This document shows positions 1 through 64,000 of a stretch of DNA of 64,000 bases, in pieces. Positions within the stretch are counted from its first letter, which is position 1; the number at the start of each line of letters is the position of its first letter. Location: positions 986-64,985 of the forward strand of contig JBAQUT010000036.1 in assembly GCA_049297695.1 (NCBI GenBank), in the 5' to 3' direction. This DNA comes from Alphaproteobacteria bacterium. GTDB lineage: Bacteria > Pseudomonadota > Alphaproteobacteria > UBA2136 > UBA6156. The translations under genes were made by a program, and so were the position numbers. Under the pieces are notes generated by a model, which did not search any database, was not told the origin of the DNA, and saw only the letters and a list, made by a program, of their open reading frames with translations.

Positions 1-514
1 GCGCCGTGCAAAGCGGCGATGCCTCGTTGGTCGGCCTCTTGCTCTTGCGTGCGTGAGAATTTCAGCATCTGGCTAACCCCCAAAGCTTGTCCACCCGCCA
101 TGGCGGCGGCCGCCACTTGGGGTGCGCCCGCCACGGCGGCACCAACCCCCACCACGGCACCGGCAATGGCGGAAAGGGTGGCTGTTTTAATATTATCCCC
201 CATTTTGAGCAGGTGTTGGCTGGAAATATGGCCAAGCTCGTGGGCTAATACGCCTTGAATATCGCCACTCCCCTTGGCGTTAAGGAACAACCCTGCATGC
301 ACGTGCACCACCTTTTCGGCATCCACATAGGCGTTCAGGCTATCATCCCCAATCAACACAAAGCTCACCCCTTGGGTGTGGGGAAGGTTGCCCAGCAAGG
401 GCTTGGTAAGGCGGTTGGCGTAATCGGAAAACTCGGCATCCAGCACCATGGTTTGGGCATGGGCTGTGGCGGCCAGAAGGGAGAGGAGAGAGGGGAGAAT
501 CAGGCGGTGTGTCA
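1..514 (-). CDS. M48 family zinc metallopeptidase (BepA/YfgC-like), N-terminal part; gene runs off the window start
   Basis: Reverse translation from ATG at 514 gives a signal peptide and HELGHISSQH (HExxH motif); no stop before position 1. Confidence 0.6.
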
Positions 515-565
515 TGAAGCTACCCTAACACCGAACGCCTTGAGCCTAAAGCCCGTTTCCTACAC

Positions 566-1405
566 CTACCTTGCGCGACCGCGGGAAAGGCGAGCGCTGA
601 CTCCGCGCCGACCGTTCAGGCTGGCGGCACGGCTGGAGTTACGGGCAAAGCTGGTGGCCGTGCTGCTGGGCACGGGAGCCGCAAAGGGCAACACGTTGGT
701 GGCGGCGTGGGGTTGCAGGGCTTCCATGCTGCTGGCTTGCTGCACCTGTTGTTCCAGCGGTTGGCGGAGTGCGTTCACCGCCTTGGTGGTGGTGCTTACG
801 GTGCCCGTGCGGGTAAGTTTGGGCACCACAATGCGGGGCAGGGACGTGCGCTGGGGTGTGGATGGTTTGGATAAGGCTGCGGCCATGTTGCTGCCCGCCA
901 ACGCGGCCATCACCTTGGCGGTGGCTTGTGTGAGGGGTTGGGCGGTGGGCGCGGCGGCGGGAATAAACGTCCCTTTCAGTTGGGGAGAGCCAAACTGAGG
1001 TTGCCCCAGCACGGTGGGGGTGAGCGTGACGGATGGCGAGGTAGAGCGTGGTGCGGATGTTGCGGTTGTGGATGGTGTAGGGGCGCCAGATGATGCATTT
1101 TGCCGTTGCCATACCTTCAGCAAATGTATGCGGGCGGCGGTGGTGTCGTTGGTTAAATCGCAGGCCTGTTGCAAGGTTTGGCCGTACCACGCTGCCATGT
1201 GGTGGGGGTTGGCCACGCACTGCTGCCACTGGGCGGGGGCCTGTTGCCACCAGCGGGTAACGGCCTGCGAGCGGTGGGCCATAATGGTAGTTACGGCATC
1301 GTTCCAAGCTTGGGTGCACGTACGTTGGGTTTCGGTGCCAGCCATCATCTGCTGCATCCATTGGGCGTAAAGGTGGAACATGACCATGCTTTCTTGTTGG
1401 CCCAA
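566..1405 (-). CDS. hypothetical Gln/Ala/Thr-rich protein
   Basis: 279-aa ORF with balanced composition; the alternative overlapping frame (639..1448) is Arg/Pro/His-rich, as expected for a wrong frame in high-GC DNA. Confidence 0.4.
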   Translation of the reverse strand: MGQQESMVMFHLYAQWMQQMMAGTETQRTCTQAWNDAVTTIMAHRSQAVTRWWQQAPAQWQQCVANPHHMAAWYGQTLQQACDLTNDTTAARIHLLKVWQRQNASSGAPTPSTTATSAPRSTSPSVTLTPTVLGQPQFGSPQLKGTFIPAAAPTAQPLTQATAKVMAALAGSNMAAALSKPSTPQRTSLPRIVVPKLTRTGTVSTTTKAVNALRQPLEQQVQQASSMEALQPHAATNVLPFAAPVPSSTATSFARNSSRAASLNGRRGVSARLSRGRAR

Positions 1406-1491
1406 GGGTGGAGGTGCAACGTGGGGTTGTCAAGAAAGATTGGAACAATGACGCAGAAGGCCTGTGGCGGTAACGCTATGCTGAGAGAGTT

Positions 1492-1908
1492 TCATATTCC
1501 CAAACTGTTGATCATCAGTTCAGGATGCTTTCGGAGATATTGAGCCAGACTGCTTATTTGGGCATCGTACGTAAATACAGTTCCAGCACCTTCAAGAGCC
1601 TCAAGATATTCAGGGGAGTTGTTGATGGCTTTAGTTGTAACATCGTAGGCGTGATGATATCCCGTCCTCCAGTCAAAATGGAATGCGAATGAGGGAATTG
1701 ACGCAAGGAATGTATGTTCCCATAGGCTTAGCGTATCATGACGAGAGCCCCGTACAACATGCCCGCCCACATGTAGGAGCATGGTAAGGTTTGCCGCATG
1801 TAGGCCTGCAGGAATAATTGATAACGTGTCCCCAGTCTCACCGCGCCAACGTTCATAAAGAGTTCGATGAAGTTGGCACGTGAGAAGGAGTTTGTGGTTA
1901 ATATCCAC
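1492..1908 (-). CDS. hypothetical protein (reduced GC, ~47%)
   Basis: 138-aa ORF between the hypothetical gene and rne; local GC drop. Confidence 0.4.
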   Translation of the reverse strand: MDINHKLLLTCQLHRTLYERWRGETGDTLSIIPAGLHAANLTMLLHVGGHVVRGSRHDTLSLWEHTFLASIPSFAFHFDWRTGYHHAYDVTTKAINNSPEYLEALEGAGTVFTYDAQISSLAQYLRKHPELMINSLGI

Positions 1909-1913
1909 AGATA

Positions 1914-4271
1914 TTACCCCAACAACCCACCCAGCAGCCCTTTGCGGCGGGGTTTGGCTTTGGCAGGCACGGGCGTTTCTTCAACAGCGTCGGCGGCTAC
2001 AGCCAGCTTCACCACTTTCAGGGGTTCGTCGGTGCTGTCGGTGTCGGCTTGCTTTTTCACCTCCATTTTTTTCCGTTTGGCCACAATCACGGGCGTGTCG
2101 TCATCCGTCACCACGGCCACTTTGGCCACTTCCAAGGGTTTGTCCTCGGCAGGCGGGGCGGGGGGAGCCACATGCACGTGCTTGGCCTCGGCCTGTTTGG
2201 TGGGGCGTTTGATGGCCTGCTTCACCTCATCCAACGATGGGGCGGCGCGGGCGGCCATGGGGGCGTCCATCTCGGCCATAGGCGCTTCATCGTCCATGCG
2301 GCGGGGGCGTTCGCGTTCCGGCCCGCGTCCACGGCCACCATGGTTACGGTCGCGGCCGCCACGGTTGTCATCGCGGCCACGGCCACCGTTGCGGTCGTTC
2401 CGGTCGCGGCGGGGTTCGTCACCGCCTTCGGCACGGCCAGCATCCGTACGGGGTTCATCACGGTCGGAGCGGGGGCGGCGCTCTCGGTCGGGGCGTTCGC
2501 CGCGGGGGGCATCGTCGCGGTCGCGGCCACCTTTGGCACCATGATGCTGTTTGTAGCGTTGTTCGGGCGGCAGTTCGGGCTGTTCGCGCAGAATCACTTC
2601 CACCTTTTTGATATTCTCGCTGCCATCAGCCTTCACGGTCACCAGTTCCAAGCGGTGGTCGGGGGCCAGCAGGGTATCGTCGGCTTTGAACACCAGGTGG
2701 TATTTGTTTTTGGCTTCAAGGTCGGCCACCATGGCGCGCTTGCTGTTCATAATCCACATGAGGATGGAAGTTGCGGCGTGCACCACCACGCGGTCGGCGC
2801 CACGGCAATCTTCTTCTTCCAAGCGACGCAGCACCATAAGCGCGGCGCTGGCAGGGCTGTGAACTTGGCCCGTGCCGTTGCAATGGGGGCAGCTGATGAA
2901 GTGGTGTTCGGAGAGGCTAGGCCGCAAGCGCTGGCGGGATATTTCCATCAACCCAAACTCCGAGATATCGGTGTATTGCACGCGGGCACGGTCTTTCCGC
3001 AGCACTTTGCGCATGGCTTGCTCTACCTTGCGCACGTTGCGGTAGTCTTCCATGTCGATAAAGTCCACCACAATCAGGCCCGCAAGGTCGCGGAGGCGGA
3101 TGTGGCGGCCCAGCTCGTCGCAGGCCTCAAGGTTGGTTTTCACGGCCGTTTCTTCAATGTTCCGCTCGTGGGTGTTGCGGCCGCTGTTAATATCCACCGC
3201 CACCAAAGCTTCGGTGTGGTCGATAATCATGTAGCCGCCACTGGGCAATTGCACGCGGGAGAAGTTCAGCTGGTTCAGCTTTTGTTCCACCTTGTGGGCG
3301 GTAAACAAAGGCGTTTCGTCTTTATATTCCTTAATCAGCTTGGCGGCATCGGGCATCAGGGCCTTGGTGTAATCCTTCGCCACTTTGTAGGCGCGCTTGC
3401 CCGAGATAACCACTTCTTCAATGTCTTCCCGCAGCATGTCGCGCAAGGCACGGATAATCAGCGTACCGTCTTCGTGCACGCAGGCCACGTCGTCAGTCGT
3501 TTCGTAGGCTTTTATAATATTGTCCCACAGCGTGCGCATATTTTTATAGTCGTTCACCACGGCATCCACAGGCTGGCCCACACCGGCGGTGCGGATAATC
3601 AGCCCCATGTGGTTGGGCACTTTCATGGCGGCGTACATGTCGCGCAGCGTGCGGCGTTCTTCGGGGTCGGATATTTTGCGCGAAATACCGCCCGCAAACG
3701 GTGTGTTGGGCATCAGCACGGTGTAGCGGCCGGGCATAGACACATAGCTGGTAAGGGCGGCGCCTTTGCTGCCGCGTTCTTCCTTCACCACTTGCACTAG
3801 TATTTTTTGACCTTCTTTCAACACATCCTGAATGCGGTAGCGGCGGTAAATGCCGGGCTGGCGCTTGCGGTCGGAGCGGGGTTCGTCGCTTCCACCTTCA
3901 GCTGTGTTGCCCGCATCGTCGGCGGGAGGAGCCTCATCCGCGCCCTCGCTGCCATCATCCCGCAGGTGGCCGCGGCGGCGTTCGGCTTGTTCGGTAATTT
4001 CTTCCAGCAGTTCAGCCTTTTCACTATCCGGCACGGCAAAAAACTGGGGGTGCACTTCGCCAAAGGCCAAAAAGCCGTTGCGGGTGCCGCCATAGGTAAT
4101 AAAGGCCGCTTGCAGGCTCGGCTCAACGCGACTAACCACGCCAACATACAGGTTGCCTTTGTTTTGGGTTTTATCCGCGGTTTCGGCTTCAAAGTCGTCC
4201 AGCTTGGTGCCGTCTAAAATGGCAACGCGTGTTTCATCCAGGTGGGTGGCGTCAATCAGCATCCGTCTCAT
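1914..4271 (-). CDS. rne: ribonuclease E
   Basis: N-terminus MRRMLIDATHLDETRVAIL (S1 domain and catalytic domain); Arg/Asp/Glu-rich C-terminal scaffold; 785 aa. Confidence 0.9.
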   Translation of the reverse strand: MRRMLIDATHLDETRVAILDGTKLDDFEAETADKTQNKGNLYVGVVSRVEPSLQAAFITYGGTRNGFLAFGEVHPQFFAVPDSEKAELLEEITEQAERRRGHLRDDGSEGADEAPPADDAGNTAEGGSDEPRSDRKRQPGIYRRYRIQDVLKEGQKILVQVVKEERGSKGAALTSYVSMPGRYTVLMPNTPFAGGISRKISDPEERRTLRDMYAAMKVPNHMGLIIRTAGVGQPVDAVVNDYKNMRTLWDNIIKAYETTDDVACVHEDGTLIIRALRDMLREDIEEVVISGKRAYKVAKDYTKALMPDAAKLIKEYKDETPLFTAHKVEQKLNQLNFSRVQLPSGGYMIIDHTEALVAVDINSGRNTHERNIEETAVKTNLEACDELGRHIRLRDLAGLIVVDFIDMEDYRNVRKVEQAMRKVLRKDRARVQYTDISEFGLMEISRQRLRPSLSEHHFISCPHCNGTGQVHSPASAALMVLRRLEEEDCRGADRVVVHAATSILMWIMNSKRAMVADLEAKNKYHLVFKADDTLLAPDHRLELVTVKADGSENIKKVEVILREQPELPPEQRYKQHHGAKGGRDRDDAPRGERPDRERRPRSDRDEPRTDAGRAEGGDEPRRDRNDRNGGRGRDDNRGGRDRNHGGRGRGPERERPRRMDDEAPMAEMDAPMAARAAPSLDEVKQAIKRPTKQAEAKHVHVAPPAPPAEDKPLEVAKVAVVTDDDTPVIVAKRKKMEVKKQADTDSTDEPLKVVKLAVAADAVEETPVPAKAKPRRKGLLGGLLG

Positions 4272-4596
4272 GGGGTAGTCTCCTTGTTGAAAATCAACAA
4301 GCCCCCCGCGCCCTAACCCCTTGAAAAGGGAAGCGGTGCAGGGTGATAAGCGGTTTGGGTCATACTGGCGTCAAATCTCTTACCATGCCCAAGGTTTAAG
4401 CAAGGGCAGGCTGTTAAGTTGGTGTTAGCCTGTTTAGGTGTAACTTAAAGATATTTAAGTAAGTTACAGATATTCAAGCGGAAATGGTTAAGTAGCCTAG
4501 GTGCTACGTACCCACACTATATAAGGTATGGGGGGGAAGGGCAAGGGGGTGAGAAGGCTTTAGGCGTTAGGAAGTTAGGTTGTAGGAAGAAGTATC
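4272..4596 (-). promoter_or_regulatory. long AT-richer 5' leader upstream of rne (possible autoregulatory UTR)
   Basis: ~320 bp non-coding, noticeably lower GC than its flanks; rne genes typically carry long structured leaders. Confidence 0.3.
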
Positions 4597-4632
4597 TTGC
4601 ACGCTAAGCCTTGTACCTTGTACCTTGCCTTC

Positions 4633-5529
4633 ATGCCCTTTGCCACCCGCCTGTTCACGTTGCTGCTTGTGATGACGCTGATTTTTTTGCTCATCCACCT
4701 TGTGCCGGGCGACCCCGTGGAAGCGTTGTTGGGCGAGCAAGCCAGCGTGGTGGATAGGGAAGCCTTGCGCACCGCCTTGGGGCTGGATTTACCCCTGCAC
4801 ACCCAGTTTGTAAACTTTATGGGCGGCTTGGCAACGGGCGATTGGGGCACCAGCCTGGTGCGCAACAAACCCGTGCTGGGGCTGATGGCCGAACGTGCCA
4901 TGCCCACGGTGGTGCTGGCCCTTGCCGCCATGGCTGTGGCCACGGTGGTGGGGGGTGTGGGGGGCATTGCCACGGCCTTGGCCAAACCTGCCGCCAAGGG
5001 GTGGTGGGAGAAAGGGTTGCTGGCCGTGCTGGCCACCCCCACGTTTTGTTTGGGGCCGTTGCTGATGCTGGTGTTGGCGGTGGGGCTGGGCTGGCTGCCC
5101 GTAAGTGGGTTTGATGGCCCGCGTTCGTTGGTGTTGCCCGCCCTCACGTTAGGTTTGGGCTTGGGGACCCACTTGGCCCGCCTGCTGGCCGCCAGTTTGA
5201 GCGACGAACTTGAGGCCGAATACTTGCGCACCGCCCGCGCCAAAGGGGCCAGCGGGGCAAGGCGGTTGTTCCACCACGCCTTGCGCAACGCGCTGGTGCC
5301 GGTGGTGATTATCTTTTGCCTGCAACTGGGCATGGTGCTTACGGGCACGGTGCTTACCGAGGCGGTGTTCGGCTGGCCCGGCTTGGGCAGTTTGTTGGTA
5401 GAGGCCCTTCACGGGCGCGATTACCCGCTGGTGCAAGGCCTGCTGCTGCTTATCAGCCTCACCTACATGGCCGCGCTGGTGCTGGGCGATTGGCTGGCAG
5501 GACGGTTGGATGGGCGGTTGAGGGGTTGA
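4633..5529 (+). CDS. ABC transporter permease, DppB/OppB family
   Basis: MPFATRLFTLLLVMTLIFLLIHLVPGDP... typical N-terminus and length (~299 aa from ATG 4633). Confidence 0.75.
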   Translation: MPFATRLFTLLLVMTLIFLLIHLVPGDPVEALLGEQASVVDREALRTALGLDLPLHTQFVNFMGGLATGDWGTSLVRNKPVLGLMAERAMPTVVLALAAMAVATVVGGVGGIATALAKPAAKGWWEKGLLAVLATPTFCLGPLLMLVLAVGLGWLPVSGFDGPRSLVLPALTLGLGLGTHLARLLAASLSDELEAEYLRTARAKGASGARRLFHHALRNALVPVVIIFCLQLGMVLTGTVLTEAVFGWPGLGSLLVEALHGRDYPLVQGLLLLISLTYMAALVLGDWLAGRLDGRLRG

Positions 5530-5584
5530 CAATCTGTAGATTCAAAGTTATTTGATATTGTGTACACATAAAGAGGGGTATGTA

Positions 5585-5998
5585 ATGAAAAAGCCATTAA
5601 CAGTATCGGATTTCAAAGGTCAAGGTAGTTCTAATCTTCATGGGATTCGATGTAGTCCAGTTGCTTTTCCAATTGGAAATGAAAAACAAGATATAGAAAA
5701 CCTTTTACGAGTGATATATCCTAAGGTAGATGAATATTTAGTAGATAAATTTTATGTCGATAAAGTGAAACAATTTCATATAGCTGCTAATTTCATGCAA
5801 AGCTATTTCATGGAGATTGCAATGATGAGAACAGCTTTGACGGTGTTTGATTTTATAGAAGATGTACATCATATAACGCCCGTTATTATTTCATCTGTAT
5901 CTCAAAGTCTTGCTGAGCGTGGCTTTGTTGTGGCTCAAGGTTTTCACGCACATAACAAAGGCATCTACGTTCGTCGTGAGGGTAGTGTTGAGTTATAG
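5585..5998 (+). CDS. hypothetical protein, low-GC (~33%) insertion between the two permease genes
   Basis: ATG 5585 preceded by AGAGGGG RBS; AT-rich codon usage unlike its flanks. Confidence 0.45.
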   Translation: MKKPLTVSDFKGQGSSNLHGIRCSPVAFPIGNEKQDIENLLRVIYPKVDEYLVDKFYVDKVKQFHIAANFMQSYFMEIAMMRTALTVFDFIEDVHHITPVIISSVSQSLAERGFVVAQGFHAHNKGIYVRREGSVEL

Positions 5999-6005
5999 TT
6001 TTTAG

Positions 6006-6719
6006 GTGATTCATCTCGATACCATTCTGGCTGCTCCCAACGTCTTGCACTGGCTCGGCACCGACGAGCTTGGCCGCGACATTCTGCTGCGCCTCGGGCA
6101 GGGGGTGGGCTTAAGTCTCACCGTTGGGCTCTGTGTCGGAGCCATAACCGCGGTTGTGGGCATTACGCTGGGCCTGTGGGCGGGGTGGAAAGGCGGGTGG
6201 GTGGATACGCTGATAAACCGCCTGTGCGATGTGGTGCTCAGCCTGCCGGGCTTGCTGATGGCCTTGGCCCTGACCGCCTTGTTGGGCCCCAGCTTGGTGA
6301 ACGTGATTTTGGCCTTGGGCTTGTTGGGTTGGGTGGGCTTTTGCCGTTTGGCGCGGGCCGAAGTGTTGCGCCTGAAAAACCGCCCTTTTGTGCTGGCAGC
6401 CAAGCTGGGCGGGGTGGGCACGGCGGGTGTGCTGCTGCGCCATGTGCTACCCTTGGCGGCCCCCCCGTTGGTGGTGGAGGCCGTGGTGGTGGTGGCGGGC
6501 AGCATGGTGGCGGAGGCTGGGCTGAGCTTTTTGGGCTTAGGCGTGCCCCCACCCACCCCCAGCTTAGGGGGTATGCTGCGGGAGGGCATTCGCACCGCCA
6601 TGGTGGCCCCCCACGCCGTGCTGGCACCAGCGGTGGTGCTGATTGGTCTCACCGTATCCCTCAACATGGTGGCGGAAGGCTTGCGCGCGCGGTATCTTTC
6701 GGGCACCACACAAGGCTAG
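6006..6719 (+). CDS. ABC transporter permease, DppC/OppC family, apparently N-terminally truncated (first TM missing)
   Basis: Only ~17 aa precede the conserved LGTDELGRD loop motif (typical DppC has ~60-70 aa). In-frame stop immediately upstream at 6003-6005. GTG start. Confidence 0.6.
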   Translation: MIHLDTILAAPNVLHWLGTDELGRDILLRLGQGVGLSLTVGLCVGAITAVVGITLGLWAGWKGGWVDTLINRLCDVVLSLPGLLMALALTALLGPSLVNVILALGLLGWVGFCRLARAEVLRLKNRPFVLAAKLGGVGTAGVLLRHVLPLAAPPLVVEAVVVVAGSMVAEAGLSFLGLGVPPPTPSLGGMLREGIRTAMVAPHAVLAPAVVLIGLTVSLNMVAEGLRARYLSGTTQG

Positions 6720-7982
6720 ATGGGACGCTCCTTAAGTATCTTTATGGGCTGTATTCTGGCACTCGGGGCCTTGGTGTGGCCGCCCTTGTTGCCCCACGCC
6801 CAAGAGCCCGTGGCCAAAGTGATGGATGTGCGCATGAGCCACACCCAAGGCCGCACGCGGCTGGTGATGGATTTGGACAAACCCGCCAGCAACCGCTGGT
6901 TTACCCTGCCCAGCCCCGCCCGCGTGGTGGTAGATTTCCCCCAGCTGGATGTGGTGCCGGATATGGCCAAGGTGGTTATCCCCCAAGGTAGTTTGGTGAA
7001 AGCCTTAAGGGCGGGTAACTTCCGCGCTGGCACCACGCGGATGGTAGTGGATTTAACCGCCCCTGCGCGGCTGACGGTGTTCACCATCCCCGGTAACACC
7101 CAGCGCGGCCCGCGGCTGGTGATAGATGTGGTACCCCCCGCCAAAGGCAAACCCGCCACCGATGTTCCACCGCCGCCCGAAGTGGTGACCACCGTGCCCT
7201 TCAAACCCGGCGAACCTTCCACGCCAACCAAGCCCAGCAAAGGCGAACAACAACCCGCCCCCGTAGTGCCTCGTCAAGTGGTAACCGAGCCCACGGGCCC
7301 CTTGGTGGTTGTGCTGGATGCCGGCCATGGCGGGGTAGACCCCGGCGCCTGCGGCCGCACCGTGCACTTGTGCGAAAAGGGTCTGACGCTGGAAATGGCC
7401 AAGCTGGTGAAAGATAATTTGGAACAGAAGGGCGGGTATAAAGTGTTACTCTCCCGGGAGAAAGACGTGTACGTGGGGCTGGCCGACCGGGTCAAATACG
7501 CCCAGCGCCACAATGCCAACCTGTTTGTAAGCCTGCATGCCGACAGCCACCCCGACCGCGACGTGCAAGGCGCCACAGTGTATATGGTGAGTGAACGCGC
7601 CAGCGACCGAGAAGCCCAGCGTCTGGCCAACAGCGAAAACGAGGGCGATATTCTGGCAGGGGTGGATATAAGCCACGAAAGCCCCGAAGTGCAGAGCATT
7701 TTGATGAGCTTGGCTCAGCGCAACACCATCAACCACAGCAGTTATTTGGCCCAAAGCATGATAACGGCCATGGATAAAGTGCTGACCCTCCGTAAAAATA
7801 CGCCCTTGTTTGCTGGCTTTAAGGTGTTGAAAGCACCCGACATCCCTAGCATTTTGGTGGAAATGGGCTACCTGACCAACGGCTACGAAGAACGCCGTTT
7901 GAACGACAAAGCCCACCGCCGAGAGCTGGCCAAGGTCATCGCCAACGGCATCCATGCCTATGTAGGCACCCATGTGCGATAA
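6720..7982 (+). CDS. amiC: N-acetylmuramoyl-L-alanine amidase (AmiC-type, AMIN domain plus Amidase_3)
   Basis: VVVLDAGHGGVDPGA ... SLHADS motifs; N-terminal AMIN-like domain. Confidence 0.85.
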   Translation: MGRSLSIFMGCILALGALVWPPLLPHAQEPVAKVMDVRMSHTQGRTRLVMDLDKPASNRWFTLPSPARVVVDFPQLDVVPDMAKVVIPQGSLVKALRAGNFRAGTTRMVVDLTAPARLTVFTIPGNTQRGPRLVIDVVPPAKGKPATDVPPPPEVVTTVPFKPGEPSTPTKPSKGEQQPAPVVPRQVVTEPTGPLVVVLDAGHGGVDPGACGRTVHLCEKGLTLEMAKLVKDNLEQKGGYKVLLSREKDVYVGLADRVKYAQRHNANLFVSLHADSHPDRDVQGATVYMVSERASDREAQRLANSENEGDILAGVDISHESPEVQSILMSLAQRNTINHSSYLAQSMITAMDKVLTLRKNTPLFAGFKVLKAPDIPSILVEMGYLTNGYEERRLNDKAHRRELAKVIANGIHAYVGTHVR

Positions 7983-8073
7983 GTGAGTACAATTTAGGCA
8001 GATATGTGTATATTTTCTGGAAATCTACGTCCAACTTCGGCACCCTAAAGAACTTAGAGGGAAGGGGTTACGG

Positions 8074-8508
8074 ATGGATTTGCTCAATGTTAGGGTTCGT
8101 TGTCTCGAGTTTATTGCCAAGCTGGATAAAAACCCTGTAGGTGTGAACGAATATTTTTATGTTATTTTAGGTGTCGGTGAAAACCTGATTTCTGTTTACC
8201 CCATTGTTGTGCAAGAAATTGAAAAACGGAATGTGTTAGAAGCGCAAGATGGTAAACCCATATGGGAATTTGTACTGATAGACCATAATTTTAATCATGG
8301 TTCCCCGCTCACGGTTATTTTTGATATTGCCAAACGCTACCACCCTCGGGTTGACCAATTTTTCTTGGAGCAGGCAGCTGATATTCCTCCATTACCTAAT
8401 ACCCCCTACCGCGATGTGTTACGCCCCCACCACGATGCCCGCCGTGGCGAGAAAGGTAAACGCCGCGAAGTGTTGGGCCGCTGGCTGGGCGAGGGGCCTG
8501 AACTCTAA
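8074..8508 (+). CDS. hypothetical protein (5' part low GC)
   Basis: 144-aa ORF with RBS; immediately upstream of tRNA-Met. Confidence 0.35.
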   Translation: MDLLNVRVRCLEFIAKLDKNPVGVNEYFYVILGVGENLISVYPIVVQEIEKRNVLEAQDGKPIWEFVLIDHNFNHGSPLTVIFDIAKRYHPRVDQFFLEQAADIPPLPNTPYRDVLRPHHDARRGEKGKRREVLGRWLGEGPEL

Positions 8509-8554
8509 ATCGGCTCTTGCCTAACCCGCCCCTTGCGCCTTATACACACAGCGT

Positions 8555-8630
8555 GGGCGAGTAGCTCAGCGGTTAGAGCAGGGCACTCATAATGCCTTGG
8601 TCGCTGGTTCGATTCCTGCCTCGCCCACCA
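8555..8630 (+). tRNA. tRNA-Met (CAT), elongator type
   Basis: Cloverleaf GGGCGAG...CTCGCCCACCA; anticodon loop CTCATAA; G1-C72 and no 3xGC anticodon stem, so not an initiator. Confidence 0.85.
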
Positions 8631-8747
8631 TGAATTTTAATTGCGGCAGGGTACTCCGCTGCGCTCCGTTTCCTGCCTCGCCCACCATGAGATTCAATTG
8701 CGGCAGGGTCCTCCGCTATGCTTCGGTTCTTTCCTCGCTCCCCAACC
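8614..8747 (+). repeat. 2.3 tandem copies of a 57-bp unit that begins with the tRNA-Met 3' end
   Basis: TCCTGCCTCGCCCACCATGA...ATTGCGGCAGGGT repeated at 8614, 8671 and degenerate at 8729. Confidence 0.6.
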
Positions 8748-8826
8748 TATTCCTCATGCCGTGCATTTTTTGGTATCGGGCAGGGTTGACAACCGCCGCG
8801 CAAGCCAGCATAACCCCGCTCGGTAT

Positions 8827-8901
8827 TCCGGCGTAGCTCAGCGGTAGAGCATCGGACTGTTAATCCGCAGGTCGCTGGTTCGATCCCAGCCGCCGGAGCC
8901 A
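8827..8901 (+). tRNA. tRNA-Asn (GTT)
   Basis: TCCGGCG...CGCCGGAGCCA; anticodon loop CTGTTAA. Confidence 0.85.
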
Positions 8902-8946
8902 GTTAGTTTTTCTTAACGAGCCTTGCGAGTTTAGAAAAGCTACTGT

Positions 8947-8966
8947 CCTCGCGTAGGCGGGGACCT
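8947..8966. repeat. GC-rich REP-like hairpin (CCTCGC GTAG GCGGGG)
   Basis: 15/16 identical to the hairpin at 18046-18061. Confidence 0.4.
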
Positions 8967-9164
8967 CCCTCGTGTTGGGAGGCCATTTCAACTATTTTCC
9001 ATAAATATGCTGATTTTACTTGCAATGTTGGGGGTTCCCCTCCATATGCTGGAGAGCAATGCCCGAATGTTCAGGCGTTTCTGCTGCTCTGCGCGTGATG
9101 TGTGTGGTGCTGCCACAAGGCTTTTCGGAGCCACCATACATCCACGAAGCAAGGAGCTTTTCCC

Positions 9165-10592
9165 ATGACCATGCCTATATCTCAACCCGCCGCCGATGCG
9201 GTACTTGAAACCGTTGAAACCATTGAAACGGTTGCCGAAGAAACATCAAACCCATCTGGCTTTGCCGCCTTGGGGTTGGATGCCGCGTTGGTAAACACAT
9301 TGACCGAATTGACCCTGACCACCCCAACCGAAGTGCAAGCCCGCGCCATACCCGCCGTGCTGGATGGCCGCGACGTGATGGCCAGCGCCCCCACAGGTAC
9401 GGGTAAAACCGCCGCGTTTGTGTTGCCCGCCCTTCAACTGTTGCACACCACCCCCGCCCACCCAGAAGGCCACGGCCCCCGCGTGCTGGTGTTAACCCCT
9501 ACGCGGGAGTTGGCCCAACAGGTGGTGGATAATATCCGCAAGCTTGGCCGCGCCGTGCGCCTGAAAAGCGCCGTGGTGGTAGGTGGCGTAACCTACGGCC
9601 CCCAGCTGCAAGCCTTGCGCAACCCGCTGGATTTGCTGGTAGCCACCCCAGGCCGCCTGATTGACCACCTGAACGACGGCAAAGTGGATTTCCGCCGCAT
9701 TGACATGGTGATTTTGGACGAAGCCGACAAAATGTTGGATATGGGTTTTTCCAAGCCTGTGGAGCAATTGCTGCAAGCCATTGAAGACGCTGGCCAGCAA
9801 CCCCAAATGCTGTTGTTCTCGGCCACCTTTACCAAAGCCGTTACAGCCATGGCCGCCCGTGCCCTGCACGAGCCCGTGAAGATTGAACTGGCCAAAGCCA
9901 ACAACGAAAGCGCCAACATTGCGCAAAAGGCCATCCGTGCGGATAGCCAAGAGCACAAGTTGGCCATGCTGAAAGCCATGCTGGAAAAAGGTGATATTGG
10001 CCAAGCCATCGTGTTTAGCGCCACCAAGCACGGGGCCGATAAGTTGGCGGATAAGCTAACCGCAGGCGGTTTCCCCAGTGCTGCCCTGCACGGCGGTATG
10101 AAGCAAAACGCCCGCAGCCGCACGTTGGACCAATTGCACCGCGGCAGCGTGAAGCTGCTGGTAGCCACCGACGTGGCCGCCCGCGGGATTGACGTGAAAG
10201 GCCTAAGCCACGTGATTAACTTTGATATGCCCCAAGTGGCGGAAGACTACGTGCACCGCATTGGCCGCACTGGCCGCGCGGGCGAAACGGGGATTGCCAT
10301 TAGCTTGGTAGCCCCCAGCGACGTGCCCATGCTGCGGGATATTGAAAAACTGCTGAAAAAACCCATGGAACTGGCTAGCATGGAAGGCTTTGAACCCAAA
10401 ACCGACGAGTTGGACTTTTTGCGTGCCGGTGCTGCGGCTCCCCGTAGCCGTCGTGGCCAAGGGCGCACAGGCGTGGGTGGTGGTGCAGGCCGTGGCGGCC
10501 CGCGCCGCGATGGTGGCAGCTTCGGCGGCGGCCGTGGCCGTTCTGGCGGTGGCGAACGTTCGGGCGGTGGTAGCCGTCCACGCCGTTACTAG
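9165..10592 (+). CDS. rhlE: DEAD-box ATP-dependent RNA helicase (RhlE-like) with Gly/Arg-rich C-terminal tail
   Basis: AAGGAG RBS 8 nt upstream; APTGTGKT, DEAD, SAT, HRIGRTGR motifs. Confidence 0.85.
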   Translation: MTMPISQPAADAVLETVETIETVAEETSNPSGFAALGLDAALVNTLTELTLTTPTEVQARAIPAVLDGRDVMASAPTGTGKTAAFVLPALQLLHTTPAHPEGHGPRVLVLTPTRELAQQVVDNIRKLGRAVRLKSAVVVGGVTYGPQLQALRNPLDLLVATPGRLIDHLNDGKVDFRRIDMVILDEADKMLDMGFSKPVEQLLQAIEDAGQQPQMLLFSATFTKAVTAMAARALHEPVKIELAKANNESANIAQKAIRADSQEHKLAMLKAMLEKGDIGQAIVFSATKHGADKLADKLTAGGFPSAALHGGMKQNARSRTLDQLHRGSVKLLVATDVAARGIDVKGLSHVINFDMPQVAEDYVHRIGRTGRAGETGIAISLVAPSDVPMLRDIEKLLKKPMELASMEGFEPKTDELDFLRAGAAAPRSRRGQGRTGVGGGAGRGGPRRDGGSFGGGRGRSGGGERSGGGSRPRRY

Positions 10593-10603
10593 AATGTACG
10601 TTC

Positions 10604-10634
10604 AAAAAAAGGAGCCTTGTGGCTCCTTTTTTTA
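10604..10634. terminator. Rho-independent, bidirectional terminator
   Basis: AAAAAAA GGAGCC TTGT GGCTCC TTTTTTT. Confidence 0.7.
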
Positions 10635-10644
10635 TTTGGAACAG

Positions 10645-10857
10645 TTATTTTTTCAGCGGGCAGGTGTTCATGCCAACCAAAGGGTACAAGGGGCAAAAGC
10701 CTAAAAGGGCTGTTGCCACCATCACAAGGGCTACCACCACGGCCAAGGTGGCCAGCAACCCGCCCACCACGCCTGTGGCGGCCAGAACTACGAGAATCAG
10801 GGCAACAGCCAAACGGATGGCACGGTCGGTGGTGCCGACATTGGGGGATAGGTTCAT
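10645..10857 (-). CDS. DUF2892-family small membrane protein (YgaP-like)
   Basis: MNLSPNVGTTDRAIRLAV...GFCPLYPLVGMNTCP; internal ATG 10857 with AGGAGACC RBS. Confidence 0.5.
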   Translation of the reverse strand: MNLSPNVGTTDRAIRLAVALILVVLAATGVVGGLLATLAVVVALVMVATALLGFCPLYPLVGMNTCPLKK

Positions 10858-10987
10858 GGGAGGTCTCCTTGTTGGTTTCAGTTTATGATAGGCTGAGTGA
10901 TCAGCGCGTTGCTTGATGACGGTCAAGAGGATGTTGACGGGGCGAGCCTCTCCGCGCAATCTGAACACACCAACAGAAAGAAGAACC

Positions 10988-11395
10988 ATGAGCATGCTGA
11001 TACCCTACGTTGCAGGCGTGATAACCCTGATTGTGGGCGATTTGCTGTGGCTGGGGGTACTTATGCGCCCGTTTTACATGGAAAAACTGGCCCACCTGAT
11101 GGCACCAACCGTGGTGTGGTGGGCAGCAGGCGCATTTTATATCGCCTACACCTTTGCCGTGTGGTGGTTTGTGGTGGCTCCGTGGGCGGGTAAGGGGATT
11201 GGTTTGCTCCCCTTGGCGCTGCAAGGCGCCCTGTTTGGGGCTTTGGCCTACGCGGTGTACGACCTGACCAACCAAGCCACCCTGCGGGATTGGCCTGTAG
11301 CCGTAACCGTGGTGGATATGGCCTGGGGCGCCTTTTTAACCATGCTGGTGGCGCTGGCCATGGCCATTGTCATGGAATATATGGTGCAGCGGTGA
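10988..11395 (+). CDS. DUF2177-family membrane protein
   Basis: Polytopic hydrophobic 136-aa ORF MSMLIPYVAGVITLIVGDLLWLG... Confidence 0.5.
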   Translation: MSMLIPYVAGVITLIVGDLLWLGVLMRPFYMEKLAHLMAPTVVWWAAGAFYIAYTFAVWWFVVAPWAGKGIGLLPLALQGALFGALAYAVYDLTNQATLRDWPVAVTVVDMAWGAFLTMLVALAMAIVMEYMVQR

Positions 11396-11538
11396 GAGAT
11401 ATTGAGTAATACAAGGACAAGATTAAGGCTATTTTGAGTACGCTTCGCGTTGGGAAGCCTTTTCTGCAACGCCCTCCGCGCGTTGCAGTCGAACGCGCTC
11501 AGAGGCGCGATTCATATCGTGTTACCTACCTCGTTTTG

Positions 11539-11575
11539 AATAAAATAAGGGGCGCAGAGGCCCCTTATTTTATTC
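11539..11575. terminator. Bidirectional Rho-independent terminator
   Basis: AATAAAATAAGGGGC GCAGA GCCCCTTATTTTATT. Confidence 0.6.
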
Positions 11576-11583
11576 AAAAACCA

Positions 11584-11671
11584 TGGCGGGTAGGACAAGA
11601 TTCGAACTTGCGAGGAGTTGCCCCCTACACGCTTTCCAAGCGTGCGCCTTCGACCACTCGGCCACCTACCC
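11584..11671 (-). tRNA. tRNA-Ser (GGA), long variable arm
   Basis: Minus-strand GGGTAGGTGGCCGAGTGG...anticodon loop TTGGAAA...CCTACCCGCCA. Confidence 0.8.
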
Positions 11672-11722
11672 GTGAGGTGGCTTCTAGCAAGAATACCGCT
11701 CCACGGCAAGAGCTAACGCACG

Positions 11723-12751
11723 TTACTGCGGCAAGCCTTTCAGCACCTTCAGCAACGGCGTGTTGAGGGCTTCCGTTCCCACCGAAATACGCCAATAGGT
11801 GCCGTGGTCTTTGCGGATGGTGACCACTGGGAGTGTTGGCAGAATGGCGGATAATGCGGCATCGGCGGCCTCTGTTAGCTTGGTCAGCACCATGTTGGCT
11901 TGGGAGTGGAACACTTTGACGTGGGGCAGGGAGGTAAGTTCGGTAATGATACGCTCCCGCTCGGATATCACCTGTTGGGCTGTGGTTTTGTAGTAATCTT
12001 GGGCGTCCAGCGCGGCAAGGCACATGGCTTCCGCAATGCGGCAAAAGCCCAAAAACGGAGGTTGGTAGTGCAACAGGTTAATCACGTTGCTGCCGCACAG
12101 GGCGTAACCCATACGAAGCCCTGCCAACCCATAGTATTTGGAGAACGTGCGGGCTAAAATCAGGTTGGGCGTTTGGTGGAGGATGTCCAGCATGGCCTGC
12201 TCGTTGTAGGTGGTGTCAAAGCCCCAGTAGGCTTCGTCCAAAATCACCAAGGTTTCAGGGCCGACGTTTTTCAAAATCCGTTGCAGGTCGTCAATGGATA
12301 ACACGTTGCCCGTAGGGTTGTTGGGCGAGGTGAGCAACAGCAAGCGGGGGTTCAACGCCTTCAACTGGCGAATGCAGTCTTCCACATCAAACGTAAAGCT
12401 GGTGTCCCCTTCGTGCATAGCAAAGGTGGCCAGCTCCACGTTGCGGTGCTTCAGGGCAAAGGTGTAGTAGCGGTAGCGGTAGTATTGGGTAAGCACGGTT
12501 TCGCCGGGTTTCAGCCAGTTAAAAATGTGCTCCAGCAAGCCTTCCGCCCCGCTGCTGATGATAATGTTCTGCGCGGCCAAGCCGTAGCGCTGGGCCAGCA
12601 CGGGCACCAGCGTGCTGCCGTAGTAGCCATCGGGGTACGAAAACACTTTCTCGGTGGGGAACGTGCGCATCACCTGCAAACATTCCGGTGCAGGGCCTTG
12701 GATGAGTTCGTTACGGTCGTGGATGATTTGGGTGGGGTTTGTGTGGTTCAT
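11723..12751 (-). CDS. class I/II pyridoxal-phosphate aminotransferase (histidinol-phosphate aminotransferase family)
   Basis: SPNNPTG and FSKYYGLAGLRMGY motifs. Confidence 0.7.
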   Translation of the reverse strand: MNHTNPTQIIHDRNELIQGPAPECLQVMRTFPTEKVFSYPDGYYGSTLVPVLAQRYGLAAQNIIISSGAEGLLEHIFNWLKPGETVLTQYYRYRYYTFALKHRNVELATFAMHEGDTSFTFDVEDCIRQLKALNPRLLLLTSPNNPTGNVLSIDDLQRILKNVGPETLVILDEAYWGFDTTYNEQAMLDILHQTPNLILARTFSKYYGLAGLRMGYALCGSNVINLLHYQPPFLGFCRIAEAMCLAALDAQDYYKTTAQQVISERERIITELTSLPHVKVFHSQANMVLTKLTEAADAALSAILPTLPVVTIRKDHGTYWRISVGTEALNTPLLKVLKGLPQ

Positions 12752-12967
12752 GGTACGAGTATCTTTGTTGGGTGGTTTTTAATAAAGGGTGGCAGGTAAG
12801 GGGGGGGAAATAAACAGCCGTTAGGCCGCCGCAGCCAACGCCGCTGCGGCAGCTGCAAAGGCGGCGGCGGGCAGGGCAAAGGGTTTCATCATGCAATCAC
12901 CCTGCCGTGGGCTGGCGGGGCTTGTCAAGAGGCTTGACGGAAAACCCCGCACACCCCACGGTGGGGT

Positions 12968-13807
12968 ATGTATTCGTACCAACACGGTTATCATGCGGGC
13001 GGGCTGGCGGATGTGGTGAAGCACACCCTGCTGGGCCTTGTGTTGCAGCGCATGGCGGCCAAAGCGGGGCAGGTGCAGTATTTTGAAACCCATGCGGGCC
13101 GCGGCGTGTACCCCCTGGCCATGCGGGAAATGAACAAAACGGCGGAGTATGTGCACGGGTTACAAAAGGTGTGGCCGTTCCGCGCCAAAGCCCCCGCCGC
13201 GTTGGTGCCGTGGCTGGAGGCCGTGGGGGCGTTGAACCCCAAAGGCGATGTAACCCGTTACCCTGGCTCTCCCGCCGTGGCTGCCGCCTTGCTGCGGGAG
13301 GGCGATGCCCTGCACCTGTGCGAAGGCCACCCGCAAGAGTTTGCGGCGCTAGAAGATGCCTTGGGGGCCGATGCCCGCGTGCATGTTTACAAAACCGATG
13401 GCCCGCGCCGTGTGCCGACGTTGCTGCCTTCCACCGGCACCCGCACCGTGGTGCTGATAGACCCTAGCTACGAGGTAAAAACCGAATATGCGGCTACCGT
13501 GAACACCGTCAAAGCCATACTGAAGCGCAACCCCAAAGCCGTGGTGTTGGTGTGGTACCCCCTGTTGCCAGATGCCCGCCACACGCCTTTGGTGGAGGGC
13601 CTTGCCGCCTTAAAGATATCCGCCACGTACAAGGCGGAACTGACGTGGGCCGCCCCTTCCGACCGTGGAGCCTACGGCACGGGGCAAGTGATACTCAACC
13701 TGCCTTACCAGCTTGAAACCGACATGGCCCAAGCCTTGAACTGGCTGCTGCCCGTGCTAAGCCACGATGGGTCGGTGGAGATGGGGTTTGTGCACCCACC
13801 TGCATAA
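12968..13807 (+). CDS. rlmJ: 23S rRNA (adenine2030-N6)-methyltransferase RlmJ
   Basis: YSYQHGYHAGGLADVVKH N-terminus typical of RlmJ; 279 aa. Confidence 0.7.
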   Translation: MYSYQHGYHAGGLADVVKHTLLGLVLQRMAAKAGQVQYFETHAGRGVYPLAMREMNKTAEYVHGLQKVWPFRAKAPAALVPWLEAVGALNPKGDVTRYPGSPAVAAALLREGDALHLCEGHPQEFAALEDALGADARVHVYKTDGPRRVPTLLPSTGTRTVVLIDPSYEVKTEYAATVNTVKAILKRNPKAVVLVWYPLLPDARHTPLVEGLAALKISATYKAELTWAAPSDRGAYGTGQVILNLPYQLETDMAQALNWLLPVLSHDGSVEMGFVHPPA

Positions 13808-13861
13808 GGCTTGATTTAGGTCAGTTTTGCTTCTACGGTAGTTAGAAATTGGAGAAATTTT

Positions 13862-14347
13862 ATGAGTGATATTGGTTCGTTTATGTTTGGAGTAGGAGCA
13901 TTGATCGTGCGTCCAGATGGGCGTGTTTTAGTTTTGAAGCGAGCATCAAATGTTTCTGATTGGAATGTAGAAAAATGGGAGCTTGTTTATGGCCGTAAAG
14001 CCCAGCTAGAGGAGATAGAGGATTGTGTGCGGCGTGAGATTTTAGAAGAGACAGGTATAGTTGATGTTGAAATTATAAGGGCTCTTAGATCATGGCATTT
14101 TTTTAGGGGAGATAAAGTAGCTGAATCTGAGATTTTAGGGATGACTTTTTTGTGTCGTACAACAACGCTCGAACCAAAGTTGAGTCGAGAACATACTGAT
14201 TATCGCTGGGCAACACCAGAAGAAGCGTTAAATTTGATTGAGGTTAAAGGAATACGTTTGGATGTTGAATGTTATCGTGATGCACGCATGGCGTTGGTAC
14301 TATCAGGTACTCATGAGACGCTTTGGTTAGATGGGACAAAACGTTAA
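13862..14347 (+). CDS. NUDIX hydrolase, low-GC (~40%) gene
   Basis: Nudix box GRKAQLEEIEDCVRREILEETGI (GX5EX7REUXEEXGU). Confidence 0.7.
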   Translation: MSDIGSFMFGVGALIVRPDGRVLVLKRASNVSDWNVEKWELVYGRKAQLEEIEDCVRREILEETGIVDVEIIRALRSWHFFRGDKVAESEILGMTFLCRTTTLEPKLSREHTDYRWATPEEALNLIEVKGIRLDVECYRDARMALVLSGTHETLWLDGTKR

Positions 14348-15285
14348 TGCACCGTAAACTTGCCGCCTTAACCCTTCTGCTCACCTACCTCACCATCGTG
14401 TTAGGGGCCGCCACCCGCGTGTGGGATGCAGGCATGAGCTGCCCCGATTGGCCCACCTGTTACGGGGTGTGGAATCCGTTTCACCCTGATGCCATGCCCG
14501 TGGGCGGGTATGTGGTGAACGGCATGGTTTACACCGTGCATCAAGTGGCCTTGGAATGGACGCACCGCCTGTGCGCTGCCTTGGTAGGCTTTGGGTTGAT
14601 AGGCCTTTTGGTAGGCGCCGTGCGGCAAGGGCGGAACCATCCGTGGTTGCCGTTAAGCGCCGCGTTTGTGTTGTTGGCCTTGCAGGTGAAACTTGGTGCT
14701 TTAACGGTTTGGATGAACAATGTGAACTGGAGCGTGGCGATCCATTTGGGCAACGCCATGCTGATGTTTGGCGCGTTGGCATGGTATAGCCGCACCTTGC
14801 GGGCAGGGCAGGGGCCGTTCAAGGCGCCTGCGGTGAGCAGCCTGTGCAAAGCGTTGGTGGTGGTGCTGCCCGTGGCGGTGTTGGCCACCATGATGCTAGG
14901 GGCGTATGTGAGCAGCAGCCACGCAGGCGGGGTATGCGGCGGGTTGTTCAGTTGTGCGGGCAACTGGATGCCCAGCGATATAGACCAACTGGTGCACATG
15001 AAGCACCGCTACATGGCCTTGGCCACCGTGGTGCTGGCGGTGGCGTTGCGGTTGGTGGCATCCAACCAGCCATCCCCCATGCCCCATGCGGCGCGGGCGC
15101 TGGATGGCATGGTGCTGGGCCAAGTGGCCTTAGGCATTGCCACGTTGTACAGTTTTGAGCATTACGCCCAGCATTACCAGTGGCTCAGTTTGGGCCACTT
15201 GGCGTGGGGCACGCTGGTGTGGCTGGTGGCGGTGGGTACGGCCATGAACCTCTATTATGGTCATGCAGGGCGCGCCCATGGCTAA
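14347..15285 (+). CDS. ctaA: heme A synthase (CtaA/COX15)
   Basis: MHRKLAALTLLLTYLTIVLGAATRVWDAGMSCPDWPTCYG; start overlaps the NUDIX stop (TAATG). Confidence 0.8.
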   Translation: MHRKLAALTLLLTYLTIVLGAATRVWDAGMSCPDWPTCYGVWNPFHPDAMPVGGYVVNGMVYTVHQVALEWTHRLCAALVGFGLIGLLVGAVRQGRNHPWLPLSAAFVLLALQVKLGALTVWMNNVNWSVAIHLGNAMLMFGALAWYSRTLRAGQGPFKAPAVSSLCKALVVVLPVAVLATMMLGAYVSSSHAGGVCGGLFSCAGNWMPSDIDQLVHMKHRYMALATVVLAVALRLVASNQPSPMPHAARALDGMVLGQVALGIATLYSFEHYAQHYQWLSLGHLAWGTLVWLVAVGTAMNLYYGHAGRAHG

Positions 15286-16165
15286 CGTGCGGGATATCAT
15301 CGCCCTTGCCAAACCTCGCATCATTGTGTTGCTGGCAATTACATGCTTGGCAGGCAGTTTGGTGGCCGCCAAAGGCAATTGGGAGCTGTTGGCATGGCGG
15401 GCGGATGCCGTGGTGTGGGGCTTGCTGGGCTTGGTGCTTTCGGCCAGCGGCGCCAACATGCTGAACATGTGGTTTGACCGCGATATCGACCCGTTGATGA
15501 AGCGCACCCGCACGCGGCCGATTCCTGCGGGTCGCATGGCGCCTGCCACGGTGTTGGTGTTGGGGGTAACAACGTTGGTTTTGGGTGGGCTTGCGGCCAG
15601 CATGGCGAATATGCTGACCGCCGCCATGGCCTTGGCGGGCGGGCTGTTTTACGTGCTGGTTTACACCATGGTTCTGAAGCGGAACACGGTGCAAAACATT
15701 GTGATTGGCGGGGCGGCGGGGGCCTTCCCTCCCGTGGTGGGGTGGGCAGCGGTGCAGGGGGATGCAAGCACGCTTTTGCCGTGGCTGATGTTCGGGGTGG
15801 TTTTTTTATGGACGCCCCCGCACTTTTGGGCGCTGGCCCTGATGGCCAACACCGATTACACCAAGGCAGGCGTGCCCATGTACCCCGTGGTGTACGGCGA
15901 AGCCGCCACGCGGATTGCCATGATGCGCTACCTGTGGGTGCTGGTGGCGTTTACCTTGCTGGGCGGATTGTTGCCGCCCTTGGGCTGGCTGTACACCTGT
16001 GCGGCGCTGGGGTTGGGCCTGTGGTGGGGTATGGCCTGTTACCGCTTGTTGCATGCACCTCAACCAACATCTGAGAACATGCAGCCTGCACGGCTAGTGT
16101 TCATCCGCTCGCTGTACTATTTGGCCTTGCTGTTTGCAGCCATGGTGGGGGATAGTTGGTATTAA
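15278..16165 (+). CDS. ctaB: protoheme IX farnesyltransferase (heme O synthase)
   Basis: UbiA-family motifs NMWFDRDIDPLMKRTRTRPIPAG. Confidence 0.85.
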   Translation: MANVRDIIALAKPRIIVLLAITCLAGSLVAAKGNWELLAWRADAVVWGLLGLVLSASGANMLNMWFDRDIDPLMKRTRTRPIPAGRMAPATVLVLGVTTLVLGGLAASMANMLTAAMALAGGLFYVLVYTMVLKRNTVQNIVIGGAAGAFPPVVGWAAVQGDASTLLPWLMFGVVFLWTPPHFWALALMANTDYTKAGVPMYPVVYGEAATRIAMMRYLWVLVAFTLLGGLLPPLGWLYTCAALGLGLWWGMACYRLLHAPQPTSENMQPARLVFIRSLYYLALLFAAMVGDSWY

Positions 16166-16506
16166 AGGCCCAAGGTTCGCATTTCGTTTTCTGACATAGG
16201 AGGCAGTATGTGCTGATGTGGTTTATGGATACCGCTGTTCTTCAGAGGTTGAAAGGTAAGTCTAAACCCTGAATCATTCGCATGTTCAGGGCAACGGATG
16301 ACATCGTCTTTATCGGGAGAAATATCATCCTCACGCGTGAGTCCGTGAAAGTGTTCTAATTTACTGTGGGTTGAATCTTCAACAAGATACGTCCCAGACT
16401 GAAGGGCTGTAAGAGTAGTATAGGCATCACACGTTGAGCGCCATATGGTGTGAACATAAAGCTCACAGCCAACAACGCGTAGGATACAAGATTGTGTTTC
16501 ATCCAT
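16162..16506 (-). CDS. hypothetical protein, low-GC (~45%) insertion between ctaB and cox11
   Basis: 114-aa ORF; 4-bp convergent overlap with the ctaB stop. Confidence 0.4.
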   Translation of the reverse strand: MDETQSCILRVVGCELYVHTIWRSTCDAYTTLTALQSGTYLVEDSTHSKLEHFHGLTREDDISPDKDDVIRCPEHANDSGFRLTFQPLKNSGIHKPHQHILPPMSENEMRTLGL

Positions 16507-16541
16507 TTACTTATCTCCCTTATAAGGATAAATAAGTTGTA

Positions 16542-17114
16542 ATGACAAAAAATACAAGACTTCTGTTGATTTTACTTACTTTTAGCGCTGCCATGCTGGG
16601 GGTATCCTTCGCGTTTGTGCCGTTTTACAAAGTGTTTTGCCAGGCGTTTGGCATCCCGCTGCCCAGCGTGGAGGTAAGTGCCCAGCTATCCGCCCCCAAA
16701 CCCATCACCACCACCAGCAACCGCTACTTAACGGTACGGTTTACGGGCAACAGCGACAGCACCATGCCCGTAACCCTGAAGCCCGTAAGTTACAGCCTGC
16801 GGGTGAAGTTGGGCGAGCCTGTGCTGACCGCCTACCATGCCCAAAGCAACAGCGATAAAGCGTTGGATGGCGTGGCCGTGCACATGCTGGTGGCCATGGG
16901 AGGGCCGGAGAACACGAACATCAACAAGTACGTGGAGCTTCAGCAGTGTTTTTGTTTTGAAGAGCAACATTACCCCGCCCGTAAAAACATAACCCTGCCG
17001 CTCAGTTTTACCGTAACACCAGATTTACCCGCCGCCGTGCACACCATCAACTTCAACTACACGTTGTTCCCCGCCACCAACGTGCCCGAAAATATGAAAA
17101 CCAAACCCCAATGA
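16542..17114 (+). CDS. ctaG: cytochrome c oxidase assembly protein CtaG/Cox11
   Basis: N-terminal TM, FVPFYKVFCQAFG, CFCFEEQ copper-binding motif. Confidence 0.8.
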   Translation: MTKNTRLLLILLTFSAAMLGVSFAFVPFYKVFCQAFGIPLPSVEVSAQLSAPKPITTTSNRYLTVRFTGNSDSTMPVTLKPVSYSLRVKLGEPVLTAYHAQSNSDKALDGVAVHMLVAMGGPENTNINKYVELQQCFCFEEQHYPARKNITLPLSFTVTPDLPAAVHTINFNYTLFPATNVPENMKTKPQ

Positions 17115-17965
17115 AGCGCATTGCGGCCTTGCTGGTTGGTATGCTGGTCAGCGTGTATGTGGTGGGGGGTGTATGGCTGTATGCCACGCAGGATGCCGTT
17201 ATTTTCCCCCAAATGGTGAACAGCATCCAACCGCCGGATTTTGATAACCCAGCTGGCTTGGAATACCTGACGTTGCACACGCCGGATGGTGCCACGCTGA
17301 ACGGCTTGGGCTTCAACACGGCGGCAGGGCAGGGGAATTCCTCCTCCACGCCACACCCCACCACGCTGGTGCTGGCCTTTGGCGGCAACGCCCACGATGT
17401 GACGGGCATGGTGCGGTTTTTACACCGGGATGTGTTTCCTGAAGCCACCGTGGCCGTAGCAGGGCTAAGTTACCGCGGCTACCTCAACGCCTTGGGCCGC
17501 CCCAGCACGGGCACGCCCAGCCAAAGGGCTTTGCAGGCCGATGCCGTGCAGCTGTACGACACGCTGGTGGCCCGGCTGAAACCCACCAAAGTGGTGGTGG
17601 TGGGGTATTCCCTGGGCAGCGCCGTAGGGGCCTATGTGGCGCGGTGGCGCACGGTGGAGAGTCTGATACTGGCCGCCCCCTTTGCCAGCATCACCGCCTT
17701 GGCCCAAGCTGAATACCGCATTTACCCCGCGAGTCTGATGGTGCTTCACCCGTTTGATACGGCCAGCTTGTTGGCCAACATATCCAGCCACATCAGCGTT
17801 GTGTACTCCCCGCAAGATGGCCTGATACCCCCCACTCACCCGTTCCTGCTGCAAACGGCCAACCCGAAGGCCCAACTTATTCCGCTTAACCCTGCCGTGC
17901 CCCACGGGGATGTGCTGGACCACCCCACCATCCCCGCCTTGTTCCGTACGGCGGCGGGGATGTAA
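17111..17965 (+). CDS. alpha/beta hydrolase
   Basis: GYSLGSAVG (GxSxG) nucleophile elbow; N-terminal TM. Confidence 0.6.
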   Translation: MKRIAALLVGMLVSVYVVGGVWLYATQDAVIFPQMVNSIQPPDFDNPAGLEYLTLHTPDGATLNGLGFNTAAGQGNSSSTPHPTTLVLAFGGNAHDVTGMVRFLHRDVFPEATVAVAGLSYRGYLNALGRPSTGTPSQRALQADAVQLYDTLVARLKPTKVVVVGYSLGSAVGAYVARWRTVESLILAAPFASITALAQAEYRIYPASLMVLHPFDTASLLANISSHISVVYSPQDGLIPPTHPFLLQTANPKAQLIPLNPAVPHGDVLDHPTIPALFRTAAGM

Positions 17966-18043
17966 CCCTGTTTTATTCTTGAAACAGCTTTATAAGCTTA
18001 CACCTGAATCGGGAGCGACACCCCCCAACCGACCGCCTTTGTT

Positions 18044-18063
18044 ATCCCCGCGTAGGCGGGGAT
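18044..18063. repeat. GC-rich REP-like hairpin (ATCCCCGC GTAG GCGGGGAT)
   Basis: Perfect 8-bp stem; near-identical copy at 8947. Confidence 0.4.
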
Positions 18064-18164
18064 CTTCTATCCCCCCTTGATTTTTTAAAAAATGGCGCTA
18101 TGTATAAATCTCCAGCATCCCGCTGGTTATAGGGAACTCCGTTGAAAAACGGGGGAGTTAAAAC

Positions 18165-18350
18165 ATGAACGTTTCGCAGATTCAAGAAGTTCGTCGAGGT
18201 TCTCCTGAGGAGAGTGCTTTGGCTCACCTGAATGAGGTGGATGAAAGGCTTGCTAACTGCAAGTCGGAAGTCCAAGCTCAAAAACTCCGGAAACGGAGGA
18301 AGGGTTTGTTGAAGGACTTGACCCGGAAGGGGATTCTCGCTCAGAACTGA
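18165..18350 (+). CDS. small basic protein (DUF465/YdcH-like?)
   Basis: 61-aa ORF ending ...LRKRRKGLLKDLTRKGIL; reduced GC. Confidence 0.35.
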   Translation: MNVSQIQEVRRGSPEESALAHLNEVDERLANCKSEVQAQKLRKRRKGLLKDLTRKGILAQN

Positions 18351-18487
18351 GCGAAACGGGCAATGCCCGGGGGAAAAGGTCGCGTCAGCGGCCTTTTTTC
18401 GTTTGTGGATAACTCCCCCCCTTATCCCCAGCCCCTGTGCACCCAATCCGCTTGGGTTGGGCGCCAACATGGGCTAGGGTAGGCCCC

Positions 18488-19963
18488 ATGAACAACGTAG
18501 TTGCCCTGAAGCCCGAAGCCACTGCCTTAACCGTGCACGTGCCCCACAGCGTGGCGGCCGAGCAAGCCTTGCTGGGCGCCCTGATGGTGAACAACCGCCT
18601 GTACGATGATCTGCAAGGCACCCTGCTGGCCGAATATTTTTACGTGCCCCTGCACGCCGTGCTGTTTGAAAAAATCGAAAGCCTGATTGGCCGCGGGCGG
18701 GAAGCCAACCCCATTACGCTGCGCGAAATGCTGCGCCACACGCCGTACGACAGCGACAACAGCTTGTTCCCCCACCTTTCCCAAATATTTGAAAATGCGG
18801 GGTTAACGGGGGATATCAAAAGCTTGGCGGAGGTTATTCACACCGCCTACATGCAGCGCCAGCTGATGGGCCTGGGCGATAGCCTGCGCCAGCAAGCGGG
18901 CACCGCCAGCGATGTGGTGAGCGTGAAAGACGTGCTGGATGCCGCCAGCGGTGAGCTGTTCAAGCTGGCCGAAACAGGCCAAGGCGGCAACAGCGTGAAG
19001 GGCCTGCGCGAAAGCCTGCGCGAGGTGATTGCCGCCGCCGAACTGGCCAAGCGGGAAGGGGGCGGCATTACGGGCGTGGCCACCGATTTTAAAGATTTGG
19101 ATAACTTGTTGGGCGGCTTGCAAAAAAGCGACCTGATTATCTTGGGTGCCCGTCCCAGCATGGGGAAAACCAGCTTGATTATCAACATCGCCCAAAACGC
19201 GGCCATCCGCAAAGCGCGGGGGGAAGCAGGCGGGGCCGCCGTGGGGGTGTTCAGTTTGGAAATGAGCGCCGAGCAGATTACGGCCCGGATGCTCTCCAGC
19301 GCCGCCAACGTGAGCAGCCACCAAATCTCCAGCGGGCATTTGAACGATGCCGATTTTGGACGGATTATGGCCGCTGCAGGCCAGCTAGCCGAACTGCCCA
19401 TGTACATTGACGATACGCCCGCCCTGAGCGTGAACGCCATGCGCGCCAAAGCCCGCCGCATGAAGCGCCAGTACGGCGTGGGGCTGATTATTGTGGACTA
19501 CTTGCAGTTGATGACCGCCCCCGGCAAAGGGAACGACAGCAACCGCGTACAAGAGATTGGCGCCATAAGCCAAGGCCTGAAGCAGATTGCCCGCGAGCTG
19601 AACGTGCCTGTGATTGCCGCCAGCCAGCTAAGCCGCAGCGTGGAAGCCCGCGACAACAAACGCCCCCAACTGGCCGACCTGCGCGAAAGCGGGAGCATTG
19701 AGCAAGATGCCGACTTGGTATGGTTTTTGTACCGCGAAGAATATTACTTAAGCCGCCAGTTGGGTGCGGGCGACACGCTGGACGGCGACAAAAAAGTGCT
19801 GGAAATGAAAGACCGGTTGGAAAAAGTGCGCGGCGTGACCGAACTGATTGTGAGCAAAAACCGCAAAGGCCCCACCGACACCGTGAAGCTGCTGTTCCAT
19901 GGTGCCACCACCACCTTCCATTCGTTCAGCGGGCGGAGTGATTATGACAGCCACGGGGAGTAA
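18488..19963 (+). CDS. dnaB: replicative DNA helicase DnaB
   Basis: AEQALLGALMVNN N-terminal domain, GARPSMGKTS Walker A, IIVDYLQLM. Confidence 0.9.
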   Translation: MNNVVALKPEATALTVHVPHSVAAEQALLGALMVNNRLYDDLQGTLLAEYFYVPLHAVLFEKIESLIGRGREANPITLREMLRHTPYDSDNSLFPHLSQIFENAGLTGDIKSLAEVIHTAYMQRQLMGLGDSLRQQAGTASDVVSVKDVLDAASGELFKLAETGQGGNSVKGLRESLREVIAAAELAKREGGGITGVATDFKDLDNLLGGLQKSDLIILGARPSMGKTSLIINIAQNAAIRKARGEAGGAAVGVFSLEMSAEQITARMLSSAANVSSHQISSGHLNDADFGRIMAAAGQLAELPMYIDDTPALSVNAMRAKARRMKRQYGVGLIIVDYLQLMTAPGKGNDSNRVQEIGAISQGLKQIARELNVPVIAASQLSRSVEARDNKRPQLADLRESGSIEQDADLVWFLYREEYYLSRQLGAGDTLDGDKKVLEMKDRLEKVRGVTELIVSKNRKGPTDTVKLLFHGATTTFHSFSGRSDYDSHGE

Positions 19964-19972
19964 AGGTTATCC

Positions 19973-21631
19973 CTATCCCAGCGTAATACTGCCAGGCCCG
20001 CCGCCGCTGGCAAAACGGTAGGTGTTTTTGCCGTTGTTTTTGGCCTCGTACATGGCGGCATCGGCTTTTTTGATAAGGTCGGGGCCGGTGTTGCCATCCA
20101 CCGGGTACATGGCGATGCCCAAACTGCCGCCGATGTTGCCGGGATGGCCGTTCAAGTCAAACGGCGTGTGCAGAAGCTTCAAAACTTTTTGGGCTACCAT
20201 TTCGGCGTCGGTTTTATCCCGCACGCCCAAAATAATCACAAATTCGTCGCCACCCAGCCGTGCTACGGTGTCGGTATCCCTCAGCGCCCCTTTCAGGCGA
20301 AGAGCCACTTGCTTCAGCAGCAAATCGCCGTAGTCGTGGCCCAAGGTATCGTTCACCTTTTTAAATCCATCAAGGTCAATAAATATCAAAGCGATTTTAG
20401 AAAGCTGACGGTAGGCCGTGGCAATGGCCATGTTCAGCCGGTCGTTGAACAGTTGGCGGTTGGGCAGGCCCGTCAGCGTGTCGGAGTAGGCCAGCGTGTT
20501 TTCACGGTCTTGGCCTTGCTTCAGTTGGGCGCGCAGGCGCACCAGTTCGGTGGTGGGGGTAAGGGTGATGATATACCCGCCCACACGGTTCTCGGAATCC
20601 CGCCACGGGCGTATGGCCCATTTCACAATCTCTTCTCGCCCACCAAGGGTAAGCGTTGCTTCGTCATCGCCCACCCGTTGGCCGGTGCGCAACTGCTGCG
20701 AAAGCTGGGGAAGGTGCGGGGGGAAGTTGGGCACAACCTCGGGGTGAAGTTTGCCCACCAGCGAGGTTTGGGGGTTCAGGTGGAAAAACTCCGGCCAGCT
20801 GTGGGCCACGTACAGGTAACGCCAGTTCAGGTCGGTAATGGCAATGGGGCGCAGGCTTTGCTCCACCATGGCGCGCAACATGCCTTCCGCCGTGGCGGCG
20901 GTGCTGCCAAGGCTGGCACTGCCCGTAACTTCGCGGGCCAGCAGGGCCACATCGCCCCCGCCCAAGGGCCATGCCCAGGCGCGGAGGTGAATGGCATCGT
21001 TGGCCAGCCGCATATCTCCGTGCCATGGGCGGGGCTTGGCGTTGGCCAGCAGGTTGGCCACGGGGGTACCTGCAAAACCGGGCCACATATCGGCGGCAGC
21101 GCGGCCTTCCAAACTTTCCAGCGTGGGGCTAAAGCGTTGGGCGGCAGCCATGGCGGCAGCGTTCCATCGGCGGATGCGCCCGTCTTTTCCCAGCACTAGC
21201 CACCATTCGCCCGCGTGCTCAAAGGCGGTATCCAGCGCCAACAGGTGGGCTTGGTGGGTGTCGGTGGCGCCGTCCCGCTCGCGGGTGAGGGTTTCGGTCA
21301 GGGTTTCCAACCCATGAATGCGGTGGATGAACGCGCCAATCTCTTCGTTTGCATAATGGTTGTAAACCAAGCGCGTGGCCAAGGCCCCCGCAAGGGCCAC
21401 AAAGGCCAAGGGCCACACCTTTACCAGCAAGGTGGCCGCGTACAAAGCCCATAAAGGGAGTTGCTGGTACCAAACACGTGGCAGCGGGTGGCTGGCCCAA
21501 AACCAGGTTTGGATGTCGGTGGGGGCAGCGGGGGGAAAGCTCATCCACACCTGTGCCACCACGGCCATGGCCAGCAGGGTGAGAAGGGTGCCGCAAGCTA
21601 TAACAAAAGCAAGGAGAATACGGGTTTGCAT
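19973..21631 (-). CDS. membrane-anchored PAS-domain sensor diguanylate cyclase (GGDEF)
   Basis: RLGGDEFVIIL active-site motif; N-terminal TM segments. Confidence 0.8.
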   Translation of the reverse strand: MQTRILLAFVIACGTLLTLLAMAVVAQVWMSFPPAAPTDIQTWFWASHPLPRVWYQQLPLWALYAATLLVKVWPLAFVALAGALATRLVYNHYANEEIGAFIHRIHGLETLTETLTRERDGATDTHQAHLLALDTAFEHAGEWWLVLGKDGRIRRWNAAAMAAAQRFSPTLESLEGRAAADMWPGFAGTPVANLLANAKPRPWHGDMRLANDAIHLRAWAWPLGGGDVALLAREVTGSASLGSTAATAEGMLRAMVEQSLRPIAITDLNWRYLYVAHSWPEFFHLNPQTSLVGKLHPEVVPNFPPHLPQLSQQLRTGQRVGDDEATLTLGGREEIVKWAIRPWRDSENRVGGYIITLTPTTELVRLRAQLKQGQDRENTLAYSDTLTGLPNRQLFNDRLNMAIATAYRQLSKIALIFIDLDGFKKVNDTLGHDYGDLLLKQVALRLKGALRDTDTVARLGGDEFVIILGVRDKTDAEMVAQKVLKLLHTPFDLNGHPGNIGGSLGIAMYPVDGNTGPDLIKKADAAMYEAKNNGKNTYRFASGGGPGSITLG

Positions 21632-21693
21632 AGGGTTGCCTTACACGGTTGTTTGGCTGCATAGTAACCTCAAACCGAACGAAAGACGCGCAG

Positions 21694-23715
21694 ATGGGCT
21701 TGTACAAGGTGTTTATGCTGGTGGTGCTGTTGCTGGCGGGCCGCGTTGTTGCCCAAGAGAGCTTGGGCCAAACCGAGTGGGCCACCACCGACACCGTGCA
21801 CAGCCAGCTTACCGCCCAGCATAAAGTGGTGCAAGCTGGAACCAGCACCCGCGTGGCGTGGGAAATTAAGCTGGACGACCACTGGCACGTGTACTGGAGC
21901 AACCCCGGCGACAGCGGCATACCCCCTATGATGACGGTGAACGGAACCAAGGTGGCCATCAACGCGTGGCCAACGCCCAAGGTAATTAACATCCCCCCCA
22001 TTACCAACTACGGGTACGAGGAGAAAGTTGTGCTTTTGGCCGATGTGGCCATACCTGCCAATACCCCCCAAGGTAACATGAATCTGCCCGTGAAGCTGGA
22101 GTATCTGTACTGCAAAGACGTGTGCATGCCAGGGCGTGTGGAAACAAACCTGCCCTTGGACGTTGGCACAACACCCGTACTCAACCCTGATTATGAGCCG
22201 TTGGAAGCGTGGAGCACGGCCCATACCCCCCAACAGCTGGAAGGTGTGACGGTATGGCGGGAAGGAGCGGATACCCTGCTGGCCGCCAGCAACCTGCCTG
22301 CGGGGGCGTTGCGGTTTATCCCCGCTGTGGAAGGCTGGATGGACGATGGTGCTGCGCAAGAGCAAACCGTGGTGAACGGTAAACCTGTATTGCGCCTGAA
22401 GCCCGATGCCTACGCCAGCGGTCAACCGCCAGCCGAGGTGGAAGGTTTGGTACTGGTAGACGATGGTACGGGCTATGCGCTGAAAGCGTCCGTGACGGTG
22501 GCGCCTGCCACGGCAGCGGGAGGGGAAGGGGTTACGGTTACCTTATCGGCCTTGCCCGTGGCCATGGCGCTGGCTTTTTTGGCGGGGTTGATGCTGAACC
22601 TGATGCCGTGCGTGTTGCCCGTGATTGCTTTGAAGATATTTGGCCTTGTGCGTACCCAAAGTTACATGGAGCGCCTAACCCACACCGTGGCCTACACGGG
22701 TGGTGTGCTGGCCACGCTGATGGGTATGGCCAGCGTGGTGGCCGTGCTGCAAAACGGTGGTACGCAGCTGGGGTGGGGCTTTCAGTTGCAAAGCCCGTTG
22801 TTTGTAGCCGCGTTGGTAGCCTTGTTGGTGGCGTTGGCCCTTAACTTTTGGGGCGTGTTCACGCTGGGCGAAAGCCTAAGCCGCCTGGGCACCACCAAAA
22901 CCCACGAAAGTTACGGCGAAGCTTTTTTAACCGGCATGTTGGCCGTGATTGTAGCTACACCTTGCACCGTGCCCTTTATGGGCGGAGCCATGGCCTATGC
23001 TTTGGGGCAACCGATATCCGGTAGCTTGCCCGTGTTTGCCTCCATGGGGGTGGGGATGGCAGCGCCGTTGCTGGCGGTGGCGGTGTTCCCCCCCTTGGGC
23101 CGCTTGTTGCCCAAACCGGGCGCGTGGATGGCTACGTTTAAAAGCCTGTTAGGCTGGCCCATGCTGGCCACGGCCTTGTGGCTGGCGTGGGTGTTTGGCA
23201 ACCAAACCAGCACGGCCATGTTGGCGGTGCTGTTGGCGGTGGTGATGCTGCTGGCCCTGGGCCTATGGCTGGTGGGCAACCGGTTTGCCCGCCTAGGCTG
23301 GTTGGTGGTGGCAGCCAGCGTGCTGGTGGGGGGATGGGTGTTGCAGCCTACCCCCGATGCCACACACGCATGGAAAGTGTGGAGCAAAGCCGATGAAACT
23401 GCCGCCCGCGCGTTAGGCCCCGTGTTGGTGGATTTTACGGCGGATTGGTGCATCACCTGCAAAGTAACCGAAGCCACGGTGCTGAACCGCCCTGCCACTC
23501 AAGCGTTGTTTGCCAAACACAACGTAACCCTGTTGCAAGCCGATTGGACGCGCTACGACGCCGCCATTACGGCCGAGCTGGCCTCCCATGGCCGTCGTGG
23601 GGTGCCGTTATATCTGCTGTACCGCCAAGGCGAGGAGCAACCGTTGGTGTTACCCCAACTGTTGACGTACGGGATGCTGGAGGAAGCGCTGGCGCGAGCA
23701 CCCACCCCGCGCTAA
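21694..23715 (+). CDS. dsbD: thiol:disulfide interchange protein DsbD
   Basis: CVLPVIALK central TM cysteine motif; C-terminal thioredoxin DWCITCK. Confidence 0.85.
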   Translation: MGLYKVFMLVVLLLAGRVVAQESLGQTEWATTDTVHSQLTAQHKVVQAGTSTRVAWEIKLDDHWHVYWSNPGDSGIPPMMTVNGTKVAINAWPTPKVINIPPITNYGYEEKVVLLADVAIPANTPQGNMNLPVKLEYLYCKDVCMPGRVETNLPLDVGTTPVLNPDYEPLEAWSTAHTPQQLEGVTVWREGADTLLAASNLPAGALRFIPAVEGWMDDGAAQEQTVVNGKPVLRLKPDAYASGQPPAEVEGLVLVDDGTGYALKASVTVAPATAAGGEGVTVTLSALPVAMALAFLAGLMLNLMPCVLPVIALKIFGLVRTQSYMERLTHTVAYTGGVLATLMGMASVVAVLQNGGTQLGWGFQLQSPLFVAALVALLVALALNFWGVFTLGESLSRLGTTKTHESYGEAFLTGMLAVIVATPCTVPFMGGAMAYALGQPISGSLPVFASMGVGMAAPLLAVAVFPPLGRLLPKPGAWMATFKSLLGWPMLATALWLAWVFGNQTSTAMLAVLLAVVMLLALGLWLVGNRFARLGWLVVAASVLVGGWVLQPTPDATHAWKVWSKADETAARALGPVLVDFTADWCITCKVTEATVLNRPATQALFAKHNVTLLQADWTRYDAAITAELASHGRRGVPLYLLYRQGEEQPLVLPQLLTYGMLEEALARAPTPR

Positions 23716-24103
23716 CCCCGTGGGCGGCGGCCCAGCCGCCATGCACTTCCACCACGCCGGTCACGTCGGGGGGCGAGGCGATGATGGTTTCGTCAAACGG
23801 TGTGGCGTTGGCATGGATACCCGCCACCACGTTTCCGCGCATAAACAGCATATCCAGCGGCAAGGGCGTGTTGCGCATCCACATATATAAAGTCTGGGGC
23901 TCGGTCAGTTCGGGGTACTCAAACACCATGGCGCAATTGGGGCACAGGTTGGTGCGTCCCATCAGGCCCTGTTGGCGTGCGGCTTCGGTGGCCACTACCT
24001 CGGCCTCCAGCACGGTGCTAAAGGTTCCTTGGGGGTTGGTAAGGGTGTAAGGCGCGGCATGGGCCAAGGTTGGCAGCAAGGCCAGGGCCAACATGTATTT
24101 CAT
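23567..24103 (-). CDS. DUF192 domain protein (secreted)
   Basis: Signal peptide; GLMGR...LPLDMLF DUF192 motifs; ATGA start/stop overlap with the upstream AsmA-like gene. Confidence 0.55.
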   Translation of the reverse strand: MKYMLALALLPTLAHAAPYTLTNPQGTFSTVLEAEVVATEAARQQGLMGRTNLCPNCAMVFEYPELTEPQTLYMWMRNTPLPLDMLFMRGNVVAGIHANATPFDETIIASPPDVTGVVEVHGGWAAAHGVSAGWVLAPALPPASRTSTVGVTPTVAPRLGGTADITAPHDGHGRPARP

Positions 24104-27100
24104 CGTGGAGAGCTCTCCACACGGGGTTTGGGCTTGGGCGCATCGCCGCCGCGGAATATATCTTTCAGCAATCCAGGAGTAAGTACCGAAAGCGGGCGCA
24201 CGTCGATTTTAGGGTCGGAGGCGTTGCCCTTCATTTTAAAATCGGCCACCACCAAGCCGTCTTGGCTGCCCGTCAGCAAGGTGCCCAGCAGGGGGATTTT
24301 GCTCACAATCCGGTTCATGGGGATGGCAGGGGTTAGGCTGCCATACATATCCATGCTTTCCACGTTGCGGTAATACACGCCGTCCAACCGCAGGCTGAGG
24401 GCGGGGCCATCCATAATCATTTTATCCAAATACACCGCTGGGCCTTCCAGCCGTACGGGGATGATGGCTTTATCAAACAGCAAGGTATCGGTGCCCGAGA
24501 ACAATTGCTGGAGCGACAGCAAGCCCAATAGCTTGGCCAGCAAGGGCGGGTTGTCCAACTCAAACTTCCGCAAGGTTAAAACGCCACCCGCCACGGTGGG
24601 GGTATCGTAGGTAAGCTCGCCTTCCAAAATGCCGTTTTTTAGCAGGCTGTAAACATCGGTAATGGCCAGAAGCGTGCCCAGGTTGGCAATGTTAAATCGC
24701 AGCTTGCGGCGGCCCGTTTGGCCGGGCAGGGGGATTTCTTCCACTCGCACGGTGCTGCCCTCGGCCAGCGCAGTAATATCGCCTAGCTCCCACACGTTGC
24801 TGCGGCGTTGCACGTTGGCTTTCACTTGGGTGAGAAGGCCTTTGGGCAAATACATGGTGCCCACGTTCAGGCGGGCGGCCATGTCGGGTTGGGGGGTGCC
24901 GTCGGGCTTGGGCGTTTCCAGCGCGGTAAAGTCAAAGGCATTGCCCGCCAGTTCCAGCGTGCGACCATCCCAGGTGAGTTTGCCATCGGTGCGGCCCAGC
25001 TTGAAGGTATCCAGAGCTACGCGGGTATCGGCAAAGTTGTTGGGGATATATGTTAAATTACCGTTCACATTCACACCCGTGCCATTCAGCCTCAACGTGC
25101 CAAACGAGGCTTTCGTAAGCTCTCCTTTGGTGGTGTTCACGCTCCCCTTGGCCGCAAGGGTAAGGGCTTGGCCTGTGGGTTTGGTCCAGTTGAGCATGGG
25201 CACGTTGATGCCCGCCTCCCGCCCGTTGGCGGTGAGGTCTATCTCCATCGTGTCGCCCCGTTCGGTGAGCGTGGCATCGGCGGCAAGGGTGCCTGTAAGG
25301 GTGATATCCGACCCCTTCATGAAGTTGGTCGTAAGCCAGTTTGCAGGCACGCGGCCCACGGCTTTTAAACTCATGGCCTTGGTGCCGGCGGGGCGCCAGG
25401 CATCTTGCCAGCTCAGTTTCATGGGTTCGCCGTTCAGGGTGCCGTCGCCTTGGAAGGCCATGGTGTTGCCTTCCAGCGCAAAGGTGGCTTTGGAAGCAAA
25501 AAAGCTGGTGTTGGTTAGGTTGTCAAAGCGGGAGAGGGTGGCGTTGGCAAGCTGGGTTTTGGCGGTAATGGTGGCATCATCCAGCGTGGTGGGTTTGCCG
25601 CGTTTCAGCGGCAACACAACCCGCAAGGTGGTTGCGTGGCTGCCATCGGCGGTCAGGGGGATGGGTTTTTCAATTTTACCCACTTCGCGCACCATGTCGT
25701 CCAGCGGGCCTGCAAGATTGGCCCGCACATCAATCACGGTATCCACGCTGGGAGAAAACAATTCGGTAATGGCCACCGCCACATCCGTGGCGTTTTGGGC
25801 CGAAGATGTGGCCGTGGGAGCCTTGATAGAAAGGGTCTCTCCCGCCAGCACAAACGTGCCACCATCTGTAAGGGTTGCGGCGGGGAGGTTATCCAAATAC
25901 TTCACACGCCCACCCGGCACAATGCCCGCAGTTACGGTAACGCCGCAAGCATCGCCACAGGCGGGGAAATCGCTGGGGCTACCGTTATAATGCACCACAA
26001 GATTGGTGAACTTACCTTCTAAAATGTTGGGCTTCATCCACGCCAAGGTTTTGGCGAAGGCTTTGTCTTTGTCGGGCGCCAGTTCGTACAGGTCTTTCAC
26101 GTTGCCGCCCACGCTTTGAAAGGTTAGGTCCATGAGCAATCTGCTGGAAACGTTCGGCATCGCCTCGGTCGGGCTGGTGGTTATCAGCGCGTTGGCGGGG
26201 GAGGCGGATGGCTCCACCTCGCTTTCCGGTGGCACGGGCGCCAGTGTGGCAAGCCCTTTGATAACCCCGCGTCCTTTCAGCACAACCTTGTTCCGCGTGG
26301 TTGCTTCCAAGTTGGAAATGGTCATGACATCGGTGGGGGTAGGCTGGTAGGTGGCGGTTACGTTAAACTGGGGGAACATCAGCGGCGCGCTATATCCTTT
26401 GGGCAGCTTCATGGCCACATCGGTCAGGTTCAGGGTAACCCACGGTTGGCCCAGCTTGTTGCCTTCGGTCAGCAGCACGCCCAGCTCCACCCGCCCTTTG
26501 GCTTTGAACATGCTTTGGATTTGCGGGGGAAAGTAATCGGCCACCATACCCACGTCGCTTTTGTCAAAACGGGCGCGCAAGGTGGCGTTTTCGGCCCCTT
26601 GGGCGTGGTCAAACACGGCCATAACGGGCATGGTGGGCAAGGCTTTGCCGCCATACAGGCGGCGCAAGGTAGCGGTCAGGCTGGAACGCTCGCCGTCGTC
26701 GGTGCGTTGAAAGCCCATGCTGCCTTCTTCCATGGCCCATTCGGCCTGTTGCACGTCGTCGCGCAACAGCAAGGTTACATCCGTGGCCTCGGCTTTTTCC
26801 AAGGCGCCCCAACGGAGGGTAATATCCAACCCGTTCAACCATTCTACAAAGCCGCCCAGGTTAGGGCCTTCGGCGTTGGATTGGTTATCGGTAAGGTTCA
26901 ATCCTGCCAGTTGGATGCCGTCCGGCGTGCGGATAAGCCGGAACGTCACCCCGTCTGCCAACAAGTGCTTGGGGGCGGGGATGCCCGCAAACAGGCGGCG
27001 GCGGGCAAGGTCCAGCGCAATACGGTTCACCACAATCGCCAAGGTGCCGTCGGCGCCGTACACCCGCAGGTCTTCCGCCCGCAGCACAATGGTGCCGTTG

Positions 27101-27333
27101 TCGTAGTAGGTATCCATGTGCCCCGTGGTAACGTGCAGGCCCATACCCGCCAAATATCCCTGGGCCTTGGGGATGAGCGGCGTAAGGTTCAGCGGGTTAT
27201 CCTTAGGGTAATAGGTGGAAAAGGTGATAATCGCCGCCGCCAAAGCCGCCAGCACAAAAAACGCCACCACCAGCAGCACACCGCCAATCCAACCGAAGGT
27301 TTTGGTGGTGGGATGGGCCCAAAAGCGATTCAT
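24100..27333 (-). CDS. AsmA-family / YhdP-like large envelope protein
   Basis: ~1080 aa, N-terminal TM anchor (MNRFWAHPTTKTFGWIGGVLLVVAFFVLAALAAAII), beta-rich repetitive body. Confidence 0.7.
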   Translation of the reverse strand: MNRFWAHPTTKTFGWIGGVLLVVAFFVLAALAAAIITFSTYYPKDNPLNLTPLIPKAQGYLAGMGLHVTTGHMDTYYDNGTIVLRAEDLRVYGADGTLAIVVNRIALDLARRRLFAGIPAPKHLLADGVTFRLIRTPDGIQLAGLNLTDNQSNAEGPNLGGFVEWLNGLDITLRWGALEKAEATDVTLLLRDDVQQAEWAMEEGSMGFQRTDDGERSSLTATLRRLYGGKALPTMPVMAVFDHAQGAENATLRARFDKSDVGMVADYFPPQIQSMFKAKGRVELGVLLTEGNKLGQPWVTLNLTDVAMKLPKGYSAPLMFPQFNVTATYQPTPTDVMTISNLEATTRNKVVLKGRGVIKGLATLAPVPPESEVEPSASPANALITTSPTEAMPNVSSRLLMDLTFQSVGGNVKDLYELAPDKDKAFAKTLAWMKPNILEGKFTNLVVHYNGSPSDFPACGDACGVTVTAGIVPGGRVKYLDNLPAATLTDGGTFVLAGETLSIKAPTATSSAQNATDVAVAITELFSPSVDTVIDVRANLAGPLDDMVREVGKIEKPIPLTADGSHATTLRVVLPLKRGKPTTLDDATITAKTQLANATLSRFDNLTNTSFFASKATFALEGNTMAFQGDGTLNGEPMKLSWQDAWRPAGTKAMSLKAVGRVPANWLTTNFMKGSDITLTGTLAADATLTERGDTMEIDLTANGREAGINVPMLNWTKPTGQALTLAAKGSVNTTKGELTKASFGTLRLNGTGVNVNGNLTYIPNNFADTRVALDTFKLGRTDGKLTWDGRTLELAGNAFDFTALETPKPDGTPQPDMAARLNVGTMYLPKGLLTQVKANVQRRSNVWELGDITALAEGSTVRVEEIPLPGQTGRRKLRFNIANLGTLLAITDVYSLLKNGILEGELTYDTPTVAGGVLTLRKFELDNPPLLAKLLGLLSLQQLFSGTDTLLFDKAIIPVRLEGPAVYLDKMIMDGPALSLRLDGVYYRNVESMDMYGSLTPAIPMNRIVSKIPLLGTLLTGSQDGLVVADFKMKGNASDPKIDVRPLSVLTPGLLKDIFRGGDAPKPKPRVESSPR

Positions 27334-27451
27334 ACCTTTCCTTATAGAAGCAGCGGGGCGTGGGGCCAAGTAAAATAACCCTTAAAACCCACCTCCCTGC
27401 GGCGGGGGGGATACGGTTGTGGAGTGAAAGAAAGTTGGTTAGGGTGCGCGC

Positions 27452-28318
27452 ATGAAACAACAACGCCCCACAACCGCCGCTGCCGTATCGTTTAAAAAAC
27501 TGGCCTTTCAAGGCGAACCTGGCGCCTACGCCCACGTGGCGGCCAGCCGCGTGGCCCCTAAGGCCCAGTTGATGAACTACCCAACCTTTGCCGCAGCGTT
27601 TGCGGCGGCGGAAGAGGGCGAGGTGGATGCCGCGGTCATCCCCATCGATAACTCCAGCATGGGTCGCATTGCGGATATTCATGCCCTATTGCCCGCCAGC
27701 AAATTGCATATTGTGGCGGAGCTGCATGTGCCGATTCACCACCACCTGTTGGCCGTGAAGGGCGCAACCCTGAAGACGGTGCGCGAGGTATATTCCCAAC
27801 TGCCAGCGTTGGTGCAGTGTGATGCCACCCTGAAGCGTATGGGTTACAAGCAGGTGCCTGCGTACGATACGGCGGGCTCCGCCAAAATGGTGGCAGAATG
27901 GGCCGACCCTGCCAAAGCCGCTCTGGCCAGCAGCAAAGCGGGCGAGATTTACGGCCTTCAAACCCTCAAATCCCCCATGAACGACCACCCCCACAACACC
28001 ACGCGGTTTGTGGTGTTGGCCCGCAAGGCCGTGGTGCCCAAACCCACGGTAGCCTGCAAAACCAGCATTCTGTTCCGCACGCGCAGCATCCCCGCCGCCC
28101 TGTACAAAGCTTTAGGCGGATTTGCCACCAACGGCATCAACCTTACCAAGATTGAGAGCTACCTGCTGGAAGGCAAGTTCCATCACGCCCAGTTTTACAT
28201 TGAGGCGGAAGGTCACACGGCCAGCCCCGCCATGAAGCAGGCGTTGGAAGAGCTTAACTTTTATGCATCGTGGGTGCGGATTGTGGGGTGCTATGCATCC
28301 CAACCTGATGCCGCGTAA
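27452..28318 (+). CDS. pheA: prephenate dehydratase
   Basis: PDT domain and C-terminal ACT domain; TTRFVVLAR motif. Confidence 0.85.
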   Translation: MKQQRPTTAAAVSFKKLAFQGEPGAYAHVAASRVAPKAQLMNYPTFAAAFAAAEEGEVDAAVIPIDNSSMGRIADIHALLPASKLHIVAELHVPIHHHLLAVKGATLKTVREVYSQLPALVQCDATLKRMGYKQVPAYDTAGSAKMVAEWADPAKAALASSKAGEIYGLQTLKSPMNDHPHNTTRFVVLARKAVVPKPTVACKTSILFRTRSIPAALYKALGGFATNGINLTKIESYLLEGKFHHAQFYIEAEGHTASPAMKQALEELNFYASWVRIVGCYASQPDAA

Positions 28319-28424
28319 ATGTTTTATGAAAATGTTGCACAAACACCCTTGCAATGTGGTTTATGGGCCCCATAACGGCTTCATGAGTTGACGGGAGGTA
28401 TCCCTTCACGTAACACTGTAAGGC

Positions 28425-28655
28425 ATGAAACAGAAAGCACGACCCATGTACGACAAACTCTTTGCCAGCATCAACCTGCCCGTGAAGCCTGCCATGGCCG
28501 TAACTGGCGCTACCATTGCCGTGATTGACGAACCCGCCGACGAAGAAACGGCCGAAAGCTTTTTTGGTGGTTACGCCGAAAACAGCCTGCTGGACGATAT
28601 GGGTGTGGAAATTGCCAGCGCCGATGTGGTGCAAACGGTTGCCCGCAAGCAGTAA
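28425..28655 (+). CDS. small acidic hypothetical protein
   Basis: 76-aa ORF followed by a strong terminator. Confidence 0.3.
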   Translation: MKQKARPMYDKLFASINLPVKPAMAVTGATIAVIDEPADEETAESFFGGYAENSLLDDMGVEIASADVVQTVARKQ

Positions 28656-28669
28656 GTAACATTTGATGC

Positions 28670-28695
28670 AAAAACCCGCCGCGTGCGGGTTTTTG
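28670..28695 (+). terminator. Rho-independent terminator
   Basis: AAAAACCCGC CGCGT GCGGGTTTTT. Confidence 0.65.
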
Positions 28696-28732
28696 CTTGC
28701 CTTGGGGGTGGCTTTGCCCTTAGCATCGGGCC

Positions 28733-29062
28733 ATGTTGCTAACCACCACCCCTTACGTTGAAGGCTACCGCATCCGCAAATACGGCCCCCTTGTGGCCAC
28801 CGAGGCGGTGATGGGTACCAATATTTTTCGCGATTTTTTTGCCAAAGTGCGCGACGTGGTGGGGGGGCGCAGTGGCACCTTCCAAAGCAGTTTGGCCGAT
28901 GCCCGCGAGCTGATTTTGCGCGAACTGCAAGAGCAAGCCGAAGCTGCCGGCTGCAACGCCGTGATTGGCATCGATATTGATTATGGCGAAATATCCGGCA
29001 GCGGCAAAACCATGTTGATGGTGGCGGCGCAGGGCACGGCCGTGTTTATCGAGCCCGCATAA
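28733..29062 (+). CDS. ybjQ: YbjQ/UPF0145 family protein
   Basis: Full-length similarity to the ~105-aa YbjQ family (TTTPYVEGYRI...GCNAVIGIDIDY). Confidence 0.7.
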   Translation: MLLTTTPYVEGYRIRKYGPLVATEAVMGTNIFRDFFAKVRDVVGGRSGTFQSSLADARELILRELQEQAEAAGCNAVIGIDIDYGEISGSGKTMLMVAAQGTAVFIEPA

Positions 29063-29103
29063 ACCTTTTGCGCCCCACATAAAAAGAGGGTACAACACCC
29101 CCC

Positions 29104-31554
29104 ATGGCCACCTCTAAAAAGCAACCTCCCGTTCTCCCCAAAACCCGTACCACAGGGCCCAAAGCCAATGCCAAACATGGCCTGCTGTGGCGCACCTTTG
29201 TGGTGCTGGTGTGGTTGGGTGTGGTGGGCATGTTGGTAGGGGCGATTGGTGCGGTGGGGGTTGTTACGTATTACTCCAGCCAACTCCCCGATTTTAGGCA
29301 ACTTACGGAATATAAACCGTTTTTAATTACCAAGGTGTACGACAGGCACGGCGACGTGATTGCCGAATTTGCCAAAGAGCGAAGGATTTGGACACCCGTG
29401 GCCGAAATGCCCAAGTTGCTCATCAACGCCTACTTGGCGGCAGAAGATACCCATTTTTATGAGCATGCAGGCTATGATATTAAAGCGATTCTACGCGCGA
29501 CACTTAGCAACGCCATGACCGACCGCAAGCAAGGCGCCAGCACCATTACCCAACAGGTGGCTAAAACGTTTTTATTGAGTGCGGAGCGTACATATACACG
29601 TAAAATCAAAGAGTTGATTTTAAGCTGGCGCATTGAAAAGGCCTACGGTAAAGACGAAATTTTGGAAATGTACCTGAACCGTATTTATTTGGGCAATGGC
29701 AGTTATGGCGTGGCGGCGGCTGCTCAAACGTATTTCAGCAAAACGCTGGATGAACTGACCTTGCCCGAAGCCGCCATGCTGGCGGGGATGCCTCAGGCGC
29801 CCACACGGTACAACCCCATCCGTAACCCCGAGGCTGCCACCAAGCGCCGCAATATTATTTTGGGCCGCATGGAGGCCGAAAACTTTATTACCGCCGAGCA
29901 GGCAAGCCAAGCCAAAGCGGCGGATTTGGGACTGAACCCCAACCCGTTGAAAGGGGGAGACGACGCCCCGCACTTCAGCGAGTACATCCGCCGGATGATA
30001 GAACAGCAGTACGGCACGGCAGCCTTGTACGAAGAAGGCATGACCGTTTACACCACGTTGGATTTGGCGATGCAGCGCAAAGCCGAAGAAGCCGTGTACG
30101 AAGGCTTGCGGGCGTACGATAGGCGCCACGGCTGGCGCGGCCCCTTGGCCCGTTTGGCCAGCATGACGGATTGGGAAGAGCAGGTACAAGCCTTGGCCGA
30201 CCAATACAAAGCCAGCAGCAAAATTGGCGAGCCTGCCGTGGTGTTGGCCGTGAAGGGCGATAAAGCCACCGTAGGCCTGTACGATGCCCAGAAGGTGGAT
30301 GTGCCCGCCAGCAGCGCCAAATGGACAGGCCGTGGCCTGAAAAGCCTGTTGAAGGTGGGCGATGTGGTGATGGTGAAACCTTTGGGCAAAGGGAAGGGGT
30401 ATGCGTTGGAGCAGCTACCCGCCGTGCAAGGGGCGTTGACGGCGGTGGATGTGCGCACGGGCGAAGTGCTGGCCATGGTGGGCGGCTTGGGCGAGGGGGT
30501 TGGCTTTAACCGGGCCATCCAAGCCAAACGCCAAGTGGGCAGCAGCTTTAAGCCCTTTGTATATGCCGCAGCGTTGGAAAAAAACTACACCCCCGCCACC
30601 ATCGTGATGGATGCGCCCTTGGTGTTCCGCACCGGCAACAAAGAATGGAAGCCCCAAAACTACGACGAAAAAGTGGATGGCCCAACGCCGCTGCGCAAAG
30701 GGTTGGAAAAAAGTAAAAACCTGATGACTATTCAACTGGCGCAAGACGTTGGTTTGCGTAGCGTGGCGGATGTGGTGCGGCGCTTGGGCGTGGCGGATAA
30801 AATTAACATTACCGACCTGACCGTGGCCCTGGGGAGCGTGAACCTGAGCCTGCTGGATATCACCTCGGCGTATGCCGTATTCCCCCGTGGAGGGTTGTAT
30901 GTGCCGCCCAGTTTTGTATCGCGCATTCAGGATAACCACGGCACCACGGTATACCGTGGCCACCCGGCGTGCGAAGGCTGCACCAGCCAGTTGGGTGGCA
31001 CGCCGGATACCGTGCCGACGCCTCCGCCCATACCCGCCACGCAAGCCGTAAGCCCCTTTGTGGCGTACCAAATGACCAGCATGTTGGAAGGAGTTATCCA
31101 ACGCGGTACAGGTTACGGCGCCAAAAAACTGGGCCTGCCTTTGGGGGGTAAAACAGGCACCACCAACGATTACATTGACGCGTGGTTTGTCGGGTTTTCG
31201 CCCAGCATGGCCGTGGGTGTGTGGGTGGGTTTTGATACCCCCAAAACCTTGGGCCATGCTGAAACCGGTGCCAAGGCAGCCTTGCCGATTTGGCAAGATT
31301 TTGTAGGCAGTGCCTTGCAAGATAGCCGCGGCGAAGACTTTGCCGTACCCGAAGGCATTGAGTTTGTGAGGATAGATGCCGACAGCGGTTTGCTGCCCGG
31401 CCCGCCCACCACGCGCACCATCACCGAGGCCTTTGCCCCCGGCACGGCCCCCACCGAAGTAACCCAGCCCAGCTTTTTTGATGACACCACCACGGTGCCT
31501 GAAGATGGTAGCAGCGGCAGCAGCGGCGGGTTCAACCCGTTTGGAATCTTTTAA
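29104..31554 (+). CDS. mrcA: penicillin-binding protein 1A (bifunctional transglycosylase/transpeptidase)
   Basis: EDTHFYEHAGYD, QGASTITQQ (GT51); SSFKP, KTGTT (TPase). Confidence 0.9.
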   Translation: MATSKKQPPVLPKTRTTGPKANAKHGLLWRTFVVLVWLGVVGMLVGAIGAVGVVTYYSSQLPDFRQLTEYKPFLITKVYDRHGDVIAEFAKERRIWTPVAEMPKLLINAYLAAEDTHFYEHAGYDIKAILRATLSNAMTDRKQGASTITQQVAKTFLLSAERTYTRKIKELILSWRIEKAYGKDEILEMYLNRIYLGNGSYGVAAAAQTYFSKTLDELTLPEAAMLAGMPQAPTRYNPIRNPEAATKRRNIILGRMEAENFITAEQASQAKAADLGLNPNPLKGGDDAPHFSEYIRRMIEQQYGTAALYEEGMTVYTTLDLAMQRKAEEAVYEGLRAYDRRHGWRGPLARLASMTDWEEQVQALADQYKASSKIGEPAVVLAVKGDKATVGLYDAQKVDVPASSAKWTGRGLKSLLKVGDVVMVKPLGKGKGYALEQLPAVQGALTAVDVRTGEVLAMVGGLGEGVGFNRAIQAKRQVGSSFKPFVYAAALEKNYTPATIVMDAPLVFRTGNKEWKPQNYDEKVDGPTPLRKGLEKSKNLMTIQLAQDVGLRSVADVVRRLGVADKINITDLTVALGSVNLSLLDITSAYAVFPRGGLYVPPSFVSRIQDNHGTTVYRGHPACEGCTSQLGGTPDTVPTPPPIPATQAVSPFVAYQMTSMLEGVIQRGTGYGAKKLGLPLGGKTGTTNDYIDAWFVGFSPSMAVGVWVGFDTPKTLGHAETGAKAALPIWQDFVGSALQDSRGEDFAVPEGIEFVRIDADSGLLPGPPTTRTITEAFAPGTAPTEVTQPSFFDDTTTVPEDGSSGSSGGFNPFGIF

Positions 31555-31569
31555 AACAGGAATACGCCC

Positions 31570-32364
31570 ATGGTTGTGATTGCCACCTTTTACCATTTTG
31601 CCGCCATGCCGGATGCCGCCAAGGTGCAGCCCGTGTGGAAAGCGTTTTTGCTGGAGCAAGGTGTGACGGGAACCATTTTGGTCACGCCGGAAGGCATCAA
31701 CGCCACCATTGCCGGCCCCCGTGCGGGGGTGGATGCCGTGCTGGCCATGATACGGGCCGATGCGCGCTTTACCCCCATGACGCACAAAGAAAGCTTTGCG
31801 GAGGCAAGCCCGTTCCCCCGCACCAAGGTGAAGTTGAAGAAGGAAACGATTCCGCTGGGCGTGACGGTCGACCCCACCAACCCCGGAACCTATGTGAAGC
31901 CCACCGAGTGGAATGCCCTTATCTCCCGCCCCGACGTGATTTTGGTGGATACCCGCAACGCGTACGAAACCAAGGTAGGCATTTTCAAAGGCGCGAAGGA
32001 CCCTTCCACCCGTACGTTCAAAGAGCTTCCGGCGTGGGTTGCGGCCAACATTCCCGACAAGAAAACCCCTGTGGCCATGTACTGCACGGGCGGCATCCGC
32101 TGCGAAAAAAGCACTGCCTACATGAAGCAGCAAGGCTACGAGAATGTGTATCACTTGGAAGGCGGTATTTTGAAATATCTGGAAGACGTGCCCGAAGCCG
32201 ACACGATGTGGGAGGGCGCCTGTTACGTGTTTGACCACCGCGTGGCCGTGAAGCACGACCTGACCCCCGCGTTGGAACTTCAGGTTTGCCCAAGCTGCAA
32301 CATGCCGGTGACGGCGGGGGATATGCGGCGGGGGCATATGCAGTGTTGTGGAGGGATTAAATGA
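31570..32364 (+). CDS. trhO: rhodanese-domain protein TrhO (tRNA U34 hydroxylase, UPF0176/YceA family)
   Basis: [10 protein letters not shown] active-site loop; C-terminal Cys-rich tail. Confidence 0.75.
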
Positions 32365-32786
32365 ATCGCGTGAGGATTGCAAAAGGCACGACGATTGATC
32401 AAATCCGGCATGTTTTTGGCGGTACAATTCCAGAATGGCACCCTGATGAATTTATCCAATCACGATTAAGAAGTGGATATGTATTTGTTGCATTAGATGA
32501 AAATGATCACCCGATTGGATTTCTAATATACTCAATCTGGTGGGGAAATTGCCCTTTTATTGAATTAATCAAAGTAGTTGAGGATATGAGGGGTATGGGA
32601 ATAGGTTCTCAATTATTGGATGTGGCAAAAGCAGAAATTAAGGCAAAAGGTTTTGAGATGTTAATTGCATCCAGTGAAATGACAAACATGTTAGGACAAA
32701 AATTTCACGAAAAGTTAGGTTTTAAGAAGCTTAACTCACTTGTACTTCCACATGGCGAAGAACAGTTTTTTGGGATTAATTTGTAA
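32361..32786 (+). CDS. GNAT family N-acetyltransferase, low-GC (~38%)
   Basis: [14 protein letters not shown] acetyl-CoA binding motif; ATGA overlap with the trhO stop. Confidence 0.6.
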
Positions 32787-32901
32787 CGCGCCCGAAAGGA
32801 TGACCCATAATCTTTTGTGGCTTCGCCGTTTGAATGGGTTGTTTCTTTCGGGCGATAAAGCTAAAAACATACCCCCTGACGGGGGCATCTTTTAAGCTTT
32901 A

Positions 32902-32978
<77 letters not shown>

Positions 32979-33063
32979 GTTAAGGGGTAAATAGCGGCGG
33001 ATGGGGGGTACGTCAAGGGCTAAGTGGGGTGACTTTGCGGTTATTTCGGGCTAACATGCCCCC

Positions 33064-33648
33064 ATGACACACCTTTTTCAGCACGAAGCCGCCCATATAG
33101 CCTCGGCCGCCCGCACACCGTGGGTGCCCGCCCTGTGGCTGGCGTTGCTGGCGTGGGCGGCGTGGCAGCTTACAGGTACGGCACGGGTGGAGGCGGGGGT
33201 GTTTGCTTTGCTGCTGGTGTTGGTGGTGGCGGTGGATGTGGCGACGTTTACCATCCCCAACATGCTCACCTTGGCGCTGGCCGTGCTTGGGGTTGTAGTG
33301 GCAGGGCCTGCGTGGGATATGGCCTTGTTGGGCGTGGCCGTAGGGTATGGCGTGTTTATGGCGGTTTCTGTGGTGGGCCGCTGGGCCATGGGTCGCACGG
33401 CCTTGGGGCAGGGGGATGTGAAGCTGTTTGGCGCCTTGGGCGCGTGGGTGGGGCCCTTGGGCTTGCCCTTGGTGGCGTTGGTGGGCAGTTGGGCGGCGCT
33501 GATATATATTTTAGCCTTGCGACACCCCAAAGGCGCAAAACTGCCGTTTGGGCCGTTTTTGGCGGCAGGGGGGTGGGTGGTGTACCTGTACCAAGGGCCG
33601 TTGTGGGATGCGTTGGCCAAGGTGAGTGCTTATGCGCAGCCCTTCTAA
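33064..33648 (+). CDS. A24 family prepilin peptidase-like membrane protein
   Basis: IPNMLTL...GQGDVKLFGALGAWVG...PFGPFLAAG. Confidence 0.6.
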   Translation: MTHLFQHEAAHIASAARTPWVPALWLALLAWAAWQLTGTARVEAGVFALLLVLVVAVDVATFTIPNMLTLALAVLGVVVAGPAWDMALLGVAVGYGVFMAVSVVGRWAMGRTALGQGDVKLFGALGAWVGPLGLPLVALVGSWAALIYILALRHPKGAKLPFGPFLAAGGWVVYLYQGPLWDALAKVSAYAQPF

Positions 33649-34342
33649 CCTGTTTACGCCCCCGGTGATGGCGGTGGTGCAAGCCTTGCTACCCGCCCCA
33701 ACTAAGGCCGTGGGGGGTAGTGTGCGCTGCCTGCTGCTGGGGCACCCCATGGCGCAGGTGGATGTGGACCTGGCCACCGAAGCCTTACCCGACGAGATTG
33801 AACAACGCTTGCGGCGGGCGAAAATCCCGTTTGATGCCCAAGGCAAACGCTGGGGGAGTTTTACGGCCAAGCCCGCCCCGGGGGTGGAGGTGGATATCAC
33901 CAGCCTGCGGGCGGATAGCTACCTGCCCGGCAGCCGTTACCCCAACGTGAATTTTGGCGTGGGGTGGGAGGCCGATGCGGCGCGGCGGGATTTTACCATC
34001 GGGGCCATCTACATGGCGCCAGACGGTACGTTGACCGACCCTTTGGGGGGCGAAGCCGACCTGAAGGCGGGGTTGGTGAGGTTTATCGGCGACCCCGCCC
34101 AGCGCCTGCGGGAAGACCCGTTGCGGTTGTTACGGTTTTACCGGTTTTGCGGACAATACGGCTTGGCGGGTATCACGGAAGACCTGAAACCCGTGCTGGC
34201 CCAAGCCGCCCCCGCCTTGGCAACCTTAAGCGCTGCCCGTAAAGCGGACGAGTTTGCCAAACTGGCCAAAACCCCCCACGCGGTCAGCGTTTCCACCGCC
34301 ATGGAGGCGTTGGGCGTTGCCGTACCTGTCAGCGGGGGTTGA
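33626..34342 (+). CDS. tRNA nucleotidyltransferase/poly(A) polymerase head-domain protein (short, 238 aa)
   Basis: GGSVRCLLLG, DVDLAT (DxD), RRDFTIGA, EDPLRLLRFYRF; lacks the usual body/tail domains. Confidence 0.6.
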   Translation: MLMRSPSNLFTPPVMAVVQALLPAPTKAVGGSVRCLLLGHPMAQVDVDLATEALPDEIEQRLRRAKIPFDAQGKRWGSFTAKPAPGVEVDITSLRADSYLPGSRYPNVNFGVGWEADAARRDFTIGAIYMAPDGTLTDPLGGEADLKAGLVRFIGDPAQRLREDPLRLLRFYRFCGQYGLAGITEDLKPVLAQAAPALATLSAARKADEFAKLAKTPHAVSVSTAMEALGVAVPVSGG

Positions 34343-34373
34343 AAACGGGTTTTGGGGGCCTATATAAGGGGGT

Positions 34374-34790
34374 ATGAAACAGCAACCTGATATCTGCTTT
34401 GTAAAACGCAAGAATGGCGAAAAACATATTGATTTTTATAAAGCTAAAATGCCTGGTGAAGATGCTGATAGGGTCGCAAGTATTCTTTTAGATAAAGATG
34501 GATTACTGGTTTGGGCCAATTTGGAAAATGGTGGGGCACGAAATGTCCAAGAGTTTGTGGAGTGGGAAATAGATTCACAAACACAAGAAGATTTAAAAGA
34601 GTTGATGGTGTATGTTCAAAGTACTGGAAAGAAACCTTTAAAATATGGGCAAACTGAAGTGCTGGATGTAAGAGGTTTTAACCCAAGTACCAAGGAATTT
34701 CTGATTGCGGGCATTTTCAACGCATATCAAGTTAAAATGCAGACAATGGCAGACGAACAGGCCTATCCAGATTACGCCTCCCCACTTTAG
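34374..34790 (+). CDS. hypothetical protein, low-GC insertion
   Basis: 138-aa ORF, AT-rich codon usage. Confidence 0.4.
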   Translation: MKQQPDICFVKRKNGEKHIDFYKAKMPGEDADRVASILLDKDGLLVWANLENGGARNVQEFVEWEIDSQTQEDLKELMVYVQSTGKKPLKYGQTEVLDVRGFNPSTKEFLIAGIFNAYQVKMQTMADEQAYPDYASPL

Positions 34791-34825
34791 CTTGACGCCC
34801 GTCAAAGCGCCCGTTACCCTACGGT

Positions 34826-35467
34826 ATGATTCCTAAGCTTTTCATGATTTTGCTGATGTTGGTGCTGGGCGCCATGGCGTTTTCGCATTTGGATTTTACC
34901 AGCGGGAAACTGGCCAGCATTGCTCCTGCGGCGGGGCCTGTTCAGGTGGATACTGCTCAGGCCGATGCCGCGCCCGTACCTGGAGGTGCCTTTGCGGTGA
35001 TGGACACGGATGGGAAGGTGGTTACCGAGAAAGATTTGGTGGGAGATAAGTATCACCTTGTATTTTTTGGCTTTGCCAACTGTGCGGAAGCCTGCCCCGC
35101 CATGTTGGGCGCCATGGATTGGGTGATGAACAACCTGCCGCCCGCAACCCAAGCCAAAGTTCAGTTTGTGTTTGTGAGCGTGGATAGCTTGCGGGATACC
35201 GCCCCCAAACTGGCCGAGTTTGTGCACGGGTTTAACCCTACCTTTAAGGCTTGGCGCGGCACTCCCGAGCAGATTGAGCGCATGACCCGCGCCTACATGG
35301 CCACCGCCGTGCTGCCCGAAGGCGCCACGGTGAGCGATACGGCTTGGCAGGCCAGCCATTCTACCTTGCTGTACCTGATGGGCCCCGATGGCCGCTACGT
35401 AACCCACCTGCGCAACAGCGACAGCGCCACCGACATACGGGATAAACTGGCGGAGTTGGTGAAGTAA
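34826..35467 (+). CDS. SCO1/SenC copper chaperone
   Basis: FGFANCAEACP (CxxxC) thioredoxin-like motif; N-terminal TM. Confidence 0.8.
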   Translation: MIPKLFMILLMLVLGAMAFSHLDFTSGKLASIAPAAGPVQVDTAQADAAPVPGGAFAVMDTDGKVVTEKDLVGDKYHLVFFGFANCAEACPAMLGAMDWVMNNLPPATQAKVQFVFVSVDSLRDTAPKLAEFVHGFNPTFKAWRGTPEQIERMTRAYMATAVLPEGATVSDTAWQASHSTLLYLMGPDGRYVTHLRNSDSATDIRDKLAELVK

Positions 35468-35532
35468 CAAGCGCGTTGGCTTGACTTTGCGCCATATTCA
35501 GCAATAGTGCGCGGGTAACGAAAGCATACGCC

Positions 35533-35865
35533 ATGGACCAAGCCAACCTGATACCAGCCTTGATGGGGTATTTGCCCATTGTGTTGATTTTCGCCGTGTT
35601 TTACGTGCTTATTTTGCGCCCTCAAAGCCTGGCGGCCAAGGCCCATGCGGCGTTGGTAGTGGGGTTGAAACGTGGTGACACCGTACTGATGGCCAGCGGC
35701 CTGATGGCCAAAGTGGAGAAGGTGGAGGGTACGGCCATGGTGCTGCGCATCAACGCCGAAGATACCGTGCTGATGGCCAAAGCGAGCGTGGAGCGCCTGT
35801 TGGAAGGTGATGAAACCAAGCTGTTGGATGCCCAGCTTTCGTTGAAACCAAGCACCAAAAAGTAA
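35533..35865 (+). CDS. yajC: preprotein translocase subunit YajC
   Basis: LPIVLIFAVFYVLILRPQ...KRGDTVLMASGLMAKV. Confidence 0.8.
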   Translation: MDQANLIPALMGYLPIVLIFAVFYVLILRPQSLAAKAHAALVVGLKRGDTVLMASGLMAKVEKVEGTAMVLRINAEDTVLMAKASVERLLEGDETKLLDAQLSLKPSTKK

Positions 35866-35871
35866 CCGGAT

Positions 35872-37443
35872 ATGAACACCCATCTTACATTGTTGAACCG
35901 CATGTTGGTGGTTATGGTGCTGGTGTTTGCGGTAGCCTTTACCTTGCCAAACCTGTTGCCGGAACAGATGCGGGAAAAAATACCCGCTTTTTTACCCAAG
36001 CATGCCATGACGTTGGGGCTAGATTTGCAAGGCGGCGCCCACCTGACGCTGGAAGTGGCTACTGATGACGTGTTGGTGCATGCCTATGAGAACCTGACCG
36101 ATGACATCCGCCGTGTGGCGCGGGAAGGGGGGATGGGCTACACAGGGCTGCGGAGCGACGCCACGGGCGCTAAACTGGTGCTGCGTGACCCTTTGCAGCA
36201 AACGGCCCTGCAAGCGGCGTTGGGTGCGGGTGTGGTGGTAACGGGTGAGGGCACAACGGGGAACATTGCCGTAACCCTCACCGAAACCGCCCAAACCGAG
36301 CTGTTAACACGCGCTATGCAACAAACCCTGCAAGTGTTGCGCAGCCGCGTGGATGAATTTGGTGTGGCCGAGCCGCTGGTGCAGCGCCAAGGTGCCAACC
36401 GCGTGATTGTGCAGCTCCCCGGCGCGAAGGATACTGCCCGCGCCAAAGCCAGCATCGGGCGTACGGCCATGCTGACGTTCCATTTGGTGGACGACCAAGC
36501 CAACCCCTTGGGCATACTGGCGCCTACCCAGATGAAACTGGAAGAAACCACCACGGATACGGAAGGCAACGTGGTGAACCGTCAACCGTTGATTGTGACC
36601 AAACGCCCTGCACTTACAGGCGATATGCTGACCAGCGCTGCTGCCAGCTTTGATCAATACGGAACCCCTGCCGTGGACATTGCGTTTGATCGGCGGGGCA
36701 CTCAGGTGTTTGCGGATATTTCTACCAAGCATGTAGGCCAGCGGTTTGCCATTGTGCTGGATGGCAAGGTGTACTCGGCGCCCGTGTTTAGGGAACCCAT
36801 TTTGGGCGGGCGGGCGCAAATTAGCGGTCGCTTCCAAGTGGAAGAAGCCCAGGACTTAGCCGCCATTCTGAACGCGGGAGCCTTGCCTGCCGCCGTGAAG
36901 GTGGTGGAAGAGCGCACCGTGGGCCCAACTTTGGGGGCGGACAGTGTGCGGGCCGGGCAGATTGCCATTATGGCGGGCTTGGCGGGTGTATTTGTGTTTA
37001 TGGGCGTGTTTTACGGGTTATTCGGCTTGTTTGCCGTGGTGGCGCTGGTGGTGAACTTTTTGATTTTGGTGGCGTGCATGACGGCCTTTGGCTTTACCCT
37101 CACCCTGCCCGGTATGGCGGGGATTGTACTGACACTGGGGATGGCGGTGGATGCCAATGTGCTGATTTTTGAACGCATCCGGGAAGAAACGGGGTCTGGT
37201 AAAAAACCGCTTTCCGCCATTCATGCGGGGTTTGAAGGGGCGTTTTCGGCCATTATGGACAGCAACATCACCACGTTGTTGGCGGCGGCGGTGTGCTTTT
37301 TGCTGGGCAGCGGGCCGGTGAAAGGCTTTGCCGTGAGCTTGATTATCGGGTTGTGCGCCAGCATGTTCACGGCCATCACGCTCACCCGTTGGATGCTGCT
37401 GGCATGGTACTTCCGCACTCGCCCCACCAAACTTCCTGTTTAA
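35872..37443 (+). CDS. secD: protein translocase subunit SecD
   Basis: 523 aa; periplasmic domain plus C-terminal 6-TM bundle. Confidence 0.9.
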   Translation: MNTHLTLLNRMLVVMVLVFAVAFTLPNLLPEQMREKIPAFLPKHAMTLGLDLQGGAHLTLEVATDDVLVHAYENLTDDIRRVAREGGMGYTGLRSDATGAKLVLRDPLQQTALQAALGAGVVVTGEGTTGNIAVTLTETAQTELLTRAMQQTLQVLRSRVDEFGVAEPLVQRQGANRVIVQLPGAKDTARAKASIGRTAMLTFHLVDDQANPLGILAPTQMKLEETTTDTEGNVVNRQPLIVTKRPALTGDMLTSAAASFDQYGTPAVDIAFDRRGTQVFADISTKHVGQRFAIVLDGKVYSAPVFREPILGGRAQISGRFQVEEAQDLAAILNAGALPAAVKVVEERTVGPTLGADSVRAGQIAIMAGLAGVFVFMGVFYGLFGLFAVVALVVNFLILVACMTAFGFTLTLPGMAGIVLTLGMAVDANVLIFERIREETGSGKKPLSAIHAGFEGAFSAIMDSNITTLLAAAVCFLLGSGPVKGFAVSLIIGLCASMFTAITLTRWMLLAWYFRTRPTKLPV

Positions 37444-37458
37444 GCAAAGGATACCTCC

Positions 37459-38388
37459 ATGGCCCTGTTCCCTCTCAAACCGTTTGAAAATATTCCGTTC
37501 ATCAACTTTATGGCGTGGCGGCGGTTTTGGATTTGGAGCAGCGTGGCCTGCGTGTTGGCTACGTTCGTGTTGTTGGCAAAACCGGGGCTGAACTTCGGGA
37601 TCGATTTTGTGGGCGGCAAACTGGTGCAGGTGCAAACCACCAACCCCGTGCCCGTGGCCAGCGTGCGGCAAGCGGTGGATGATGCGGGATTTGTGGGAGC
37701 GAACATTCAGGAATTTGAAAACGGGCGCGAGTTTTTGGTGCGTTTATCCGCCAGCGATGCCAAGGCTGCGGCGGAAGGTAGCGAGAAGATTGTGGTGGAT
37801 ACGTTGGCACCCTTGGGCGGCGGGGCCGAGCTTCGCCGCGTGGAATTTGTAGGCCCCCAAGTGGGTGCCGAGCTGGCGCGAGATGGTGTGCTAGCCCTGC
37901 TGGTGAGCATGTTGGGTATTTTGATGTATGTAAGTGCGCGGTTTGAGTTCCGCTATGGGTTGGGCGCTATTTTAGCCTTGCTGCACGATGTGACCCTGAC
38001 CATCGGCCTGCTGGTGCTGGTGCGGCTGGAGATTAGCCTCACCGTGCTGGCGGCAATCCTCACGCTGATTGGGTACAGCCTGAACGATACGATTGTGGTG
38101 TATGATAGGGTGCGTGAAATGCGCGCCAAATACCCCAACAAAACGCTGGTGGAAGTTCTGAACATTTCGGTCAACTCCATGCTGGCCCGCACGTTCATGA
38201 CCGGTATGACCACGCTGTTTGTGCTAGCCGTGCTGTACCTGTTTGGCGGGCCGGTATTGGAAGGTTTTGCGTTCACCCTGCTGTTTGGGGTGGTTATCGG
38301 CACGTATTCCTCTGTGTTTGTGGCCAGCCCGTTGTTGCTGGTGTTGGAGGAGTATTACAAGACTACGGATAAAATCACGAAGGTTTAA
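37459..38388 (+). CDS. secF: protein translocase subunit SecF
   Basis: 309 aa; conserved SecF TM core. Confidence 0.9.
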   Translation: MALFPLKPFENIPFINFMAWRRFWIWSSVACVLATFVLLAKPGLNFGIDFVGGKLVQVQTTNPVPVASVRQAVDDAGFVGANIQEFENGREFLVRLSASDAKAAAEGSEKIVVDTLAPLGGGAELRRVEFVGPQVGAELARDGVLALLVSMLGILMYVSARFEFRYGLGAILALLHDVTLTIGLLVLVRLEISLTVLAAILTLIGYSLNDTIVVYDRVREMRAKYPNKTLVEVLNISVNSMLARTFMTGMTTLFVLAVLYLFGGPVLEGFAFTLLFGVVIGTYSSVFVASPLLLVLEEYYKTTDKITKV

Positions 38389-38934
38389 TTACCGCTCAAG
38401 GCGTAACTGTTTGAACAATTCGTTGCGGGCATTATCTCGGCTGCGTTGTGTTTTAGGGTTCTTATGTTTCATGAACGCCTTTTGGGACATGACAACTTTT
38501 TCCATGAGGCCTGGGTGGATGTGGGCTACATCGCTCAGCGTGATGTCGTTCTCGGTGAGCGCGCTGAGCATGATGGACAGGTCTTCAGGTGTTACAGCCT
38601 CGCCACGGGTTTTTTGTTGGAGCAACACCATCAGGTGTTTACGGCTAATCACTTCGTGGCCATCAACCTGCGAAACGATGGACGAAGGTGTGCTGGCCGA
38701 AAGTGTGGAGGCTGATTTGGTGCGATAGGTACGGGTAAGTTGTTCCAAACTGCGGGGATCTATGGCGCGCAGGGTATCCGCTGTAACGGGGGTTTCTGCA
38801 ACAGGGGAGAGAAGGGTGGTAGCCGTTGAAAGCTTGATGGCCGACCCAGCCGACAGGGTTTGGACAAGCGCCAAAACATGGCGGAAGCTGATGGTATCGT
38901 TGTCATCGATGATGGAATGTTTGATGGGCTTCAT
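38389..38934 (-). CDS. hypothetical protein (GC ~52%)
   Basis: 181-aa ORF convergent with secF. Confidence 0.4.
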   Translation of the reverse strand: MKPIKHSIIDDNDTISFRHVLALVQTLSAGSAIKLSTATTLLSPVAETPVTADTLRAIDPRSLEQLTRTYRTKSASTLSASTPSSIVSQVDGHEVISRKHLMVLLQQKTRGEAVTPEDLSIMLSALTENDITLSDVAHIHPGLMEKVVMSQKAFMKHKNPKTQRSRDNARNELFKQLRLER

Positions 38935-39090
38935 GGAAAAAATCTCCTTACGGTGTTATGTATATAGCCTATTAGCTTGTAGTGTGCAATAATTGTATTC
39001 ATAATTTAATAAAGAGGAAGATCTTTGACCTAGAGGCGAGGGCCTTGTACAGTTTGCCGCAACCGATAACCTCATACAAGGAGTCTCCCC

Positions 39091-39711
39091 ATGCCCTACA
39101 CCGCCCGCACCGAGTTTAAACCTGTTGGATTGGTTGGTATTTCCGACAAGCAGATTGAAGTTCACTGGAAGCTTTACGAGGGTTATGTAACCCAAACTAA
39201 CACGTTGATTGACCAACTTAAAGCGATGCGCGAGGGCGGGGAAGGGGCCAGCCCGTTGTACGCCGACCGCCGCCGCCGCTGTGCTTTTGAGATGTGCGGC
39301 ATGTTGGTGCACGATTACTATTTTGCCAACCTGAAGGCGGGCGTGAAGCCCGACGTGGCGAAGGATTTTGCCAAGCTGGTGGCGGGTAAGTTTGGCAGCT
39401 TTGATGCCTGGCTGGCCGATTTCAAAGCCTGCGGGGCCACCCGGGGCGTGGGCCATGCCATCTGCTACATGGACCCCATCACCGGCGATGTGAACAACCA
39501 CTTCATCGAGATGCACAGCGAGGGGCACATGCCGGGCTTCCAGGTGTTGCTCAGCATGGACGTGTGGGAGCACGCGTTTTTGATGGATTACCTGCCCGCC
39601 GAGCGCGGCAAGTACATCGACGCCTTTATGGCTAACGTGAACTGGGACGTGGTGGAAGAGCGCACGCAGGCGTGCTTCTCCCGCAAGGCCAGCCCCCGCT
39701 TTGTGCTTTAA
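39091..39711 (+). CDS. Fe/Mn superoxide dismutase family protein (divergent N-terminal region)
   Basis: C-terminal DVWEHAFLMDY...NVNWDVV matches SodA/B; metal ligand His/Asp positions appear conserved. Confidence 0.6.
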   Translation: MPYTARTEFKPVGLVGISDKQIEVHWKLYEGYVTQTNTLIDQLKAMREGGEGASPLYADRRRRCAFEMCGMLVHDYYFANLKAGVKPDVAKDFAKLVAGKFGSFDAWLADFKACGATRGVGHAICYMDPITGDVNNHFIEMHSEGHMPGFQVLLSMDVWEHAFLMDYLPAERGKYIDAFMANVNWDVVEERTQACFSRKASPRFVL

Positions 39712-39760
39712 TGCACCAAGTTAAGGCAACGGGGCGGCAACAGGCCGCCTTTTTGCTACC

Positions 39761-40276
39761 ATGATGCAAAAGGATACCCCTATGCGCGCTTTAGCCCTTT
39801 CTGTTCTGTTACCTGCCACCTGCCTCCTGCTTCCTGCGGCCTACGCTTTGGATGACCGCTCCATTCAGGTGGAATTGCAACGCTACGACCTGCTGATGGG
39901 GAAAATCCAAGACCAAAACACCCAGCTGATGAGCCAGGTGCGCGAGCTGCAACGGCAAAACTACGATTTGGTGAAGCGGTTGGACAAAATGCAAGCCCAA
40001 ACCCAAAGCACCTACGACCAAATGCAAAAGGTGGAAAACGTGAACGTGCGGAACGTGGAATCCGCCCAAAAGCAACTGAACGAAGCCTTGAATCGCATGG
40101 ACAACAACACCTACGACTGGGGCGGGAAAACCCGCGATTGCGCCGATTTGGGCGTGAAGCACCAGCAAATCAAAGTAGCCACCAAGCCGGATGGCAGCCG
40201 TACCGTGCGGTTTTTGTGCTTTGACGGAAAGGCGATTCACCTCGGCACCGAGGTTTATGCGGTGGGGGCGGAGTAG
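39761..40276 (+). CDS. secreted coiled-coil hypothetical protein
   Basis: Signal peptide; Gln/Leu heptad-rich centre. Confidence 0.45.
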   Translation: MMQKDTPMRALALSVLLPATCLLLPAAYALDDRSIQVELQRYDLLMGKIQDQNTQLMSQVRELQRQNYDLVKRLDKMQAQTQSTYDQMQKVENVNVRNVESAQKQLNEALNRMDNNTYDWGGKTRDCADLGVKHQQIKVATKPDGSRTVRFLCFDGKAIHLGTEVYAVGAE

Positions 40277-40288
40277 CTTTTAACAGCT

Positions 40289-42046
40289 TTAACGGTCTAA
40301 CGTTTCATAAAACGCCACCACGGCGCTGTGGGTTTTTACGTGGCGGGGTTGGATGGCTTGGGTGAGGTACAGGCCTTCCAAGCTGGTGGCGCGGCTAAGG
40401 GCCACGTACAGTTGGCCTTCGGCGAAGGTGCCGCCGTCGGCCAAATCAATCACGCAGCGTTCCAGCGTTTGGCCTTGGGCCTTGTGGATGGTGAGCGCCC
40501 ATGCCAAGGCTAGAGGAAACTGCACAAATGTGCCCGCCACCGTGGCTACGGGCGTGCCTTCGGCGCCCGCTTGGTAGCGCGTGCTTTCCCACTTTTCCCG
40601 CTCCACCTCAAACACGCCGCGGTCGGTGCGCACTTCGATGTTGTCGTCAGTTAATTTCAACACATGGCCCAGCGTGCCGTTCACCCAACGGCCCAGTTTG
40701 TCGTTGCGGGTGAACATCACTTTGGCCCCCACTTTCAAGGTGAGTTCGGCGGGAGTGGTGAACTCTTTTCCCGCCAAGTCGCCGGTGGTGTCGGCGTGGT
40801 AGGTGCGGGTAGGGGTGTTTAGCTTGGCCAACTCAGTGGCGTTGATGGCATCCACCGTGCTGTTACGGGCGGCCAGAATGACGGCATTTTCGGGCGGAGT
40901 GGCCACCACGCGGGCATTCAGCGGCCCTAGCACGCCACTGCCGTTGTTGCCGCTGCGGATGGAATTGAGCAGGTTGATAAACGGGGCATCGGTTTGGCGG
41001 AAAATATGCGTAAAGCGCAGGGTGGAAAACGCCCCAAGCTCCCACGCCGGTGTGGCAAAAAAGAACGGGTTGGGGTAGGTGGTGGCAAACACCTCGGCTT
41101 CTTCCCGCCGCACCACGGGGGGGAGCTGGCAGAGATCGCCCATCAGCACCAGTTGCACGCCACCAAAGGGTTTTTTGGAAAATTTTCCGTGTTTGCGGAG
41201 GAATTTGTCCATGGCATCAAACACGTCGGCCCGCACCATGGAGATTTCGTCGATGATGATGAGTTCCAGGTTTTCAATCACCTTGGGGTAACGGGCTTTG
41301 GGCACGGGTTGGCCCACCAACAGCTGGGGCTTGAAGCTGAAAAAGCTGTGGATGGTTTGGCCGCCCACATTCAGCGCCGCCATGCCCGTGGGGGCCAGCA
41401 CGGCGTACTTGCGTTTGGTGTCATTCAGATTTTTGCGCAGCCATTTTAAAAACGTACTTTTGCCGGTGCCCGCGCTGCCGAGGATGAGCAGATTTTCGCC
41501 CTCTTGGATGGTTTTCAGCGCGGTTTGGAATTCCGGCGTCACCTGTATTTTTTGGGTGGTGCTGGCGGGTTGCTCCACCCGTTTGGGTTCCGGCTTGGGC
41601 TTGGCGTAGGTGATGGGGGGAGGGGTGGGGTTGGCCTTCAGCGTTGGAATAACTTGGCCCAACTGCACCAGCTTGTAGGCGCAGGCGCGGGGGGTGCGGC
41701 GCAGGTTGGCGGCCAAAGGCTCCAGCGCATCGCCAACCTCGTGGGCAATGAGCAATCGGGCGGTATCGTCCTCGTTCCAGTGGGTGCCAAAGGGCAAAAT
41801 ATCGGCACCTTCGGGGTGGGGGGTTTTGTCGTTCATGATGGCGGTGTAGCGGCCGTAATCCAGCAGGTCGAGCAGGTGGGCGCGGCTTTCCACGCTGGTT
41901 TTGGTGCGGCCCAGCGTTTCGGCCAGCAGGTGGAAACGGGCCGTAAACGTGCCTTGCATATCCCGCAAACCTGCCGCCAGCGTGGCATCGTCGGCCGCGT
42001 TCCAGCGTTTGCCTTGGTTGGCGGGTTTGGGGGTGGTGTCGTCCAT
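40289..42046 (-). CDS. PIF1/RecD-like AAA ATPase DNA helicase
   Basis: LLILGSAGTGKST Walker A; LIIIDEISMV; start 42046 chosen for the GAGG RBS. The track ORF extends further in-frame. Confidence 0.7.
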   Translation of the reverse strand: MDDTTPKPANQGKRWNAADDATLAAGLRDMQGTFTARFHLLAETLGRTKTSVESRAHLLDLLDYGRYTAIMNDKTPHPEGADILPFGTHWNEDDTARLLIAHEVGDALEPLAANLRRTPRACAYKLVQLGQVIPTLKANPTPPPITYAKPKPEPKRVEQPASTTQKIQVTPEFQTALKTIQEGENLLILGSAGTGKSTFLKWLRKNLNDTKRKYAVLAPTGMAALNVGGQTIHSFFSFKPQLLVGQPVPKARYPKVIENLELIIIDEISMVRADVFDAMDKFLRKHGKFSKKPFGGVQLVLMGDLCQLPPVVRREEAEVFATTYPNPFFFATPAWELGAFSTLRFTHIFRQTDAPFINLLNSIRSGNNGSGVLGPLNARVVATPPENAVILAARNSTVDAINATELAKLNTPTRTYHADTTGDLAGKEFTTPAELTLKVGAKVMFTRNDKLGRWVNGTLGHVLKLTDDNIEVRTDRGVFEVEREKWESTRYQAGAEGTPVATVAGTFVQFPLALAWALTIHKAQGQTLERCVIDLADGGTFAEGQLYVALSRATSLEGLYLTQAIQPRHVKTHSAVVAFYETLDR

Positions 42047-42124
42047 AACCCTCTCTAACATATTTCTGACACGGCAATCAAATGGTCTTTTACGCCCTTG
42101 CATTGTTTTGGGGCATGGCCCATA

Positions 42125-42565
42125 AAGCAGGTACGGGCCTGTCCCGGTTTCGACGGAGCTTGAAGGGGTTCCCAAGGAGCATGCGGTGGGGGTTGGATTC
42201 CACCTAAAAAAGTCCAGCAGGCACTTAAATGCCAAATCGACTGTAGACAATAGCCTTGCGGCCCGTCGCGCTATGCGCGCCATGCCCATGGCTATGGCTG
42301 CCTAACCTAGACTCAGATTGGATTCTGACCTAGGCTAGACGCCCCAAGACCGTTTCCCACAGATTGGCGTGGTGGCGGACCCTTGGATTCATCCCCGCCA
42401 ATCTAGGTTCCCGTGGTGTCTTCACGCGGGTCGCGCCGAAATTAAGATGGGCAACCACAGGGTGCGGGGTGTCTGGCGCTAACTGTGGAACCACCAGACA
42501 CTAAGCATGTAGAGCCACACTTCAACGAGGTTCGGACGTGGGTTCGATTCCCACCAGGTCCACCA
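42125..42565 (+). ncRNA. ssrA: tmRNA (ssrA), one-piece
   Basis: 5' GGGCCTG pairs with 3' CAGGTCC-A-CCA including G3:U70. Conserved TTCGACGG, CCCAAGGAGCATGC and 3' CTAAGCATGTAG...GGTTCGATTCCCACCAGGTCCACCA. Internal frame GCC AAA ...GCT GCC TAA ends with Ala-Ala. Confidence 0.75.
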
Positions 42566-42566
42566 G

Positions 42567-42612
42567 TTAGCAATAAAAATATCCCCATAGAAGGGGATAT
42601 TTTTATTGCTAA
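42567..42612. terminator. long perfect palindrome, bidirectional terminator after ssrA
   Basis: TTAGCAATAAAAATATCCCC ATAG AAGGGGATATTTTTATTGCTAA. Confidence 0.6.
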
Positions 42613-42755
42613 TGACAGAGAGGTGGGGCCCTTCGGGTCCCACCAGGTCGGACGGGATACCAGATACCAAACCTCATTGAAACACTGTCTATACGGGGAG
42701 GGTTACGAAAAACCCCTTGCAGAGAAAAGCCCGATACGGTATTGACGGCCACAGT

Positions 42756-42830
42756 GGGCAGTTAGCTCAGCGGTAGAGCACAGCATTCACATTGCTGGGG
42801 TCGCAGGTTCGAATCCTGCACCGCCCACCA
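42756..42830 (+). tRNA. tRNA-Val (CAC)
   Basis: GGGCAGTTAGCTCAGCGGTAGAGC...anticodon loop TTCACAT...ACCGCCCACCA. Confidence 0.8.
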
Positions 42831-42854
42831 GTTAAGGCTACAGTGCACACCACT

Positions 42855-42940
42855 GGAGGAATTCCCGAGCGGCCAAAGGGGACTGACTGTAAATCAGTTG
42901 GCGTACGCCTTCGAAGGTTCGAATCCTTCTTCCTCCACCA
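42855..42940 (+). tRNA. tRNA-Tyr (GTA), long variable arm
   Basis: GGAGGAATTCCCGAGCGGCCAAAGGGGACTGACTGTAAATCAG...TTCCTCCACCA. Confidence 0.85.
42886..42940 (+). repeat. attL: 3' 55 nt of tRNA-Tyr, identical to the copy at 51116-51170
   Basis: ACTGTAAATCAGTTGGCGTACGCCTTCGAAGGTTCGAATCCTTCTTCCTCCACCA present twice. Confidence 0.8.
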
Positions 42941-43001
42941 TTTTGTTTTATAATATCTTTTCTTGAAAATCCCTCTTCCAAAATTCTCCCTAAAATCTCT
43001 C

Positions 43002-43023
43002 TTTGGGACACTCTTGGGACATT
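43002..43023. repeat. 22-bp direct repeat TTTGGGACACTCTTGGGACATT (copy 1, ~60 bp inside attL)
   Basis: Identical copy at 50977-50998; internal TTGGGACA x2. Confidence 0.6.
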
Positions 43024-43029
43024 TGCTCC

Positions 43030-43068
43030 CTAAAATCGTATAAACCCCCTCTACATCTTTTAGGGGGG
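43030..43068 (-). terminator. putative Rho-independent terminator after umuC
   Basis: CCCCCT...AGGGGG hairpin followed by a T-rich tract on the minus strand. Confidence 0.45.
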
Positions 43069-43081
43069 TGTGGCGTTGCTG

Positions 43082-44341
43082 TTACCTTACTCCCACCAAC
43101 TCATCCCACCGCGTGGTATAGGCACGGGAGAGAGATTCCCGCTTCATCCCCCAGCCCTGTTTAGTGCCAAGGCTCCCCAGCCGCACAAAGGCCTTGCCGT
43201 AGCGGGTATCGAGATTGTCGAGCGTTTGCATCAGGGCTTGGGTGCGGGCGGTATCGGCCCCGTCCAGCAAGCTGGGTTGGTGCTGGGTGGCAGGGATAAG
43301 GTCAAGAAGCAGGATGCCCGCCTTCTTATAGGCAAAGCCCTTGCGGTAAAGGGTGTGGAGCAAGCGGTGGGCGTGCCGTACCAGTTCGGCAGTGTCAGCG
43401 GTGGCGTAGGGCAACCCCATGGCTTGGCTTGCACTATATTGAGAGGCCTTGGGCTTGAACCTGTTAGTATGGGCAAACACCAGCAACCCTTGGGCTAACA
43501 GATTATCCCCTCTTAGCTTGCCAGCGGCGCGGGTTACATAGGCGGCCACCGCTTCTTCCAGTTCGGCCAAGGTGGTTACTTCCCGCCCGAAGCTCCGCGT
43601 GCTTTGGATGCTCTTGCGGGTGGGTTGCACCAGTTCCAGCGGCAAGCAGCTTACCCCCTGCAACTCGCGTACAAGGCGCTCCATCACCACGTTGTACTGT
43701 TTCCGCATGGAGGCGGCATCGGCGTTGCGAAGGTCTAGCCCGCTGTTTATCCGCTGTTCTTTTAACTTCTCGGAAAACTGCCGCCCGATGCCCCATAAAT
43801 CTCCTACGTCCATAGCTCCCAGCGCTGCCTCTTGAGAGGCGTTATCAGACAACAAACAGACACCGCCCAAGGCAGGGTTCTTTTTGGCGGTGCGGTTGGC
43901 GGCTTTGGCGAGGGTTTTGGTGGGGGCAAGGCCGATGCTCACAGGGATGCCCGTCCATTGCTTCACCTTGGCCCGTAGCGCCTGCATTGCGCCTGTTAAG
44001 TGTTCCAAGGGGATGCCCCGCACATCCAAAAAGGCCTCATCCACGCTATACACCTCCACCGCTGGGGCGGCATCCCGCAGCACACTCATCACCCGCGCAC
44101 TCATATCCCCGTAAAGCTGATAGTTGGAAGAAAACACCACCACCCCGTTCTGGCGGCAGAGTTTCTCCACTTTGAACATAGGCGCCCCCATCGGTATCCC
44201 CAGCGCCTTGGCTTCGTTGCTACGGGCTACCACACACCCATCATTATTCGATAACACCACAATGGGTTTGCCTTCCAGCTTGGGGTTGAAGGCCCTCTCA
44301 CACGAAGCATAGAAGTTGTTGCAGTCTACCAGCCCATACAT
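43082..44341 (-). CDS. umuC: Y-family DNA polymerase V catalytic subunit UmuC
   Basis: [23 protein letters not shown] catalytic motifs; 419 aa. Confidence 0.85.
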
Positions 44342-44345
44342 CGCC

Positions 44346-44726
44346 CTACACCTTATGAATCACGTTGCTCACCACACCCCACACCACCAACTCATCCCCC
44401 AGCACCTTGGGCGGCTTGCCTTGTTCGCCCTGCAAGGCCCATTGCCCGTTGACCTTTACCAGCCGCCGCACAAACATCTCTCCCGCCACCACCGCTATCA
44501 CCACGCTCCCCACGGCGGGGGTAAGGCTCTTGTCCACCACCATTAAATCACCTTTAAAGATACCAGCCCCCTGCATGGCATCGGCTTTGGCCCGCACGAA
44601 ATAGGTGGCGGCGGGGTGCTTCACCAAATAGGCGTTCAAGTCCAAGTAACCCTCTAAAAAGTCATCGGCAGGGCTGGGGAAGCCAGCGGCTACGGAACCA
44701 TACAAGGGCAGGAGTTGGGGTTGCAT
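44346..44726 (-). CDS. umuD: UmuD-like S24 peptidase-fold protein with catalytic Ser and Lys replaced (Ala/Arg)
   Basis: VAAGFPSPA cleavage-site region aligns to UmuD CGFPSPA; ASGDSM becomes AKADAM and TVKKL becomes FVRRL. Confidence 0.7.
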
Positions 44727-45031
44727 GGGTTATTGTTGTATCATTAATCACCCGCGGTCAATCCCCATCTATCTCCTTGACGCTGGGGTTATCCCACTCT
44801 AACTTCACAGTTGGAGAGATAACTCTCTGGGGCATCAAAACCTCACAAGATGGCTGGCACCACCAAAAGAGTTGCTGTTTGTGTATTTAGCACATCCTAA
44901 GTTGCGCTCTATGCGGCTGGGTGGTGGTGCTATGTCCAAGGCGTAAGCTGAAAAGCCCCACGCCGTATCTTGTACGGTTTTGAACACCCAGCCACCTTTA
45001 TCGGGTGGCTTTTGTTTGAAACCAACAAAGG

Positions 45032-45334
45032 ATGCACACCATGAAACCCCTCTCTATTGCTGTTCTATTACTGTTATCGGCTTCCGCCGCCCATGCCGAA
45101 TGGGTGAATGGCTACACTCGCAGCAATGGCACCTACGTTGCCCCACACGCTCGTAGCGCCCCCGATGGCAACCGTTTCAACAACTACTCCACCCAAGGCA
45201 ACACAAACCCCTACACAGGCCAAGCGGGAACCGTGAACCCTTACAGCGCCAACCAAGGCGATGCAGGAAACGGCTTTGGTGGTAGCGGCTTCAACCAACC
45301 CAGCACGCCCCGTGGTTTTGGCGGGTGGAGATAA
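45032..45334 (+). CDS. small secreted Gly/Asn-rich hypothetical protein
   Basis: Signal peptide MKPLSIAVLLLLSASAAHA; 100 aa. Confidence 0.4.
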   Translation: MHTMKPLSIAVLLLLSASAAHAEWVNGYTRSNGTYVAPHARSAPDGNRFNNYSTQGNTNPYTGQAGTVNPYSANQGDAGNGFGGSGFNQPSTPRGFGGWR

Positions 45335-45480
45335 GCCATGCAGCAAGAAGATTCAGCCTCACGCCCTGAAATGGTGATTGTGTTTGGCTTTTTTACCCTC
45401 TGGGGGTTCATCGTTGGGCTGGGGGTGGGGTGGTGGGTTTGGTGTTGACATTGAATACAATGCTCTGGTACACCTGCCAT

Positions 45481-46386
45481 ATGGCCAAGATAGCAATCCA
45501 AAAATCCACTGGTGTTCCTGTGCATGCCCGTGACGCCTCCACAACAGCGTTAGAAAGAGGTTTAAACAGCCCTTTTGACTTTGCCTGTATGGAGTGCGGG
45601 GTAACATTGCGCTGCACGCATTACGCCAAACCGTTTTCGGATAAAGACCATGTGTATTTCGGTGTCTATGGTGACGCCTACAAGCATGAACCTTACTGCA
45701 ATTCAGCATATGGCTCGGAGTCAAATGGAAACACGCATAGCCATGAAGAGTGGGAACAAGATGATGTCGAGGTTGTCTCTCCCCGTGTCATGCAATTTGA
45801 ACCCCAAACAAGAAATTTCCCAGAGACTGACATTTCATCCCGCGAGGTTCGTTTAACAGGGCAACAAAAATCCAGAGAAACCCTCACCGATTTGATATGG
45901 AGAAACGGAACAAGTCTTTCCGCCCTCCGCAAAGCCAATGCCTATCAATTTAGAATTAGCGGCCAGATTTTCTCTATGGCTCAAATCTTTAATTCACCAA
46001 CAACAACTCTCATGAATGGTGTTGATGGTAAATCCTTTAATGGCGGTGTAGCATTTGGCTTAGCTCGGATATATAGCAAACCTGCGCCATCTGACCGAGT
46101 ATCCATCAACTTTATGGAACGGTTTAATCATGACGGAAATCTCATCCCTGTTATGGGCAAACTAGACCTTGATACATTACACCTTAACGACCCTATGAGG
46201 CACTGGATAAGAGATGGAATCCAACAAGGTGGGTTGTATGATATAGCCATTAAATGGCGCGAATCAGCTTTGGAGCGTGCCAAGAGAGACGGAGGAAGAT
46301 GGGAGTTTATGAAGGAATCGCCTCAGCTTTGGTTTACGGACATTGAGAAGATAGCTATCAAAGCAAGTTCTGGTAACGGTCGCTAA
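45481..46386 (+). CDS. hypothetical protein (island cargo, reduced GC) with N-terminal Cys/His cluster
   Basis: FACMECGVTLRCTHY...; no family recognised; the track ORF starts at 45430 and the first ATG is 45481. Confidence 0.45.
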   Translation: MAKIAIQKSTGVPVHARDASTTALERGLNSPFDFACMECGVTLRCTHYAKPFSDKDHVYFGVYGDAYKHEPYCNSAYGSESNGNTHSHEEWEQDDVEVVSPRVMQFEPQTRNFPETDISSREVRLTGQQKSRETLTDLIWRNGTSLSALRKANAYQFRISGQIFSMAQIFNSPTTTLMNGVDGKSFNGGVAFGLARIYSKPAPSDRVSINFMERFNHDGNLIPVMGKLDLDTLHLNDPMRHWIRDGIQQGGLYDIAIKWRESALERAKRDGGRWEFMKESPQLWFTDIEKIAIKASSGNGR

Positions 46387-46625
46387 ACCTCATCCGTAAT
46401 CAACTCCCTCCACACCCTCCAAATCTCTAAGTTTTCTAACGAATACCTCCCATGGATGAGGTTGGCCTTGCTAATCGCCTCCCTCCCAGCCTCGGTTTTA
46501 GGCCCCGTAGCCTTCCCCCCATGCAACCGACAACAGCCATTCCGCATGGCAGGTTGACGGCATAGTAGGCGGGTACGTTTGCAGCGGCACTTGCACTTGG
46601 GCAGGGTATGAATGGGAACGGACAT
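46383..46625 (-). CDS. small Cys-rich zinc-ribbon-like protein with an HGG motif (phage-associated type)
   Basis: CKCRCKRTRLLCRQPAMRNGCCRLHGGKATGPKT. Confidence 0.4.
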   Translation of the reverse strand: MSVPIHTLPKCKCRCKRTRLLCRQPAMRNGCCRLHGGKATGPKTEAGREAISKANLIHGRYSLENLEIWRVWRELITDEV

Positions 46626-46629
46626 GGGG

Positions 46630-47238
46630 TTATTCCTCGGTTTTGGGTTTACTGCCCCCACACCCCGCCACCGCCCCCACCACGGCTTGGCCGCCAGCTT
46701 GCACCTCCACCTTCTCCACCACCACACGCTGGGTGCTTATCCCCGCTTGCCGCATTTGGCGTAGCAAGTCCATTTGCCGCAGCAACACGTTTTGAGCTTT
46801 GTGGGCACGGTTGGTGTAATACCCCGCCACCTCCAAAGTGTTATCATCCAACGAGCGTGCCAGCATCCGCATTGCCACATGGTTGGTCGCCACTATCTGG
46901 GCTGCCAACATGCTTTCCAGTTCGTTTTGCGGAGCCAAACCATAAAGCTGGGCCACGATGTTGTTCACGGCATTGGCATCTTTGCTTGGCAAAATGGATT
47001 GCAGGTGGGTCAGCTTCACGTTGATGCTCCCCGCATCCAACGTGCCGAACGCTTGCGCCAGCGTGAACGTGGTTTGAGGTTCGTTCATCACGATGTGCAT
47101 CGAACGATTGCCATCGCCCGTATCTTCCAGCGCAAACTCTTTGCGGTTCTTGTAATCCTCCAGCTTGGCGTTCAACACGGCCCGCTTTTCGGGGGTCAGT
47201 TCAAGTGTCCCTTTGGGTTTGGGGGTGAGGTCGGTCAT
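46630..47238 (-). CDS. hypothetical protein (island)
   Basis: 202-aa ORF downstream of the AAA_25 gene. Confidence 0.4.
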   Translation of the reverse strand: MTDLTPKPKGTLELTPEKRAVLNAKLEDYKNRKEFALEDTGDGNRSMHIVMNEPQTTFTLAQAFGTLDAGSINVKLTHLQSILPSKDANAVNNIVAQLYGLAPQNELESMLAAQIVATNHVAMRMLARSLDDNTLEVAGYYTNRAHKAQNVLLRQMDLLRQMRQAGISTQRVVVEKVEVQAGGQAVVGAVAGCGGSKPKTEE

Positions 47239-47304
47239 GATTTTAGCTTTCGTTAGGTGTTCGTTCGTTCGGTTTCCTAGGAGTGCCGAACGCCGAACGG
47301 GTTA

Positions 47305-48228
47305 TTAGGCGGCTTCAGATTCATTTACCCATGTGTTGATGGTGGATGGGCTGGCCTTCAGTTGGCGGGCAATCTCACGCTGCCCCACACCTTGTTCATG
47401 CAGCACAATCGCTTGTTGCCGCCGTGGGTCAACTTTGCGCCCGCCTGTGTAGGGTTCGTGGTGCCAGATAGCGCCTTGGTCGGTCATCATAAGCCGTACC
47501 AAGGTGGGTTTTGATTCCTTGCCTTGCAGGTGGCGTTTCTTGTCAAAGTTCACCACAAAGTGGCTCCCTTCATCGGGTTCAGGCCCCGCAGGTTCGTACA
47601 ACTCAATGGTGATATCGTTCACCACGTTGTGTTGGCTGCTCCCCCGTTGGTCGCCCCCTTTACCAGCATGGTGCAAAATCAGAATAGCCATGCCGCTGGA
47701 ACGTAACGCCATCAACCAGCTTTGCACGTTATCCCATGTGCCCGAATCATTCTCTCGCATGTTGCTGAACAACGTGCTTTTGTTGTCCAGTACCAGCAAG
47801 TCACAGCCCACGTCATCCACGCGGCACATCAGCTCTTGCTGCCCTTCTTCCGTGTTCAGGTGCTTAATGCGGAACGGGCTTTCACATTGTGCCATGCTGT
47901 AAACAAACAGGTTACCGTGGGTGCCCTGTTTGCCTGTCATGGCATCCAGCCGCCGCATCAGCTCTTGGGAGGGCATTTCGCCATCCACATACACCACACG
48001 GGCTTGGCGGGCAGGGGTGAACCCCAAAAAGGGTTCTCCCCGCGCCAACGCAACCGAGAGGCCCAGCGCAAAGTTGCTTTTTCCAATCCCCGCCTTCGCA
48101 TAAAGCATGTTGATACTGTTGGTCAGCAACCACGGGGGCATGAGTACCTCCCGTGGTGGCAGTTCCAACGCCTGAAAGTCCTCGGCGGCAAAAAAGCCCC
48201 AAGGTGCGTTCGTAAGAGGATGGGTCAT
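47305..48228 (-). CDS. RecA-like NTPase (AAA_25 / RepA-DnaB-like replicative loader family) with C-terminal HTH
   Basis: AKAGIGKSNFAL Walker A; VLDNKSTLF; C-terminal HEQGVGQREIARQLKASPSTINTWV HTH. Confidence 0.6.
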   Translation of the reverse strand: MTHPLTNAPWGFFAAEDFQALELPPREVLMPPWLLTNSINMLYAKAGIGKSNFALGLSVALARGEPFLGFTPARQARVVYVDGEMPSQELMRRLDAMTGKQGTHGNLFVYSMAQCESPFRIKHLNTEEGQQELMCRVDDVGCDLLVLDNKSTLFSNMRENDSGTWDNVQSWLMALRSSGMAILILHHAGKGGDQRGSSQHNVVNDITIELYEPAGPEPDEGSHFVVNFDKKRHLQGKESKPTLVRLMMTDQGAIWHHEPYTGGRKVDPRRQQAIVLHEQGVGQREIARQLKASPSTINTWVNESEAA

Positions 48229-48647
48229 CGCACCACCTCCTCATGCACAATGCAATCAAGTGACCATATGCGAATGTAAGGCGCACCAGTCGGCGGTGTA
48301 ATGAGTTTGATGCGGAAATTGAACCCATACTCACGAAGCCTATCAAAAGCCCCCCAAAACCACTTAGGCGGCTTAGTTTGGGTGCTGAAGTGGCCAAAGC
48401 GTAGCATCTCCAGCGCCCTCACCTCAAAACCGTGAGGAGTCGCCAGTTTGGGCACCATTCCTTTACCCCGCTTCCGCCAAACATACCCATGCGGCAGCGG
48501 ATTTTGGTTGAACCACGGCAACGGTTGGGTTACTTTCCGATTGTTAGCCTTAGTTTTAGATTTGTTTAAAACCTCACGCTCGCCCTTGTAAGCACGTGGG
48601 GTTTTTTGTTTAGCGGCCATCGGTGTTACCCTCCCCTTGCTGGCCAT
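48225..48647 (-). CDS. hypothetical protein (possibly N-terminal partner of the replicase)
   Basis: 140-aa basic ORF overlapping the AAA_25 start by 4 nt. Confidence 0.35.
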   Translation of the reverse strand: MASKGRVTPMAAKQKTPRAYKGEREVLNKSKTKANNRKVTQPLPWFNQNPLPHGYVWRKRGKGMVPKLATPHGFEVRALEMLRFGHFSTQTKPPKWFWGAFDRLREYGFNFRIKLITPPTGAPYIRIWSLDCIVHEEVVR

Positions 48648-48864
48648 CTAGCCAAGCAAAAAACTTGGGTTCATCAATGTAAAGGCGCTTGCCAATCCTC
48701 ACCACGGCAATATCAAGGCCATTGCCTTTAACGGGGCCAACGCTGGAATGTCTGTCTTTGGCTTTCCACAAAAGGTTGCGCATTACGGAGGGCGGAAACG
48801 CGGGATTGCGTTCGGCGAATTTGTCCAGCGTCAGAATCAGCCGCTGGGGTGTTTCATTTGTCAT
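48610..48864 (-). CDS. AlpA/excisionase-family HTH (HTH_17) DNA-binding protein
   Basis: VVRIGKRLYIDEPKFFAWLDG resembles AlpA/Xis C-terminus. Confidence 0.55.
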   Translation of the reverse strand: MTNETPQRLILTLDKFAERNPAFPPSVMRNLLWKAKDRHSSVGPVKGNGLDIAVVRIGKRLYIDEPKFFAWLDGQQGEGNTDGR

Positions 48865-48981
48865 AGGTTTTATTCCTATCAGTTACCGCTAGGCCCCTGC
48901 ATCAATACTTGAGCATTCGCTAGCGTTGATAGGATTAGAACATGAGTTTATCTATATGAAAAGTAACGAGTATTTGCAAAG

Positions 48982-49872
48982 TCATTCACTTTGCAAACTT
49001 TTAATTACTTCGGTTACTAATCTCAACGATGGAGAACCATCTCCCATAGCTTTCATTGTTAACTTTGCAAGATTGTTTCTTGAAAAATTGGGATTTCGAT
49101 TCATAATGGGAATTGCAAAACTCTTAATAAGTTCATTTCTAGCTTTTGCTTGTTCTTTATTTTTAGTTAATCCCTTGCCCTGTCCTTTTGTGATTTTATA
49201 TCCCATTGTACCAAACATTCCTTGGGTCAAAAGATAATCCCCGCGCTTCATAGCAATGTTAAAATCATAATTTAGCCATTGATTTATTTGTCTTAAATCT
49301 CGTAAGTCTACAAGGTCAAGATTCCTACATCTTCCAATTTCTATCTCATCAGGGGATTCTGAGTAGTGAGACTGTTCAAGAATTTCTGAGTATTCACCGC
49401 ATCCAATCCATGAATGCATCCTTTCAGGTGCATAGTACTCTCCAACTCTTATTAATTTATCAATGTAGAGAAGATAGAGTGGATTCTCATAAATAAATTC
49501 ATGGGGCATTGGATATTCAGTTTTTAGGTAATTTTTGTAAAGCTCATACCTAATTACTTCTAATCCAGGGTGTATTAAAGGATGAGCTTTAAGCTGTTCA
49601 ATAATCCACGGTTCATTGTGACAATGCAGTAATTGAAAATCACGTTGCCGCTGACGTTCAATGTACTCTTTATTTAGACGTTCAATTTCATATTCAACAA
49701 TCCTACAGGGATAAGGTATGGTTGATTGTTTTAGTAAATCCTTTAGTAAGCTTTCACTATAGGGCACAGCCTCTATATCATTTAATCTTGAAATATGTCC
49801 TAAATCATATGGGGTCGCATATTCAATTTCATGAATTTTACAATCAAGAAGCTTAAAGTAGTGAGGTATCAC
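48982..49872 (-). CDS. hypothetical protein, strongly low-GC (~35%) cargo next to the integrase
   Basis: 296-aa ORF; no recognisable family; 4-bp overlap with the int stop. Confidence 0.5.
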   Translation of the reverse strand: MIPHYFKLLDCKIHEIEYATPYDLGHISRLNDIEAVPYSESLLKDLLKQSTIPYPCRIVEYEIERLNKEYIERQRQRDFQLLHCHNEPWIIEQLKAHPLIHPGLEVIRYELYKNYLKTEYPMPHEFIYENPLYLLYIDKLIRVGEYYAPERMHSWIGCGEYSEILEQSHYSESPDEIEIGRCRNLDLVDLRDLRQINQWLNYDFNIAMKRGDYLLTQGMFGTMGYKITKGQGKGLTKNKEQAKARNELIKSFAIPIMNRNPNFSRNNLAKLTMKAMGDGSPSLRLVTEVIKSLQSE

Positions 49873-50942
49873 CCAAACACCCTCTCCGTCATTTTGCTCA
49901 CCACTTCAACCGCGTGGTTATCGGCAAGGTGGGCATAGCGTTTCACCATTTGGATGCTGCGGTGGCCCAGAATGGCGGACAGCACGGGCAGGGTAACGCC
50001 TGATTCCAACAGGTAGGTGGCGGCGGTGTGGCGGAGGTCGTGGAAACGGAAGTCCTCTATTTTGGCTTCTTTGAGTGCGGCCTCCCAATGATTGGCTGGG
50101 TCAAGTGGAGCCATACCATCGGCACGGGGGAAGATGAGGTCGGTGTTCAAGCGCCTTACCTTGCTGGCTTCCTGCAAAACTCTATGCGCCAAGCCTGTCA
50201 GGGGTACGGAGCGTTTATCGCCGTTCTTACTATCTTCCACCCGTATCACCTGCCGCGTAAAATCCACATCCCGCCAGCGGAGGTTTAAGAGTTCACCCTT
50301 ACGCATCCCCGTACAAATAGCCATGACAACAAGGGGGTAAAGGAGCGGATGTCGGCCCTCCGCCTTACAGGCTTCCAACAGGGCTTTGCGTTCATCGGCG
50401 GAGAGATAGCGCACGCGGGCGTTGTTGGGTTCCAGCTTTCTTACTTCATTCAAAGGATTAAGGCGAATCCAGTTCAACTCCTTGTGGGCATACGCTAAGG
50501 CGGCGGAAAGGGCTATGAGGTAATGGTTGACGGTGGCGGCCTTGATACGTTGGGCATCCTTGACGTTCCGCCATGTCTTTTGCATGAGTTCCCGCTTGTA
50601 GGTGTTGATTTTGTCGGCGGTAATGTCGATGAGGTATTTATCCCCCAGCCGCTCCTTCCACCACATAAGTTGCTTTTCACGTTGGGCGTACTGATAAGCC
50701 CCCACAGTGTGTTTATAGTTGATAAGGTAATCGGTAATGGTTTCATGAAGGGTACGGACAGCGGCCTCATGGTTTTCAAACTTCAAACCGCGCTTGATGT
50801 CCGCTTCCTCTTTTTGTACCCAATCCTTGGCATCGGAGAGGCGTTCAAATGAGGCGCTTTTGGGTTTATGGCCCTTTAGTCTTATTTTTGCCCGATATGT
50901 TGGGACACCGTTCCGCCCTTTACGCTTTTCAATAACCGCCAT
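49869..50942 (-). CDS. int: tyrosine-type site-specific integrase (P4-like)
   Basis: N-terminal arm-binding region MAVIEKRKGRNGVPTYRAKIR; catalytic HDLRHT...LGH...Y (KRYAHL). Confidence 0.85.
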   Translation of the reverse strand: MAVIEKRKGRNGVPTYRAKIRLKGHKPKSASFERLSDAKDWVQKEEADIKRGLKFENHEAAVRTLHETITDYLINYKHTVGAYQYAQREKQLMWWKERLGDKYLIDITADKINTYKRELMQKTWRNVKDAQRIKAATVNHYLIALSAALAYAHKELNWIRLNPLNEVRKLEPNNARVRYLSADERKALLEACKAEGRHPLLYPLVVMAICTGMRKGELLNLRWRDVDFTRQVIRVEDSKNGDKRSVPLTGLAHRVLQEASKVRRLNTDLIFPRADGMAPLDPANHWEAALKEAKIEDFRFHDLRHTAATYLLESGVTLPVLSAILGHRSIQMVKRYAHLADNHAVEVVSKMTERVFG

Positions 50943-50976
50943 TTTTCATACCCATCTTAGATTCTAGCTATTCCCA

Positions 50977-50998
50977 TTTGGGACACTCTTGGGACATT
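50977..50998. repeat. 22-bp direct repeat TTTGGGACACTCTTGGGACATT (copy 2, between int and attR)
   Basis: Identical to 43002-43023. Confidence 0.6.
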
Positions 50999-51115
50999 AG
51001 AGCATAGTAAGTAGGAATAATCCAGCGGAGGCTAAAGCAAGGTGATTCGTTATTATTCAAATGGATGATTACTTTTGTTACTTTCCTATTATTCCCATTT
51101 ATACCGCTGGTCAAA

Positions 51116-51170
51116 ACTGTAAATCAGTTGGCGTACGCCTTCGAAGGTTCGAATCCTTCTTCCTCCACCA
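51116..51170 (+). repeat. attR: duplicated 3' 55 nt of tRNA-Tyr
   Basis: Identical to 42886-42940; not preceded by the 5' half of a tRNA. Confidence 0.8.
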
Positions 51171-51255
51171 TATTTGCCCCAAGGGGGCTTATGACAAAGC
51201 AAGAAGAAGGAACAACGGCTTCACACGGCCGCAGGCCACATACAAACCAGCCGTC

Positions 51256-51276
51256 ATCCTTCTTCCTCCACCATTT
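51256..51276 (+). repeat. third, 21-bp copy of the tRNA-Tyr 3' terminus (ATCCTTCTTCCTCCACCATTT)
   Basis: Lies 85 bp beyond attR. Confidence 0.55.
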
Positions 51277-51346
51277 GCTTCCTTCAGCGCGCCCACCTTG
51301 TTCCCCACCTCCCACCATGCTAAGAAAGCCTTTGAAAAGGCACGTT

Positions 51347-52531
51347 ATGAATCAGATGTACGATGTGATTGTGGTGGGGGCAGGTGGCGCTGGCCTGATG
51401 TGCGCGGCCGAGGCGGGCAAGCGTGGCCGCCGCGTGTTGGTGGTAGACCACGGGGACGAGATTGGGCGCAAAATATTGATTTCCGGCGGCGGGCGCTGCA
51501 ATTTTACCAACGTGGGGGCGCGGGCGGAACGGTATATTTCCCGCAACCCGCACTTTTGCAAATCCGCCTTGGCGCAGGTTACGCCCCAGCATTTTATCCA
51601 GCTGGTGGAGAAGAACGGCATTGCCTACCACGAGAAAAAGTTGGGCCAGTTGTTTTGCGATGATTCGGCCCAGAACATTGTGGATATGCTGCTGCGGGAG
51701 TGTGCGGAAGCGGGGGTAGACATCCAGCTGCAATGCACGGTGGAAAATATTGAAAAGGGAGGGGAGGGCTTTACCCTTGCCACCAGCCACGGCACGTTTG
51801 AGTGCCAAAGCCTTGTGGTGGCCACGGGAGGGTTGTCCATCCCCAAGCTGGGGGCCAGCAACTTTGGTTACAAAGTGGCCCAGCAGTTTGGCGTGCCCGT
51901 GGTGCCCACCACGCCTGCCTTGGTGCCGTTTACGTTTACCGAACGCGATTTGGCGTTTTACGATGGCTTATCCGGCATCGCGTTTGATGCCGAGGTAACC
52001 TGCGGCAAAACTACCTTTCGGGAGAATGTGCTGATAACCCACCGGGGGGCCAGCGGCCCGGCCATTTTGCAAATATCCTCGTATTGGAATGCGGGGGAGG
52101 AGATCCATATCTGGATTATGCCGGAGGTGAACTGGGGCGAGGTGATGAAACAAGCCCGTACAACTAGCCCCAAACAAGAGCTGAAAACGGTACTTTCTGA
52201 CATTGTGGCCAAGCGGTTTGTGCAGTGTTTGGTGGAGAAGGGGATGATACCCGCCACGCACATGGCCGAGCTTGGGGATACGCAGATTGCGGCGGTGCAT
52301 AAGCTGCTGACCGATTTTGTGATAAAACCCAACGGAACCGAAGGTTACCGCAAGGCCGAGGTGACGGCGGGCGGGGTGGATACCAACGCGCTGAACGCCA
52401 GCACCATGGAGTGCAGCACTGTGCCTGGATTATATTTTATCGGCGAAGTGGTGGATGTGACCGGGTGGTTGGGGGGGTATAACTTCCAGTGGGCATGGGC
52501 ATCCGGCGCGGTGGCGGGGCGGAATGCGTGA
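51347..52531 (+). CDS. NAD(P)/FAD-dependent oxidoreductase, YhiN/BaiN (HI0933-like) flavoprotein family
   Basis: MYDVIVVGAGGAGLMCAAEAGKRG Rossmann motif; ~394 aa. Confidence 0.75.
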   Translation: MNQMYDVIVVGAGGAGLMCAAEAGKRGRRVLVVDHGDEIGRKILISGGGRCNFTNVGARAERYISRNPHFCKSALAQVTPQHFIQLVEKNGIAYHEKKLGQLFCDDSAQNIVDMLLRECAEAGVDIQLQCTVENIEKGGEGFTLATSHGTFECQSLVVATGGLSIPKLGASNFGYKVAQQFGVPVVPTTPALVPFTFTERDLAFYDGLSGIAFDAEVTCGKTTFRENVLITHRGASGPAILQISSYWNAGEEIHIWIMPEVNWGEVMKQARTTSPKQELKTVLSDIVAKRFVQCLVEKGMIPATHMAELGDTQIAAVHKLLTDFVIKPNGTEGYRKAEVTAGGVDTNALNASTMECSTVPGLYFIGEVVDVTGWLGGYNFQWAWASGAVAGRNA

Positions 52532-52544
52532 TGCTAAGAAGTGG

Positions 52545-52817
52545 TTAGCGTTGAGGATCGTTCTCGTTTGCAGAATAGGACTGAAAAGAACGAAACGAGT
52601 TACCAGTAAAAAGATACGACATATCGAGAGCTAAATAGTGGGATAAATCCATAAGCCTTTTGGGGCCTGCACGCAGCAAGCCAGCCTCAATTTGCTTCAT
52701 TTCTGCTGGAGAAATAGCCGTGTAGCGCCAAATGTCTTCCAAATTTACGCCTTTGAGGATACGAGCAAAGCGCATGCGGGTTCCAATCGCGATATCAATG
52801 GGGTTTTGAGGTTTCAT
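52545..52817 (-). CDS. XRE-family HTH transcriptional regulator, low GC
   Basis: IGTRMRFARILKGVNLEDIWRYTAISPAEMKQIEAG HTH. Confidence 0.5.
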   Translation of the reverse strand: MKPQNPIDIAIGTRMRFARILKGVNLEDIWRYTAISPAEMKQIEAGLLRAGPKRLMDLSHYLALDMSYLFTGNSFRSFQSYSANENDPQR

Positions 52818-52891
52818 GTTGGGTATATGGGTTGGTTATATTGGTTTACAACCCCCTTGCCCCTCAAGCGCGTGCGGGGTACACAGGGGGT

Positions 52892-53467
52892 ATGGACGAT
52901 GTTTTAACCATCCGCACCGAAACCACCCCCAACCCCAACAGCCTGAAATATCAGGTGGGGCGGCTGCTCATCCCCGGCGGCAGCGCCAACTTCCCCACGC
53001 GGGAGAGTGCCGCCGAGCGCAGTCCCTTGGCCCGCCGTATGTTTGCCGTAGAAGGCGTGGTAGGGGTGTTTGTGGGGAGCGATTTTTTTACCATCACTCG
53101 GGAGGAGGGGATCACGTGGGGGGCTATCAACGCCCAACTGGCCCCCGCGCTGGAAGCCTTTTTTGACGCGGGCGAGCCTGTACTGCAAGGCAAAGCGCCT
53201 GCCGAAGCCCCGCTGTTGGGCGATACGGATGCTGACCCTGCCACGGTAGCAAAAATTCAAGAGCTGCTGGATACCCGCATCCGCCCCGCCGTGGCGAATG
53301 ATGGCGGGGATATCGTGTATCGTGGCTTCCAAAACGGCATTGTGTTTTTGGAAATGCACGGCGCCTGCAGCAGCTGCCCTAGCAGCACCGCCACGTTGAA
53401 AGTGGGGATTGAAACCATGTTGCGGAAAGAACTGCCCGACGTGGTGCGCGAAGTGCAGGCCGTGTAA
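52892..53467 (+). CDS. Nfu/NifU-family Fe-S cluster assembly scaffold protein
   Basis: Nfu_N (MDDVLTIRTETTPNPNSLKY) plus NifU C-domain with HGACSSCP (CxxC). Confidence 0.7.
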   Translation: MDDVLTIRTETTPNPNSLKYQVGRLLIPGGSANFPTRESAAERSPLARRMFAVEGVVGVFVGSDFFTITREEGITWGAINAQLAPALEAFFDAGEPVLQGKAPAEAPLLGDTDADPATVAKIQELLDTRIRPAVANDGGDIVYRGFQNGIVFLEMHGACSSCPSSTATLKVGIETMLRKELPDVVREVQAV

Positions 53468-53577
53468 CCGTACCCATATGGTCACACCCGATGTCGGACA
53501 GATGGTGCGCTGCACACCCAGAAGTTGCATTGCCCCCTGAATAGCCCATACTACAACGTATAGAGGAGGGGCCGCCC

Positions 53578-54114
53578 ATGACCACCAGTCCGTTTTGCTT
53601 TGCCAACCATATGCTGAACGTGGCGGCAGGATGCACCGTGGATGCCTGCGCTTACGGCCAGTGGGAACACCGCCTGAACATGATGAAAGTGAAGGCGTTG
53701 GGCGAGGGGTTCCTCGCTGGCTGGCTGCACAACCTGATGGCCCGCATTACGCCGCTCACCGCCCGCGATACCGACGATTACCTGATGATGGCCGACCTGT
53801 TTATCACCGATGCTACCCAAGCGACCGCGTTGCTGCAAAAGATGAGCTGCGACATGAGCGCCTTTGCCACGGCGGCGGGTTTGTACTTCAGCCCCACCAC
53901 CACGCCGCCGGAAATGGCTCTGCACAAAGCCGTGTACCAACAGATTGCCAGCCGTTTGGGCGAAAAGTTTGGTATGGAAACCCCTGCTCCCTTTGCCTGC
54001 GCCACCATCAAGGCTGTGGAAAGCGAGCAATCCCAGCGGTTTATCCGCGAATTCATGAACGAAACCTTTGAGCGCCCCGCCGCACGGGTGGGGGCGGAAG
54101 ACTATCTGGACTAA
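53578..54114 (+). CDS. hypothetical protein
   Basis: 178-aa high-GC ORF. Confidence 0.4.
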   Translation: MTTSPFCFANHMLNVAAGCTVDACAYGQWEHRLNMMKVKALGEGFLAGWLHNLMARITPLTARDTDDYLMMADLFITDATQATALLQKMSCDMSAFATAAGLYFSPTTTPPEMALHKAVYQQIASRLGEKFGMETPAPFACATIKAVESEQSQRFIREFMNETFERPAARVGAEDYLD

Positions 54115-54143
54115 CCGCCCGCAATGTGGCACAACACGCCTGT

Positions 54144-54219
54144 GCCGCTATAGCTCAGCTGGTAGAGCATCTGATTTGTAATCAGAGGGTCGCGTGTTCG
54201 AATCATGTTGGCGGCACCA
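54144..54219 (+). tRNA. tRNA-Thr (TGT)
   Basis: GCCGCTATAGCTCAGCTGGTAGAGC...anticodon loop TTTGTAA...TGGCGGCACCA. Confidence 0.85.
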
Positions 54220-54425
54220 TACTTCGCGCAGTGAAGTATGCCCTACGAAGCCTTGGCGAAGTAGGGCTTCTTGAGTATATTTTCTATAAATATCAATATA
54301 TCCGCTTCGTATGGCAGGCCATAGAGAACAGCTTTTTGATTATAGTCTTTTCAAAACCATGCCCAACATGAACAACAGCTATATGTACCCCAAATGCCGC
54401 ACAAGGTGGCAGATGTGTTCTTTTT

Positions 54426-54439
54426 TTGATGTTCATCAA
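54426..54439 (+). promoter_or_regulatory. FNR/Anr-type box TTGAT-GTTC-ATCAA upstream of ompW
   Basis: Perfect inverted repeat centred ~61 bp before the ompW ATG. Confidence 0.5.
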
Positions 54440-54493
54440 GGTGGGGGCGGGGTTGGTGGCGCAAACGTACCCTGTAACAAAGGAGAATCAACC

Positions 54494-55114
54494 ATGCGTA
54501 CCGTAGCCGCCACCCTCACCCTTGTAGCCCTGCTGGCCACTGCCGCCCATGCCGAAGACGGCAACTGGATGGTGCGCGGCCGCGTGATTAATGTGGCGCC
54601 CTCCAACAACGGTGGCGATGCCAGCATCGGTGGCAAGCCCCATGCCGATAACAGCTTTGCACCGGAAGTGGACGTAACCTACTTTGCCACGCCCAACATC
54701 GGTTTTGAGGTGATTGCCGCCACCACCAAGCACGACACCAAAGTAAACAAAAAACCCACCGAAACCGACCTTGGCAGCGTGTGGGTGTTACCCCCAACCT
54801 TAACCGCCCAATACCACGTGACCGAAGCCTGCTTGGGTAACTTTAAGCCTTACGTGGGCGCGGGCGTAACCTATGCTCACTTTTACAACGCCGAGCACCG
54901 TAATGCGCCTGGCATTAACAGCGTGAAGTACGACGATGCCTTTGGCCCCGCGTTGCAAGCTGGCGTGGATTACAAAATAAGCGACAACATGTACCTCAAC
55001 GCCGATGTGAAAAAGCTGTACATCTCTACCGACGTGAAGGTGAACGACACGATTACGGCCAAAGCCAACTTGCAGCCCTGGGTGATGGGTGTGGGTGTAG
55101 GCTACCGCTTCTAA
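54494..55114 (+). CDS. ompW: outer membrane protein OmpW
   Basis: AAGGAG RBS; signal peptide; C-terminal ...GVGVGYRF. Confidence 0.8.
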   Translation: MRTVAATLTLVALLATAAHAEDGNWMVRGRVINVAPSNNGGDASIGGKPHADNSFAPEVDVTYFATPNIGFEVIAATTKHDTKVNKKPTETDLGSVWVLPPTLTAQYHVTEACLGNFKPYVGAGVTYAHFYNAEHRNAPGINSVKYDDAFGPALQAGVDYKISDNMYLNADVKKLYISTDVKVNDTITAKANLQPWVMGVGVGYRF

Positions 55115-55138
55115 GGTTCCCTTACTTGGACAAACATT

Positions 55139-55160
55139 GGGCCGCATTGCGGCCTTTTGT
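55139..55160. terminator. Rho-independent terminator between convergent ompW and the fnr-like gene
   Basis: GGCCGC ATT GCGGCC TTTT. Confidence 0.6.
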
Positions 55161-55183
55161 TTGGTATAAATAAAGAGAGAAGG

Positions 55184-55930
55184 TTACACCCGCGCTTTGG
55201 CACACCCTTGCTGGCACGGGAACGTACCGCTGCACGCGCTGCAGGTGTGGGTGGTAAGGCTGGCCACGCTGGGGATGGTGATGCTGGCGCCACGCACATC
55301 CAACCCGATGTCTTTTTTCAGCGCGGCAAGGGCGCGGCTGAAGGTTTCTGGTTGCATACCCAAGCGGGCGGCCAGAAGGGTTTTATCAAACGGCAAATGA
55401 AGCGTAACGGTACCCGTGCTGGCTTGGAGATGGTGGGGAATAAGCCGCAGCAAAAAGCACCCCAACCGTTGCGGCGCTTTTTGCAAGGTGCGGCCCTCCA
55501 GTTCGGTTTCCAGCCAGGTTTGGGTGGTGGCCATATCCCGTAAAAACGCCATGGCCAAGTGGGGGCGACGGTCCAAAAGTTCGGTGAGGCGGGTTGCCGT
55601 AATCAGGAGATATTCGGCGTCTTCTGCCACTGTGGCGGTGCTGGTGTGGGTGAGCCCGCCAAATAAATCTTGCAGGCCAATCAGACGGCCGGTGGTCAGC
55701 ACATCCAGCACGGCCTCCGCCCCATCCAGCGTGCTGCGGGAGAGCTTCACCCATCCACCCAGAAGCAGTAGAACATAGGTCACGTTGTCGCCGTGGTTGA
55801 ACAGAATATCGCCTTTGGCACCTGTTTTGCGAGAAGTAGCGCTGGCCAAGGCGGCCAAATCGTCATGCTCCATGGCATCCAACGGGGGAGAAAGACGCAA
55901 CGCGAAGGAAAGGGGGCTGAACATGGTCAT
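55184..55930 (-). CDS. Crp/Fnr-family transcriptional regulator with C-terminal Cys cluster
   Basis: cNMP-binding fold plus HTH; C-terminal HTCSACSGTFPCQQGC. The track ORF start at 56050 overlaps ccoS; ATG 55930 (MTMFSPL) taken as the start. Confidence 0.75.
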   Translation of the reverse strand: MTMFSPLSFALRLSPPLDAMEHDDLAALASATSRKTGAKGDILFNHGDNVTYVLLLLGGWVKLSRSTLDGAEAVLDVLTTGRLIGLQDLFGGLTHTSTATVAEDAEYLLITATRLTELLDRRPHLAMAFLRDMATTQTWLETELEGRTLQKAPQRLGCFLLRLIPHHLQASTGTVTLHLPFDKTLLAARLGMQPETFSRALAALKKDIGLDVRGASITIPSVASLTTHTCSACSGTFPCQQGCAKARV

Positions 55931-55934
55931 ACCC

Positions 55935-56105
55935 CTATTTACCCCGTTTGCGGGGGGATGGCGAGGGGGTGTCGTCGTCCAGAATGCGGGCGGCGGCACC
56001 CTCCAAATCGTCAAACTGGCCGTTGCCGAGCGCCCACAGGAAGGCCACAAGCCCTAAAAGACCCAGAAACATGGCAATGGGGATGAGAAACACCAGAGCG
56101 TCCAT
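55935..56105 (-). CDS. ccoS: cbb3 oxidase maturation protein CcoS/FixS
   Basis: Hand translation MDALVFLIPIAMFLGLLGLVAFLWALGNGQFDDLEGAAARIL...; 56 aa. Confidence 0.6.
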   Translation of the reverse strand: MDALVFLIPIAMFLGLLGLVAFLWALGNGQFDDLEGAAARILDDDTPSPSPRKRGK

Positions 56106-56108
56106 GGG

Positions 56109-58262
56109 TTAACCTTTCCCCAAGCGGGCGGCGTTGGCAACCACCAGAATGCTGCTGGTGCTCATCAGCACGGCGGCCCAAATGGGGGTAATAAAGCCTG
56201 CCATAGCCAAAGGCACCGCCACCACGTTGTAAGCCAGCGAAACCCCCACGTTGCCCCGTACGCCGGTGCGGGCCGTGCAGGCCATGCGGAGGAGGAGGGG
56301 GAGGGCGGTGAGGGATTCGTTGTGGAGGATGATATCGGCCGAGAGTTTGGCCAAATCGGTGGCCTTGCCAAAGCTAACCCCCACAGGGGCCAAGGCAATG
56401 CTGGGGGCGTCGTTCAGGCCATCGCCCACCATCATCAGGTTGGGGCTGGTGGTGGCAAGGCGTGCCAGCATGGACTGTTTGGCGGCAGGTGTGGCGTGGC
56501 CCGTGGCGTGGGGGATTCCCACATGGGCGGCCATGGCGGCGGCGGCGGCGGGGGTATCGCCCGACAGCAGGTGGAGTGCCATGCCCATGGAAGTGAGGGT
56601 GGAGATGGTGGCGGCGGCTTCGGGGCGGAGGGTATCTTTCAGCACCAGCAGCACGGGTTTGGCGGTGCCGGTTTTGAGGTACAACGCGGCTTCTCCCACG
56701 GCCAGTGTGGGGGTGGTTGTAAGGCCGCAAAACGCGGCGCTGCCAAGGCGGACGGGTTGGCTTTGATAGGTGCCTTGCACGCCTTGGCCCACCACTTCGC
56801 GCGCGTGGGGCAAGGGTTTGGCGGCAGGGAGCGAGGCGGTAATCCCTTGGGCCAAGGGGTGGCGGCTGATAACGGCCAGACGCGCTGCCAAGGTCCGTTG
56901 GGCGGGGGTTCCGCCTCGCACAAGGTGTAGGCGGCCGGTGGTGAGGGTTCCGGTTTTATCCAGCACGATGGTACGGGTGTGGGCTAGTTTTTCCAGTGCT
57001 TCGCCGTTTTTTAAAATAATGCCACGCTTGAGAAGGTTCCCCACCACGGCCACTTGCACGGTGGGCACGGCCAAGGCCAAGGCGCAGGGGCAGGTGACAA
57101 TCAGCACGGCGGCGGCGCGGAGCAGGCTTTCGTGCCAATTGAGCCCCACTAGCAACCAGCCTGCAAGGGTGAACAACGCCAGGGTGTGCACCACGGGGGC
57201 GTAGATGCGGGCAATTTTATCGGCGAGGCGCGTGTAACGGTTTTTAACATGGGTGGCGGCTTCGGTCAGACGGGCCAGTTCGGCTAGCACGGTGGATTGC
57301 CCCACGGCGGTGGCACGCACGTGCAAGGTGGGGCCGGTGTTAACAAGCCCTGCCTGAACGGCATCGCCCACCGTGGCGGCGCGGGGCAGGCTTTCGCCCG
57401 TCAGCACGCTGGCATCCACCGTGCCGTGGCCGTGGGATATGGTGCCATCCACCCCCAACCGTTCGCCGTGCCTCCACAGCACGGTGGCGCCCACGGGCAC
57501 GGCGTTGGCTGCAAGGGTGTGCACCTTGCCTCCCTTGCCCAGCACGGCCACGGTGGTGTGTTGCAGGCCCATAAGGTGTGCGGCGGCGTTGTGGCTTTGG
57601 CCGCGCACGCGGGCCTCCAAGTATCTGCCCGCCAGCAAAAAGAACAGCAGCATGACGGCGCTTTCAAAATACGTTTCGCCGTGGCCCAGAATGGTATCGA
57701 ACAAGCTGAGGCTGGTGGTAAGAATGAGGGCGATGCTGATGGGCACTTCCATGCTGGTACGCCCGTGGGAGAGGGCCTGCCACGCCGCCCGGAAATACGG
57801 TTGCCCAGCGTAGGCAATGGCGGGCAGGGTGATGATGGCCGAAAACCATTGCAGCAACAGGCGTTGGGCGGTGGGCATGGGGCCGCTCCACAAAGCGACT
57901 GATAGCAACATGACGTTCATGCTGGCAAACCCTGCCACGGCCAAGCAGCGGAGCAGCCAGCGCTCGTGGGTGGTGGTGGTGGCATCCAGCGTTTGGGGGG
58001 TGTAGGGGGTAAGGGAATATCCAGCCTTGGCGCTGGCGGAGGCGGCCTTCACCATAACGCTAAGCGGCCCCTGCCACGAAACCACAACGCGCTTGGTGGT
58101 AAGGTTGACGCGGGCCGAGGTGATGCCGGGGATGGCGCTTAATGCCCGTTCCACCCGACCCATGCAGGCGGCGCAATGGATGCCATCCACCAAAAACGCG
58201 GCGGACGATTGGCCGTTGGGTGCGGTGGTAACGTAAGGTTTGAGATCATGCACCGAGAGCAT
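56109..58262 (-). CDS. ccoI: copper-translocating P1B-type ATPase CcoI/FixI
   Basis: N-terminal HMA domain (GIHCAACMGRV), CPC, DKTGTLT. Confidence 0.85.
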   Translation of the reverse strand: MLSVHDLKPYVTTAPNGQSSAAFLVDGIHCAACMGRVERALSAIPGITSARVNLTTKRVVVSWQGPLSVMVKAASASAKAGYSLTPYTPQTLDATTTTHERWLLRCLAVAGFASMNVMLLSVALWSGPMPTAQRLLLQWFSAIITLPAIAYAGQPYFRAAWQALSHGRTSMEVPISIALILTTSLSLFDTILGHGETYFESAVMLLFFLLAGRYLEARVRGQSHNAAAHLMGLQHTTVAVLGKGGKVHTLAANAVPVGATVLWRHGERLGVDGTISHGHGTVDASVLTGESLPRAATVGDAVQAGLVNTGPTLHVRATAVGQSTVLAELARLTEAATHVKNRYTRLADKIARIYAPVVHTLALFTLAGWLLVGLNWHESLLRAAAVLIVTCPCALALAVPTVQVAVVGNLLKRGIILKNGEALEKLAHTRTIVLDKTGTLTTGRLHLVRGGTPAQRTLAARLAVISRHPLAQGITASLPAAKPLPHAREVVGQGVQGTYQSQPVRLGSAAFCGLTTTPTLAVGEAALYLKTGTAKPVLLVLKDTLRPEAAATISTLTSMGMALHLLSGDTPAAAAAMAAHVGIPHATGHATPAAKQSMLARLATTSPNLMMVGDGLNDAPSIALAPVGVSFGKATDLAKLSADIILHNESLTALPLLLRMACTARTGVRGNVGVSLAYNVVAVPLAMAGFITPIWAAVLMSTSSILVVANAARLGKG

Positions 58263-58263
58263 G

Positions 58264-58743
58264 TTACGGCACCATCACCCGTTCGGTGGCGTGGAAGGTG
58301 TTGGGGCCGTGCTGCACGGTAAGCGTAACATCCCATGGGCCGCTGCGGGGCCATGGGGTGGCTACGGTGTAGGTGCCGGCGGTAGCTTCGGTGAGCGTGA
58401 AGGTTTGGGCGGGGGCATCGTTCAACGGGCGTTGTACGGTGGCGGTAACGGTGGCGCCTGAAAGGGGGTTCGTTTGGGCATCGGCCAAGGTGTAGGTTAA
58501 CGAAGCTGGAAAAGTGTGGGTGGCCCGCACCAAGGCCCAACCAAGGTGCTGCTGGGTGGCTTGGGCGGCAAGCTGGGTGTTGTAGGCCAAGCCGTCTTCA
58601 TACGCTGTGGGGCTTACCACGCCACGGCTGCTGGTAACGGCCAGATAGGCCATGAAGATATTCACCCCCAGCACCACGGCAAACACGGCCAGAAGCAGAA
58701 ACAGTGTTTTGCGGGCCCAGAGGCGGTTGGTGTCGGATGTCAT
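58264..58743 (-). CDS. ccoH: FixH/CcoH family protein
   Basis: 159 aa, N-terminal TM, position between ccoG and ccoI. Confidence 0.7.
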   Translation of the reverse strand: MTSDTNRLWARKTLFLLLAVFAVVLGVNIFMAYLAVTSSRGVVSPTAYEDGLAYNTQLAAQATQQHLGWALVRATHTFPASLTYTLADAQTNPLSGATVTATVQRPLNDAPAQTFTLTEATAGTYTVATPWPRSGPWDVTLTVQHGPNTFHATERVMVP

Positions 58744-58752
58744 GGGGTTACC

Positions 58753-60204
58753 TTACTCCCGTTCGGGTGCGATGAAAACCGTGGTGTAGGTTTCGGTGCC
58801 ACCTGTGCCGCTTAAGGTGAAGGTAACCGGGGTGTGGCTTTGGGCAAACACCGTGGGCGAGACAGTGGCAAACACCGTAAACTCGGCCACTTTGCCGGGG
58901 TTGATGGTGAGAGAGAGGGCTCCGTTGGAATGAGGCTGAACATCTGCCGTGCGGAGGTGCAAAGGCAGCGTGCTGGTAAGGGTGTAAGTGGCGGGTTGCC
59001 ATGTTTTGTTACCCACGCGCACGGTGTAGGTGTTGCGGATGTCGTGGTTGGAGAGATTCACAAACAACGGGTTGCGCTGGTGCAGCATGGAGAGGGTAAC
59101 CAACGGACGGTGCGTAAGGCTGTACAGCATGGTAACGCTGACAACGGCCATGATGCTGGCATATATGACGGTGCGGGGGCGCACAAACCGGCCTGCCTTC
59201 CACGTGCCCCACCAGCCGATGTTGGCGGGGATGGTGTTGTTGAGGGTGTTGTAACGGATGAGCCCTGCCGGTTTGCCCAGCTTGGTCATAACCGTGGCGC
59301 AGGCGTCCACGCACAGGCCGCAATTGATGCAGCGGTATTGCTGGCCGTCGCGGATGTCGATACCCGTGGGGCATACGGCAATGCAGCGCCCGCAATCCAC
59401 GCAATCGCCATGGCTGGCGCCTTTGCCACGGGGTTCGCCGCGTTGGGAATCATACGTGACCAACATGCTCTCTTCATCAAACATGGCGCCTTGGAAACGG
59501 GCGTAGGGGCACATGTAGGTGCACACTTGTTCCCGCGCAAAGCCAGCCATGACGTACGTGCTGAAGGTGAGGAACACCATCCAGAACGTGGGGATGAAAT
59601 CAAACTGCCCGTGCAGCATGTTGCTCCACAGCGTGGGGGCATCGTGGAAGTAAAACACCCAGGCCCCGCCCGTGGCGAGGCCGATGAGAATCCATGACAC
59701 ATGCTTGGCGGATTTGCGCCAGAGTTTATTGAAACTCCATGGTGCGTTGTTGAGCTTCACTTGGGCGTTGCGGTCGCCTTCAAAAAAACGCTCAACATGG
59801 AGGAATAAATCAGTCCACACCGTTTGCGGGCAAGCATAGCCGCACCATACGCGGCCAAACAGGGTGGTGGCGAAAAACAGGCCAAGGGCGCCCAGCAGTA
59901 AAAGGCCGGTAAAGTAAAACACTTCTTGGGGCCAAACCTCGATGAAGAAAAAGTAAAACTTCCGTTCCATTACATCCACCAAAATAGCTTGGTTGGGGGC
60001 GCCAACGCCGCGCTCCCAGCGTACCCAGGGCATGAGGTAGTAAATGCCCAACAACAGGGCCATCACGGCCCATTTGGTGCGGCGGAAGGTGCCATCCACC
60101 TTGGCGGGATAGATGGATTTACGGGCTTCAAACAGCCCCATCAACCCTACCTTGTCGGTATCCACGGGGGGTGGGGCTTCGGGGAGGATTTCAATATGGG
60201 GCAC
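58753..60204 (-). CDS. ccoG: cbb3 oxidase accessory ferredoxin CcoG/FixG (4Fe-4S)
   Basis: CxxCxxCxxxCP motifs (CVDCGRCIAVCP, CINCGLCVDAC); 5 TM. Confidence 0.85.
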   Translation of the reverse strand: MPHIEILPEAPPPVDTDKVGLMGLFEARKSIYPAKVDGTFRRTKWAVMALLLGIYYLMPWVRWERGVGAPNQAILVDVMERKFYFFFIEVWPQEVFYFTGLLLLGALGLFFATTLFGRVWCGYACPQTVWTDLFLHVERFFEGDRNAQVKLNNAPWSFNKLWRKSAKHVSWILIGLATGGAWVFYFHDAPTLWSNMLHGQFDFIPTFWMVFLTFSTYVMAGFAREQVCTYMCPYARFQGAMFDEESMLVTYDSQRGEPRGKGASHGDCVDCGRCIAVCPTGIDIRDGQQYRCINCGLCVDACATVMTKLGKPAGLIRYNTLNNTIPANIGWWGTWKAGRFVRPRTVIYASIMAVVSVTMLYSLTHRPLVTLSMLHQRNPLFVNLSNHDIRNTYTVRVGNKTWQPATYTLTSTLPLHLRTADVQPHSNGALSLTINPGKVAEFTVFATVSPTVFAQSHTPVTFTLSGTGGTETYTTVFIAPERE

Positions 60205-60222
60205 GGGCGTTGCTTGCGGTGG

Positions 60223-61173
60223 TTACTGGGCCGTAGGCTCGGTAGGGGATGGAACGGTTGCAGAGGCATCCACAACCATGGGGGCTGCAACAGCTTCGGC
60301 TTCGCCACCACCCAAACCGTGCACGTACACGGCCAGTTTTTTGATGTCGGTGGGGGTGAGTTTTGGGCCCCAGGCAGGCATCACGCCGGCACGGCCGTTG
60401 GCAATCACATCCATACGGTCGGCTGTGGTGTTTCCGTACTGCCAGATGGCGTTGTTGAGGGGCGGGGCACCCATGTCGCGGTTGCCTTCGCCATTGTTCC
60501 CGTGGCAGCTGGTGCAGTTTTCGGCAAACACCGTGGCACCGCGTTGGGTGGATTCGTTGGCGGCATAGCCGTACGCCAAGGTGGCAAGGTAGTTGGCGAC
60601 GTCTTGGATTTGGTCGTGCGTGAGAACCTCGTCTTTTCCAAACGCCAACATGTTGCCGGGGTTGCGGGCTTCGGCATCGGTGGTGTTGCGCACGCCGTGG
60701 GTGATGGTGAAGGCAATGGCGGAGAGGCTGCCACCGTGGATCCATTCGTCATCCAACAGGTTGGGGTAACCTTTGACGCCCGCACCGCCGCTGCCGTGAC
60801 ATTGGCTGCAATGCATGGCAAACAAAGCCTTACCTGCGGCGGTGGCGTAGGTATTAAGGTTGGGGTCTTTTTGGATATCCAACACGTCGGTTTGGGCGAT
60901 GCTGGCATCCAACCCCGCTTTGCCTTCTTGGCCTGCGGCCAGTTCGGAGTTCAACATTTTGAGAGAAGTCCAGCCAGACGTGCCTTCTTTCCCACCGGGA
61001 ATGGCTGGGTAGTAAATTACATAACCAATGGCAAAAACGATGCACAGCATAAACACCCATACCCACCAGCGGGGAAGGGGGTTGTTGTACTCTTGGATGC
61101 CATCCCAGCTATGGCCAGTTGTGGAGGCGTTGCCTTGTTTGTCTTTGGTTTGATTGTCGATCCGGCGGTTCAT
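60223..61173 (-). CDS. ccoP: cbb3-type cytochrome c oxidase subunit III (diheme) CcoP
   Basis: Two CxxCH motifs (CSQCHG, CTSCHG). Confidence 0.85.
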   Translation of the reverse strand: MNRRIDNQTKDKQGNASTTGHSWDGIQEYNNPLPRWWVWVFMLCIVFAIGYVIYYPAIPGGKEGTSGWTSLKMLNSELAAGQEGKAGLDASIAQTDVLDIQKDPNLNTYATAAGKALFAMHCSQCHGSGGAGVKGYPNLLDDEWIHGGSLSAIAFTITHGVRNTTDAEARNPGNMLAFGKDEVLTHDQIQDVANYLATLAYGYAANESTQRGATVFAENCTSCHGNNGEGNRDMGAPPLNNAIWQYGNTTADRMDVIANGRAGVMPAWGPKLTPTDIKKLAVYVHGLGGGEAEAVAAPMVVDASATVPSPTEPTAQ

Positions 61174-61177
61174 GAGA

Positions 61178-61348
61178 TTAGTCCTTCAACATTTTACGGG
61201 CTTGGTCTTGGTAGTATGATTTGGCACCGGGGCGGTAGACCCACAGGGTAACGGCGATAAAAATACCACCAAAAATCACCAACCCGATGGCCGAACACAC
61301 GGCCTTAACGGTGGCAAAGTCGTATCCGGCAAGCAGGGAGGCGATCAT
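61178..61348 (-). CDS. ccoQ: cbb3 oxidase small subunit CcoQ
   Basis: Hand translation [56 protein letters not shown]; ATGA overlap with ccoO. Confidence 0.55.
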   Translation of the reverse strand: MIASLLAGYDFATVKAVCSAIGLVIFGGIFIAVTLWVYRPGAKSYYQDQARKMLKD

Positions 61349-62067
61349 CAGCGGGCCTCCGGTGTGTAGGTGGTAAAGTCGACCAACGTGCCCAGCATTT
61401 GCAGGTAGGCAATCAAGGCGTCCATTTCGGTCAGTTTGGCGGGGTTGCCATCAAACTCGGCCACCACGGCTTTGGGGTAACGGGCGGTCACGCCCTCGGC
61501 CACGCCGCTTTCATTCGCTTGGTCTTTCATATCTTGGGCGGCAAATTCAATCTGTTCATCCGTGTAGGGCACGCCCACCATGCGGAGGGTTTTCAGGTGG
61601 TCGGCAATGTTGGGGATGTCCAGCGCGTTGTCGGCCAAAAAGGCGTAGCGGGGCATCACGCTTTCGGGCACCACGGCGCGGGGGTTCATCATGTGCTCTG
61701 TGTGCCATGCGTTGCTGTAGCGGCCGCCCACGCGGGCCAAATCCGGCCCTGTGCGTTTGCTGCCCCATTGGAAGGGGTGGTCGTACATGCTTTCGGCCGC
61801 CAAGCTGTAATGGCCGTAGCGCTCCACTTCATCGCGGAAGGGGCGTATCATTTGGCTGTGGCAGGTGTAGCAGCCTTCGCGGATGTAAATGTTGCGGCCT
61901 GCCAGCTCTAGCGGGCTGTAGGGGCGCATGCCTTGAACCTTTTCAATGGTGCTTTCCACCACGAACAGGGGCACAATTTCCACCAAGCCGCCAATGGCCA
62001 CCGTGATGAGGCTCCCCACCAGCAACAGCAGGGCGTTTTTCTCAAAAAATTTATGGAGTTTGAGCAT
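61348..62067 (-). CDS. ccoO: cbb3 oxidase monoheme subunit II CcoO
   Basis: CYTCHS heme motif; N-terminal TM. Confidence 0.85.
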
Positions 62068-62078
62068 GGTGTTTCTCC

Positions 62079-63584
62079 TTATACCTTGGCGGTTTTCATA
62101 AAGTCGGGCACGGCGGTGGTGGGAGGCGTGGCCCGGGGGCTACCCACGGGGCGTTCCTTCCGCACGTTGCCTCGGATGGTTTGGTACACGTTCCATACCA
62201 TGAAGAAGGTGCCGAGCAGGAACACAAACCCGCCCAAGGCCCGTATCAGGTAGTACGGGTGCATTTGTTCCACCGTTTCGGCAAAGCTGTAGGTAAGGAA
62301 GCCGTACTCGTTGTACGCCCGCCACATAAGCCCTTGCATGATGCCTGACACCCACATGGCGCAGATGTACAGGATGATGCCGATGGTGCTGGTCCAGAAA
62401 TGCCAGTTGATCAGCTGGTACGAGTACATGCGTTCGCGCTTCCACAGCACGGGTACAAGGTAATAAATGCAGCTGAAGCTAATGAGCGCCACCCAGCCCA
62501 AGGCACCGCTGTGCACGTGGCCGATGGTCCAATCGGTGTAGTGGCTAAGCCCGTTGACGCTTTTGATGCTCATCATGGGGCCTTCAAAGGTGCTCATGCC
62601 GTAGAACGAGAGAGACGTAATCATCAGGCGGAGCACGGGGTCGTACCGTAGGCGTTCCCACGCGCCGGAAAGGGTCATGATGCCGTTGATCATCCCGCCC
62701 CAGCTGGGCATCCACAGCATGATGCTGAACACCATGCCGAGGGTTTGAGCCCAATCCGGCAAGGCCGTGTAGTGCAAGTGGTGGGGGCCGGCCCAGATGT
62801 ACAAAAAGATAAGTGCCCAAAAGTGGATGATGGACAGGCGGTAGCTGTAAACCGGCTTGCCGATATGCTTGGGCACAAAGTAGTACATCATGGCCAAAAA
62901 TCCAGCGGTGAGGAAAAAGCCCACGGCATTGTGGCCGTACCACCATTGGATGAGGGCATCCTGCACACCCGCATATGCCCCGTAGCTTTTGGCGCCGAGG
63001 AAACCGACGGGAACAGCCGCGTTGTTCACCAAGTGCAGCATGGCCACGGTAACAATGAAAGCCAGATAAAACCAGTTGGCCACGTAAATATGGGGCTCTT
63101 GGCGTTTGAGCAACGTGCCGAGGAATACCAGCAAGTAGGCTACCCACACCACGGTGAGCCATAAATCGACATACCATTCGGGCTCGGCATATTCCCGTCC
63201 TTGGGTAACGCCTAAAATGTAGCCAGTTGCGGCGAGTAAGATGAACACTTGGTAACCAATCATCACAAACCATGGCAGCCAAGGGTCTCCAAACAACCGC
63301 GCGCGGCAGGTACGCTGCACCACGTAAAAGCTGGTAGCCAGCAAGGTTGTACCGCCAAAGGCAAACACCACGCCGCTGGTGTGCAGGGGGCGCAGGCGGC
63401 CAAAGCTTACATATTCTTGCAGCCATGTAGGCAAAAAGGTGAGCATGTCGGGGTAGGCCAGTTGCAGGGCAATCAGCAACCCTACGGTCATCCCCACAAT
63501 AGCCCAAAACAAGGCCATAACCGAGCCGAATTTCACAATATCTTCGTTGTACAATGGGTGGGGGGCGTTGGCGGGGGTAGCCAT
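62079..63584 (-). CDS. ccoN: cbb3 oxidase catalytic subunit I CcoN
   Basis: 501 aa; 12-TM heme-copper oxidase fold. Confidence 0.9.
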
Positions 63585-63644
63585 GGGCGGTCTCCTTCAA
63601 TCATTCTTACACGTACCTGATACGCCGAGTTTAGAGGGGTTGGA

Positions 63645-63658
63645 TTGATGTATGTCAA
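63645..63658. promoter_or_regulatory. FNR-like box TTGAT-GTAT-GTCAA upstream of ccoN (one mismatch)
   Basis: Centred ~67 bp before the ccoN ATG. Confidence 0.45.
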
Positions 63659-63726
63659 GAGTGCTAAGGTTGGTGTCATATCTCTGTGGTGTTTGGGGTA
63701 CACCCCAGAGTTGTAACGTGGAAGAC

Positions 63727-63740
63727 TTGATGTGGATCAA
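63727..63740. promoter_or_regulatory. perfect FNR/Anr box TTGAT-GTGG-ATCAA in the ccoN / aer-like divergent intergenic region
   Basis: Centred ~42 bp before the aer-like ATG and ~150 bp upstream of ccoN. Confidence 0.55.
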
Positions 63741-63775
63741 GTGCGAAATTAACATACCTCTGGCAAGTTACCCGC

Positions 63776-64000
63776 ATGAGACAACAACAACGCCTCATCA
63801 TGAACCGGAAAGCCGATGTAACCCTGACCGGGGTGGAACGCATGTTCGGGAAGGATGAGATTATCGTCACCAAGACCGATTTAAAAGGGCATATCACCTA
63901 CGCCAACCGGTTGTTTTGCCAGTTGGCGGGGTATTCCGAGCAACAGTTGATAGGCGCACCCCACTGCGTGATACGCCACCCCAACATGCCCAAGTGCGTG
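63776..64000 (+). CDS. PAS-domain aerotaxis-receptor-like protein (Aer N-terminus), partial, runs off the window end
   Basis: ERMFGKDEIIVTKTDLKGHITYANRLFCQLAGYSEQQLIGAPHCVIRHPNMPK matches the Aer-type PAS fold. Confidence 0.6.
   Translation, partial: MRQQQRLIMNRKADVTLTGVERMFGKDEIIVTKTDLKGHITYANRLFCQLAGYSEQQLIGAPHCVIRHPNMPKCV

Follow-up and report, generated by a model that had tools for sequence, protein, structure and literature searches.

Single AT-rich accessory genes at core-gene junctions of an uncultured alphaproteobacterium, and the several routes by which they probably arrived

Many hotspots of horizontal gene transfer (HGT) in bacterial chromosomes carry no mobile-element genes, and their content turns over through recombination in the flanking core genes (PMC5635113). 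Likewise, additive islands linked to tRNA genes and replacement islands are both on record (PMC4898812). GC content is lower in accessory than in core genes (PMC5303225), and ORFans, which are short and AT-rich, are real genes with a narrow distribution (PMC3514957). Here, we describe a 64,000-nucleotide stretch ("the window") from the metagenome-assembled genome (MAG) of an uncultured "Alphaproteobacteria bacterium" (GCA_049297695.1, JBAQUT010000036.1:986-64985), in which low-GC ORFs sit at the junctions of core genes. With a probability of roughly 0.7, these are ordinary lineage-specific accessory genes that arrive and turn over by several known routes. A preliminary description had proposed either a single unrecognized mechanism of targeted gene insertion or orphan accessory genes with a lasting AT-richness. 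The second proposal is supported in substance, the ORFs being lineage-restricted ORFans or generic small enzymes; searches of Pfam, PHROGs, PADLOC and NCBIfam returned no evidence for the immunity or antitoxin roles that had been offered as examples.

The low GC content of these ORFs is largely real. Overall, the window has a GC content of 56.7%, and its 43 ordinary genes, used as the reference for composition, have a GC of 0.590 ± 0.031 (minimum 0.526) and a GC3 of 0.721 ± 0.042 (minimum 0.61). All ten of the ORFs originally listed fall under the range of this reference, at GC 0.34-0.50 (z = -2.9 to -8.1) and GC3 0.25-0.55, figures that bear out the contrast first reported. A two-state GC hidden Markov model (HMM) independently recovered the segments of seven of the ten (5526-6026, 7979-8401, 13804-14361, 16152-16584, 32356-32871, 34361-34747 and 48852-49869), and it called one further segment, 45550-46445, absent from the original list. 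Nine of the ten are also longer than expected from dinucleotide shuffles of their segments (P ≤ 0.03). At 90% identity, the encoded proteins group with no other among 15 billion, AlphaFold models from the ORFs with no assigned function (B, C, E, H, I and J) have pLDDT values of 34 and 42, and the searches pointed to no donor for any of the ORFs. The NUDIX and GNAT assignments were borne out by Pfam (3e-17, and 1.1e-14 for Acetyltransf_1, respectively), and the third, to a helix-turn-helix (HTH) protein, corresponds to an HTH_19 match at 4e-4, under the Pfam cut-off. Table 1 lists the features discussed below; comparisons with relatives, of which slots A, G and L had none, rest on one or two related sequences per slot (up to three genomes), all of them short metagenomic contigs.

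Table 1. Low-GC ORFs, slots and associated features, in coordinates of the window.
Feature	Position	Strand	Description
ORF A	1492-1908	-	138 aa, GC 0.47, downstream of rne
Insert B	5530-6005	+	476 bp, GC 0.35, between oppB and 5'-truncated oppC; ORF B, 5585-5998 (137 aa)
oppC-like permease gene	6006-6719	+	237 aa, versus 269 aa in relative L095; first transmembrane helix missing
Slot C	7979-8508	+	Low-GC segment 7979-8401 between amiC and tRNA-Met; ORF C, 8074-8508 (144 aa), mostly inside it
tRNA-Met	8555-8630	+	3' end repeated in tandem downstream (57-bp repeats), to 8700
Insert D	13808-14346	+	NUDIX gene, 13862-14347, in rlmJ-ctaA spacer
Slot E	16166-16541	-	376 bp of AT-rich sequence filling the ctaB-cox11 gap; antisense ORF E, 16162-16506 (114 aa)
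ORF F	18165-18350	+	61 aa, GC 0.50, in 471-bp spacer before dnaB
Slot G	32361-32786	+	GNAT acetyltransferase gene, 141 aa, GC 0.37
tRNA-Arg and partial 3'-end duplicate	32780-32978	-	tRNA-Arg at 32902-32978
Slot H	34374-34850	+	ORF H, 34374-34790 (138 aa, GC 0.39), SCO1 promoter region and first SCO1 codons
Integrative island	42886-51170		8.2 kb, in tRNA-Tyr; attL 42886-42940, attR 51116-51170
ORF I	45430-46386	+	318 aa, GC 0.46, within island; absent from the preliminary list
ORF J	48982-49872	-	296 aa, GC 0.34; directly downstream of integrase, overlapping
Tyrosine recombinase (integrase)	49869-50942	-	PF00589 (1.6e-35) and Int_N
ORF L	52545-52817	-	90 aa, GC 0.45, weak HTH (XRE-like)

Not every ORF on the list stands equally firm. 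ORFs A, F and L were not called by the HMM, and A and L are marginal members of the low-GC set. ORF A (GC z = -3.9; length P = 0.009) has no family match in Pfam, PHROGs or PADLOC, and appears in the protein collection as a Logan gene call with no NCBI record. ORF L lies antisense between the genes of a FAD enzyme and a NifU-like protein, beats chance length at P = 0.03, and has, beyond HTH_19, a match to a PHROG transcriptional regulator at 1e-3. ORF F finds support neither as a gene nor as part of the low-GC set: its length is at chance level (P = 0.74), its spacer has a GC of 0.51, the same as the pooled native intergenic DNA of the window (51%), and a Pfam search returned no family match. 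ORF E is a different case. Relatives at 72% CtaB identity carry ydjM (PF04307, GC 0.62-0.68) in the ctaB-cox11 slot, and the closest, L081 (80% CtaB identity), carries an unrelated 120-aa ORF of GC 0.43, so that this slot holds three mutually unrelated contents across the window and its relatives; the ORF is not wedged precisely into an operon, as relatives have ydjM at that site. That ORFs A, E and F are not acquired genes at all is possible, at somewhat less than even odds; they would then be de novo genes of recent birth, or AT-rich DNA, non-coding or decayed, whose reading frames are open by chance. All three have no family match, ORF A has no NCBI record, ORF F behaves as ordinary spacer, and ORF E is antisense to the cta operon at the site of ydjM loss. 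However, ORFs A and E (P = 0.003) are longer than shuffling allows, a ydjM remnant was sought in the slot E segment and none was detectable, and the GC of this segment (43%) is lower than that of native spacers.

One route by which accessory genes probably reached this chromosome depends on a tyrosine recombinase: its site-specific integration into the tRNA-Tyr gene, in the 3' half, explains the 8.2-kb island with ORFs I and J. The island's attL spans the tRNA from the anticodon loop to CCA, the direct repeat being detected over 49 bp and extending to ~55 bp on reading, and each end of the island has the motif TTGGGACACTCTTGGGACA close by. Its cargo includes umuDC, an AAA_25/HTH protein, small ORFs and the integrase, which is the sole recombinase of the window and whose XerA, XerD and integron-integrase family matches are all under cut-offs. 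ORF J, for which searches of Pfam, PHROGs, PADLOC, NCBIfam and phages returned no relatives, is an exception to the preliminary statement that most of the ORFs have no flanking mobility genes: its start overlaps the stop of the recombinase gene, inside the att-flanked island. Most inserts do have no mobility gene nearby, as originally claimed; ORF C and the GNAT gene adjoin tRNA genes.

Duplicated tRNA 3' ends likewise indicate that recombination took place in the past at tRNA-Arg and tRNA-Met. The GNAT gene, whose relatives are of family level only (~30% identity, from plasmids and NCBIfam), shares an ATGA overlap with the trhO stop at 32361-32364, as the preliminary description reported, and converges on tRNA-Arg. 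There, 32780-32801 resembles 32898-32919 with a 15-nt exact core, the two copies being separated by a terminator hairpin. Since the GNAT gene is outside the interval bounded by this repeat, the duplication does no more than hint at an integrase origin. At tRNA-Met, 3'-end copies lie at 8610-8643 and 8667-8700, with a degenerate third; the duplication lies downstream of the tRNA, on the side opposite ORF C. In the close relative L177, ORF C is 92% identical at the amino-acid level, with a dS of 0.21 and a dN/dS of 0.18; these values resemble those of its flanks and identify ORF C as vertically inherited and under purifying selection.

A second route would be illegitimate insertion, with small cassettes as the units. 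These are self-contained: every one has a ribosome-binding site of its own, and one homologue has a terminator as well. The NUDIX gene (161 aa, GC 0.41), which has its own Shine-Dalgarno sequence, has inserted cleanly into the gap that separates rlmJ from ctaA: in four relatives (L082, L083, L085 and L086) this gap is 10-64 bp with no gene inside. Its stop overlaps the ctaA start as TAATG at 14345-14349, again confirming an overlap noted earlier. By comparison with L095, in which a full-length oppC start overlaps the oppB stop with no intervening sequence, ORF B took the place of the 5' end of oppC at a cost of ~30 codons, and was not wedged precisely as had been supposed. Specifically, the OppC N-terminus of L095 (MRGATVLGLGIALALVALQAVAWL...) is missing from the window protein, NCBIfam alignments begin at profile position 29-46 in most related permease models, and an in-frame TAG lies directly upstream of the GTG start. 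ORF B also has its own Shine-Dalgarno sequence, and its one homologue (P0253, or B'; E 2.5e-11) among 1.84 billion representatives, 40% identical in the matched stretch and 35% by global alignment, occupies the same oppB-oppC slot in L175/L176, which represent a sister lineage with 95% OppB identity to the window. In L175, oppC is shortened in the same way and B' has its own hairpin terminator. The shared slot and identical truncation point to one ancestral event.

The third route would be replacement at a fixed slot by different AT-rich genes or alleles, as may have happened between ctaB and cox11 and at ORF H; the genes on either side are conserved, and homologous recombination within them is the most probable means of exchange. 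Slot H is a hyperdivergent block relative to L178, a close relative. Up to the ORF H ATG, the nucleotide sequences mostly agree at 94-100%; identity drops to ~55-60% from 34375 to ~34850, and then returns to 90-100%; the edges are sharp, are offset from the ends of the ORF, and reach into the SCO1 promoter and first codons. The two alleles (H and H') share 50% amino-acid identity. An older coalescence or allele exchange is inferred for H, because its dN of 0.43 exceeds the flank dS of 0.11-0.14 and the block has sharp edges. Alternatively, the extreme divergence of H and B could have arisen in place, through diversifying selection or local hypermutation without allele exchange, and this we regard as improbable. 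In its favor, B and B' trace to one ancestral insertion, and their dN of 0.75 (oppB, 0.03) is not above the flank dS of 0.74-1.78, such that near-neutral evolution in place is conceivable; ORFans are, moreover, known for raised non-synonymous diversity (PMC3514957). At H, however, synonymous sites are saturated and the 3' spacer is only 35-70% identical to L178, both far beyond the divergence of the flanks, which rules out protein-level selection as the cause there. Differences at codon positions 1, 2 and 3 (46, 28 and 67 of 119 codons) follow the order 3 > 1 > 2 of purifying selection, and the window contains no template repeat of a diversity-generating retroelement.

A single integron-like or homing-like system, so far unrecognized and placing AT-rich single-gene cassettes at operon stop/start junctions, would account for several inserts that exactly fill intergenic gaps and overlap adjacent stop and start codons, for the distance of most inserts from any mobility gene, and for the reuse of the same slots in relatives. 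This idea is very improbable and already largely refuted. The low-GC segments and their 100-bp flanks share no common motif, attC-like inverted repeat, target-site duplication or terminal repeat, and the ORF proteins, compared among themselves, have no mutual similarity and belong to no common family. Insert orientations are not uniform, one insert deleted part of oppC, one slot is a ydjM replacement, and two of the ORFs came from a conventional integrase island that also holds the window's only recombinase. A single mechanism is unsupported because the histories differ demonstrably: besides an integrase island and sites next to tRNA genes, they comprise a clean intergenic insertion, the replacement of a gene and an insertion that came with a deletion. 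Least probable of all is that the segments are assembly chimeras or contamination, for although the source is a MAG and the L179 contig starts at 16240, within slot E, independent per-run assemblies from other SRA runs match PolyA_pol-H-SCO1 (33114-36895) and 16240-27114 at 100%, Logan assemblies record most of the ORF proteins, relatives have homologous ORFs in the same slots, and the reading frames of neighboring genes are intact at the junctions; the low-GC genes are not assembly artefacts.

After arrival by any of the several routes, the genes persist and stay protein-coding. ORFs B, H and C are not recent insertions, because related lineages have them at the same low GC, which is, for part of the set, the kind of finding that the preliminary description had named as counting against insertion. 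AT-richness is a long-lived property and does not point to recent arrival, given that it is seen in both members of the B pair (GC3 0.25/0.24; equal length, conserved C-terminus) and of the H pair (0.33 and 0.35). AT-rich ORFans occur in relatives as well, at 3693-4067 of L085 (GC 0.44), 1703-2065 of L081 (0.43) and 1111-1581 of L089 (0.40), the last directly upstream of SCO1; hhalign found no relation of the H family to this L089 ORF or to an L091 ORF downstream of PolyA_pol. It is tempting to suggest that hyperdivergent accessory alleles escape a GC-raising force on recombining core genes, be it biased gene conversion or codon-usage selection, and sit near an AT-biased mutational equilibrium. 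Against this, intergenic GC is higher than the ORFan GC3 of 0.25-0.45, so that the fit is not a simple one, and selection for AT-rich sequence, such as binding by a xenogeneic silencer, may be responsible instead.

Taken as a whole, the window resembles the HGT hotspots described in 2017 (PMC5635113) in that accessory genes occupy fixed core-gene junctions, with content varying or absent in relatives, integrase and transposase genes are missing at most slots, and ORF H changes abruptly from near-identical flanks to highly divergent content. Unlike those hotspots, its slots hold a single gene of 0.4-0.5 kb, sometimes within an operon, and are compared across one to three genomes each. [quoted passage not shown] Slots E and H, which hold unrelated or hyperdivergent versions between the same core genes, recall their replacement islands; those are multi-gene clusters for cell-surface glycans, whereas the window's slots encode one small protein each, cytoplasmic or unknown, and have no connection with surface structures.

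Phage "morons" are autonomous cassettes in which one gene of deviant GC is accompanied by a promoter and a terminator. They offer another parallel, in the single lower-GC gene with its own ribosome-binding site, the hairpin terminator of the ORF B homologue, the insertion between genes of a conserved module, and the location of ORF J in a mobile element. Unlike morons, most inserts lie in chromosomal housekeeping operons outside prophages, and no PHROG or phage-genome relatives were found beyond generic NUDIX, GNAT and HTH matches. Finally, the low-GC ORFs match bacterial ORFans (Yu and Stoltzfus 2012, PMC3514957; Cortez et al. 2009, PMC2718499) in their length of 90-320 aa, in a GC far under that of the host and in having one subset inside an integrative element, and, like them, are protein-coding and under purifying selection (see also Bohlin et al. 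2017, PMC5303225). The host here differs in being an unsampled environmental lineage, and two of the ORFans have stayed AT-rich through divergence that saturates synonymous sites, on which general surveys are silent; such persistence of AT-richness through very deep divergence is a modest point of interest in its own right.

The low-GC ORFs reported between conserved genes of this contig are a sound observation and one more instance of a known phenomenon; the single, unrecognised mechanism of targeted insertion that had been proposed for them is unsupported. The GC content of the window is 56.7%, and 43 ordinary genes from a simple gene map have a GC of 0.590 +/- 0.031 and a GC3 of 0.721 +/- 0.042, with floors of 0.526 and 0.61, respectively. 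The ten ORFs listed in the preliminary description are compositional outliers relative to these genes, with GC values of 0.34-0.50 (z -2.9 to -8.1) and GC3 values of 0.25-0.55. A two-state GC HMM, run independently of the ORF list, delimited seven of the ten segments and one additional segment absent from that list, and called none in the window at ORFs A, F, and L. Dinucleotide shuffles gave ORF lengths above chance (P <= 0.03) for all but ORF F (P = 0.74), which lies in a spacer of ordinary intergenic GC. Pfam recognised a NUDIX protein (3e-17), a GNAT protein (1e-14), and one weak HTH, and assigned no family to the remaining listed ORFs. The TAATG and ATGA stop/start overlaps with neighbouring genes were confirmed in the sequence. 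Independent, per-run assemblies matched positions 33114-36895 and 16240-27114 exactly, so the low-GC segments did not arise from misassembly. Among the genes next to the listed ORFs are rne, a pair of opp-type permease genes, amiC, rhlE, rlmJ, ctaA, ctaB, cox11, dnaB, trhO, yajC-secDF, and those for SCO1, a prepilin peptidase, and a short protein with a PolyA_pol head.

Coordinates of the low-GC ORFs and associated features in the window and in contigs of related, uncultured lineages (L-numbers)
Feature	Sequence	Position	Strand	Remark
ORF A	window	1492-1908
oppB and oppC	window	4597-6719	+
ORF B	window	5585-5998		oppB-oppC slot
ORF C	window	8074-8508		5' side of tRNA-Met
Tandem units after tRNA-Met	window	8610-8740	+	8610-8643, 8667-8700, degenerate third
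ORF D	window	13862-14347		NUDIX; rlmJ-ctaA slot
ORF E	window	16162-16506		antisense; ctaB-cox11 slot
ORF F	window	18165-18350
ORF G	window	32361-32786		GNAT; convergent with tRNA-Arg
tRNA-Arg repeat	window	32780-32801 and 32898-32919		15-nt exact core
PolyA_pol-head gene	window	33626-34342	+
PolyA_pol-head gene	L091	19848-20546
PolyA_pol-head gene	L178	45-755
ORF H	window	34374-34790		PolyA_pol-SCO1 slot
Divergent block	window	34375 to ~34850		ORF H, SCO1 promoter, first SCO1 codons
tmRNA	window	42135-42565	+	RF00023
tRNA-Tyr 3' part, two copies	window	42886-42940 and 51116-51170		anticodon loop to CCA
19-nt direct repeat, exact	window	43003-43021 and 50978-50996	+	just within both island ends
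sRNA-Xcc1 match	window	44915-45001	+	sub-threshold
ORF I	window	45430-46386
Additional HMM segment	window	45550-46445
ORF J	window	48982-49872		overlaps integrase stop
Tyrosine recombinase	window	49869-50942	-	PF00589 (1.6e-35) and PF24624 Int_N
FAD enzyme, long ORF	window	51065-52531	+	true start probably near 51365
ORF L	window	52545-52817
B' hairpin terminator	L175	718-774
AT-rich ORFan	L085	3693-4067	-
AT-rich ORFan	L089	1111-1581	+	directly upstream of SCO1
AT-rich ORFan	L081	1703-2065	+
AT-rich ORFan	L091	20566-21003		downstream of PolyA_pol

The set is heterogeneous: it comprises an integrase island, two tRNA-associated sites, a clean insertion, an insertion with deletion, a replacement slot, and a block of hyperdivergent alleles, besides one ORF of chance length and two marginal members. 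When the segments and their 100-bp flanks were compared all-against-all, only 12-14-nt chance matches were found, the one exception being an att repeat. Likewise, no inverted repeats or target-site duplications are common to the inserts, and the ORF proteins are mutually unrelated. With no shared flank sequence, repeat, or protein family, and with mixed histories, the evidence speaks against a common element or mechanism.

The signature of a tRNA-targeted island is confined to ORFs I and J; neither an integrase nor a flanking tRNA repeat was found around ORFs A, B, D, E, H, or L. Insertion by an IS, MITE, or transposon is rejected, as flanking repeats are short and at chance level, terminal repeats and target-site duplications are lacking, and the ORFs scanned contain no transposase domain. 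Integron gene cassettes are likewise rejected: the inserts are scattered through the window without a cassette array, they share no attC-like inverted repeat or common 3' motif, and the sole recombinase scores 65 bits against an integron-integrase cut-off of 265 bits. Finally, a diversity-generating retroelement target is dismissed, there being no template repeat and no second copy of ORF H or B within the window, and the differences between ORF H and its homologue being of all types with a codon-position order of 3 > 1 > 2.

The tRNA-Tyr element is a conventional integrative element. The 3' part of the tRNA gene recurs as a direct repeat at the far end (exact over at least 49 bp and read as about 55 bp), with a tyrosine recombinase at one end; between the att repeats lie umuC, umuD, a gene for an AAA_25/HTH protein, small ORFs, and the recombinase gene. 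The preliminary description had most ORFs free of flanking mobility genes, which is wrong for ORF J, as it overlaps the stop of the integrase gene. The island backbone is near host GC (0.53-0.58), and its two AT-rich ORFs are isolated singles within it. The exact 19-nt repeat TTGGGACACTCTTGGGACA (tandem TTGGGACA) may serve the integrase as an arm-type site or have a regulatory role. Within the island, in the gap that separates umuD from the following ORF, a match to sRNA-Xcc1 scores 41.7 bits (E 6e-4), below the gathering score of 53. The long ORF of a FAD enzyme crosses attR at its 5' end, with TIGR00275 beginning at residue 101. Alphaproteobacteria typically possess a two-piece, permuted tmRNA. 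The tmRNA in the window is of the standard one-piece type (98 bits in Rfam; ARAGORN tag AKSTVDNSLAARRAMRAMPMAMAA) in a MAG labelled Alphaproteobacteria, and the taxonomic label or lineage placement may merit a check.

Two further sites are tRNA-associated. Immediately after the GNAT stop, approximately the last 17 nt of tRNA-Arg are duplicated (15-19 nt overall), and this 3'-end duplicate is the scar of site-specific recombination. The GNAT gene lies outside the repeat-bounded interval, so its origin through an integrase is tentative. Behind tRNA-Met, a 57-bp unit that begins with the tRNA 3' end is present in about 2.5 tandem copies, which look like stacked att-site remnants; these lie on the 3' side of the tRNA, and ORF C on the other. 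ORF C is an ordinary, vertically inherited gene, being 92% identical in the lineage of L178 (the close relative compared at ORF H), with a flank-like dS of 0.21 and dN/dS of 0.18, and with identity uniform at ~93% and free of any divergence jump. A tRNA-Met-like fragment within ORF C was hinted at by short repeats and is dismissed, as a permissive Rfam scan was empty there.

Contigs of uncultured relatives were obtained via CtaB and SecD homologues. In loci with 72% CtaB identity, the order is rlmJ-ctaA-ctaB-ydjM-cox11-hydrolase. Here rlmJ and ctaA are 10-64 bp apart, with the NUDIX slot empty in L082, L083, L085, and L086, which makes the NUDIX gene a clean 538-bp insertion into the spacer, its stop fused with the ctaA start. 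The ctaB-cox11 slot has three different contents: ydjM (GC 0.62-0.68) in the 72% relatives, an unrelated 120-aa membrane ORF (GC 0.43) in the closest relative (80% CtaB), and, in the window, 376 bp of unrelated, AT-rich filler that contains an antisense ORF. Decayed ydjM is rejected for the latter, as no residual similarity was detected.

Insert B has a different history. Among the metagenomic OppC matches listed, contig L095 (OppC 63% identical) has an oppB stop that overlaps the start of a 269-aa OppC with its first transmembrane helix. The OppC of the window begins past that helix, immediately behind an in-frame stop, so insert B took the place of about 30 oppC codons. This resembles illegitimate recombination and not the precise wedging previously described. 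When 1.84 billion representatives were searched exhaustively with HMMER, a single homologue of ORF B emerged (E 2.5e-11). This homologue, B', occupies the same slot beside the same truncated oppC in the sister lineage L175, and the common truncation indicates that B and B' derive from one ancestral insertion. The OppB C-termini of the two lineages are 95% identical (dS 0.74, dN 0.03); B and B' share 40% identity over the matched stretch and 35% in a global alignment, with a dN of 0.75 and GC3 values of 0.25 and 0.24. The divergence edges of this slot are similar to those at slot H but not decisive. Several observations accompany the locus. B' has a GC-rich hairpin terminator of its own (GCCCCCCCTTGCGGGGG and then a T-run); ORF B has none, its stop lying just 7 nt from the oppC start. 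The truncated oppC shows strong codon bias, with a dN/dS of 0.12 for its N-terminal region versus the sister lineage. The oppB and oppC genes stand alone between rne and amiC, with no substrate-binding or ATPase genes nearby.

Slot H shows abrupt changes in divergence. In L178, PolyA_pol and SCO1 are each 97% identical to their counterparts in the window (dS 0.14 and 0.11, respectively), and the homologue of ORF H, H', is 50% identical (dN 0.43, dS saturated; GC 0.39 and 0.38). As far as the ATG, the nucleotide sequences are mostly 94-100% identical; identity drops to ~55-60% across the divergent block and returns to 90-100% beyond it. The divergent spacer retains a single conserved feature, a promoter-like TTGACG...TAC-CT pair. 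In-place evolution does not account for ORF H, since its dN is three-fold above the neutral yardstick of the flanks (dS 0.11-0.14) and the non-coding part of the block is equally diverged. On these alignments, the block has an apparent coalescence much older than its surroundings, a pattern characteristic of alleles exchanged or retained via recombination in conserved flanks. Such exchange would need donors with the same flanking genes, so the AT-rich alleles would have been resident in GC-rich relatives for the whole of their divergence. A split CCA-adding enzyme around ORF H is rejected, because the gene that follows encodes SCO1 and relatives likewise have the short PolyA_pol protein. This head-only protein of ~235 aa, whose gene overlaps that of the prepilin peptidase, keeps its unusual, minimal nucleotidyltransferase arrangement in those relatives.

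Functional assignments are sparse. The NUDIX and GNAT proteins have family-level relatives only (~30% identity), and a NUDIX match to the candidate defence family PDC-S07 (1.4e-11, PADLOC) may reflect the generic NUDIX fold alone. Searches of Pfam, NCBIfam, PHROGs, and PADLOC found nothing related to ORFs B, C, E, H, I, or J, and no paired small gene is present as a toxin-antitoxin partner, leaving the suggested immunity- or antitoxin-like role without a family match. Profile searches of the PDB with H and B gave chance-level matches only, H was not found in plasmids or IMG/VR, nor B and J in phage genomes, and single-sequence AlphaFold models of B and H reached pLDDT values of 34 and 42, too low for use.

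The slots of B, D, E, and H behave as accessory hotspots, the same core-gene pairs flanking different or no content in relatives. With regard to ortholog presence, the NUDIX gene is absent from its slot in the four relatives named above; B, C, and H have low-GC homologues in related lineages. Relatives also carry their own unrelated, AT-rich ORFans between conserved genes (L085, L089, and L081; GC 0.40-0.44), as well as one in L091, indicating that the pattern is clade-wide and extends beyond the genome of the window. No remote homology links ORF H to those beside SCO1 (L089) or PolyA_pol (L091). B and B' remain AT-rich after a flank dS of 0.74, and H and H' do so with saturated dS; low GC is thus a stable state and does not reflect too little time for amelioration. 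Simple drift to host non-coding composition is insufficient, since ORFan GC3 (0.25-0.45) falls below native intergenic GC (0.51). The AT-richness may result from release from a GC-raising force that acts on recombining core DNA, from selection favouring AT-rich sequence, or from the two together. A tentative account, to which we would give about one chance in four, is that H and B are single-gene "replacement islets": ancient, hyperdivergent alleles for small cytoplasmic proteins that would be kept in the population by frequency-dependent selection (e.g., in anti-phage defence or immunity) and swapped via conserved flanks, remaining AT-rich because, lacking internal recombination, they escape GC-biased gene conversion. 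If true, H and B would provide a natural experiment on the AT-richness of accessory genes.

Taken as a whole, short, AT-rich ORFans between core genes are textbook, and the pattern should not be taken for a new mobile-element mechanism. The one modestly interesting feature is the persistence of AT-rich, single-gene alleles through deep divergence in a GC-rich genome: two ORFans have GC3 values of 0.24-0.35 on both sides of a synonymous divergence that is saturating or nearly so, in GC-rich genomes. As H and B illustrate at small scale, an accessory gene of low GC is not necessarily a recent acquisition. This bears on the cause of AT-richness in accessory genes and ORFans, be it donor composition, failure to ameliorate, silencing selection, or escape from biased gene conversion, and the H and B loci are places where population data from the clade could separate these explanations. 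ORFans have been described as real genes that are short, AT-rich, and narrowly distributed (PMC3514957), with integrative elements as a frequent source (PMC2718499), and core GC exceeds accessory GC (PMC5303225). Finally, flexible islands have been divided into additive islands, which are tRNA-linked and bear partial tRNA repeats, and distinct replacement islands (PMC4898812); the pattern in the window matches these published descriptions and the accessory-hotspot picture.

Follow-up and report, generated by a model that had tools for sequence, protein, structure and literature searches.

A tandem 57-bp repeat of the 3' end of a tRNA(CAT) gene, a possible recombination scar, and 3'-end copies behind other tRNA and tmRNA genes in an alphaproteobacterium

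Introduction

Tandem repeats that carry the end of a tRNA gene have long been known from Escherichia coli. The tyrT-tyrV locus (L139) contains 178-bp tandem units annotated 'RtT sRNA, processed from tyrT transcript', which score 121–134 bits against the Rfam model RtT (RF00391). rtT RNA is still described as having no known function (bioRxiv 10.1101/2024.07.17.603846). Every unit terminates in AATCCTTCCCCCACCACCA, that is, the tRNA-Tyr end from the T-loop onward to CCA, and in the Rfam consensus an upstream GGGGAAGGAU pairs with AUCCUUCCCC of this tRNA end and closes the RNA. Since the unit also holds AAGGTTCGA, the T arm looks split in E. coli at 58|59. We know of no account of the E. coli tyrT/RtT repeats that involves an integrase.

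Integrative elements are another described source of tRNA 3' ends placed downstream of a tRNA gene. Precise integration followed by precise excision restores the site and leaves no scar. Some sites, such as attP of CTXphi and the integron attC, are hairpins used as single strands. For genomic islands, crossovers have been assigned to T-loop and J sublocations and displaced tRNA fragments have been described (Islander, PMC4383910), candidates shorter than 2 kb being discarded by that software (PMC4383910). Partial tRNAs may also be left by successive integrations (bioRxiv 10.1101/2020.12.28.424599).

We report here on a 64,000-nt stretch of DNA from a metagenome-assembled genome labelled Alphaproteobacteria bacterium (GCA_049297695.1, JBAQUT010000036.1:986-64985), called hereafter the window, in which a tRNA gene with anticodon CAT is followed by tandem copies of its own 3' end. 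The array belongs with known types, either the tyrT/RtT-like tRNA-linked repeats or the displaced tRNA fragments. Alone, it is a small curiosity of the tyrT type. Its weight comes from the pattern in the clade, where 8 of the 17 tRNA and tmRNA genes examined have a short-range copy of their own 3' end with the same start position, many of these copies having an inverted partner and a structured interior as well.

Results

The tRNA gene and its surroundings

The tRNA gene spans positions 8555–8630 on the + strand, has anticodon CAT and an encoded CCA, and was detected by ARAGORN and by the Rfam tRNA model (69.2 bits). The initial annotation had named it tRNA-Met. The CAT anticodon is indeed what ARAGORN finds, but Met is a label based on the anticodon only. 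Among 5,423 E. coli genomes, the closest match (82.6% identity over 69 nt) carries the annotation tRNA-Ile, so that the gene is probably a tRNA-Ile2 of the CAT/lysidine type rather than a tRNA-Met. Reading of the T stem, GCTGG/CCTGC, reveals a U51.U63 mismatch, and the stem looks chimeric: its 5' strand GCTGG is presumably that of E. coli tRNA-Ile2, and its 3' strand CCTGC is that of a tRNA fragment on metagenomic contig L128 (see below), where GCAGG is its pairing partner. L001, a Logan contig of the same organism, shows no difference up to position 49 of tRNA(CAT), where it ends.

The neighbouring genes encode RNase E, two ABC permeases, an AmiC-type amidase, an orphan ORF, two tRNAs and a DEAD-box helicase. 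The orphan ORF (8074–8508, + strand, 144 aa) stops 46 nt before tRNA(CAT), has no Pfam or PHROGs match, and is present on just one other contig, L001. Its GC content is 46%, versus 56.7% for the window, in agreement with the earlier mention of a low-GC ORF just upstream. The gene following the array is a tRNA-Asn (GTT; 8827–8901, + strand; ARAGORN, and 70.4 bits with Rfam). A promoter-like TTGACA-17-CATAAC at about 8787–8815, noticed by eye and absent from the output of the scan tool, overlaps the end of the third repeat unit.

DNA homology with relatives ends inside the end of amiC (near 7880–7891) and restarts at 9008, in the helicase leader. PAS and MCP genes come after amiC in relatives, and aspS-asnB comes before the helicase gene. 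The orphan ORF, tRNA(CAT), the array and tRNA-Asn fill this synteny break between amiC and the leader of the DEAD-box helicase. No orthologous tRNA(CAT) locus was recovered, either through the helicase relatives (aspS-asnB upstream) or through the AmiC relatives (PAS-MCP downstream). No integrase was found among the large ORFs scanned from 1.9 to 12.8 kb. The earlier statement that none is present here is right for the scanned neighbours, although one is located 41 kb away, in an island in tRNA-Tyr.

Three units of decreasing quality follow the tRNA

Tandem Repeats Finder (TRF) detected a period of 57 over positions 8613–8738, with 2.2 copies, 85% matches and a score of 182. In a repeat search, the 3' 26 nt of tRNA(CAT) were found in register at 8605, 8662 and 8719, with 100%, 85% and 77% identity. 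Both results confirm the initial description of a tRNA followed by a tandem 57-bp repeat of its 3' end. The 18-mer TTCCTGCCTCGCCCACCA is exact at 8613 and 8670 (0.16 occurrences expected by chance at up to three mismatches). The part of the unit that does not derive from the tRNA, AATTGCGGCAGGGTMCTCCGCT, is found in the 64-kb window at 8639 and 8696 only, with none expected.

Unit 1 (8613–8669, + strand; TRF, repeat search and alignment) consists of O1, which is the last 18 nt of the tRNA (8613–8630), a TGA, an AU-rich linker, an inverted GGCAGG (8645–8650) and a 19-nt loop. In unit 2 (8670–8726, + strand; TRF, repeat search and 18-mer search), O2 (8670–8687) and TGA equal the tRNA end at 21 of 21 positions, and are followed by linker, GGCAGG (8702–8707) and loop. 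Unit 3 (8727–8801, + strand) is degenerate, with an in-register copy at 77% (p about 0.02–0.03). Its O3, TTCTTTCCTCGCTCCCCA (8727–8744), matches the tRNA end at 14 of 18 positions. It contains an insertion of approximately 20 nt, with a T6 run at its end (8766–8771), and a spacer remnant, GGCAGGGT..CCGCCGCGC (8779–8801), which finishes with CCGC.GCGC and aligns with the spacer (p = 0.0135). The whole array extends from 8613 to about 8801, which makes roughly 3.3 units. The initial annotation gave 8555–8760 for the tRNA and 2.3 copies together, each copy starting with the last 17 nt of the tRNA plus TGA. This description holds, except that the array is somewhat longer.

Decay of the copies increases with distance from tRNA(CAT), from an exact copy to one with 14 matches out of 18 and an insertion. 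Between units 1 and 2, 8 of the 57 positions are different, and the 21-nt block formed by O and TGA contains none of them (p = 0.005 to 0.018; hypergeometric p = 0.018); the remainder of the unit differs at 22%. The two 39-nt spacers are of equal length and 79% identical (31/39). This indicates that they are copies of each other rather than the result of two independent events, and, since they are paralogues, that at least one step of tandem duplication took place. Similarity to the tRNA extends weakly upstream of position 59 (TGGTTCGAT vs TGCTTCGGT, 7/9), and the boundary of the array at this position appears less sharp than at tRNA-Arg and tRNA-Tyr, where no similarity is seen just upstream of the copy start.

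The strict head-to-tail arrangement, the fixed period, the homologous spacers and the similarity of units 2 and 3 to the tRNA upstream of the T-loop are what one would expect from slippage or unequal crossing-over of a 57-bp segment spanning the tRNA 3' end and its native trailer, with no recombinase and no function involved. Comparable duplications are found in actinobacteria, where the 3' end of two incidentally found tRNA-Leu genes (L009, L024) is repeated some 68 nt further downstream, the trailer of L009 being duplicated too. We nevertheless consider this origin unlikely, on account of features of the other copies presented below.

Several readings of the unit itself were rejected. A likeness of the spacer to a deleted tRNA pseudogene (GCAGGGTACTC vs GCAGGGCACTC of the anticodon stem, 10/11) is weak (p roughly 0.01 before collinearity is taken into account), and the inverted GGCAGG accounts for it equally well. 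Although 57 nt correspond to 19 codons, a coding role has no support, the 79-aa ORF with a TTG start (8597–8836) beginning inside the tRNA. The units are not intrinsic terminators, as the terminator scan found none within 8300–9300. CRISPR-like repeats, a casposon target duplication, a MITE, IS200/IS605 and IS110 were each discarded on at least one of three grounds: homologous spacers, no terminal inverted repeats, and no linked enzyme.

May the units be trailer RNAs?

The CAT units have no terminator ahead of them, none being present before 8766, and an AU-rich stretch follows the CCA of each unit. They are located before the first T-run and probably form part of the tRNA transcript as its trailer, which would not require any function. 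Alternatively, they may be functional trailer units of the RtT type, co-transcribed with the tRNA, with cleavage in the AU-rich linker behind every CCA and subsequent trimming. Such a role is somewhat unlikely in our opinion, and so is the product it entails, a short RNA hairpin that would imitate, with its 3' strand and ACCA tail, the acceptor/T-arm minihelix of the tRNA. The model is E. coli, where rtT RNA is released from the tyrT transcript. The absence of a preceding terminator and the AU-rich stretches are in its favour, as is the E. coli precedent of units that end with the tRNA end and are closed by its complement. The 8 differences between units 1 and 2 also avoid both O and GGCAGG (p about 0.008, by our own combinatorial estimate).

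The structure of the CAT unit argues against it. GGCAGG is placed 19 nt upstream of each CCTGCC of the array (p about 0.04–0.07), but the stem is short (6–8 bp) and the hairpin is no more stable than shuffled sequences (z = −0.87 as RNA). The RtT covariance model gave no match in 8500–8900, even at E ≤ 10.

Four other genes of the window have a copy of their 3' strand

For each tRNA of the window, and for the tmRNA, the terminal 18 nt served as query. A downstream copy of the 3' strand was found at five of the eight genes (CAT, Arg, Tyr, Ser and tmRNA; p ≤ 0.002 each). All copies begin at the end of the T-loop, around position 59, at ATCC or TTCC. Control tRNAs, taken at unrelated loci that had not been picked by the search pattern, had no convincing copy.

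Downstream of tRNA-Arg (32902–32978), a module at 32784–32854 (− strand; direct and inverted matches, p about 0/500) comprises an inverted CGCCCGAAAG (32845–32854), a structured 43-nt interior and the copy ATCCTTTCGGGCGCGTTA (32784–32801). This copy is 100 nt downstream of the gene, has 16 matches out of 18, and has lost the CCA (GTTA). The tmRNA gene (42135–42565) has its module beyond its terminator, at 42622–42649 (+ strand; direct match, p about 0/500). It consists of GGTGGG, a loop and TCCCACCAGGTC, the last 12 nt of which copy the tmRNA 3' strand 72 nt downstream, and its hairpin is at −20.9 kcal/mol (z = −2.4). For tRNA-Ser (11584–11671, − strand), a 10-nt copy of the 3' strand, ATCTTGTCCT (11414–11423, − strand; p = 0.002), is located about 160 nt downstream, past the terminator hairpin.

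The tRNA-Tyr gene (42855–42940) is the host of an 8.2-kb genomic island (42941–51170, + strand), supported by exact repeats and Pfam matches. The island encodes umuD/umuC-like proteins (IMS, Peptidase_S24), an AAA_25+HTH protein and a tyrosine integrase (49869–50942, − strand; Pfam Phage_integrase, 1.6e-35). Its attR (51116–51170) is an exact repeat of the 55-nt 3' part of tRNA-Tyr from the anticodon loop. The Tyr module follows this attR, at 51203–51273 (+ strand; direct and inverted matches, and fold), with an inverted GAAGAAGG (51203–51210, p = 0.03), a structured interior, and an exact copy of the 18-nt tRNA-Tyr end (51256–51273), 85 nt past attR.

A strong terminator hairpin separates the gene from its module at Arg, Tyr, Ser and tmRNA. 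Co-transcription is therefore unlikely at these four loci, which weighs against RtT-like RNAs.

Copies in related species resemble their own tRNA

Related-species tRNA loci were reached through flavoprotein homologues of 69–75% identity. The tRNA-Tyr of L129, whose acceptor strand is TCTCTCC versus TTCCTCC in the window, is followed at 134 nt by an exact 18-nt copy of its own end. As GAAGGTTCGA is present 51 nt upstream of this copy, the T arm of L129 looks split at 58|59, like that of E. coli. In L130, the acceptor strand of tRNA-Tyr is TCCCACC, and an 11-nt copy lies downstream. The tRNA-Val of L138 is followed by an exact 10-nt inverted copy, GCGATACAAG (with GCGAT vs GTGAT in the tRNA), then by a degenerate direct copy.

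The copies of L129, L130 and L138 match their own tRNA though the acceptor stems differ, which argues that copies track the tRNA of each species; the interiors, on the other hand, appear to be common to different tRNAs. A motif CCATTCAAA(C/GT)GGCGAAGCC is common to the window's Arg module and the Tyr module found in L129, with identity at 19 of 20 positions (z about 6.6, 0/1000 shuffles).

These observations bear differently on the alternatives. Slippage gives no reason for the same start position at five genes here and at three in relatives, nor does it explain a 20-nt motif common to modules of different tRNAs. For RtT-like RNAs, the tracking of each species' tRNA by the O copies is favourable, but the decaying copies (O3, L130 and L138) and the Arg copy deprived of CCA are not.

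A scan for two copies of CTCGCCCACCA separated by 41–71 nt returned, among the matches listed, mostly GC-rich coding sequence, L009, L024 and L100 being the only tRNA-related ones among them. This 11-mer is common in reading frames.

An inverted partner accompanies most copies

Upstream of most direct copies, an inverted copy of the same 3' strand allows a hairpin to form: CGCCCGAAAG for Arg, GAAGAAGG for Tyr, GGTGGG for tmRNA and, for every CAT unit, GGCAGG. As a rule, the tRNA is followed by the terminator hairpin, then by the inverted copy, the interior and the direct copy. The inverted copy complements the 3' strand exactly and does not correspond to the 5' strands of the tRNA (for Arg, AAAG vs AGAGG in the tRNA). 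Slippage leaves this partner unexplained.

The Arg and Tyr modules fold alike, with an outer stem of 9–10 bp, an inner stem of 6 bp and a small apical hairpin. Compared with shuffled sequences, the fold of the Arg module has z = −3.8 as RNA and −3.4 as DNA, and that of the Tyr module z = −5.1 and −4.5, respectively. The two interiors align (p = 0.003). The inner stem is ACCCAT/ATGGGT in Arg vs ACGGCT/AGCCGT in Tyr, which amounts to three double changes, the compensatory pairs being taken from the fold outputs. The apical hairpins are GGC-GAA-GCC and GGCC-GCA-GGCC. An nhmmer profile of the Arg/Tyr interior recovered its three training copies only, in the 1.09 Mb searched.

The stability of the Arg and Tyr folds and the maintenance of the inner stem by double changes would suit an RtT-like RNA. 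However, the RtT model gave only 13.9 bits on the Tyr module of the window (51190–51273) and 16.6 bits on that of L129 (3865–3981), versus a gathering threshold of 45 bits. Both alignments are in register, with E-values of 0.4–2.8. Judged by Rfam score, neither the CAT array nor the Tyr modules belong to RtT.

The hairpins also lend themselves to another scenario, in which the modules would be miniature hairpin-att cassettes. Each unit would have entered as folded single-stranded DNA, its stem imitating the double-stranded tRNA target in the manner of CTXphi attP or integron attC. We view this as very unlikely, and hold the same opinion of its extension to the array, that successive insertions at the tRNA would have built it with the newest unit nearest the tRNA. 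The scenario predicts a tRNA followed by body, inverted copy, loop, 3'-end copy and chromosome, and this succession is seen at Arg, Tyr, tmRNA, Ser and the Val of L138, and weakly at tRNA(CAT). It is also in line with the age gradient of the array, and with inverted copies that are exact Watson-Crick complements of the 3' strand (AAAG in Arg, GCGAT in the Val of L138). GNA triloops form very stable DNA mini-hairpins, and both apical hairpins are of this kind.

Nevertheless, no recombinase candidate is linked to the modules, and the stems reach 6–12 bp only, that of CAT being 6 bp long with p about 0.04–0.07. A 57-nt element would be very small for such a reaction, and no free or polymorphic copy was observed. 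Finally, the match of cassettes to different tRNAs is left unexplained.

Search for a donor element

If the array derives from a mobile element, its unit might be carried elsewhere as an attP, a check proposed in the initial annotation. No copy of the array unit turned up by BLAST among 50,697 phage records or 72,556 plasmids, and neither the unit nor the tRNA end was found in phages, plasmids or IMG/VR viral contigs. The unit was not found in JGI metagenomes, nor the Arg/Tyr module motif in IMG/VR.

A looser metagenome scan with the 3' half of tRNA(CAT) returned one match, on contig L128. It is a 45-nt fragment, from anticodon loop to CCA, located outside any full tRNA, with a paired T stem GCAGG/CCTGC. 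A 370-aa tyrosine integrase (Pfam 1.7e-31) begins at a distance of 177 nt from the fragment. In comparison with the array, it is of the anticodon-loop type and has an unrelated flank. As this integrase adjoins a fragment of the same tRNA, elements targeting tRNA(CAT) do exist, acting through the anticodon loop and with unrelated flanks.

In the array itself, the copies are separated by 39 nt only, and no integrase, cargo gene or recognisable element end was found between or beside the units.

Discussion

A recombination scar as the preferred reading

Our preferred interpretation, held tentatively and at somewhat less than even confidence, is that the array is a scar of recombination at the DNA level at the 3' end of tRNA(CAT), and not a present-day mobile element. 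It would have formed in three steps. First, a crossover in the T-loop would have displaced the 3' strand of the tRNA (from about position 59 to CCA, with TGA) a few tens of bases downstream. Crossovers of this kind are made by T-loop/J-type tyrosine integrases, and we infer an integrase origin. The 39-nt stub would be what remained between the tRNA and the displaced copy. Second, the 18-nt 3' end and the 39-nt stub would have been amplified in tandem, the 21-nt identical blocks being the likely points of slippage or unequal crossing-over; that the spacers are homologous supports this step. Third, the copies decayed away from the tRNA, as observed in the sequence. The same process would have operated at at least four other tRNA and tmRNA genes of the window, and at tRNA genes of related species.

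The following points speak for a scar, which we still regard as a provisional choice: the start position shared at eight loci, the integrases found on these genes, the chimeric-looking T stem, the synteny break, and the published accounts of T-loop/J crossovers and of partial tRNAs left behind when integrations succeed one another. Against it, whole elements would have to be lost leaving 39–160 nt at eight loci, an awkward coincidence, and neither the inverted copies nor the shared compensated interiors of Arg and Tyr are predicted by an ordinary double-stranded att scar. Moreover, no donor and no element DNA were found, and the boundary is less sharp at the CAT locus. The E. coli tyrT/RtT repeats, for which we know of no account by an integrase, also share this architecture.

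The initial annotation had attributed the array to repeated integration and excision at a tRNA att site. The extent of the repeated block, which spans T-loop to CCA and 3 nt more like the att cores of the T-loop/J type (PMC4383910), the integrase of L128, the tRNA-Tyr island and the four other genes with copies keep this idea alive in part. However, clean excision is scarless, the spacers are paralogous, their 39 nt hold no element, and no donor was found. It is plausible that att-type recombination was involved, but an array like this is not made by integration and excision alone; tandem duplication is required. An integrase-bearing element with an attP made of TTCCTGCCTCGCCCACCATGA and the spacer would confirm the T-loop crossover step.

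What the array may represent

If they were made by a site-specific recombinase, the short-range copies would be a compact record of past integrations, missed by island pipelines that reject candidates below 2 kb. If they are RtT-like RNAs, the many modules behind different tRNAs would make this a second lineage and offer comparative material on the role of a mimic of the tRNA 3' end. The function of RtT has been unsolved for decades, and another lineage would help, provided that the modules are RNAs.

Broader proposals can be made, each of them improbable at present. There is a small chance that the modules form a hairpin element spread across the lineage after many tRNA and tmRNA genes, with a closing stem rebuilt from the 3' strand of the host and a shared, compensated interior. 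E. coli RtT might then be the isolated, long-known member of a wider, unrecognised class linked to tRNAs, with the 57-bp array as its minimal tandem form, an idea to which we attach little confidence. Such a class, were it to exist, would consist either of a tRNA-end-mimicking RNA or of a miniature hairpin-att cassette inserting at tRNA T-loops.

Comparison with known systems

Compared on anatomy alone, the modules resemble integron attC and CTXphi attP by their nested imperfect inverted repeats with a variable apical part, by a structure kept more than the sequence, and by the possibility of a tandem arrangement. The predicted order of direct and inverted target copies also fits. In contrast to these systems, no enzyme of the IntI or Xer type is linked, the modules have no R/L box consensus, and the sequence of the module stem is specific to each tRNA. 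Reading of the modules revealed no R''/R' (RYYYAAC/GTTRRRY) and no dif-like arms, and the scanned ORFs included no integron-type integrase.

The likeness to attR of integrase islands and to tycheposons resides in a direct repeat of the tRNA 3' part, starting from the T-loop or from the T/acceptor junction, and in older copies that become displaced from the tRNA and degenerate. Such elements are present here, as the tRNA-Tyr island and the L128 integrase by a fragment of tRNA(CAT) attest. The array has the anatomy of an att scar, namely a 3' repeat in the same orientation downstream of an intact tRNA, with a start in the T-loop at about position 59. It differs by a spacing of 57 bp versus kilobases, by 39 nt only between tRNA and fragment, where an integrase or element DNA would be expected, and by copies with neither integrase nor cargo between them. 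In addition, its spacers are copies of each other, and the direct copy of the core has an inverted companion.

With E. coli RtT, the array shares tandem units directly behind a tRNA gene, in about 2–3 copies, each containing the tRNA 3' end from about position 58/59 to CCA, which amounts to 19 nt in E. coli and to 18 nt in the array. In both cases, an upstream complement and the copy form an outer stem, from which the acceptor end and CCA protrude as a single-stranded tail. This anatomy is found in the CAT array with the O copies at 8670–8687 and 8727–8744 and the GGCAGG complement upstream, the stem being short and not thermodynamically exceptional. In contrast, the unit is 57 bp here versus 178 bp, without sequence similarity, the host tRNA is of the CAT type versus Tyr in E. 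coli, and the stem has 6–8 bp only. A last difference is that, in this lineage, modules are found behind several tRNAs and the tmRNA, usually beyond the terminator.

Modules downstream of other stable RNA genes

Copies of the RNA 3' end also follow tRNA-Arg, the tmRNA and tRNA-Ser. The region downstream of tRNA-Arg (32361-32901) comprises a terminator followed by a hairpin module, which ends in a copy of the tRNA end matching at 16 of 18 positions. Convergent to this module lies a GNAT acetyltransferase gene (32361-32786, 37% GC), whose stop codon overlaps the altered CCA of the copy: the GTTA found there reads TAA on the opposite strand. Downstream of the tmRNA (42566-42649), a terminator hairpin precedes a 12-nt copy of the gene's own 3' strand, and the same order is seen after tRNA-Ser (11414-11583), with a 10-nt copy. 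Both terminator hairpins are long and AT-rich, with a GC core.

The tmRNA itself (42135-42565, 431 nt, tag AKSTVDNSLAARRAMRAMPMAMAA) is of the one-piece form, whereas in Alphaproteobacteria the molecule is mostly two-piece and permuted. For this reason, the assignment of the metagenome-assembled genome to Alphaproteobacteria may be loose.

Integration at tRNA genes

An 8.2 kb genomic island occupies the tRNA-Tyr gene (42855-51273, including an older tRNA end). Its cargo consists of umuD/umuC-like genes, a protein combining AAA_25 and HTH domains, a tyrosine integrase and several orphan ORFs, one of them with 34% GC. The attR, 55 nt long and of the anticodon-loop type, adjoins the integrase gene. 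An exact 18-nt tRNA-Tyr end, located 85 nt beyond this attR, is an older copy.

A metagenome contig (L128, 11004-12338) carries 45 nt from the 3' part of tRNA(CAT), the gene that precedes the 57-bp array, and this fragment has a tyrosine integrase gene as its neighbor. No full tRNA was found within 12 kb upstream. A gene downstream is possibly a metal-efflux outer-membrane gene, judging solely from its translated sequence.

The 144-aa low-GC orphan ORF just upstream of tRNA(CAT) (8074-8508) is held by only one other assembly, the Logan contig L001 of the same organism, of which nt 1-1234 correspond to window positions 7370-8603. This contig ends inside tRNA(CAT) at position 49, two bases short of the mismatched U51; the end could reflect a polymorphism, or a repeat-induced break in its read set.

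Small low-GC ORFs and the helicase leader

Single small ORFs of 35-47% GC, versus 57% for the window, are wedged amid conserved genes (1492-1908, 5552-5998, 13862-14347, 16162-16506 and 34374-34790). The clearest case, 5552-5998, separates two ABC permease genes whose counterparts in a relative (L133) overlap directly. Searches of these ORFs against Pfam and PHROGs left most without a match; the ORF at 13862-14347 encodes a NUDIX protein.

The leader of the DEAD-box helicase gene (9008-9173, about 165 nt) is 68-73% conserved at the DNA level in relatives where the upstream gene is different. Conservation despite this change of neighbor suggests that the leader acts as a regulatory 5' UTR.

Similar modules in other bacteria

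Two unrelated actinobacterial tRNA-Leu(CAG) genes (L009, 5737-5882; L024, 5890-6043) carry an extra 3'-end copy about 68 nt downstream, which in L009 takes in the T arm, the trailer being duplicated as well. Short-range 3'-end duplication is thus not confined to the clade of the window.

Modules of the same kind as in the window follow tRNA-Tyr or tRNA-Val in related species (L129, 3830-3981; L130, 4362-4529; L138, 4589-4703, minus strand), with copies that correspond in each case to the tRNA of that species. The sequence that precedes the split T loop in L129, GCCGTCATCGA..GAAGGTTCGA, resembles the variable arm of a tRNA-Tyr when compared with E. coli tRNA-Tyr, and the type of arm differs from that of the L129 gene itself.

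The RtT units of E. coli (NZ_AP018488.1, 1624287-1627371, reverse complement) are built in a comparable manner. The outer stem of the Rfam structure repeats the 3' strand of tRNA-Tyr in inverted orientation, and the unit reads like a tRNA-Tyr T arm split between positions 58 and 59 by about 77 nt. In these units, the 3'-end copy follows GGCGAAGC after about 15 nt, versus 18-20 nt in the tRNA-Arg and L129 modules.

Follow-up and report, generated by a model that had tools for sequence, protein, structure and literature searches.

The 64-kb window analysed here (the whole stretch of 64,000 nucleotides, to which all positions refer) carries an 8.2-kb island of 11 genes at a tRNA-Tyr gene, and the question raised by this locus is whether the inserted element is a prophage, a phage satellite, or an island that travels by other means. 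The reading that we favour, with moderate confidence, is that of an integrative, self-replicating element, either a phage satellite of minimalist type or a tycheposon that carries cargo, with a translesion polymerase as its recurrent cargo.

Integration at the tRNA-Tyr gene

The integration target is an intact tRNA-Tyr gene with anticodon GTA, called on the plus strand at 42855-42940 by ARAGORN and at 42855-42937 by Rfam (RF00005, 55.2 bits). The initial annotation had described an exact 55-nt repeat of the tRNA 3' part, and the identity in fact extends 2 nt more. A repeat search aligned 42886-42944 with 51116-51174 (98% over 59 nt), and both stretches, read letter by letter, are identical over 57 nt (42886-42942 and 51116-51172), with differing bases at either border (G/A at 42885/51115, T/A at 42943/51173). 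The repeat starts in the anticodon loop (ACTGTAAATC) and ends 2 nt beyond the CCA end and, judged from the sequence, an exact repeat of 57 nt cannot have originated by chance. The first copy represents the attL core and the second, on the same strand, the attR core, a displaced tRNA-Tyr 3' part with no 5' half upstream; neither ARAGORN nor Rfam calls a tRNA at 51116, and the DNA upstream of this position is unrelated to the 5' half of tRNA-Tyr. With the tRNA intact and an intact integrase gene adjoining attR, the earlier attL/attR interpretation holds. Insertion into the 3' half of the gene would have occurred by tyrosine-recombinase site-specific recombination, the incoming element supplying a replacement 3' half, and thus tRNA-Tyr remains intact. 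The predicted attP junction would consist of the right arm ...tataccgctggtcaaa, the 57-nt core, and the left arm tttgttttataatatc....

In addition, a third copy of the tRNA 3' end, missed previously, starts 83 nt past the second. It comprises 21 nt (51256-51276, plus strand) identical to 42923-42943, is regarded as a relic of an earlier integration, and occurs also in Logan contig L001. A search for close relatives of the host gave none.

The integrase and its putative arm sites

The gene adjoining attR (49869-50942, minus strand) encodes an inward-facing tyrosine integrase of 357 aa that is not frameshifted, matches Phage_integrase across the entire domain (E 1.6e-35) and Int_N (PF24624, E 2e-6), and shows the R...HxxR...H...Y residues in its translation. 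The protein had been called P4-type, an assignment that fails because it has Int_N and Phage_integrase instead of an Arm-DNA-bind_3/DUF4102 domain, and because the P4-like model PRK09692, whose cutoff is 434 bits, gave a score of 19.9 bits. An orthologue with 67% identity is present in sister island L084, in which eight of the 11 genes have orthologues (51-79% identity). L084 terminates in the 3' half of a tRNA, identified by eye as tRNA-Lys(CTT).

Both att arms contain copies of a heptamer, TTGGGACA. The left arm holds two of them 11 bp apart in the repeat TTTGGGACACTCTTGGGACATT (43002-43023, plus strand), which has a 22-nt exact copy at 50977-50998, and the right arm (50900-50998, plus strand) holds sites at 50900, 50978 and 50989. 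Outside these two arms the window has a single TTGGGACA site, as compared with five within them, and the motif recurs in the same number and layout at both ends of L084, making the repeats candidate arm-type sites of the integrase.

Small genes next to the integrase

The GTG start codon of orf296 (48982-49872, minus strand) overlaps the integrase stop codon by 4 nt, creating the arrangement GTGA. This gene is an ORFan of ~34% GC, with itself as the only hit among 5.8 billion proteins; variable genes overlapping int are found also in L082, L084, L237 and L362.

For orf84 (48610-48864, minus strand), previously described as an AlpA/Xis-like HTH gene, that call lacks support, and the gene is best termed a candidate excisionase or AlpA-like regulator by position only. 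The same position is taken by AlpA or HTH_17 genes in L082, L083, L237 and L364, and a VRIGKRxYxxxxFxxW motif also fits. However, there was no match in Pfam, PHROG or NCBIfam, the fold search gave no significant match, and comparison with the AlpA/HTH_17 proteins of sister islands returned an hhalign probability of 5%. The L084 orthologue is 68% identical. Excision would be carried out by Int, aided by this Xis-position gene and perhaps also by the int-overlapping gene.

A small, fast-evolving gene, orf140 (48225-48647, minus strand), separates the Xis-position gene from rep, which it overlaps by 4 nt. No match was found in the family libraries, and its counterparts in L084 and L083 are 26% identical, but a gene of 108-175 aa fills this slot in every sister island.

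The replication module

The Rep protein (47305-48228, minus strand; 307 aa) consists of an AAA_25 (RepA/DnaB-like) NTPase domain (E 5e-31), as had been proposed, and a C-terminal HTH (HTH_29/HTH_23 at residues 269-305). Its PHROG matches are the helicase portions of primase-helicases, and Rep itself has no primase domain. The 207 homologues of Rep lie mostly 2-4 kb away from an integrase. Identity in IMG/VR is at most 37%, close family members (at least 44% Rep identity) being found only in ordinary assemblies, and relatives are almost absent from sequenced phages and from 72,556 plasmids.

Right after the rep stop codon is an origin-like cis element (47259-47300, minus strand) composed of two GTTCGGC copies, the spacer CACTCCTAGGAAA, and inverted CCGAAC/GAAC copies. 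This architecture is repeated in L084, L082, L083, L237, L364 and L362, where the arms co-vary, changing among lineages yet remaining inverted copies of one another. Family-wide, an inverted repeat score of at least 10 was obtained for 33 of 81 rep 3' regions, compared with 5 of the 243 windows used as controls, and a spacer with a C[CT]TA[GAT] core is present in 36 of 52. The conserved inverted-iteron element with its CCYTAGG core, which family members carry just 3' of the stop codon of rep, is likely to be an origin of replication, to which Rep would bind to replicate the excised circle.

A small-terminase domain and its partner

The initial annotation had stated that the island has no capsid, tail or terminase genes. 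No capsid-remodelling gene is found among the 11 genes, and there is no full-length terS; the statement on terminase genes needs qualifying because a homologue of the N-terminal domain of phage small terminases is present. This homologue, HGG80 (46383-46625, minus strand), is an 80-aa HGGxSTG protein that matches NF041373 slightly below the 29-bit cutoff (27.9 bits, E 1.4e-6) and aligns with the N-terminus of viral HGGxSTG proteins at an hhalign probability of 99.5% (E 5e-23). For the viral proteins in turn, PHROG matches are to terminase-small-subunit families (E as low as 1e-55), and TerL is the gene immediately downstream in eight of eight cases tested. Small-terminase N-domains are the sole detectable homology of HGG80, which lacks the oligomerisation part and may represent a stand-alone version of the DNA-side N-terminal domain of this small-terminase class. 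Stand-alone HGG genes of 80-83 aa (58-60% identity) occur at different sites in L084, L237 and L239.

The neighbouring orf202 (46630-47238, minus strand) has 31 homologues, none of them annotated, and is always placed between a replicase gene and the HGG gene. In L238 it sits beside a different replicase (Toprim_3+DUF927), and in P0148 it is fused with the HGGxSTG domain in one protein. The AF2 model (pLDDT 81) contains only helices, including a long helical hairpin, and a C-terminal motif, QRVVVExVxVxAGGQAVVGAV, is conserved. No fold match in the PDB and no PHROG match were obtained, nor is there similarity to the remainder of TerS (hhalign 0.3%). The two proteins may act together on the packaging machinery of a helper phage, such that island DNA would exit in phage particles in a manner analogous to PICIs and PICMIs.

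Cargo genes

The cargo would comprise umuDC, a small secreted protein and two ORFans. Family searches bear out the umuDC call. The 419-aa Y-family polymerase UmuC (43082-44341, minus strand) has IMS (E 2.9e-41), IMS_C and DUF4113 domains, matches phrog_1268 (E 1.6e-148), and retains the SVDEAF catalytic motif. The umuD-like gene (44346-44726, minus strand; 126 aa) matches Peptidase_S24 (E 4.8e-20) and PRK10276 (E 8.5e-36), with a shortened N-terminus and a weak, below-cutoff match to the HumD family (E 2.1e-20). Alignment with E. coli UmuD and the sister islands shows that the Ser-Lys dyad is replaced (S60A and K97R, E. coli numbering), with the Ala-Gly cleavage site retained. Four of seven close relatives carry umuDC, at the int-distal end. 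The secreted protein (45032-45334, plus strand; 100 aa with a signal peptide; phrog_29674, E 6.6e-15) is 75-79% identical in L082, L083 and L084. As for orf318 (45430-46386, plus strand), it is an ORFan of ~45% GC that matched nothing in four family libraries and, among 1.84 billion representative proteins, matched itself alone; the GC profile agrees with the earlier description of lower-GC ORFs without assigned function.

A family of related islands

Together with related elements of 7.5-14 kb, the island forms a family with a common core gene order, several members lying in or beside tRNA genes. The core consists of int, a variable int-overlapping gene, the Xis-position gene, a small gene, the AAA_25+HTH Rep, orf202 and the 80-aa HGGxSTG protein, and the cargo differs among members. 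For instance, L083 is a 7.6-kb island within a 22-nt repeat read as a tRNA 3' end, L082 is located at tRNA-Ser, L364 adjoins tRNA-Leu(taa), and the core gene order is kept in L237 and L362. More distantly, three IMG/VR elements (L165, L168 and L170) encode homologues of the integrase (36-39% identity), orf84 (32-36%) and Rep (34%). In L165 and L170 these are followed within ~10 kb by an HK97-type capsid, S78 protease, portal and TerL, and capsid, protease and portal were seen in the 7.3-kb contig L168. No tail-like gene was seen among the ORFs of the three, family scans having covered only the named L165 genes. The family is apparently undescribed and related to known phage satellites.

Satellite or other mobile element

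These small capsid-bearing elements with homologous int, Xis-position and Rep genes support the suggestion of a satellite-like island over that of a prophage, and HGG80 strengthens it further. Taken at the sequence level, three results point to a phage satellite, namely the capsid-bearing relatives of the module, the HGG80 homology, and the conserved origin-like element. It is possible, though rather unlikely, that the island is instead an autonomous cargo island that spreads by vesicles, transformation or generalised transduction, exploiting no particular helper phage, as proposed for cargo-carrying tycheposons. HGG80 and orf202 would then serve replication or regulation, not packaging. Such a lifestyle is consistent with the lack of a capsid-remodelling gene and a full terS, and with the absence of close relatives from IMG/VR, and phage-independent islands, too, typically carry stable cargo of the umuDC kind. 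However, it is at odds with the restriction of HGG80 homology to small-terminase N-domains and with an int/Xis-position/Rep module held in common with capsid-encoding cf-PICI-like elements.

The distant relatives have capsid, portal and TerL where the island has cargo, HGG80 resembles a truncated terS, the UmuD catalytic dyad is lost, and the att relic at 51256-51276 shows debris accumulating at the site, all of which could suggest that a satellite once able to form capsids has lost the packaging module, gained umuDC and is now decaying, fixed in the chromosome. This scenario is improbable, as the two att cores match without a difference over 57 nt, neither the integrase nor any other core ORF is disrupted, and the UmuD substitutions occur also in L084 despite divergence to 72% identity. 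Moreover, the capsid-less design with an 80-83-aa HGG gene recurs at different sites in L084, L237 and L239, indicating a maintained design, not independent decay. Mobilisation by a conjugative plasmid or ICE, with the inverted repeat as oriT, is more improbable still. Small size, an integrase, an inverted repeat with a conserved centre, and five proteins without assigned function would fit, but no relaxase, coupling protein or T4SS domain was found in the 11 proteins with Pfam, NCBIfam or PHROGs, Rep relatives are nearly absent among the 72,556 plasmids, and the inverted repeat goes with the rep gene, which is origin-like behaviour.

Comparison with named systems

The satellite-like island is best read as a minimalist PICI/PICMI/tycheposon-like element with umuDC cargo, and it fits the definition of no named family. 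PICMIs of Vibrionaceae have the gene order int-iolg-alpA-up1-prim, and their defining features are a DUF3987/DUF5906 primase, an AlpA that Pfam recognises, and insertion beside fis (PMC10803314). The island resembles them in its very small size, in its succession of int, a 4-nt-overlapping gene, an Xis/AlpA-position gene, a small gene and a replicase, and in having accessory genes without assigned function and no capsid-remodelling genes. It differs in its AAA_25+HTH Rep, the lack of a recognisable AlpA, and the tRNA-Tyr target, and further in its orf202/HGG pair and umuDC, which are absent from PICMIs. With PICIs and cf-PICIs it shares an int, small regulator and replicase module homologous to that of L165, L168 and L170, a terS-related gene, and the lack of tail and lysis genes. 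The island is not a cf-PICI because capsid, portal, protease, connector and TerL genes are absent, and it falls below the 4-5 core components required of a PICI (SatelliteFinder definitions, PMC10085698) because it lacks a capsid-morphogenesis gene and its share of TerS is limited to the N-terminal domain; its replicase, unlike that of PICIs, has no primase domain.

In Prochlorococcus, cargo-carrying and PICI-like tycheposons are joined by shared integration and replication modules (bioRxiv 10.1101/2020.12.28.424599), a sharing that parallels that between the island and L165. Further likenesses are the tRNA target, the inward-facing tyrosine recombinase at one end, the small replication module and the variable cargo, whereas the host lineage is another and the recurrent cargo is umuDC, not nutrient-uptake genes. 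The likeness to P4-like satellites lies with some sister islands (L082, L083, L237, L362 and L364), through P4-type integrases, AlpA and tRNA-gene insertion; the integrase in the window lacks the P4-type arm-binding domain, and the island has no psu, delta, sid, epsilon or alpha primase-helicase.

Cargo of the umuDC/rumAB type is exemplified on mobile elements by HumD of phage P1, and the island is similar in carrying a Pol V-type operon as accessory load. A phage satellite with umuDC cargo is known from the Enterobacter cloacae PICI (PMC13612085). In the present family, by contrast with umuDC/rumAB-type mobile cargo, umuDC occupies a fixed position in much smaller islands, and the catalytic dyad of UmuD is replaced in two members.

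The tRNA-Tyr integration site

The island is inserted at a tRNA-Tyr(GTA) gene (42855-42940) that ARAGORN calls as intact, with Rfam in agreement, and that is directly preceded by a tmRNA gene and tRNA-Val. The initial annotation had described direct repeats of the 3' part of this tRNA, and these proved to be real: a repeat search and direct reading show that 42886-42942 and 51116-51172 are identical over 57 nucleotides, 2 nucleotides longer than noted. The repeat extends from the anticodon loop to beyond the CCA; at the second copy no tRNA is called, and what precedes this copy bears no resemblance to the tRNA 5' half. Beside this copy lies int (49869-50942, minus strand), an intact ORF for a 357-aa integrase with a full-length match to Phage_integrase (E 1.6e-35). 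Direct repeats of a tRNA 3' part, an intact tRNA and an intact recombinase beside one att site are the marks of a tRNA-integrated island, and the element is thus the product of site-specific integration into tRNA-Tyr, with an intact recombination module. From the island ends, the predicted attP junction reads ...cccatttataccgctggtcaaa, the 57-nt core and tttgttttataatatcttttc...; from the flanks, the predicted empty attB junction consists of the tRNA-Tyr 5' half, the core and atatttgccccaaggg....

Of the six occurrences of the heptamer TTGGGACA in the 64-kb window, five are within the two att arms, the island ends beside the repeat cores, and the related island L084 carries these sites in the same number and layout. 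Confinement mostly to the att arms and a layout shared with L084 fit integrase arm-type sites, for which the heptamers are candidates.

The tRNA 3' end recurs a third time, as an exact 21-nt copy 83 nucleotides past the second (51256-51276), and this copy is also present at 116-136 of L001, a contig that shares the flavoprotein flank of the island. The 83-nt spacer is unlike the arms of the present island, and the third copy probably remains from an earlier integration event at tRNA-Tyr, after which the element was lost almost completely. An exact look-up of the flanking flavoprotein finds only L001, which is 2.3 kb in length and broken inside the repeat; in a contig scan of 185,579 species genomes the best relatives of this protein are 52-58% identical, with none above 58%. 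No match was returned by an exact-protein look-up of the island integrase.

Gene content of the island

The 8.2 kb between the repeats contain 11 ORFs. The genes for umuC, umuD, HGG80, orf202, an AAA_25+HTH protein (Rep), orf140 (48225-48647), orf84, orf296 and the integrase are on the minus strand, and those for a 100-aa secreted protein and orf318 are on the plus strand. The AAA_25 protein with an HTH and the umuDC genes of the initial annotation were confirmed by family scans, which identify AAA_25 with a C-terminal HTH in the former, and UmuC and a UmuD-like S24 protein in the latter. The integrase, in turn, is not of the P4 type as had been supposed: it consists of Int_N (PF24624) and Phage_integrase, with no Arm-DNA-bind_3 (DUF4102). 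The P4-type architecture of Arm-DNA-bind_3 and Phage_int_M is absent, and with PRK09692 the score is 19.9 bits, where the cutoff is 434.

The description of orf84 (48610-48864, minus strand) as an AlpA/Xis-like HTH protein likewise found no support in sequence families. An AlpA-type regulator would fit the position of the gene and a local motif; there is no Pfam, PHROG or NCBIfam match, and hhalign to AlpA/HTH_17 gives 5%. With AF2 and Foldseek also negative or non-significant, orf84 is at most a candidate, by position, for the regulator that PICIs have as a homologue of AlpA, MerR or Stl.

In addition, the island carries two ORFans of low GC content, orf296 (48982-49872, minus strand; ~34%) and orf318 (45430-46386, plus strand; ~45%), in surroundings of ~56%. 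Each matched only itself, orf296 among 5.8 billion proteins and orf318 among 1.84 billion. Family scans of the 11 proteins revealed no domain typical of capsids, tails, lysis, relaxases or known defence systems, PADLOC gave no meaningful match to a defence system for any island protein, and promoter and terminator scans were at background level.

A family of sister islands

Rep (47305-48228, minus strand) is 100% identical to an NCBI MAG protein and has 207 homologues; from the gene contexts of the closest of these, a family of sister islands can be recognised. Its members share the order int, in most cases a variable gene that overlaps its stop codon, a small gene at the Xis position, a gene for 108-175 amino acids, and rep. 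After rep come orf202 and a gene for an 80-83-aa HGG protein in the window, L084 and L237, and then cargo. In several members, the Xis-position gene encodes a Pfam AlpA or HTH_17 protein.

L084, a 7.5-kb contig, shares eight genes with the window as orthologues (51-79% identity). It ends in what reads by eye as the 3' half of tRNA-Lys(CTT) from the anticodon loop, ARAGORN calling no tRNA at the ends. L083 is a 7.6-kb island between 22-nt repeat copies, read as a tRNA 3' end; L082 is located at tRNA-Ser, and L364 adjoins tRNA-Leu(taa). The design of the family is thus conserved across several insertion sites, at least three of which are tRNA genes.

Within this design the integrase type has been swapped, being P4-type with Arm-DNA-bind_3 in L082, L083, L237, L362 and L364, and Int_N-type in the window and L084. 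The umuDC genes occupy the int-distal end in four of seven members (the window, L083, L084 and L362); the cargo of L237 consists of O-antigen and glycosyltransferase genes, and that of L082 of very large proteins. The 100-aa secreted protein (45032-45334, plus strand; phrog_29674) is the best conserved among L082-L084, at 75-79%, above integrase and Rep.

HGG80 and orf202

A degenerate-pattern scan of IMG/VR for the HGGxSTG motif of HGG80 (46383-46625, minus strand) retrieved more than 100 proteins. Those viral proteins that are 150-250 amino acids in length, with the motif N-terminal, match terminase-small-subunit PHROGs (E down to 1e-55), and the gene directly downstream encodes a large terminase in all eight cases tested. 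The HGG80 family aligns with their first ~57 residues by hhalign at 99.5% (E 5e-23). The PHROG match, the large-terminase neighbour and this alignment together indicate that, by homology, HGG80 is a stand-alone small-terminase N-domain. Many IMG/VR contigs (loci L243-L360) encode stand-alone HGGxSTG proteins of 72-95 amino acids, and short HGG80-like versions thus occur in viruses as well.

The gene orf202 (46630-47238, minus strand) always accompanies the HGG gene, on its upstream side, even beside another replicase (Toprim_3+DUF927, at locus L238). In one homologue, P0148, an HGGxSTG domain is fused to the C-terminus of the orf202 part, a fusion that ties orf202 and HGG80 together functionally. 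The predicted structure of orf202 is helical, with one long hairpin of helices, and its conserved C-terminal motif is unstructured. It has no PDB sequence match, no significant fold match (HK97 small-terminase chains reaching only E ~8), and no PHROG match except through the HGG part of P0148. One arrangement considered was a canonical small terminase split between the two genes. The HGG80 match is limited to the N-terminal 53 columns of the small terminase, and orf202 has no profile match to the remaining, C-terminal part; the split was therefore rejected, and only the homology of the HGG domain stands.

A putative origin downstream of rep

Directly after the rep stop codon is an origin-like element, CCGTTCGGCGTTCGGCACTCCTAGGAAACCGAACGAACGAAC (47259-47300, minus strand), that emerged only through comparison of the sister islands; tandem-repeat scans found no classical iteron arrays. 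The design throughout is two tandem heptamers facing two inverted copies, with a spacer of 12-14 nucleotides and a C[CT]TA[GAT] core. The arms are of the GTTCGG type in L084, L082 and L083, ATTCGG in L237, TGTTTAC in L364 and TGTTTCA in L362, and in distant relatives they are TGTCCCA, GTTGCA or TGGTGCA. Inverted repeats with a score of at least 10 are present in 33 of 81 non-redundant rep 3' regions, as compared with 5 of 243 control windows taken from the same loci, and at a score of at least 12 the numbers are 16 and 1. The spacer core occurs in 36 of 52, where ~5% would be expected by chance on our rough estimate.

The arms co-vary between lineages while the centre is constant, and GTTCGG-type members of the close clade resemble one another in the recognition-helix region of the Rep HTH, where the other members differ from them. 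From these observations we infer that the element is a Rep-binding origin. In SaPI replicons the origin is similarly located just 3' of rep.

The att-arm heptamer of the window (43002-43023 and 50900-50998) and L084, TGTCCCA in direct orientation with 11-bp spacing, is the commonest iteron arm of distant relatives. For instance, the inverted-iteron arms after rep read TGTCCCA-C-TGTCCCA at distant loci such as L096, L099, L161 and L171. This sharing may be a coincidence, the result of module exchange, or a sign that one protein acts at both sites. The arrangement around rep also varies, in that two TGGTGCA/TGCACCA clusters flank the gene in the IMG/VR elements L165, L168 and L170, one near the start and one after the stop; the window rep has the downstream cluster only. 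In two homologues, P0004 (from L083) and P0006, the annotated Rep reads through the inverted-iteron element, and the extensions ...GVRRSAALGETNAEHL... and ...GVRCSPSLGLPNSEH... correspond to the translated element. Thus, the stop codons were probably called too late, or else the element is within the coding sequence in these cases.

A UmuD variant lacking the catalytic dyad

The Ser-Lys dyad of self-cleaving UmuD is absent from the island protein (44346-44726, minus strand). Both S24 dyad residues are replaced (S60A and K97R, E. coli numbering) in the window and in L084 (5703-6089), where GDSM has become ADAM or SDAM and VKK has become VRR; both proteins retain the Ala-Gly cleavage site, and their N-terminal arm is shortened. 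The UmuD proteins of L083 and L362 have the canonical dyad. Dyad loss seems to be a maintained trait and not a defect of recent date, because it is common to the window and L084 across 72% identity. Judging from these residues, the island UmuD cannot cleave itself. By analogy with P1 HumD, which acts uncleaved, it may function in the uncleaved form, or it may be cut in trans. That two diverged islands carry such a protein raises the question of how Pol V is activated or used without self-cleavage. Upstream of umuD (44727-45031), neither CTGT-N8-ACAG nor GTTC-N7-GTTC SOS boxes were seen.

Relationship to known satellites and possible life cycle

A link to phage satellites is provided by three IMG/VR elements, L165, L168 and L170, whose integrase (36-39%), orf84-like gene (32-36%) and Rep (34%) are related to those of the window. 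L165 and L170 encode an HK97-type capsid, an S78 prohead protease, a portal and a large terminase within ~10 kb, and the shorter contig L168 encodes the capsid, protease and portal. No tail-like genes were noted among the ORFs of the three, the domain scan covering the named L165 genes only. The architecture of L165 and L170 is that of cf-PICIs, which have their integrase-proximal half in common with PICIs (PMC10085698). The idea that L165 and L170 have the same geometry at tRNA-Leu as the window was dropped, as the strand does not fit.

The island works like PICIs, PICMIs and tycheposons, but it fails the defining tests of P4-like elements, cf-PICIs, PICIs and PICMIs. As in PICIs, there is an integrase. 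The replicase is an AAA_25 helicase-type NTPase with an HTH, homologous to the cf-PICI-like replicase; no primase domain was found in Rep or orf140 in Pfam, PHROGs or NCBIfam, and no PICI capsid-morphogenesis gene was found among the 11 proteins in Pfam and PHROGs. The capsid, protease, portal, terS and terL genes of L165 have no tblastn match in the window, nor is there a Pfam or PHROG match to such genes, and no Pfam or PHROG family matches the P4-like psu-delta-sid, epsilon or alpha primase-helicase. PICMIs are defined by a DUF3987/DUF5906 primase, a Pfam AlpA and integration beside fis (PMC10803314); here, these domains are absent and the target is tRNA-Tyr. The order int, int-overlapping gene, Xis-position gene, small gene and replicase mirrors that of PICMIs, as does the minimal set of 11 genes in 8.2 kb. 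In particular, orf296 overlaps the int stop codon by 4 nucleotides (GTGA), as the PICMI 'iolg' does. PICMIs need this gene to excise, and packaging of their 6-kb element is in the form of concatemers (PMC10803314).

On balance, we favour a satellite-type life cycle, with some reserve. In such a cycle, Int would excise the island with orf84 and perhaps orf296, Rep would replicate it at the inverted-iteron element, and the island would exit in helper-phage particles by means of orf202 and HGG80, with umuDC and the remaining genes as cargo. The gene map also agrees with the descriptive definition of tycheposons, and a phage-independent cargo island of that kind, though unlikely, has to be weighed against the terminase domain of HGG80 and the kinship with cf-PICI-like elements. 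That the island is an immobile relic is improbable, with int intact and the family present at several sites. Conjugative mobilisation is more improbable still, there being no known relaxase, oriT, coupling-protein or T4SS domain in Pfam, NCBIfam or PHROGs; a novel relaxase among the five proteins that have no assignment is a slight possibility.

A more specific version of the satellite-type reading, in which the island represents an undescribed minimalist family that combines hijacking by orf202 and the TerS N-domain, an AAA_25+HTH replicon with its origin, Pol V cargo and spread in phage particles, is possible but, taken jointly, somewhat doubtful. If it were true, orf202 and the TerS N-domain would form the hijacking device, a small-terminase-like module split over two genes, and the replicon would be an AAA_25+HTH helicase with its own inverted-iteron/CCYTAGG origin. 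A Pol V operon would be the usual cargo, in this island with a non-self-cleaving UmuD, and phage particles would spread error-prone repair under the DNA damage that induces helper prophages.

If this is a real satellite lineage, the range of PICIs, PICMIs and tycheposons would extend to elements that current satellite-finding models miss, because they lack a full terS and any AlpA, primase or capsid gene that could be recognised. The orf202 and TerS N-domain pair would then be a candidate new packaging-redirection device, and the AAA_25+HTH Rep/inverted-iteron replicon one that is widespread in metagenomes and IMG/VR and near-absent from sequenced phages and plasmids. Very small islands would regularly carry translesion-polymerase genes as cargo; umuDC is listed for an Enterobacter PICI in one report (PMC13612085). 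Literature searches returned no description of the island family or of the HGGxSTG domain.

The tmRNA gene beside the island

Three classical integration targets, tmRNA, tRNA-Val and tRNA-Tyr, are located within 800 bp (42135-42940), and only tRNA-Tyr is occupied. The tmRNA (42135-42565) is of the one-piece RF00023 type (98 bits), and the tag peptide predicted by ARAGORN has an unusual look, ending in ...PMAMAA. Alphaproteobacteria generally have a two-piece tmRNA, and the source MAG is named 'Alphaproteobacteria bacterium' by NCBI; possible reasons are a wrong taxonomic label or poor sampling of the lineage. Immediately 3' of the tmRNA is a perfect 20-bp inverted repeat (42567-42612).
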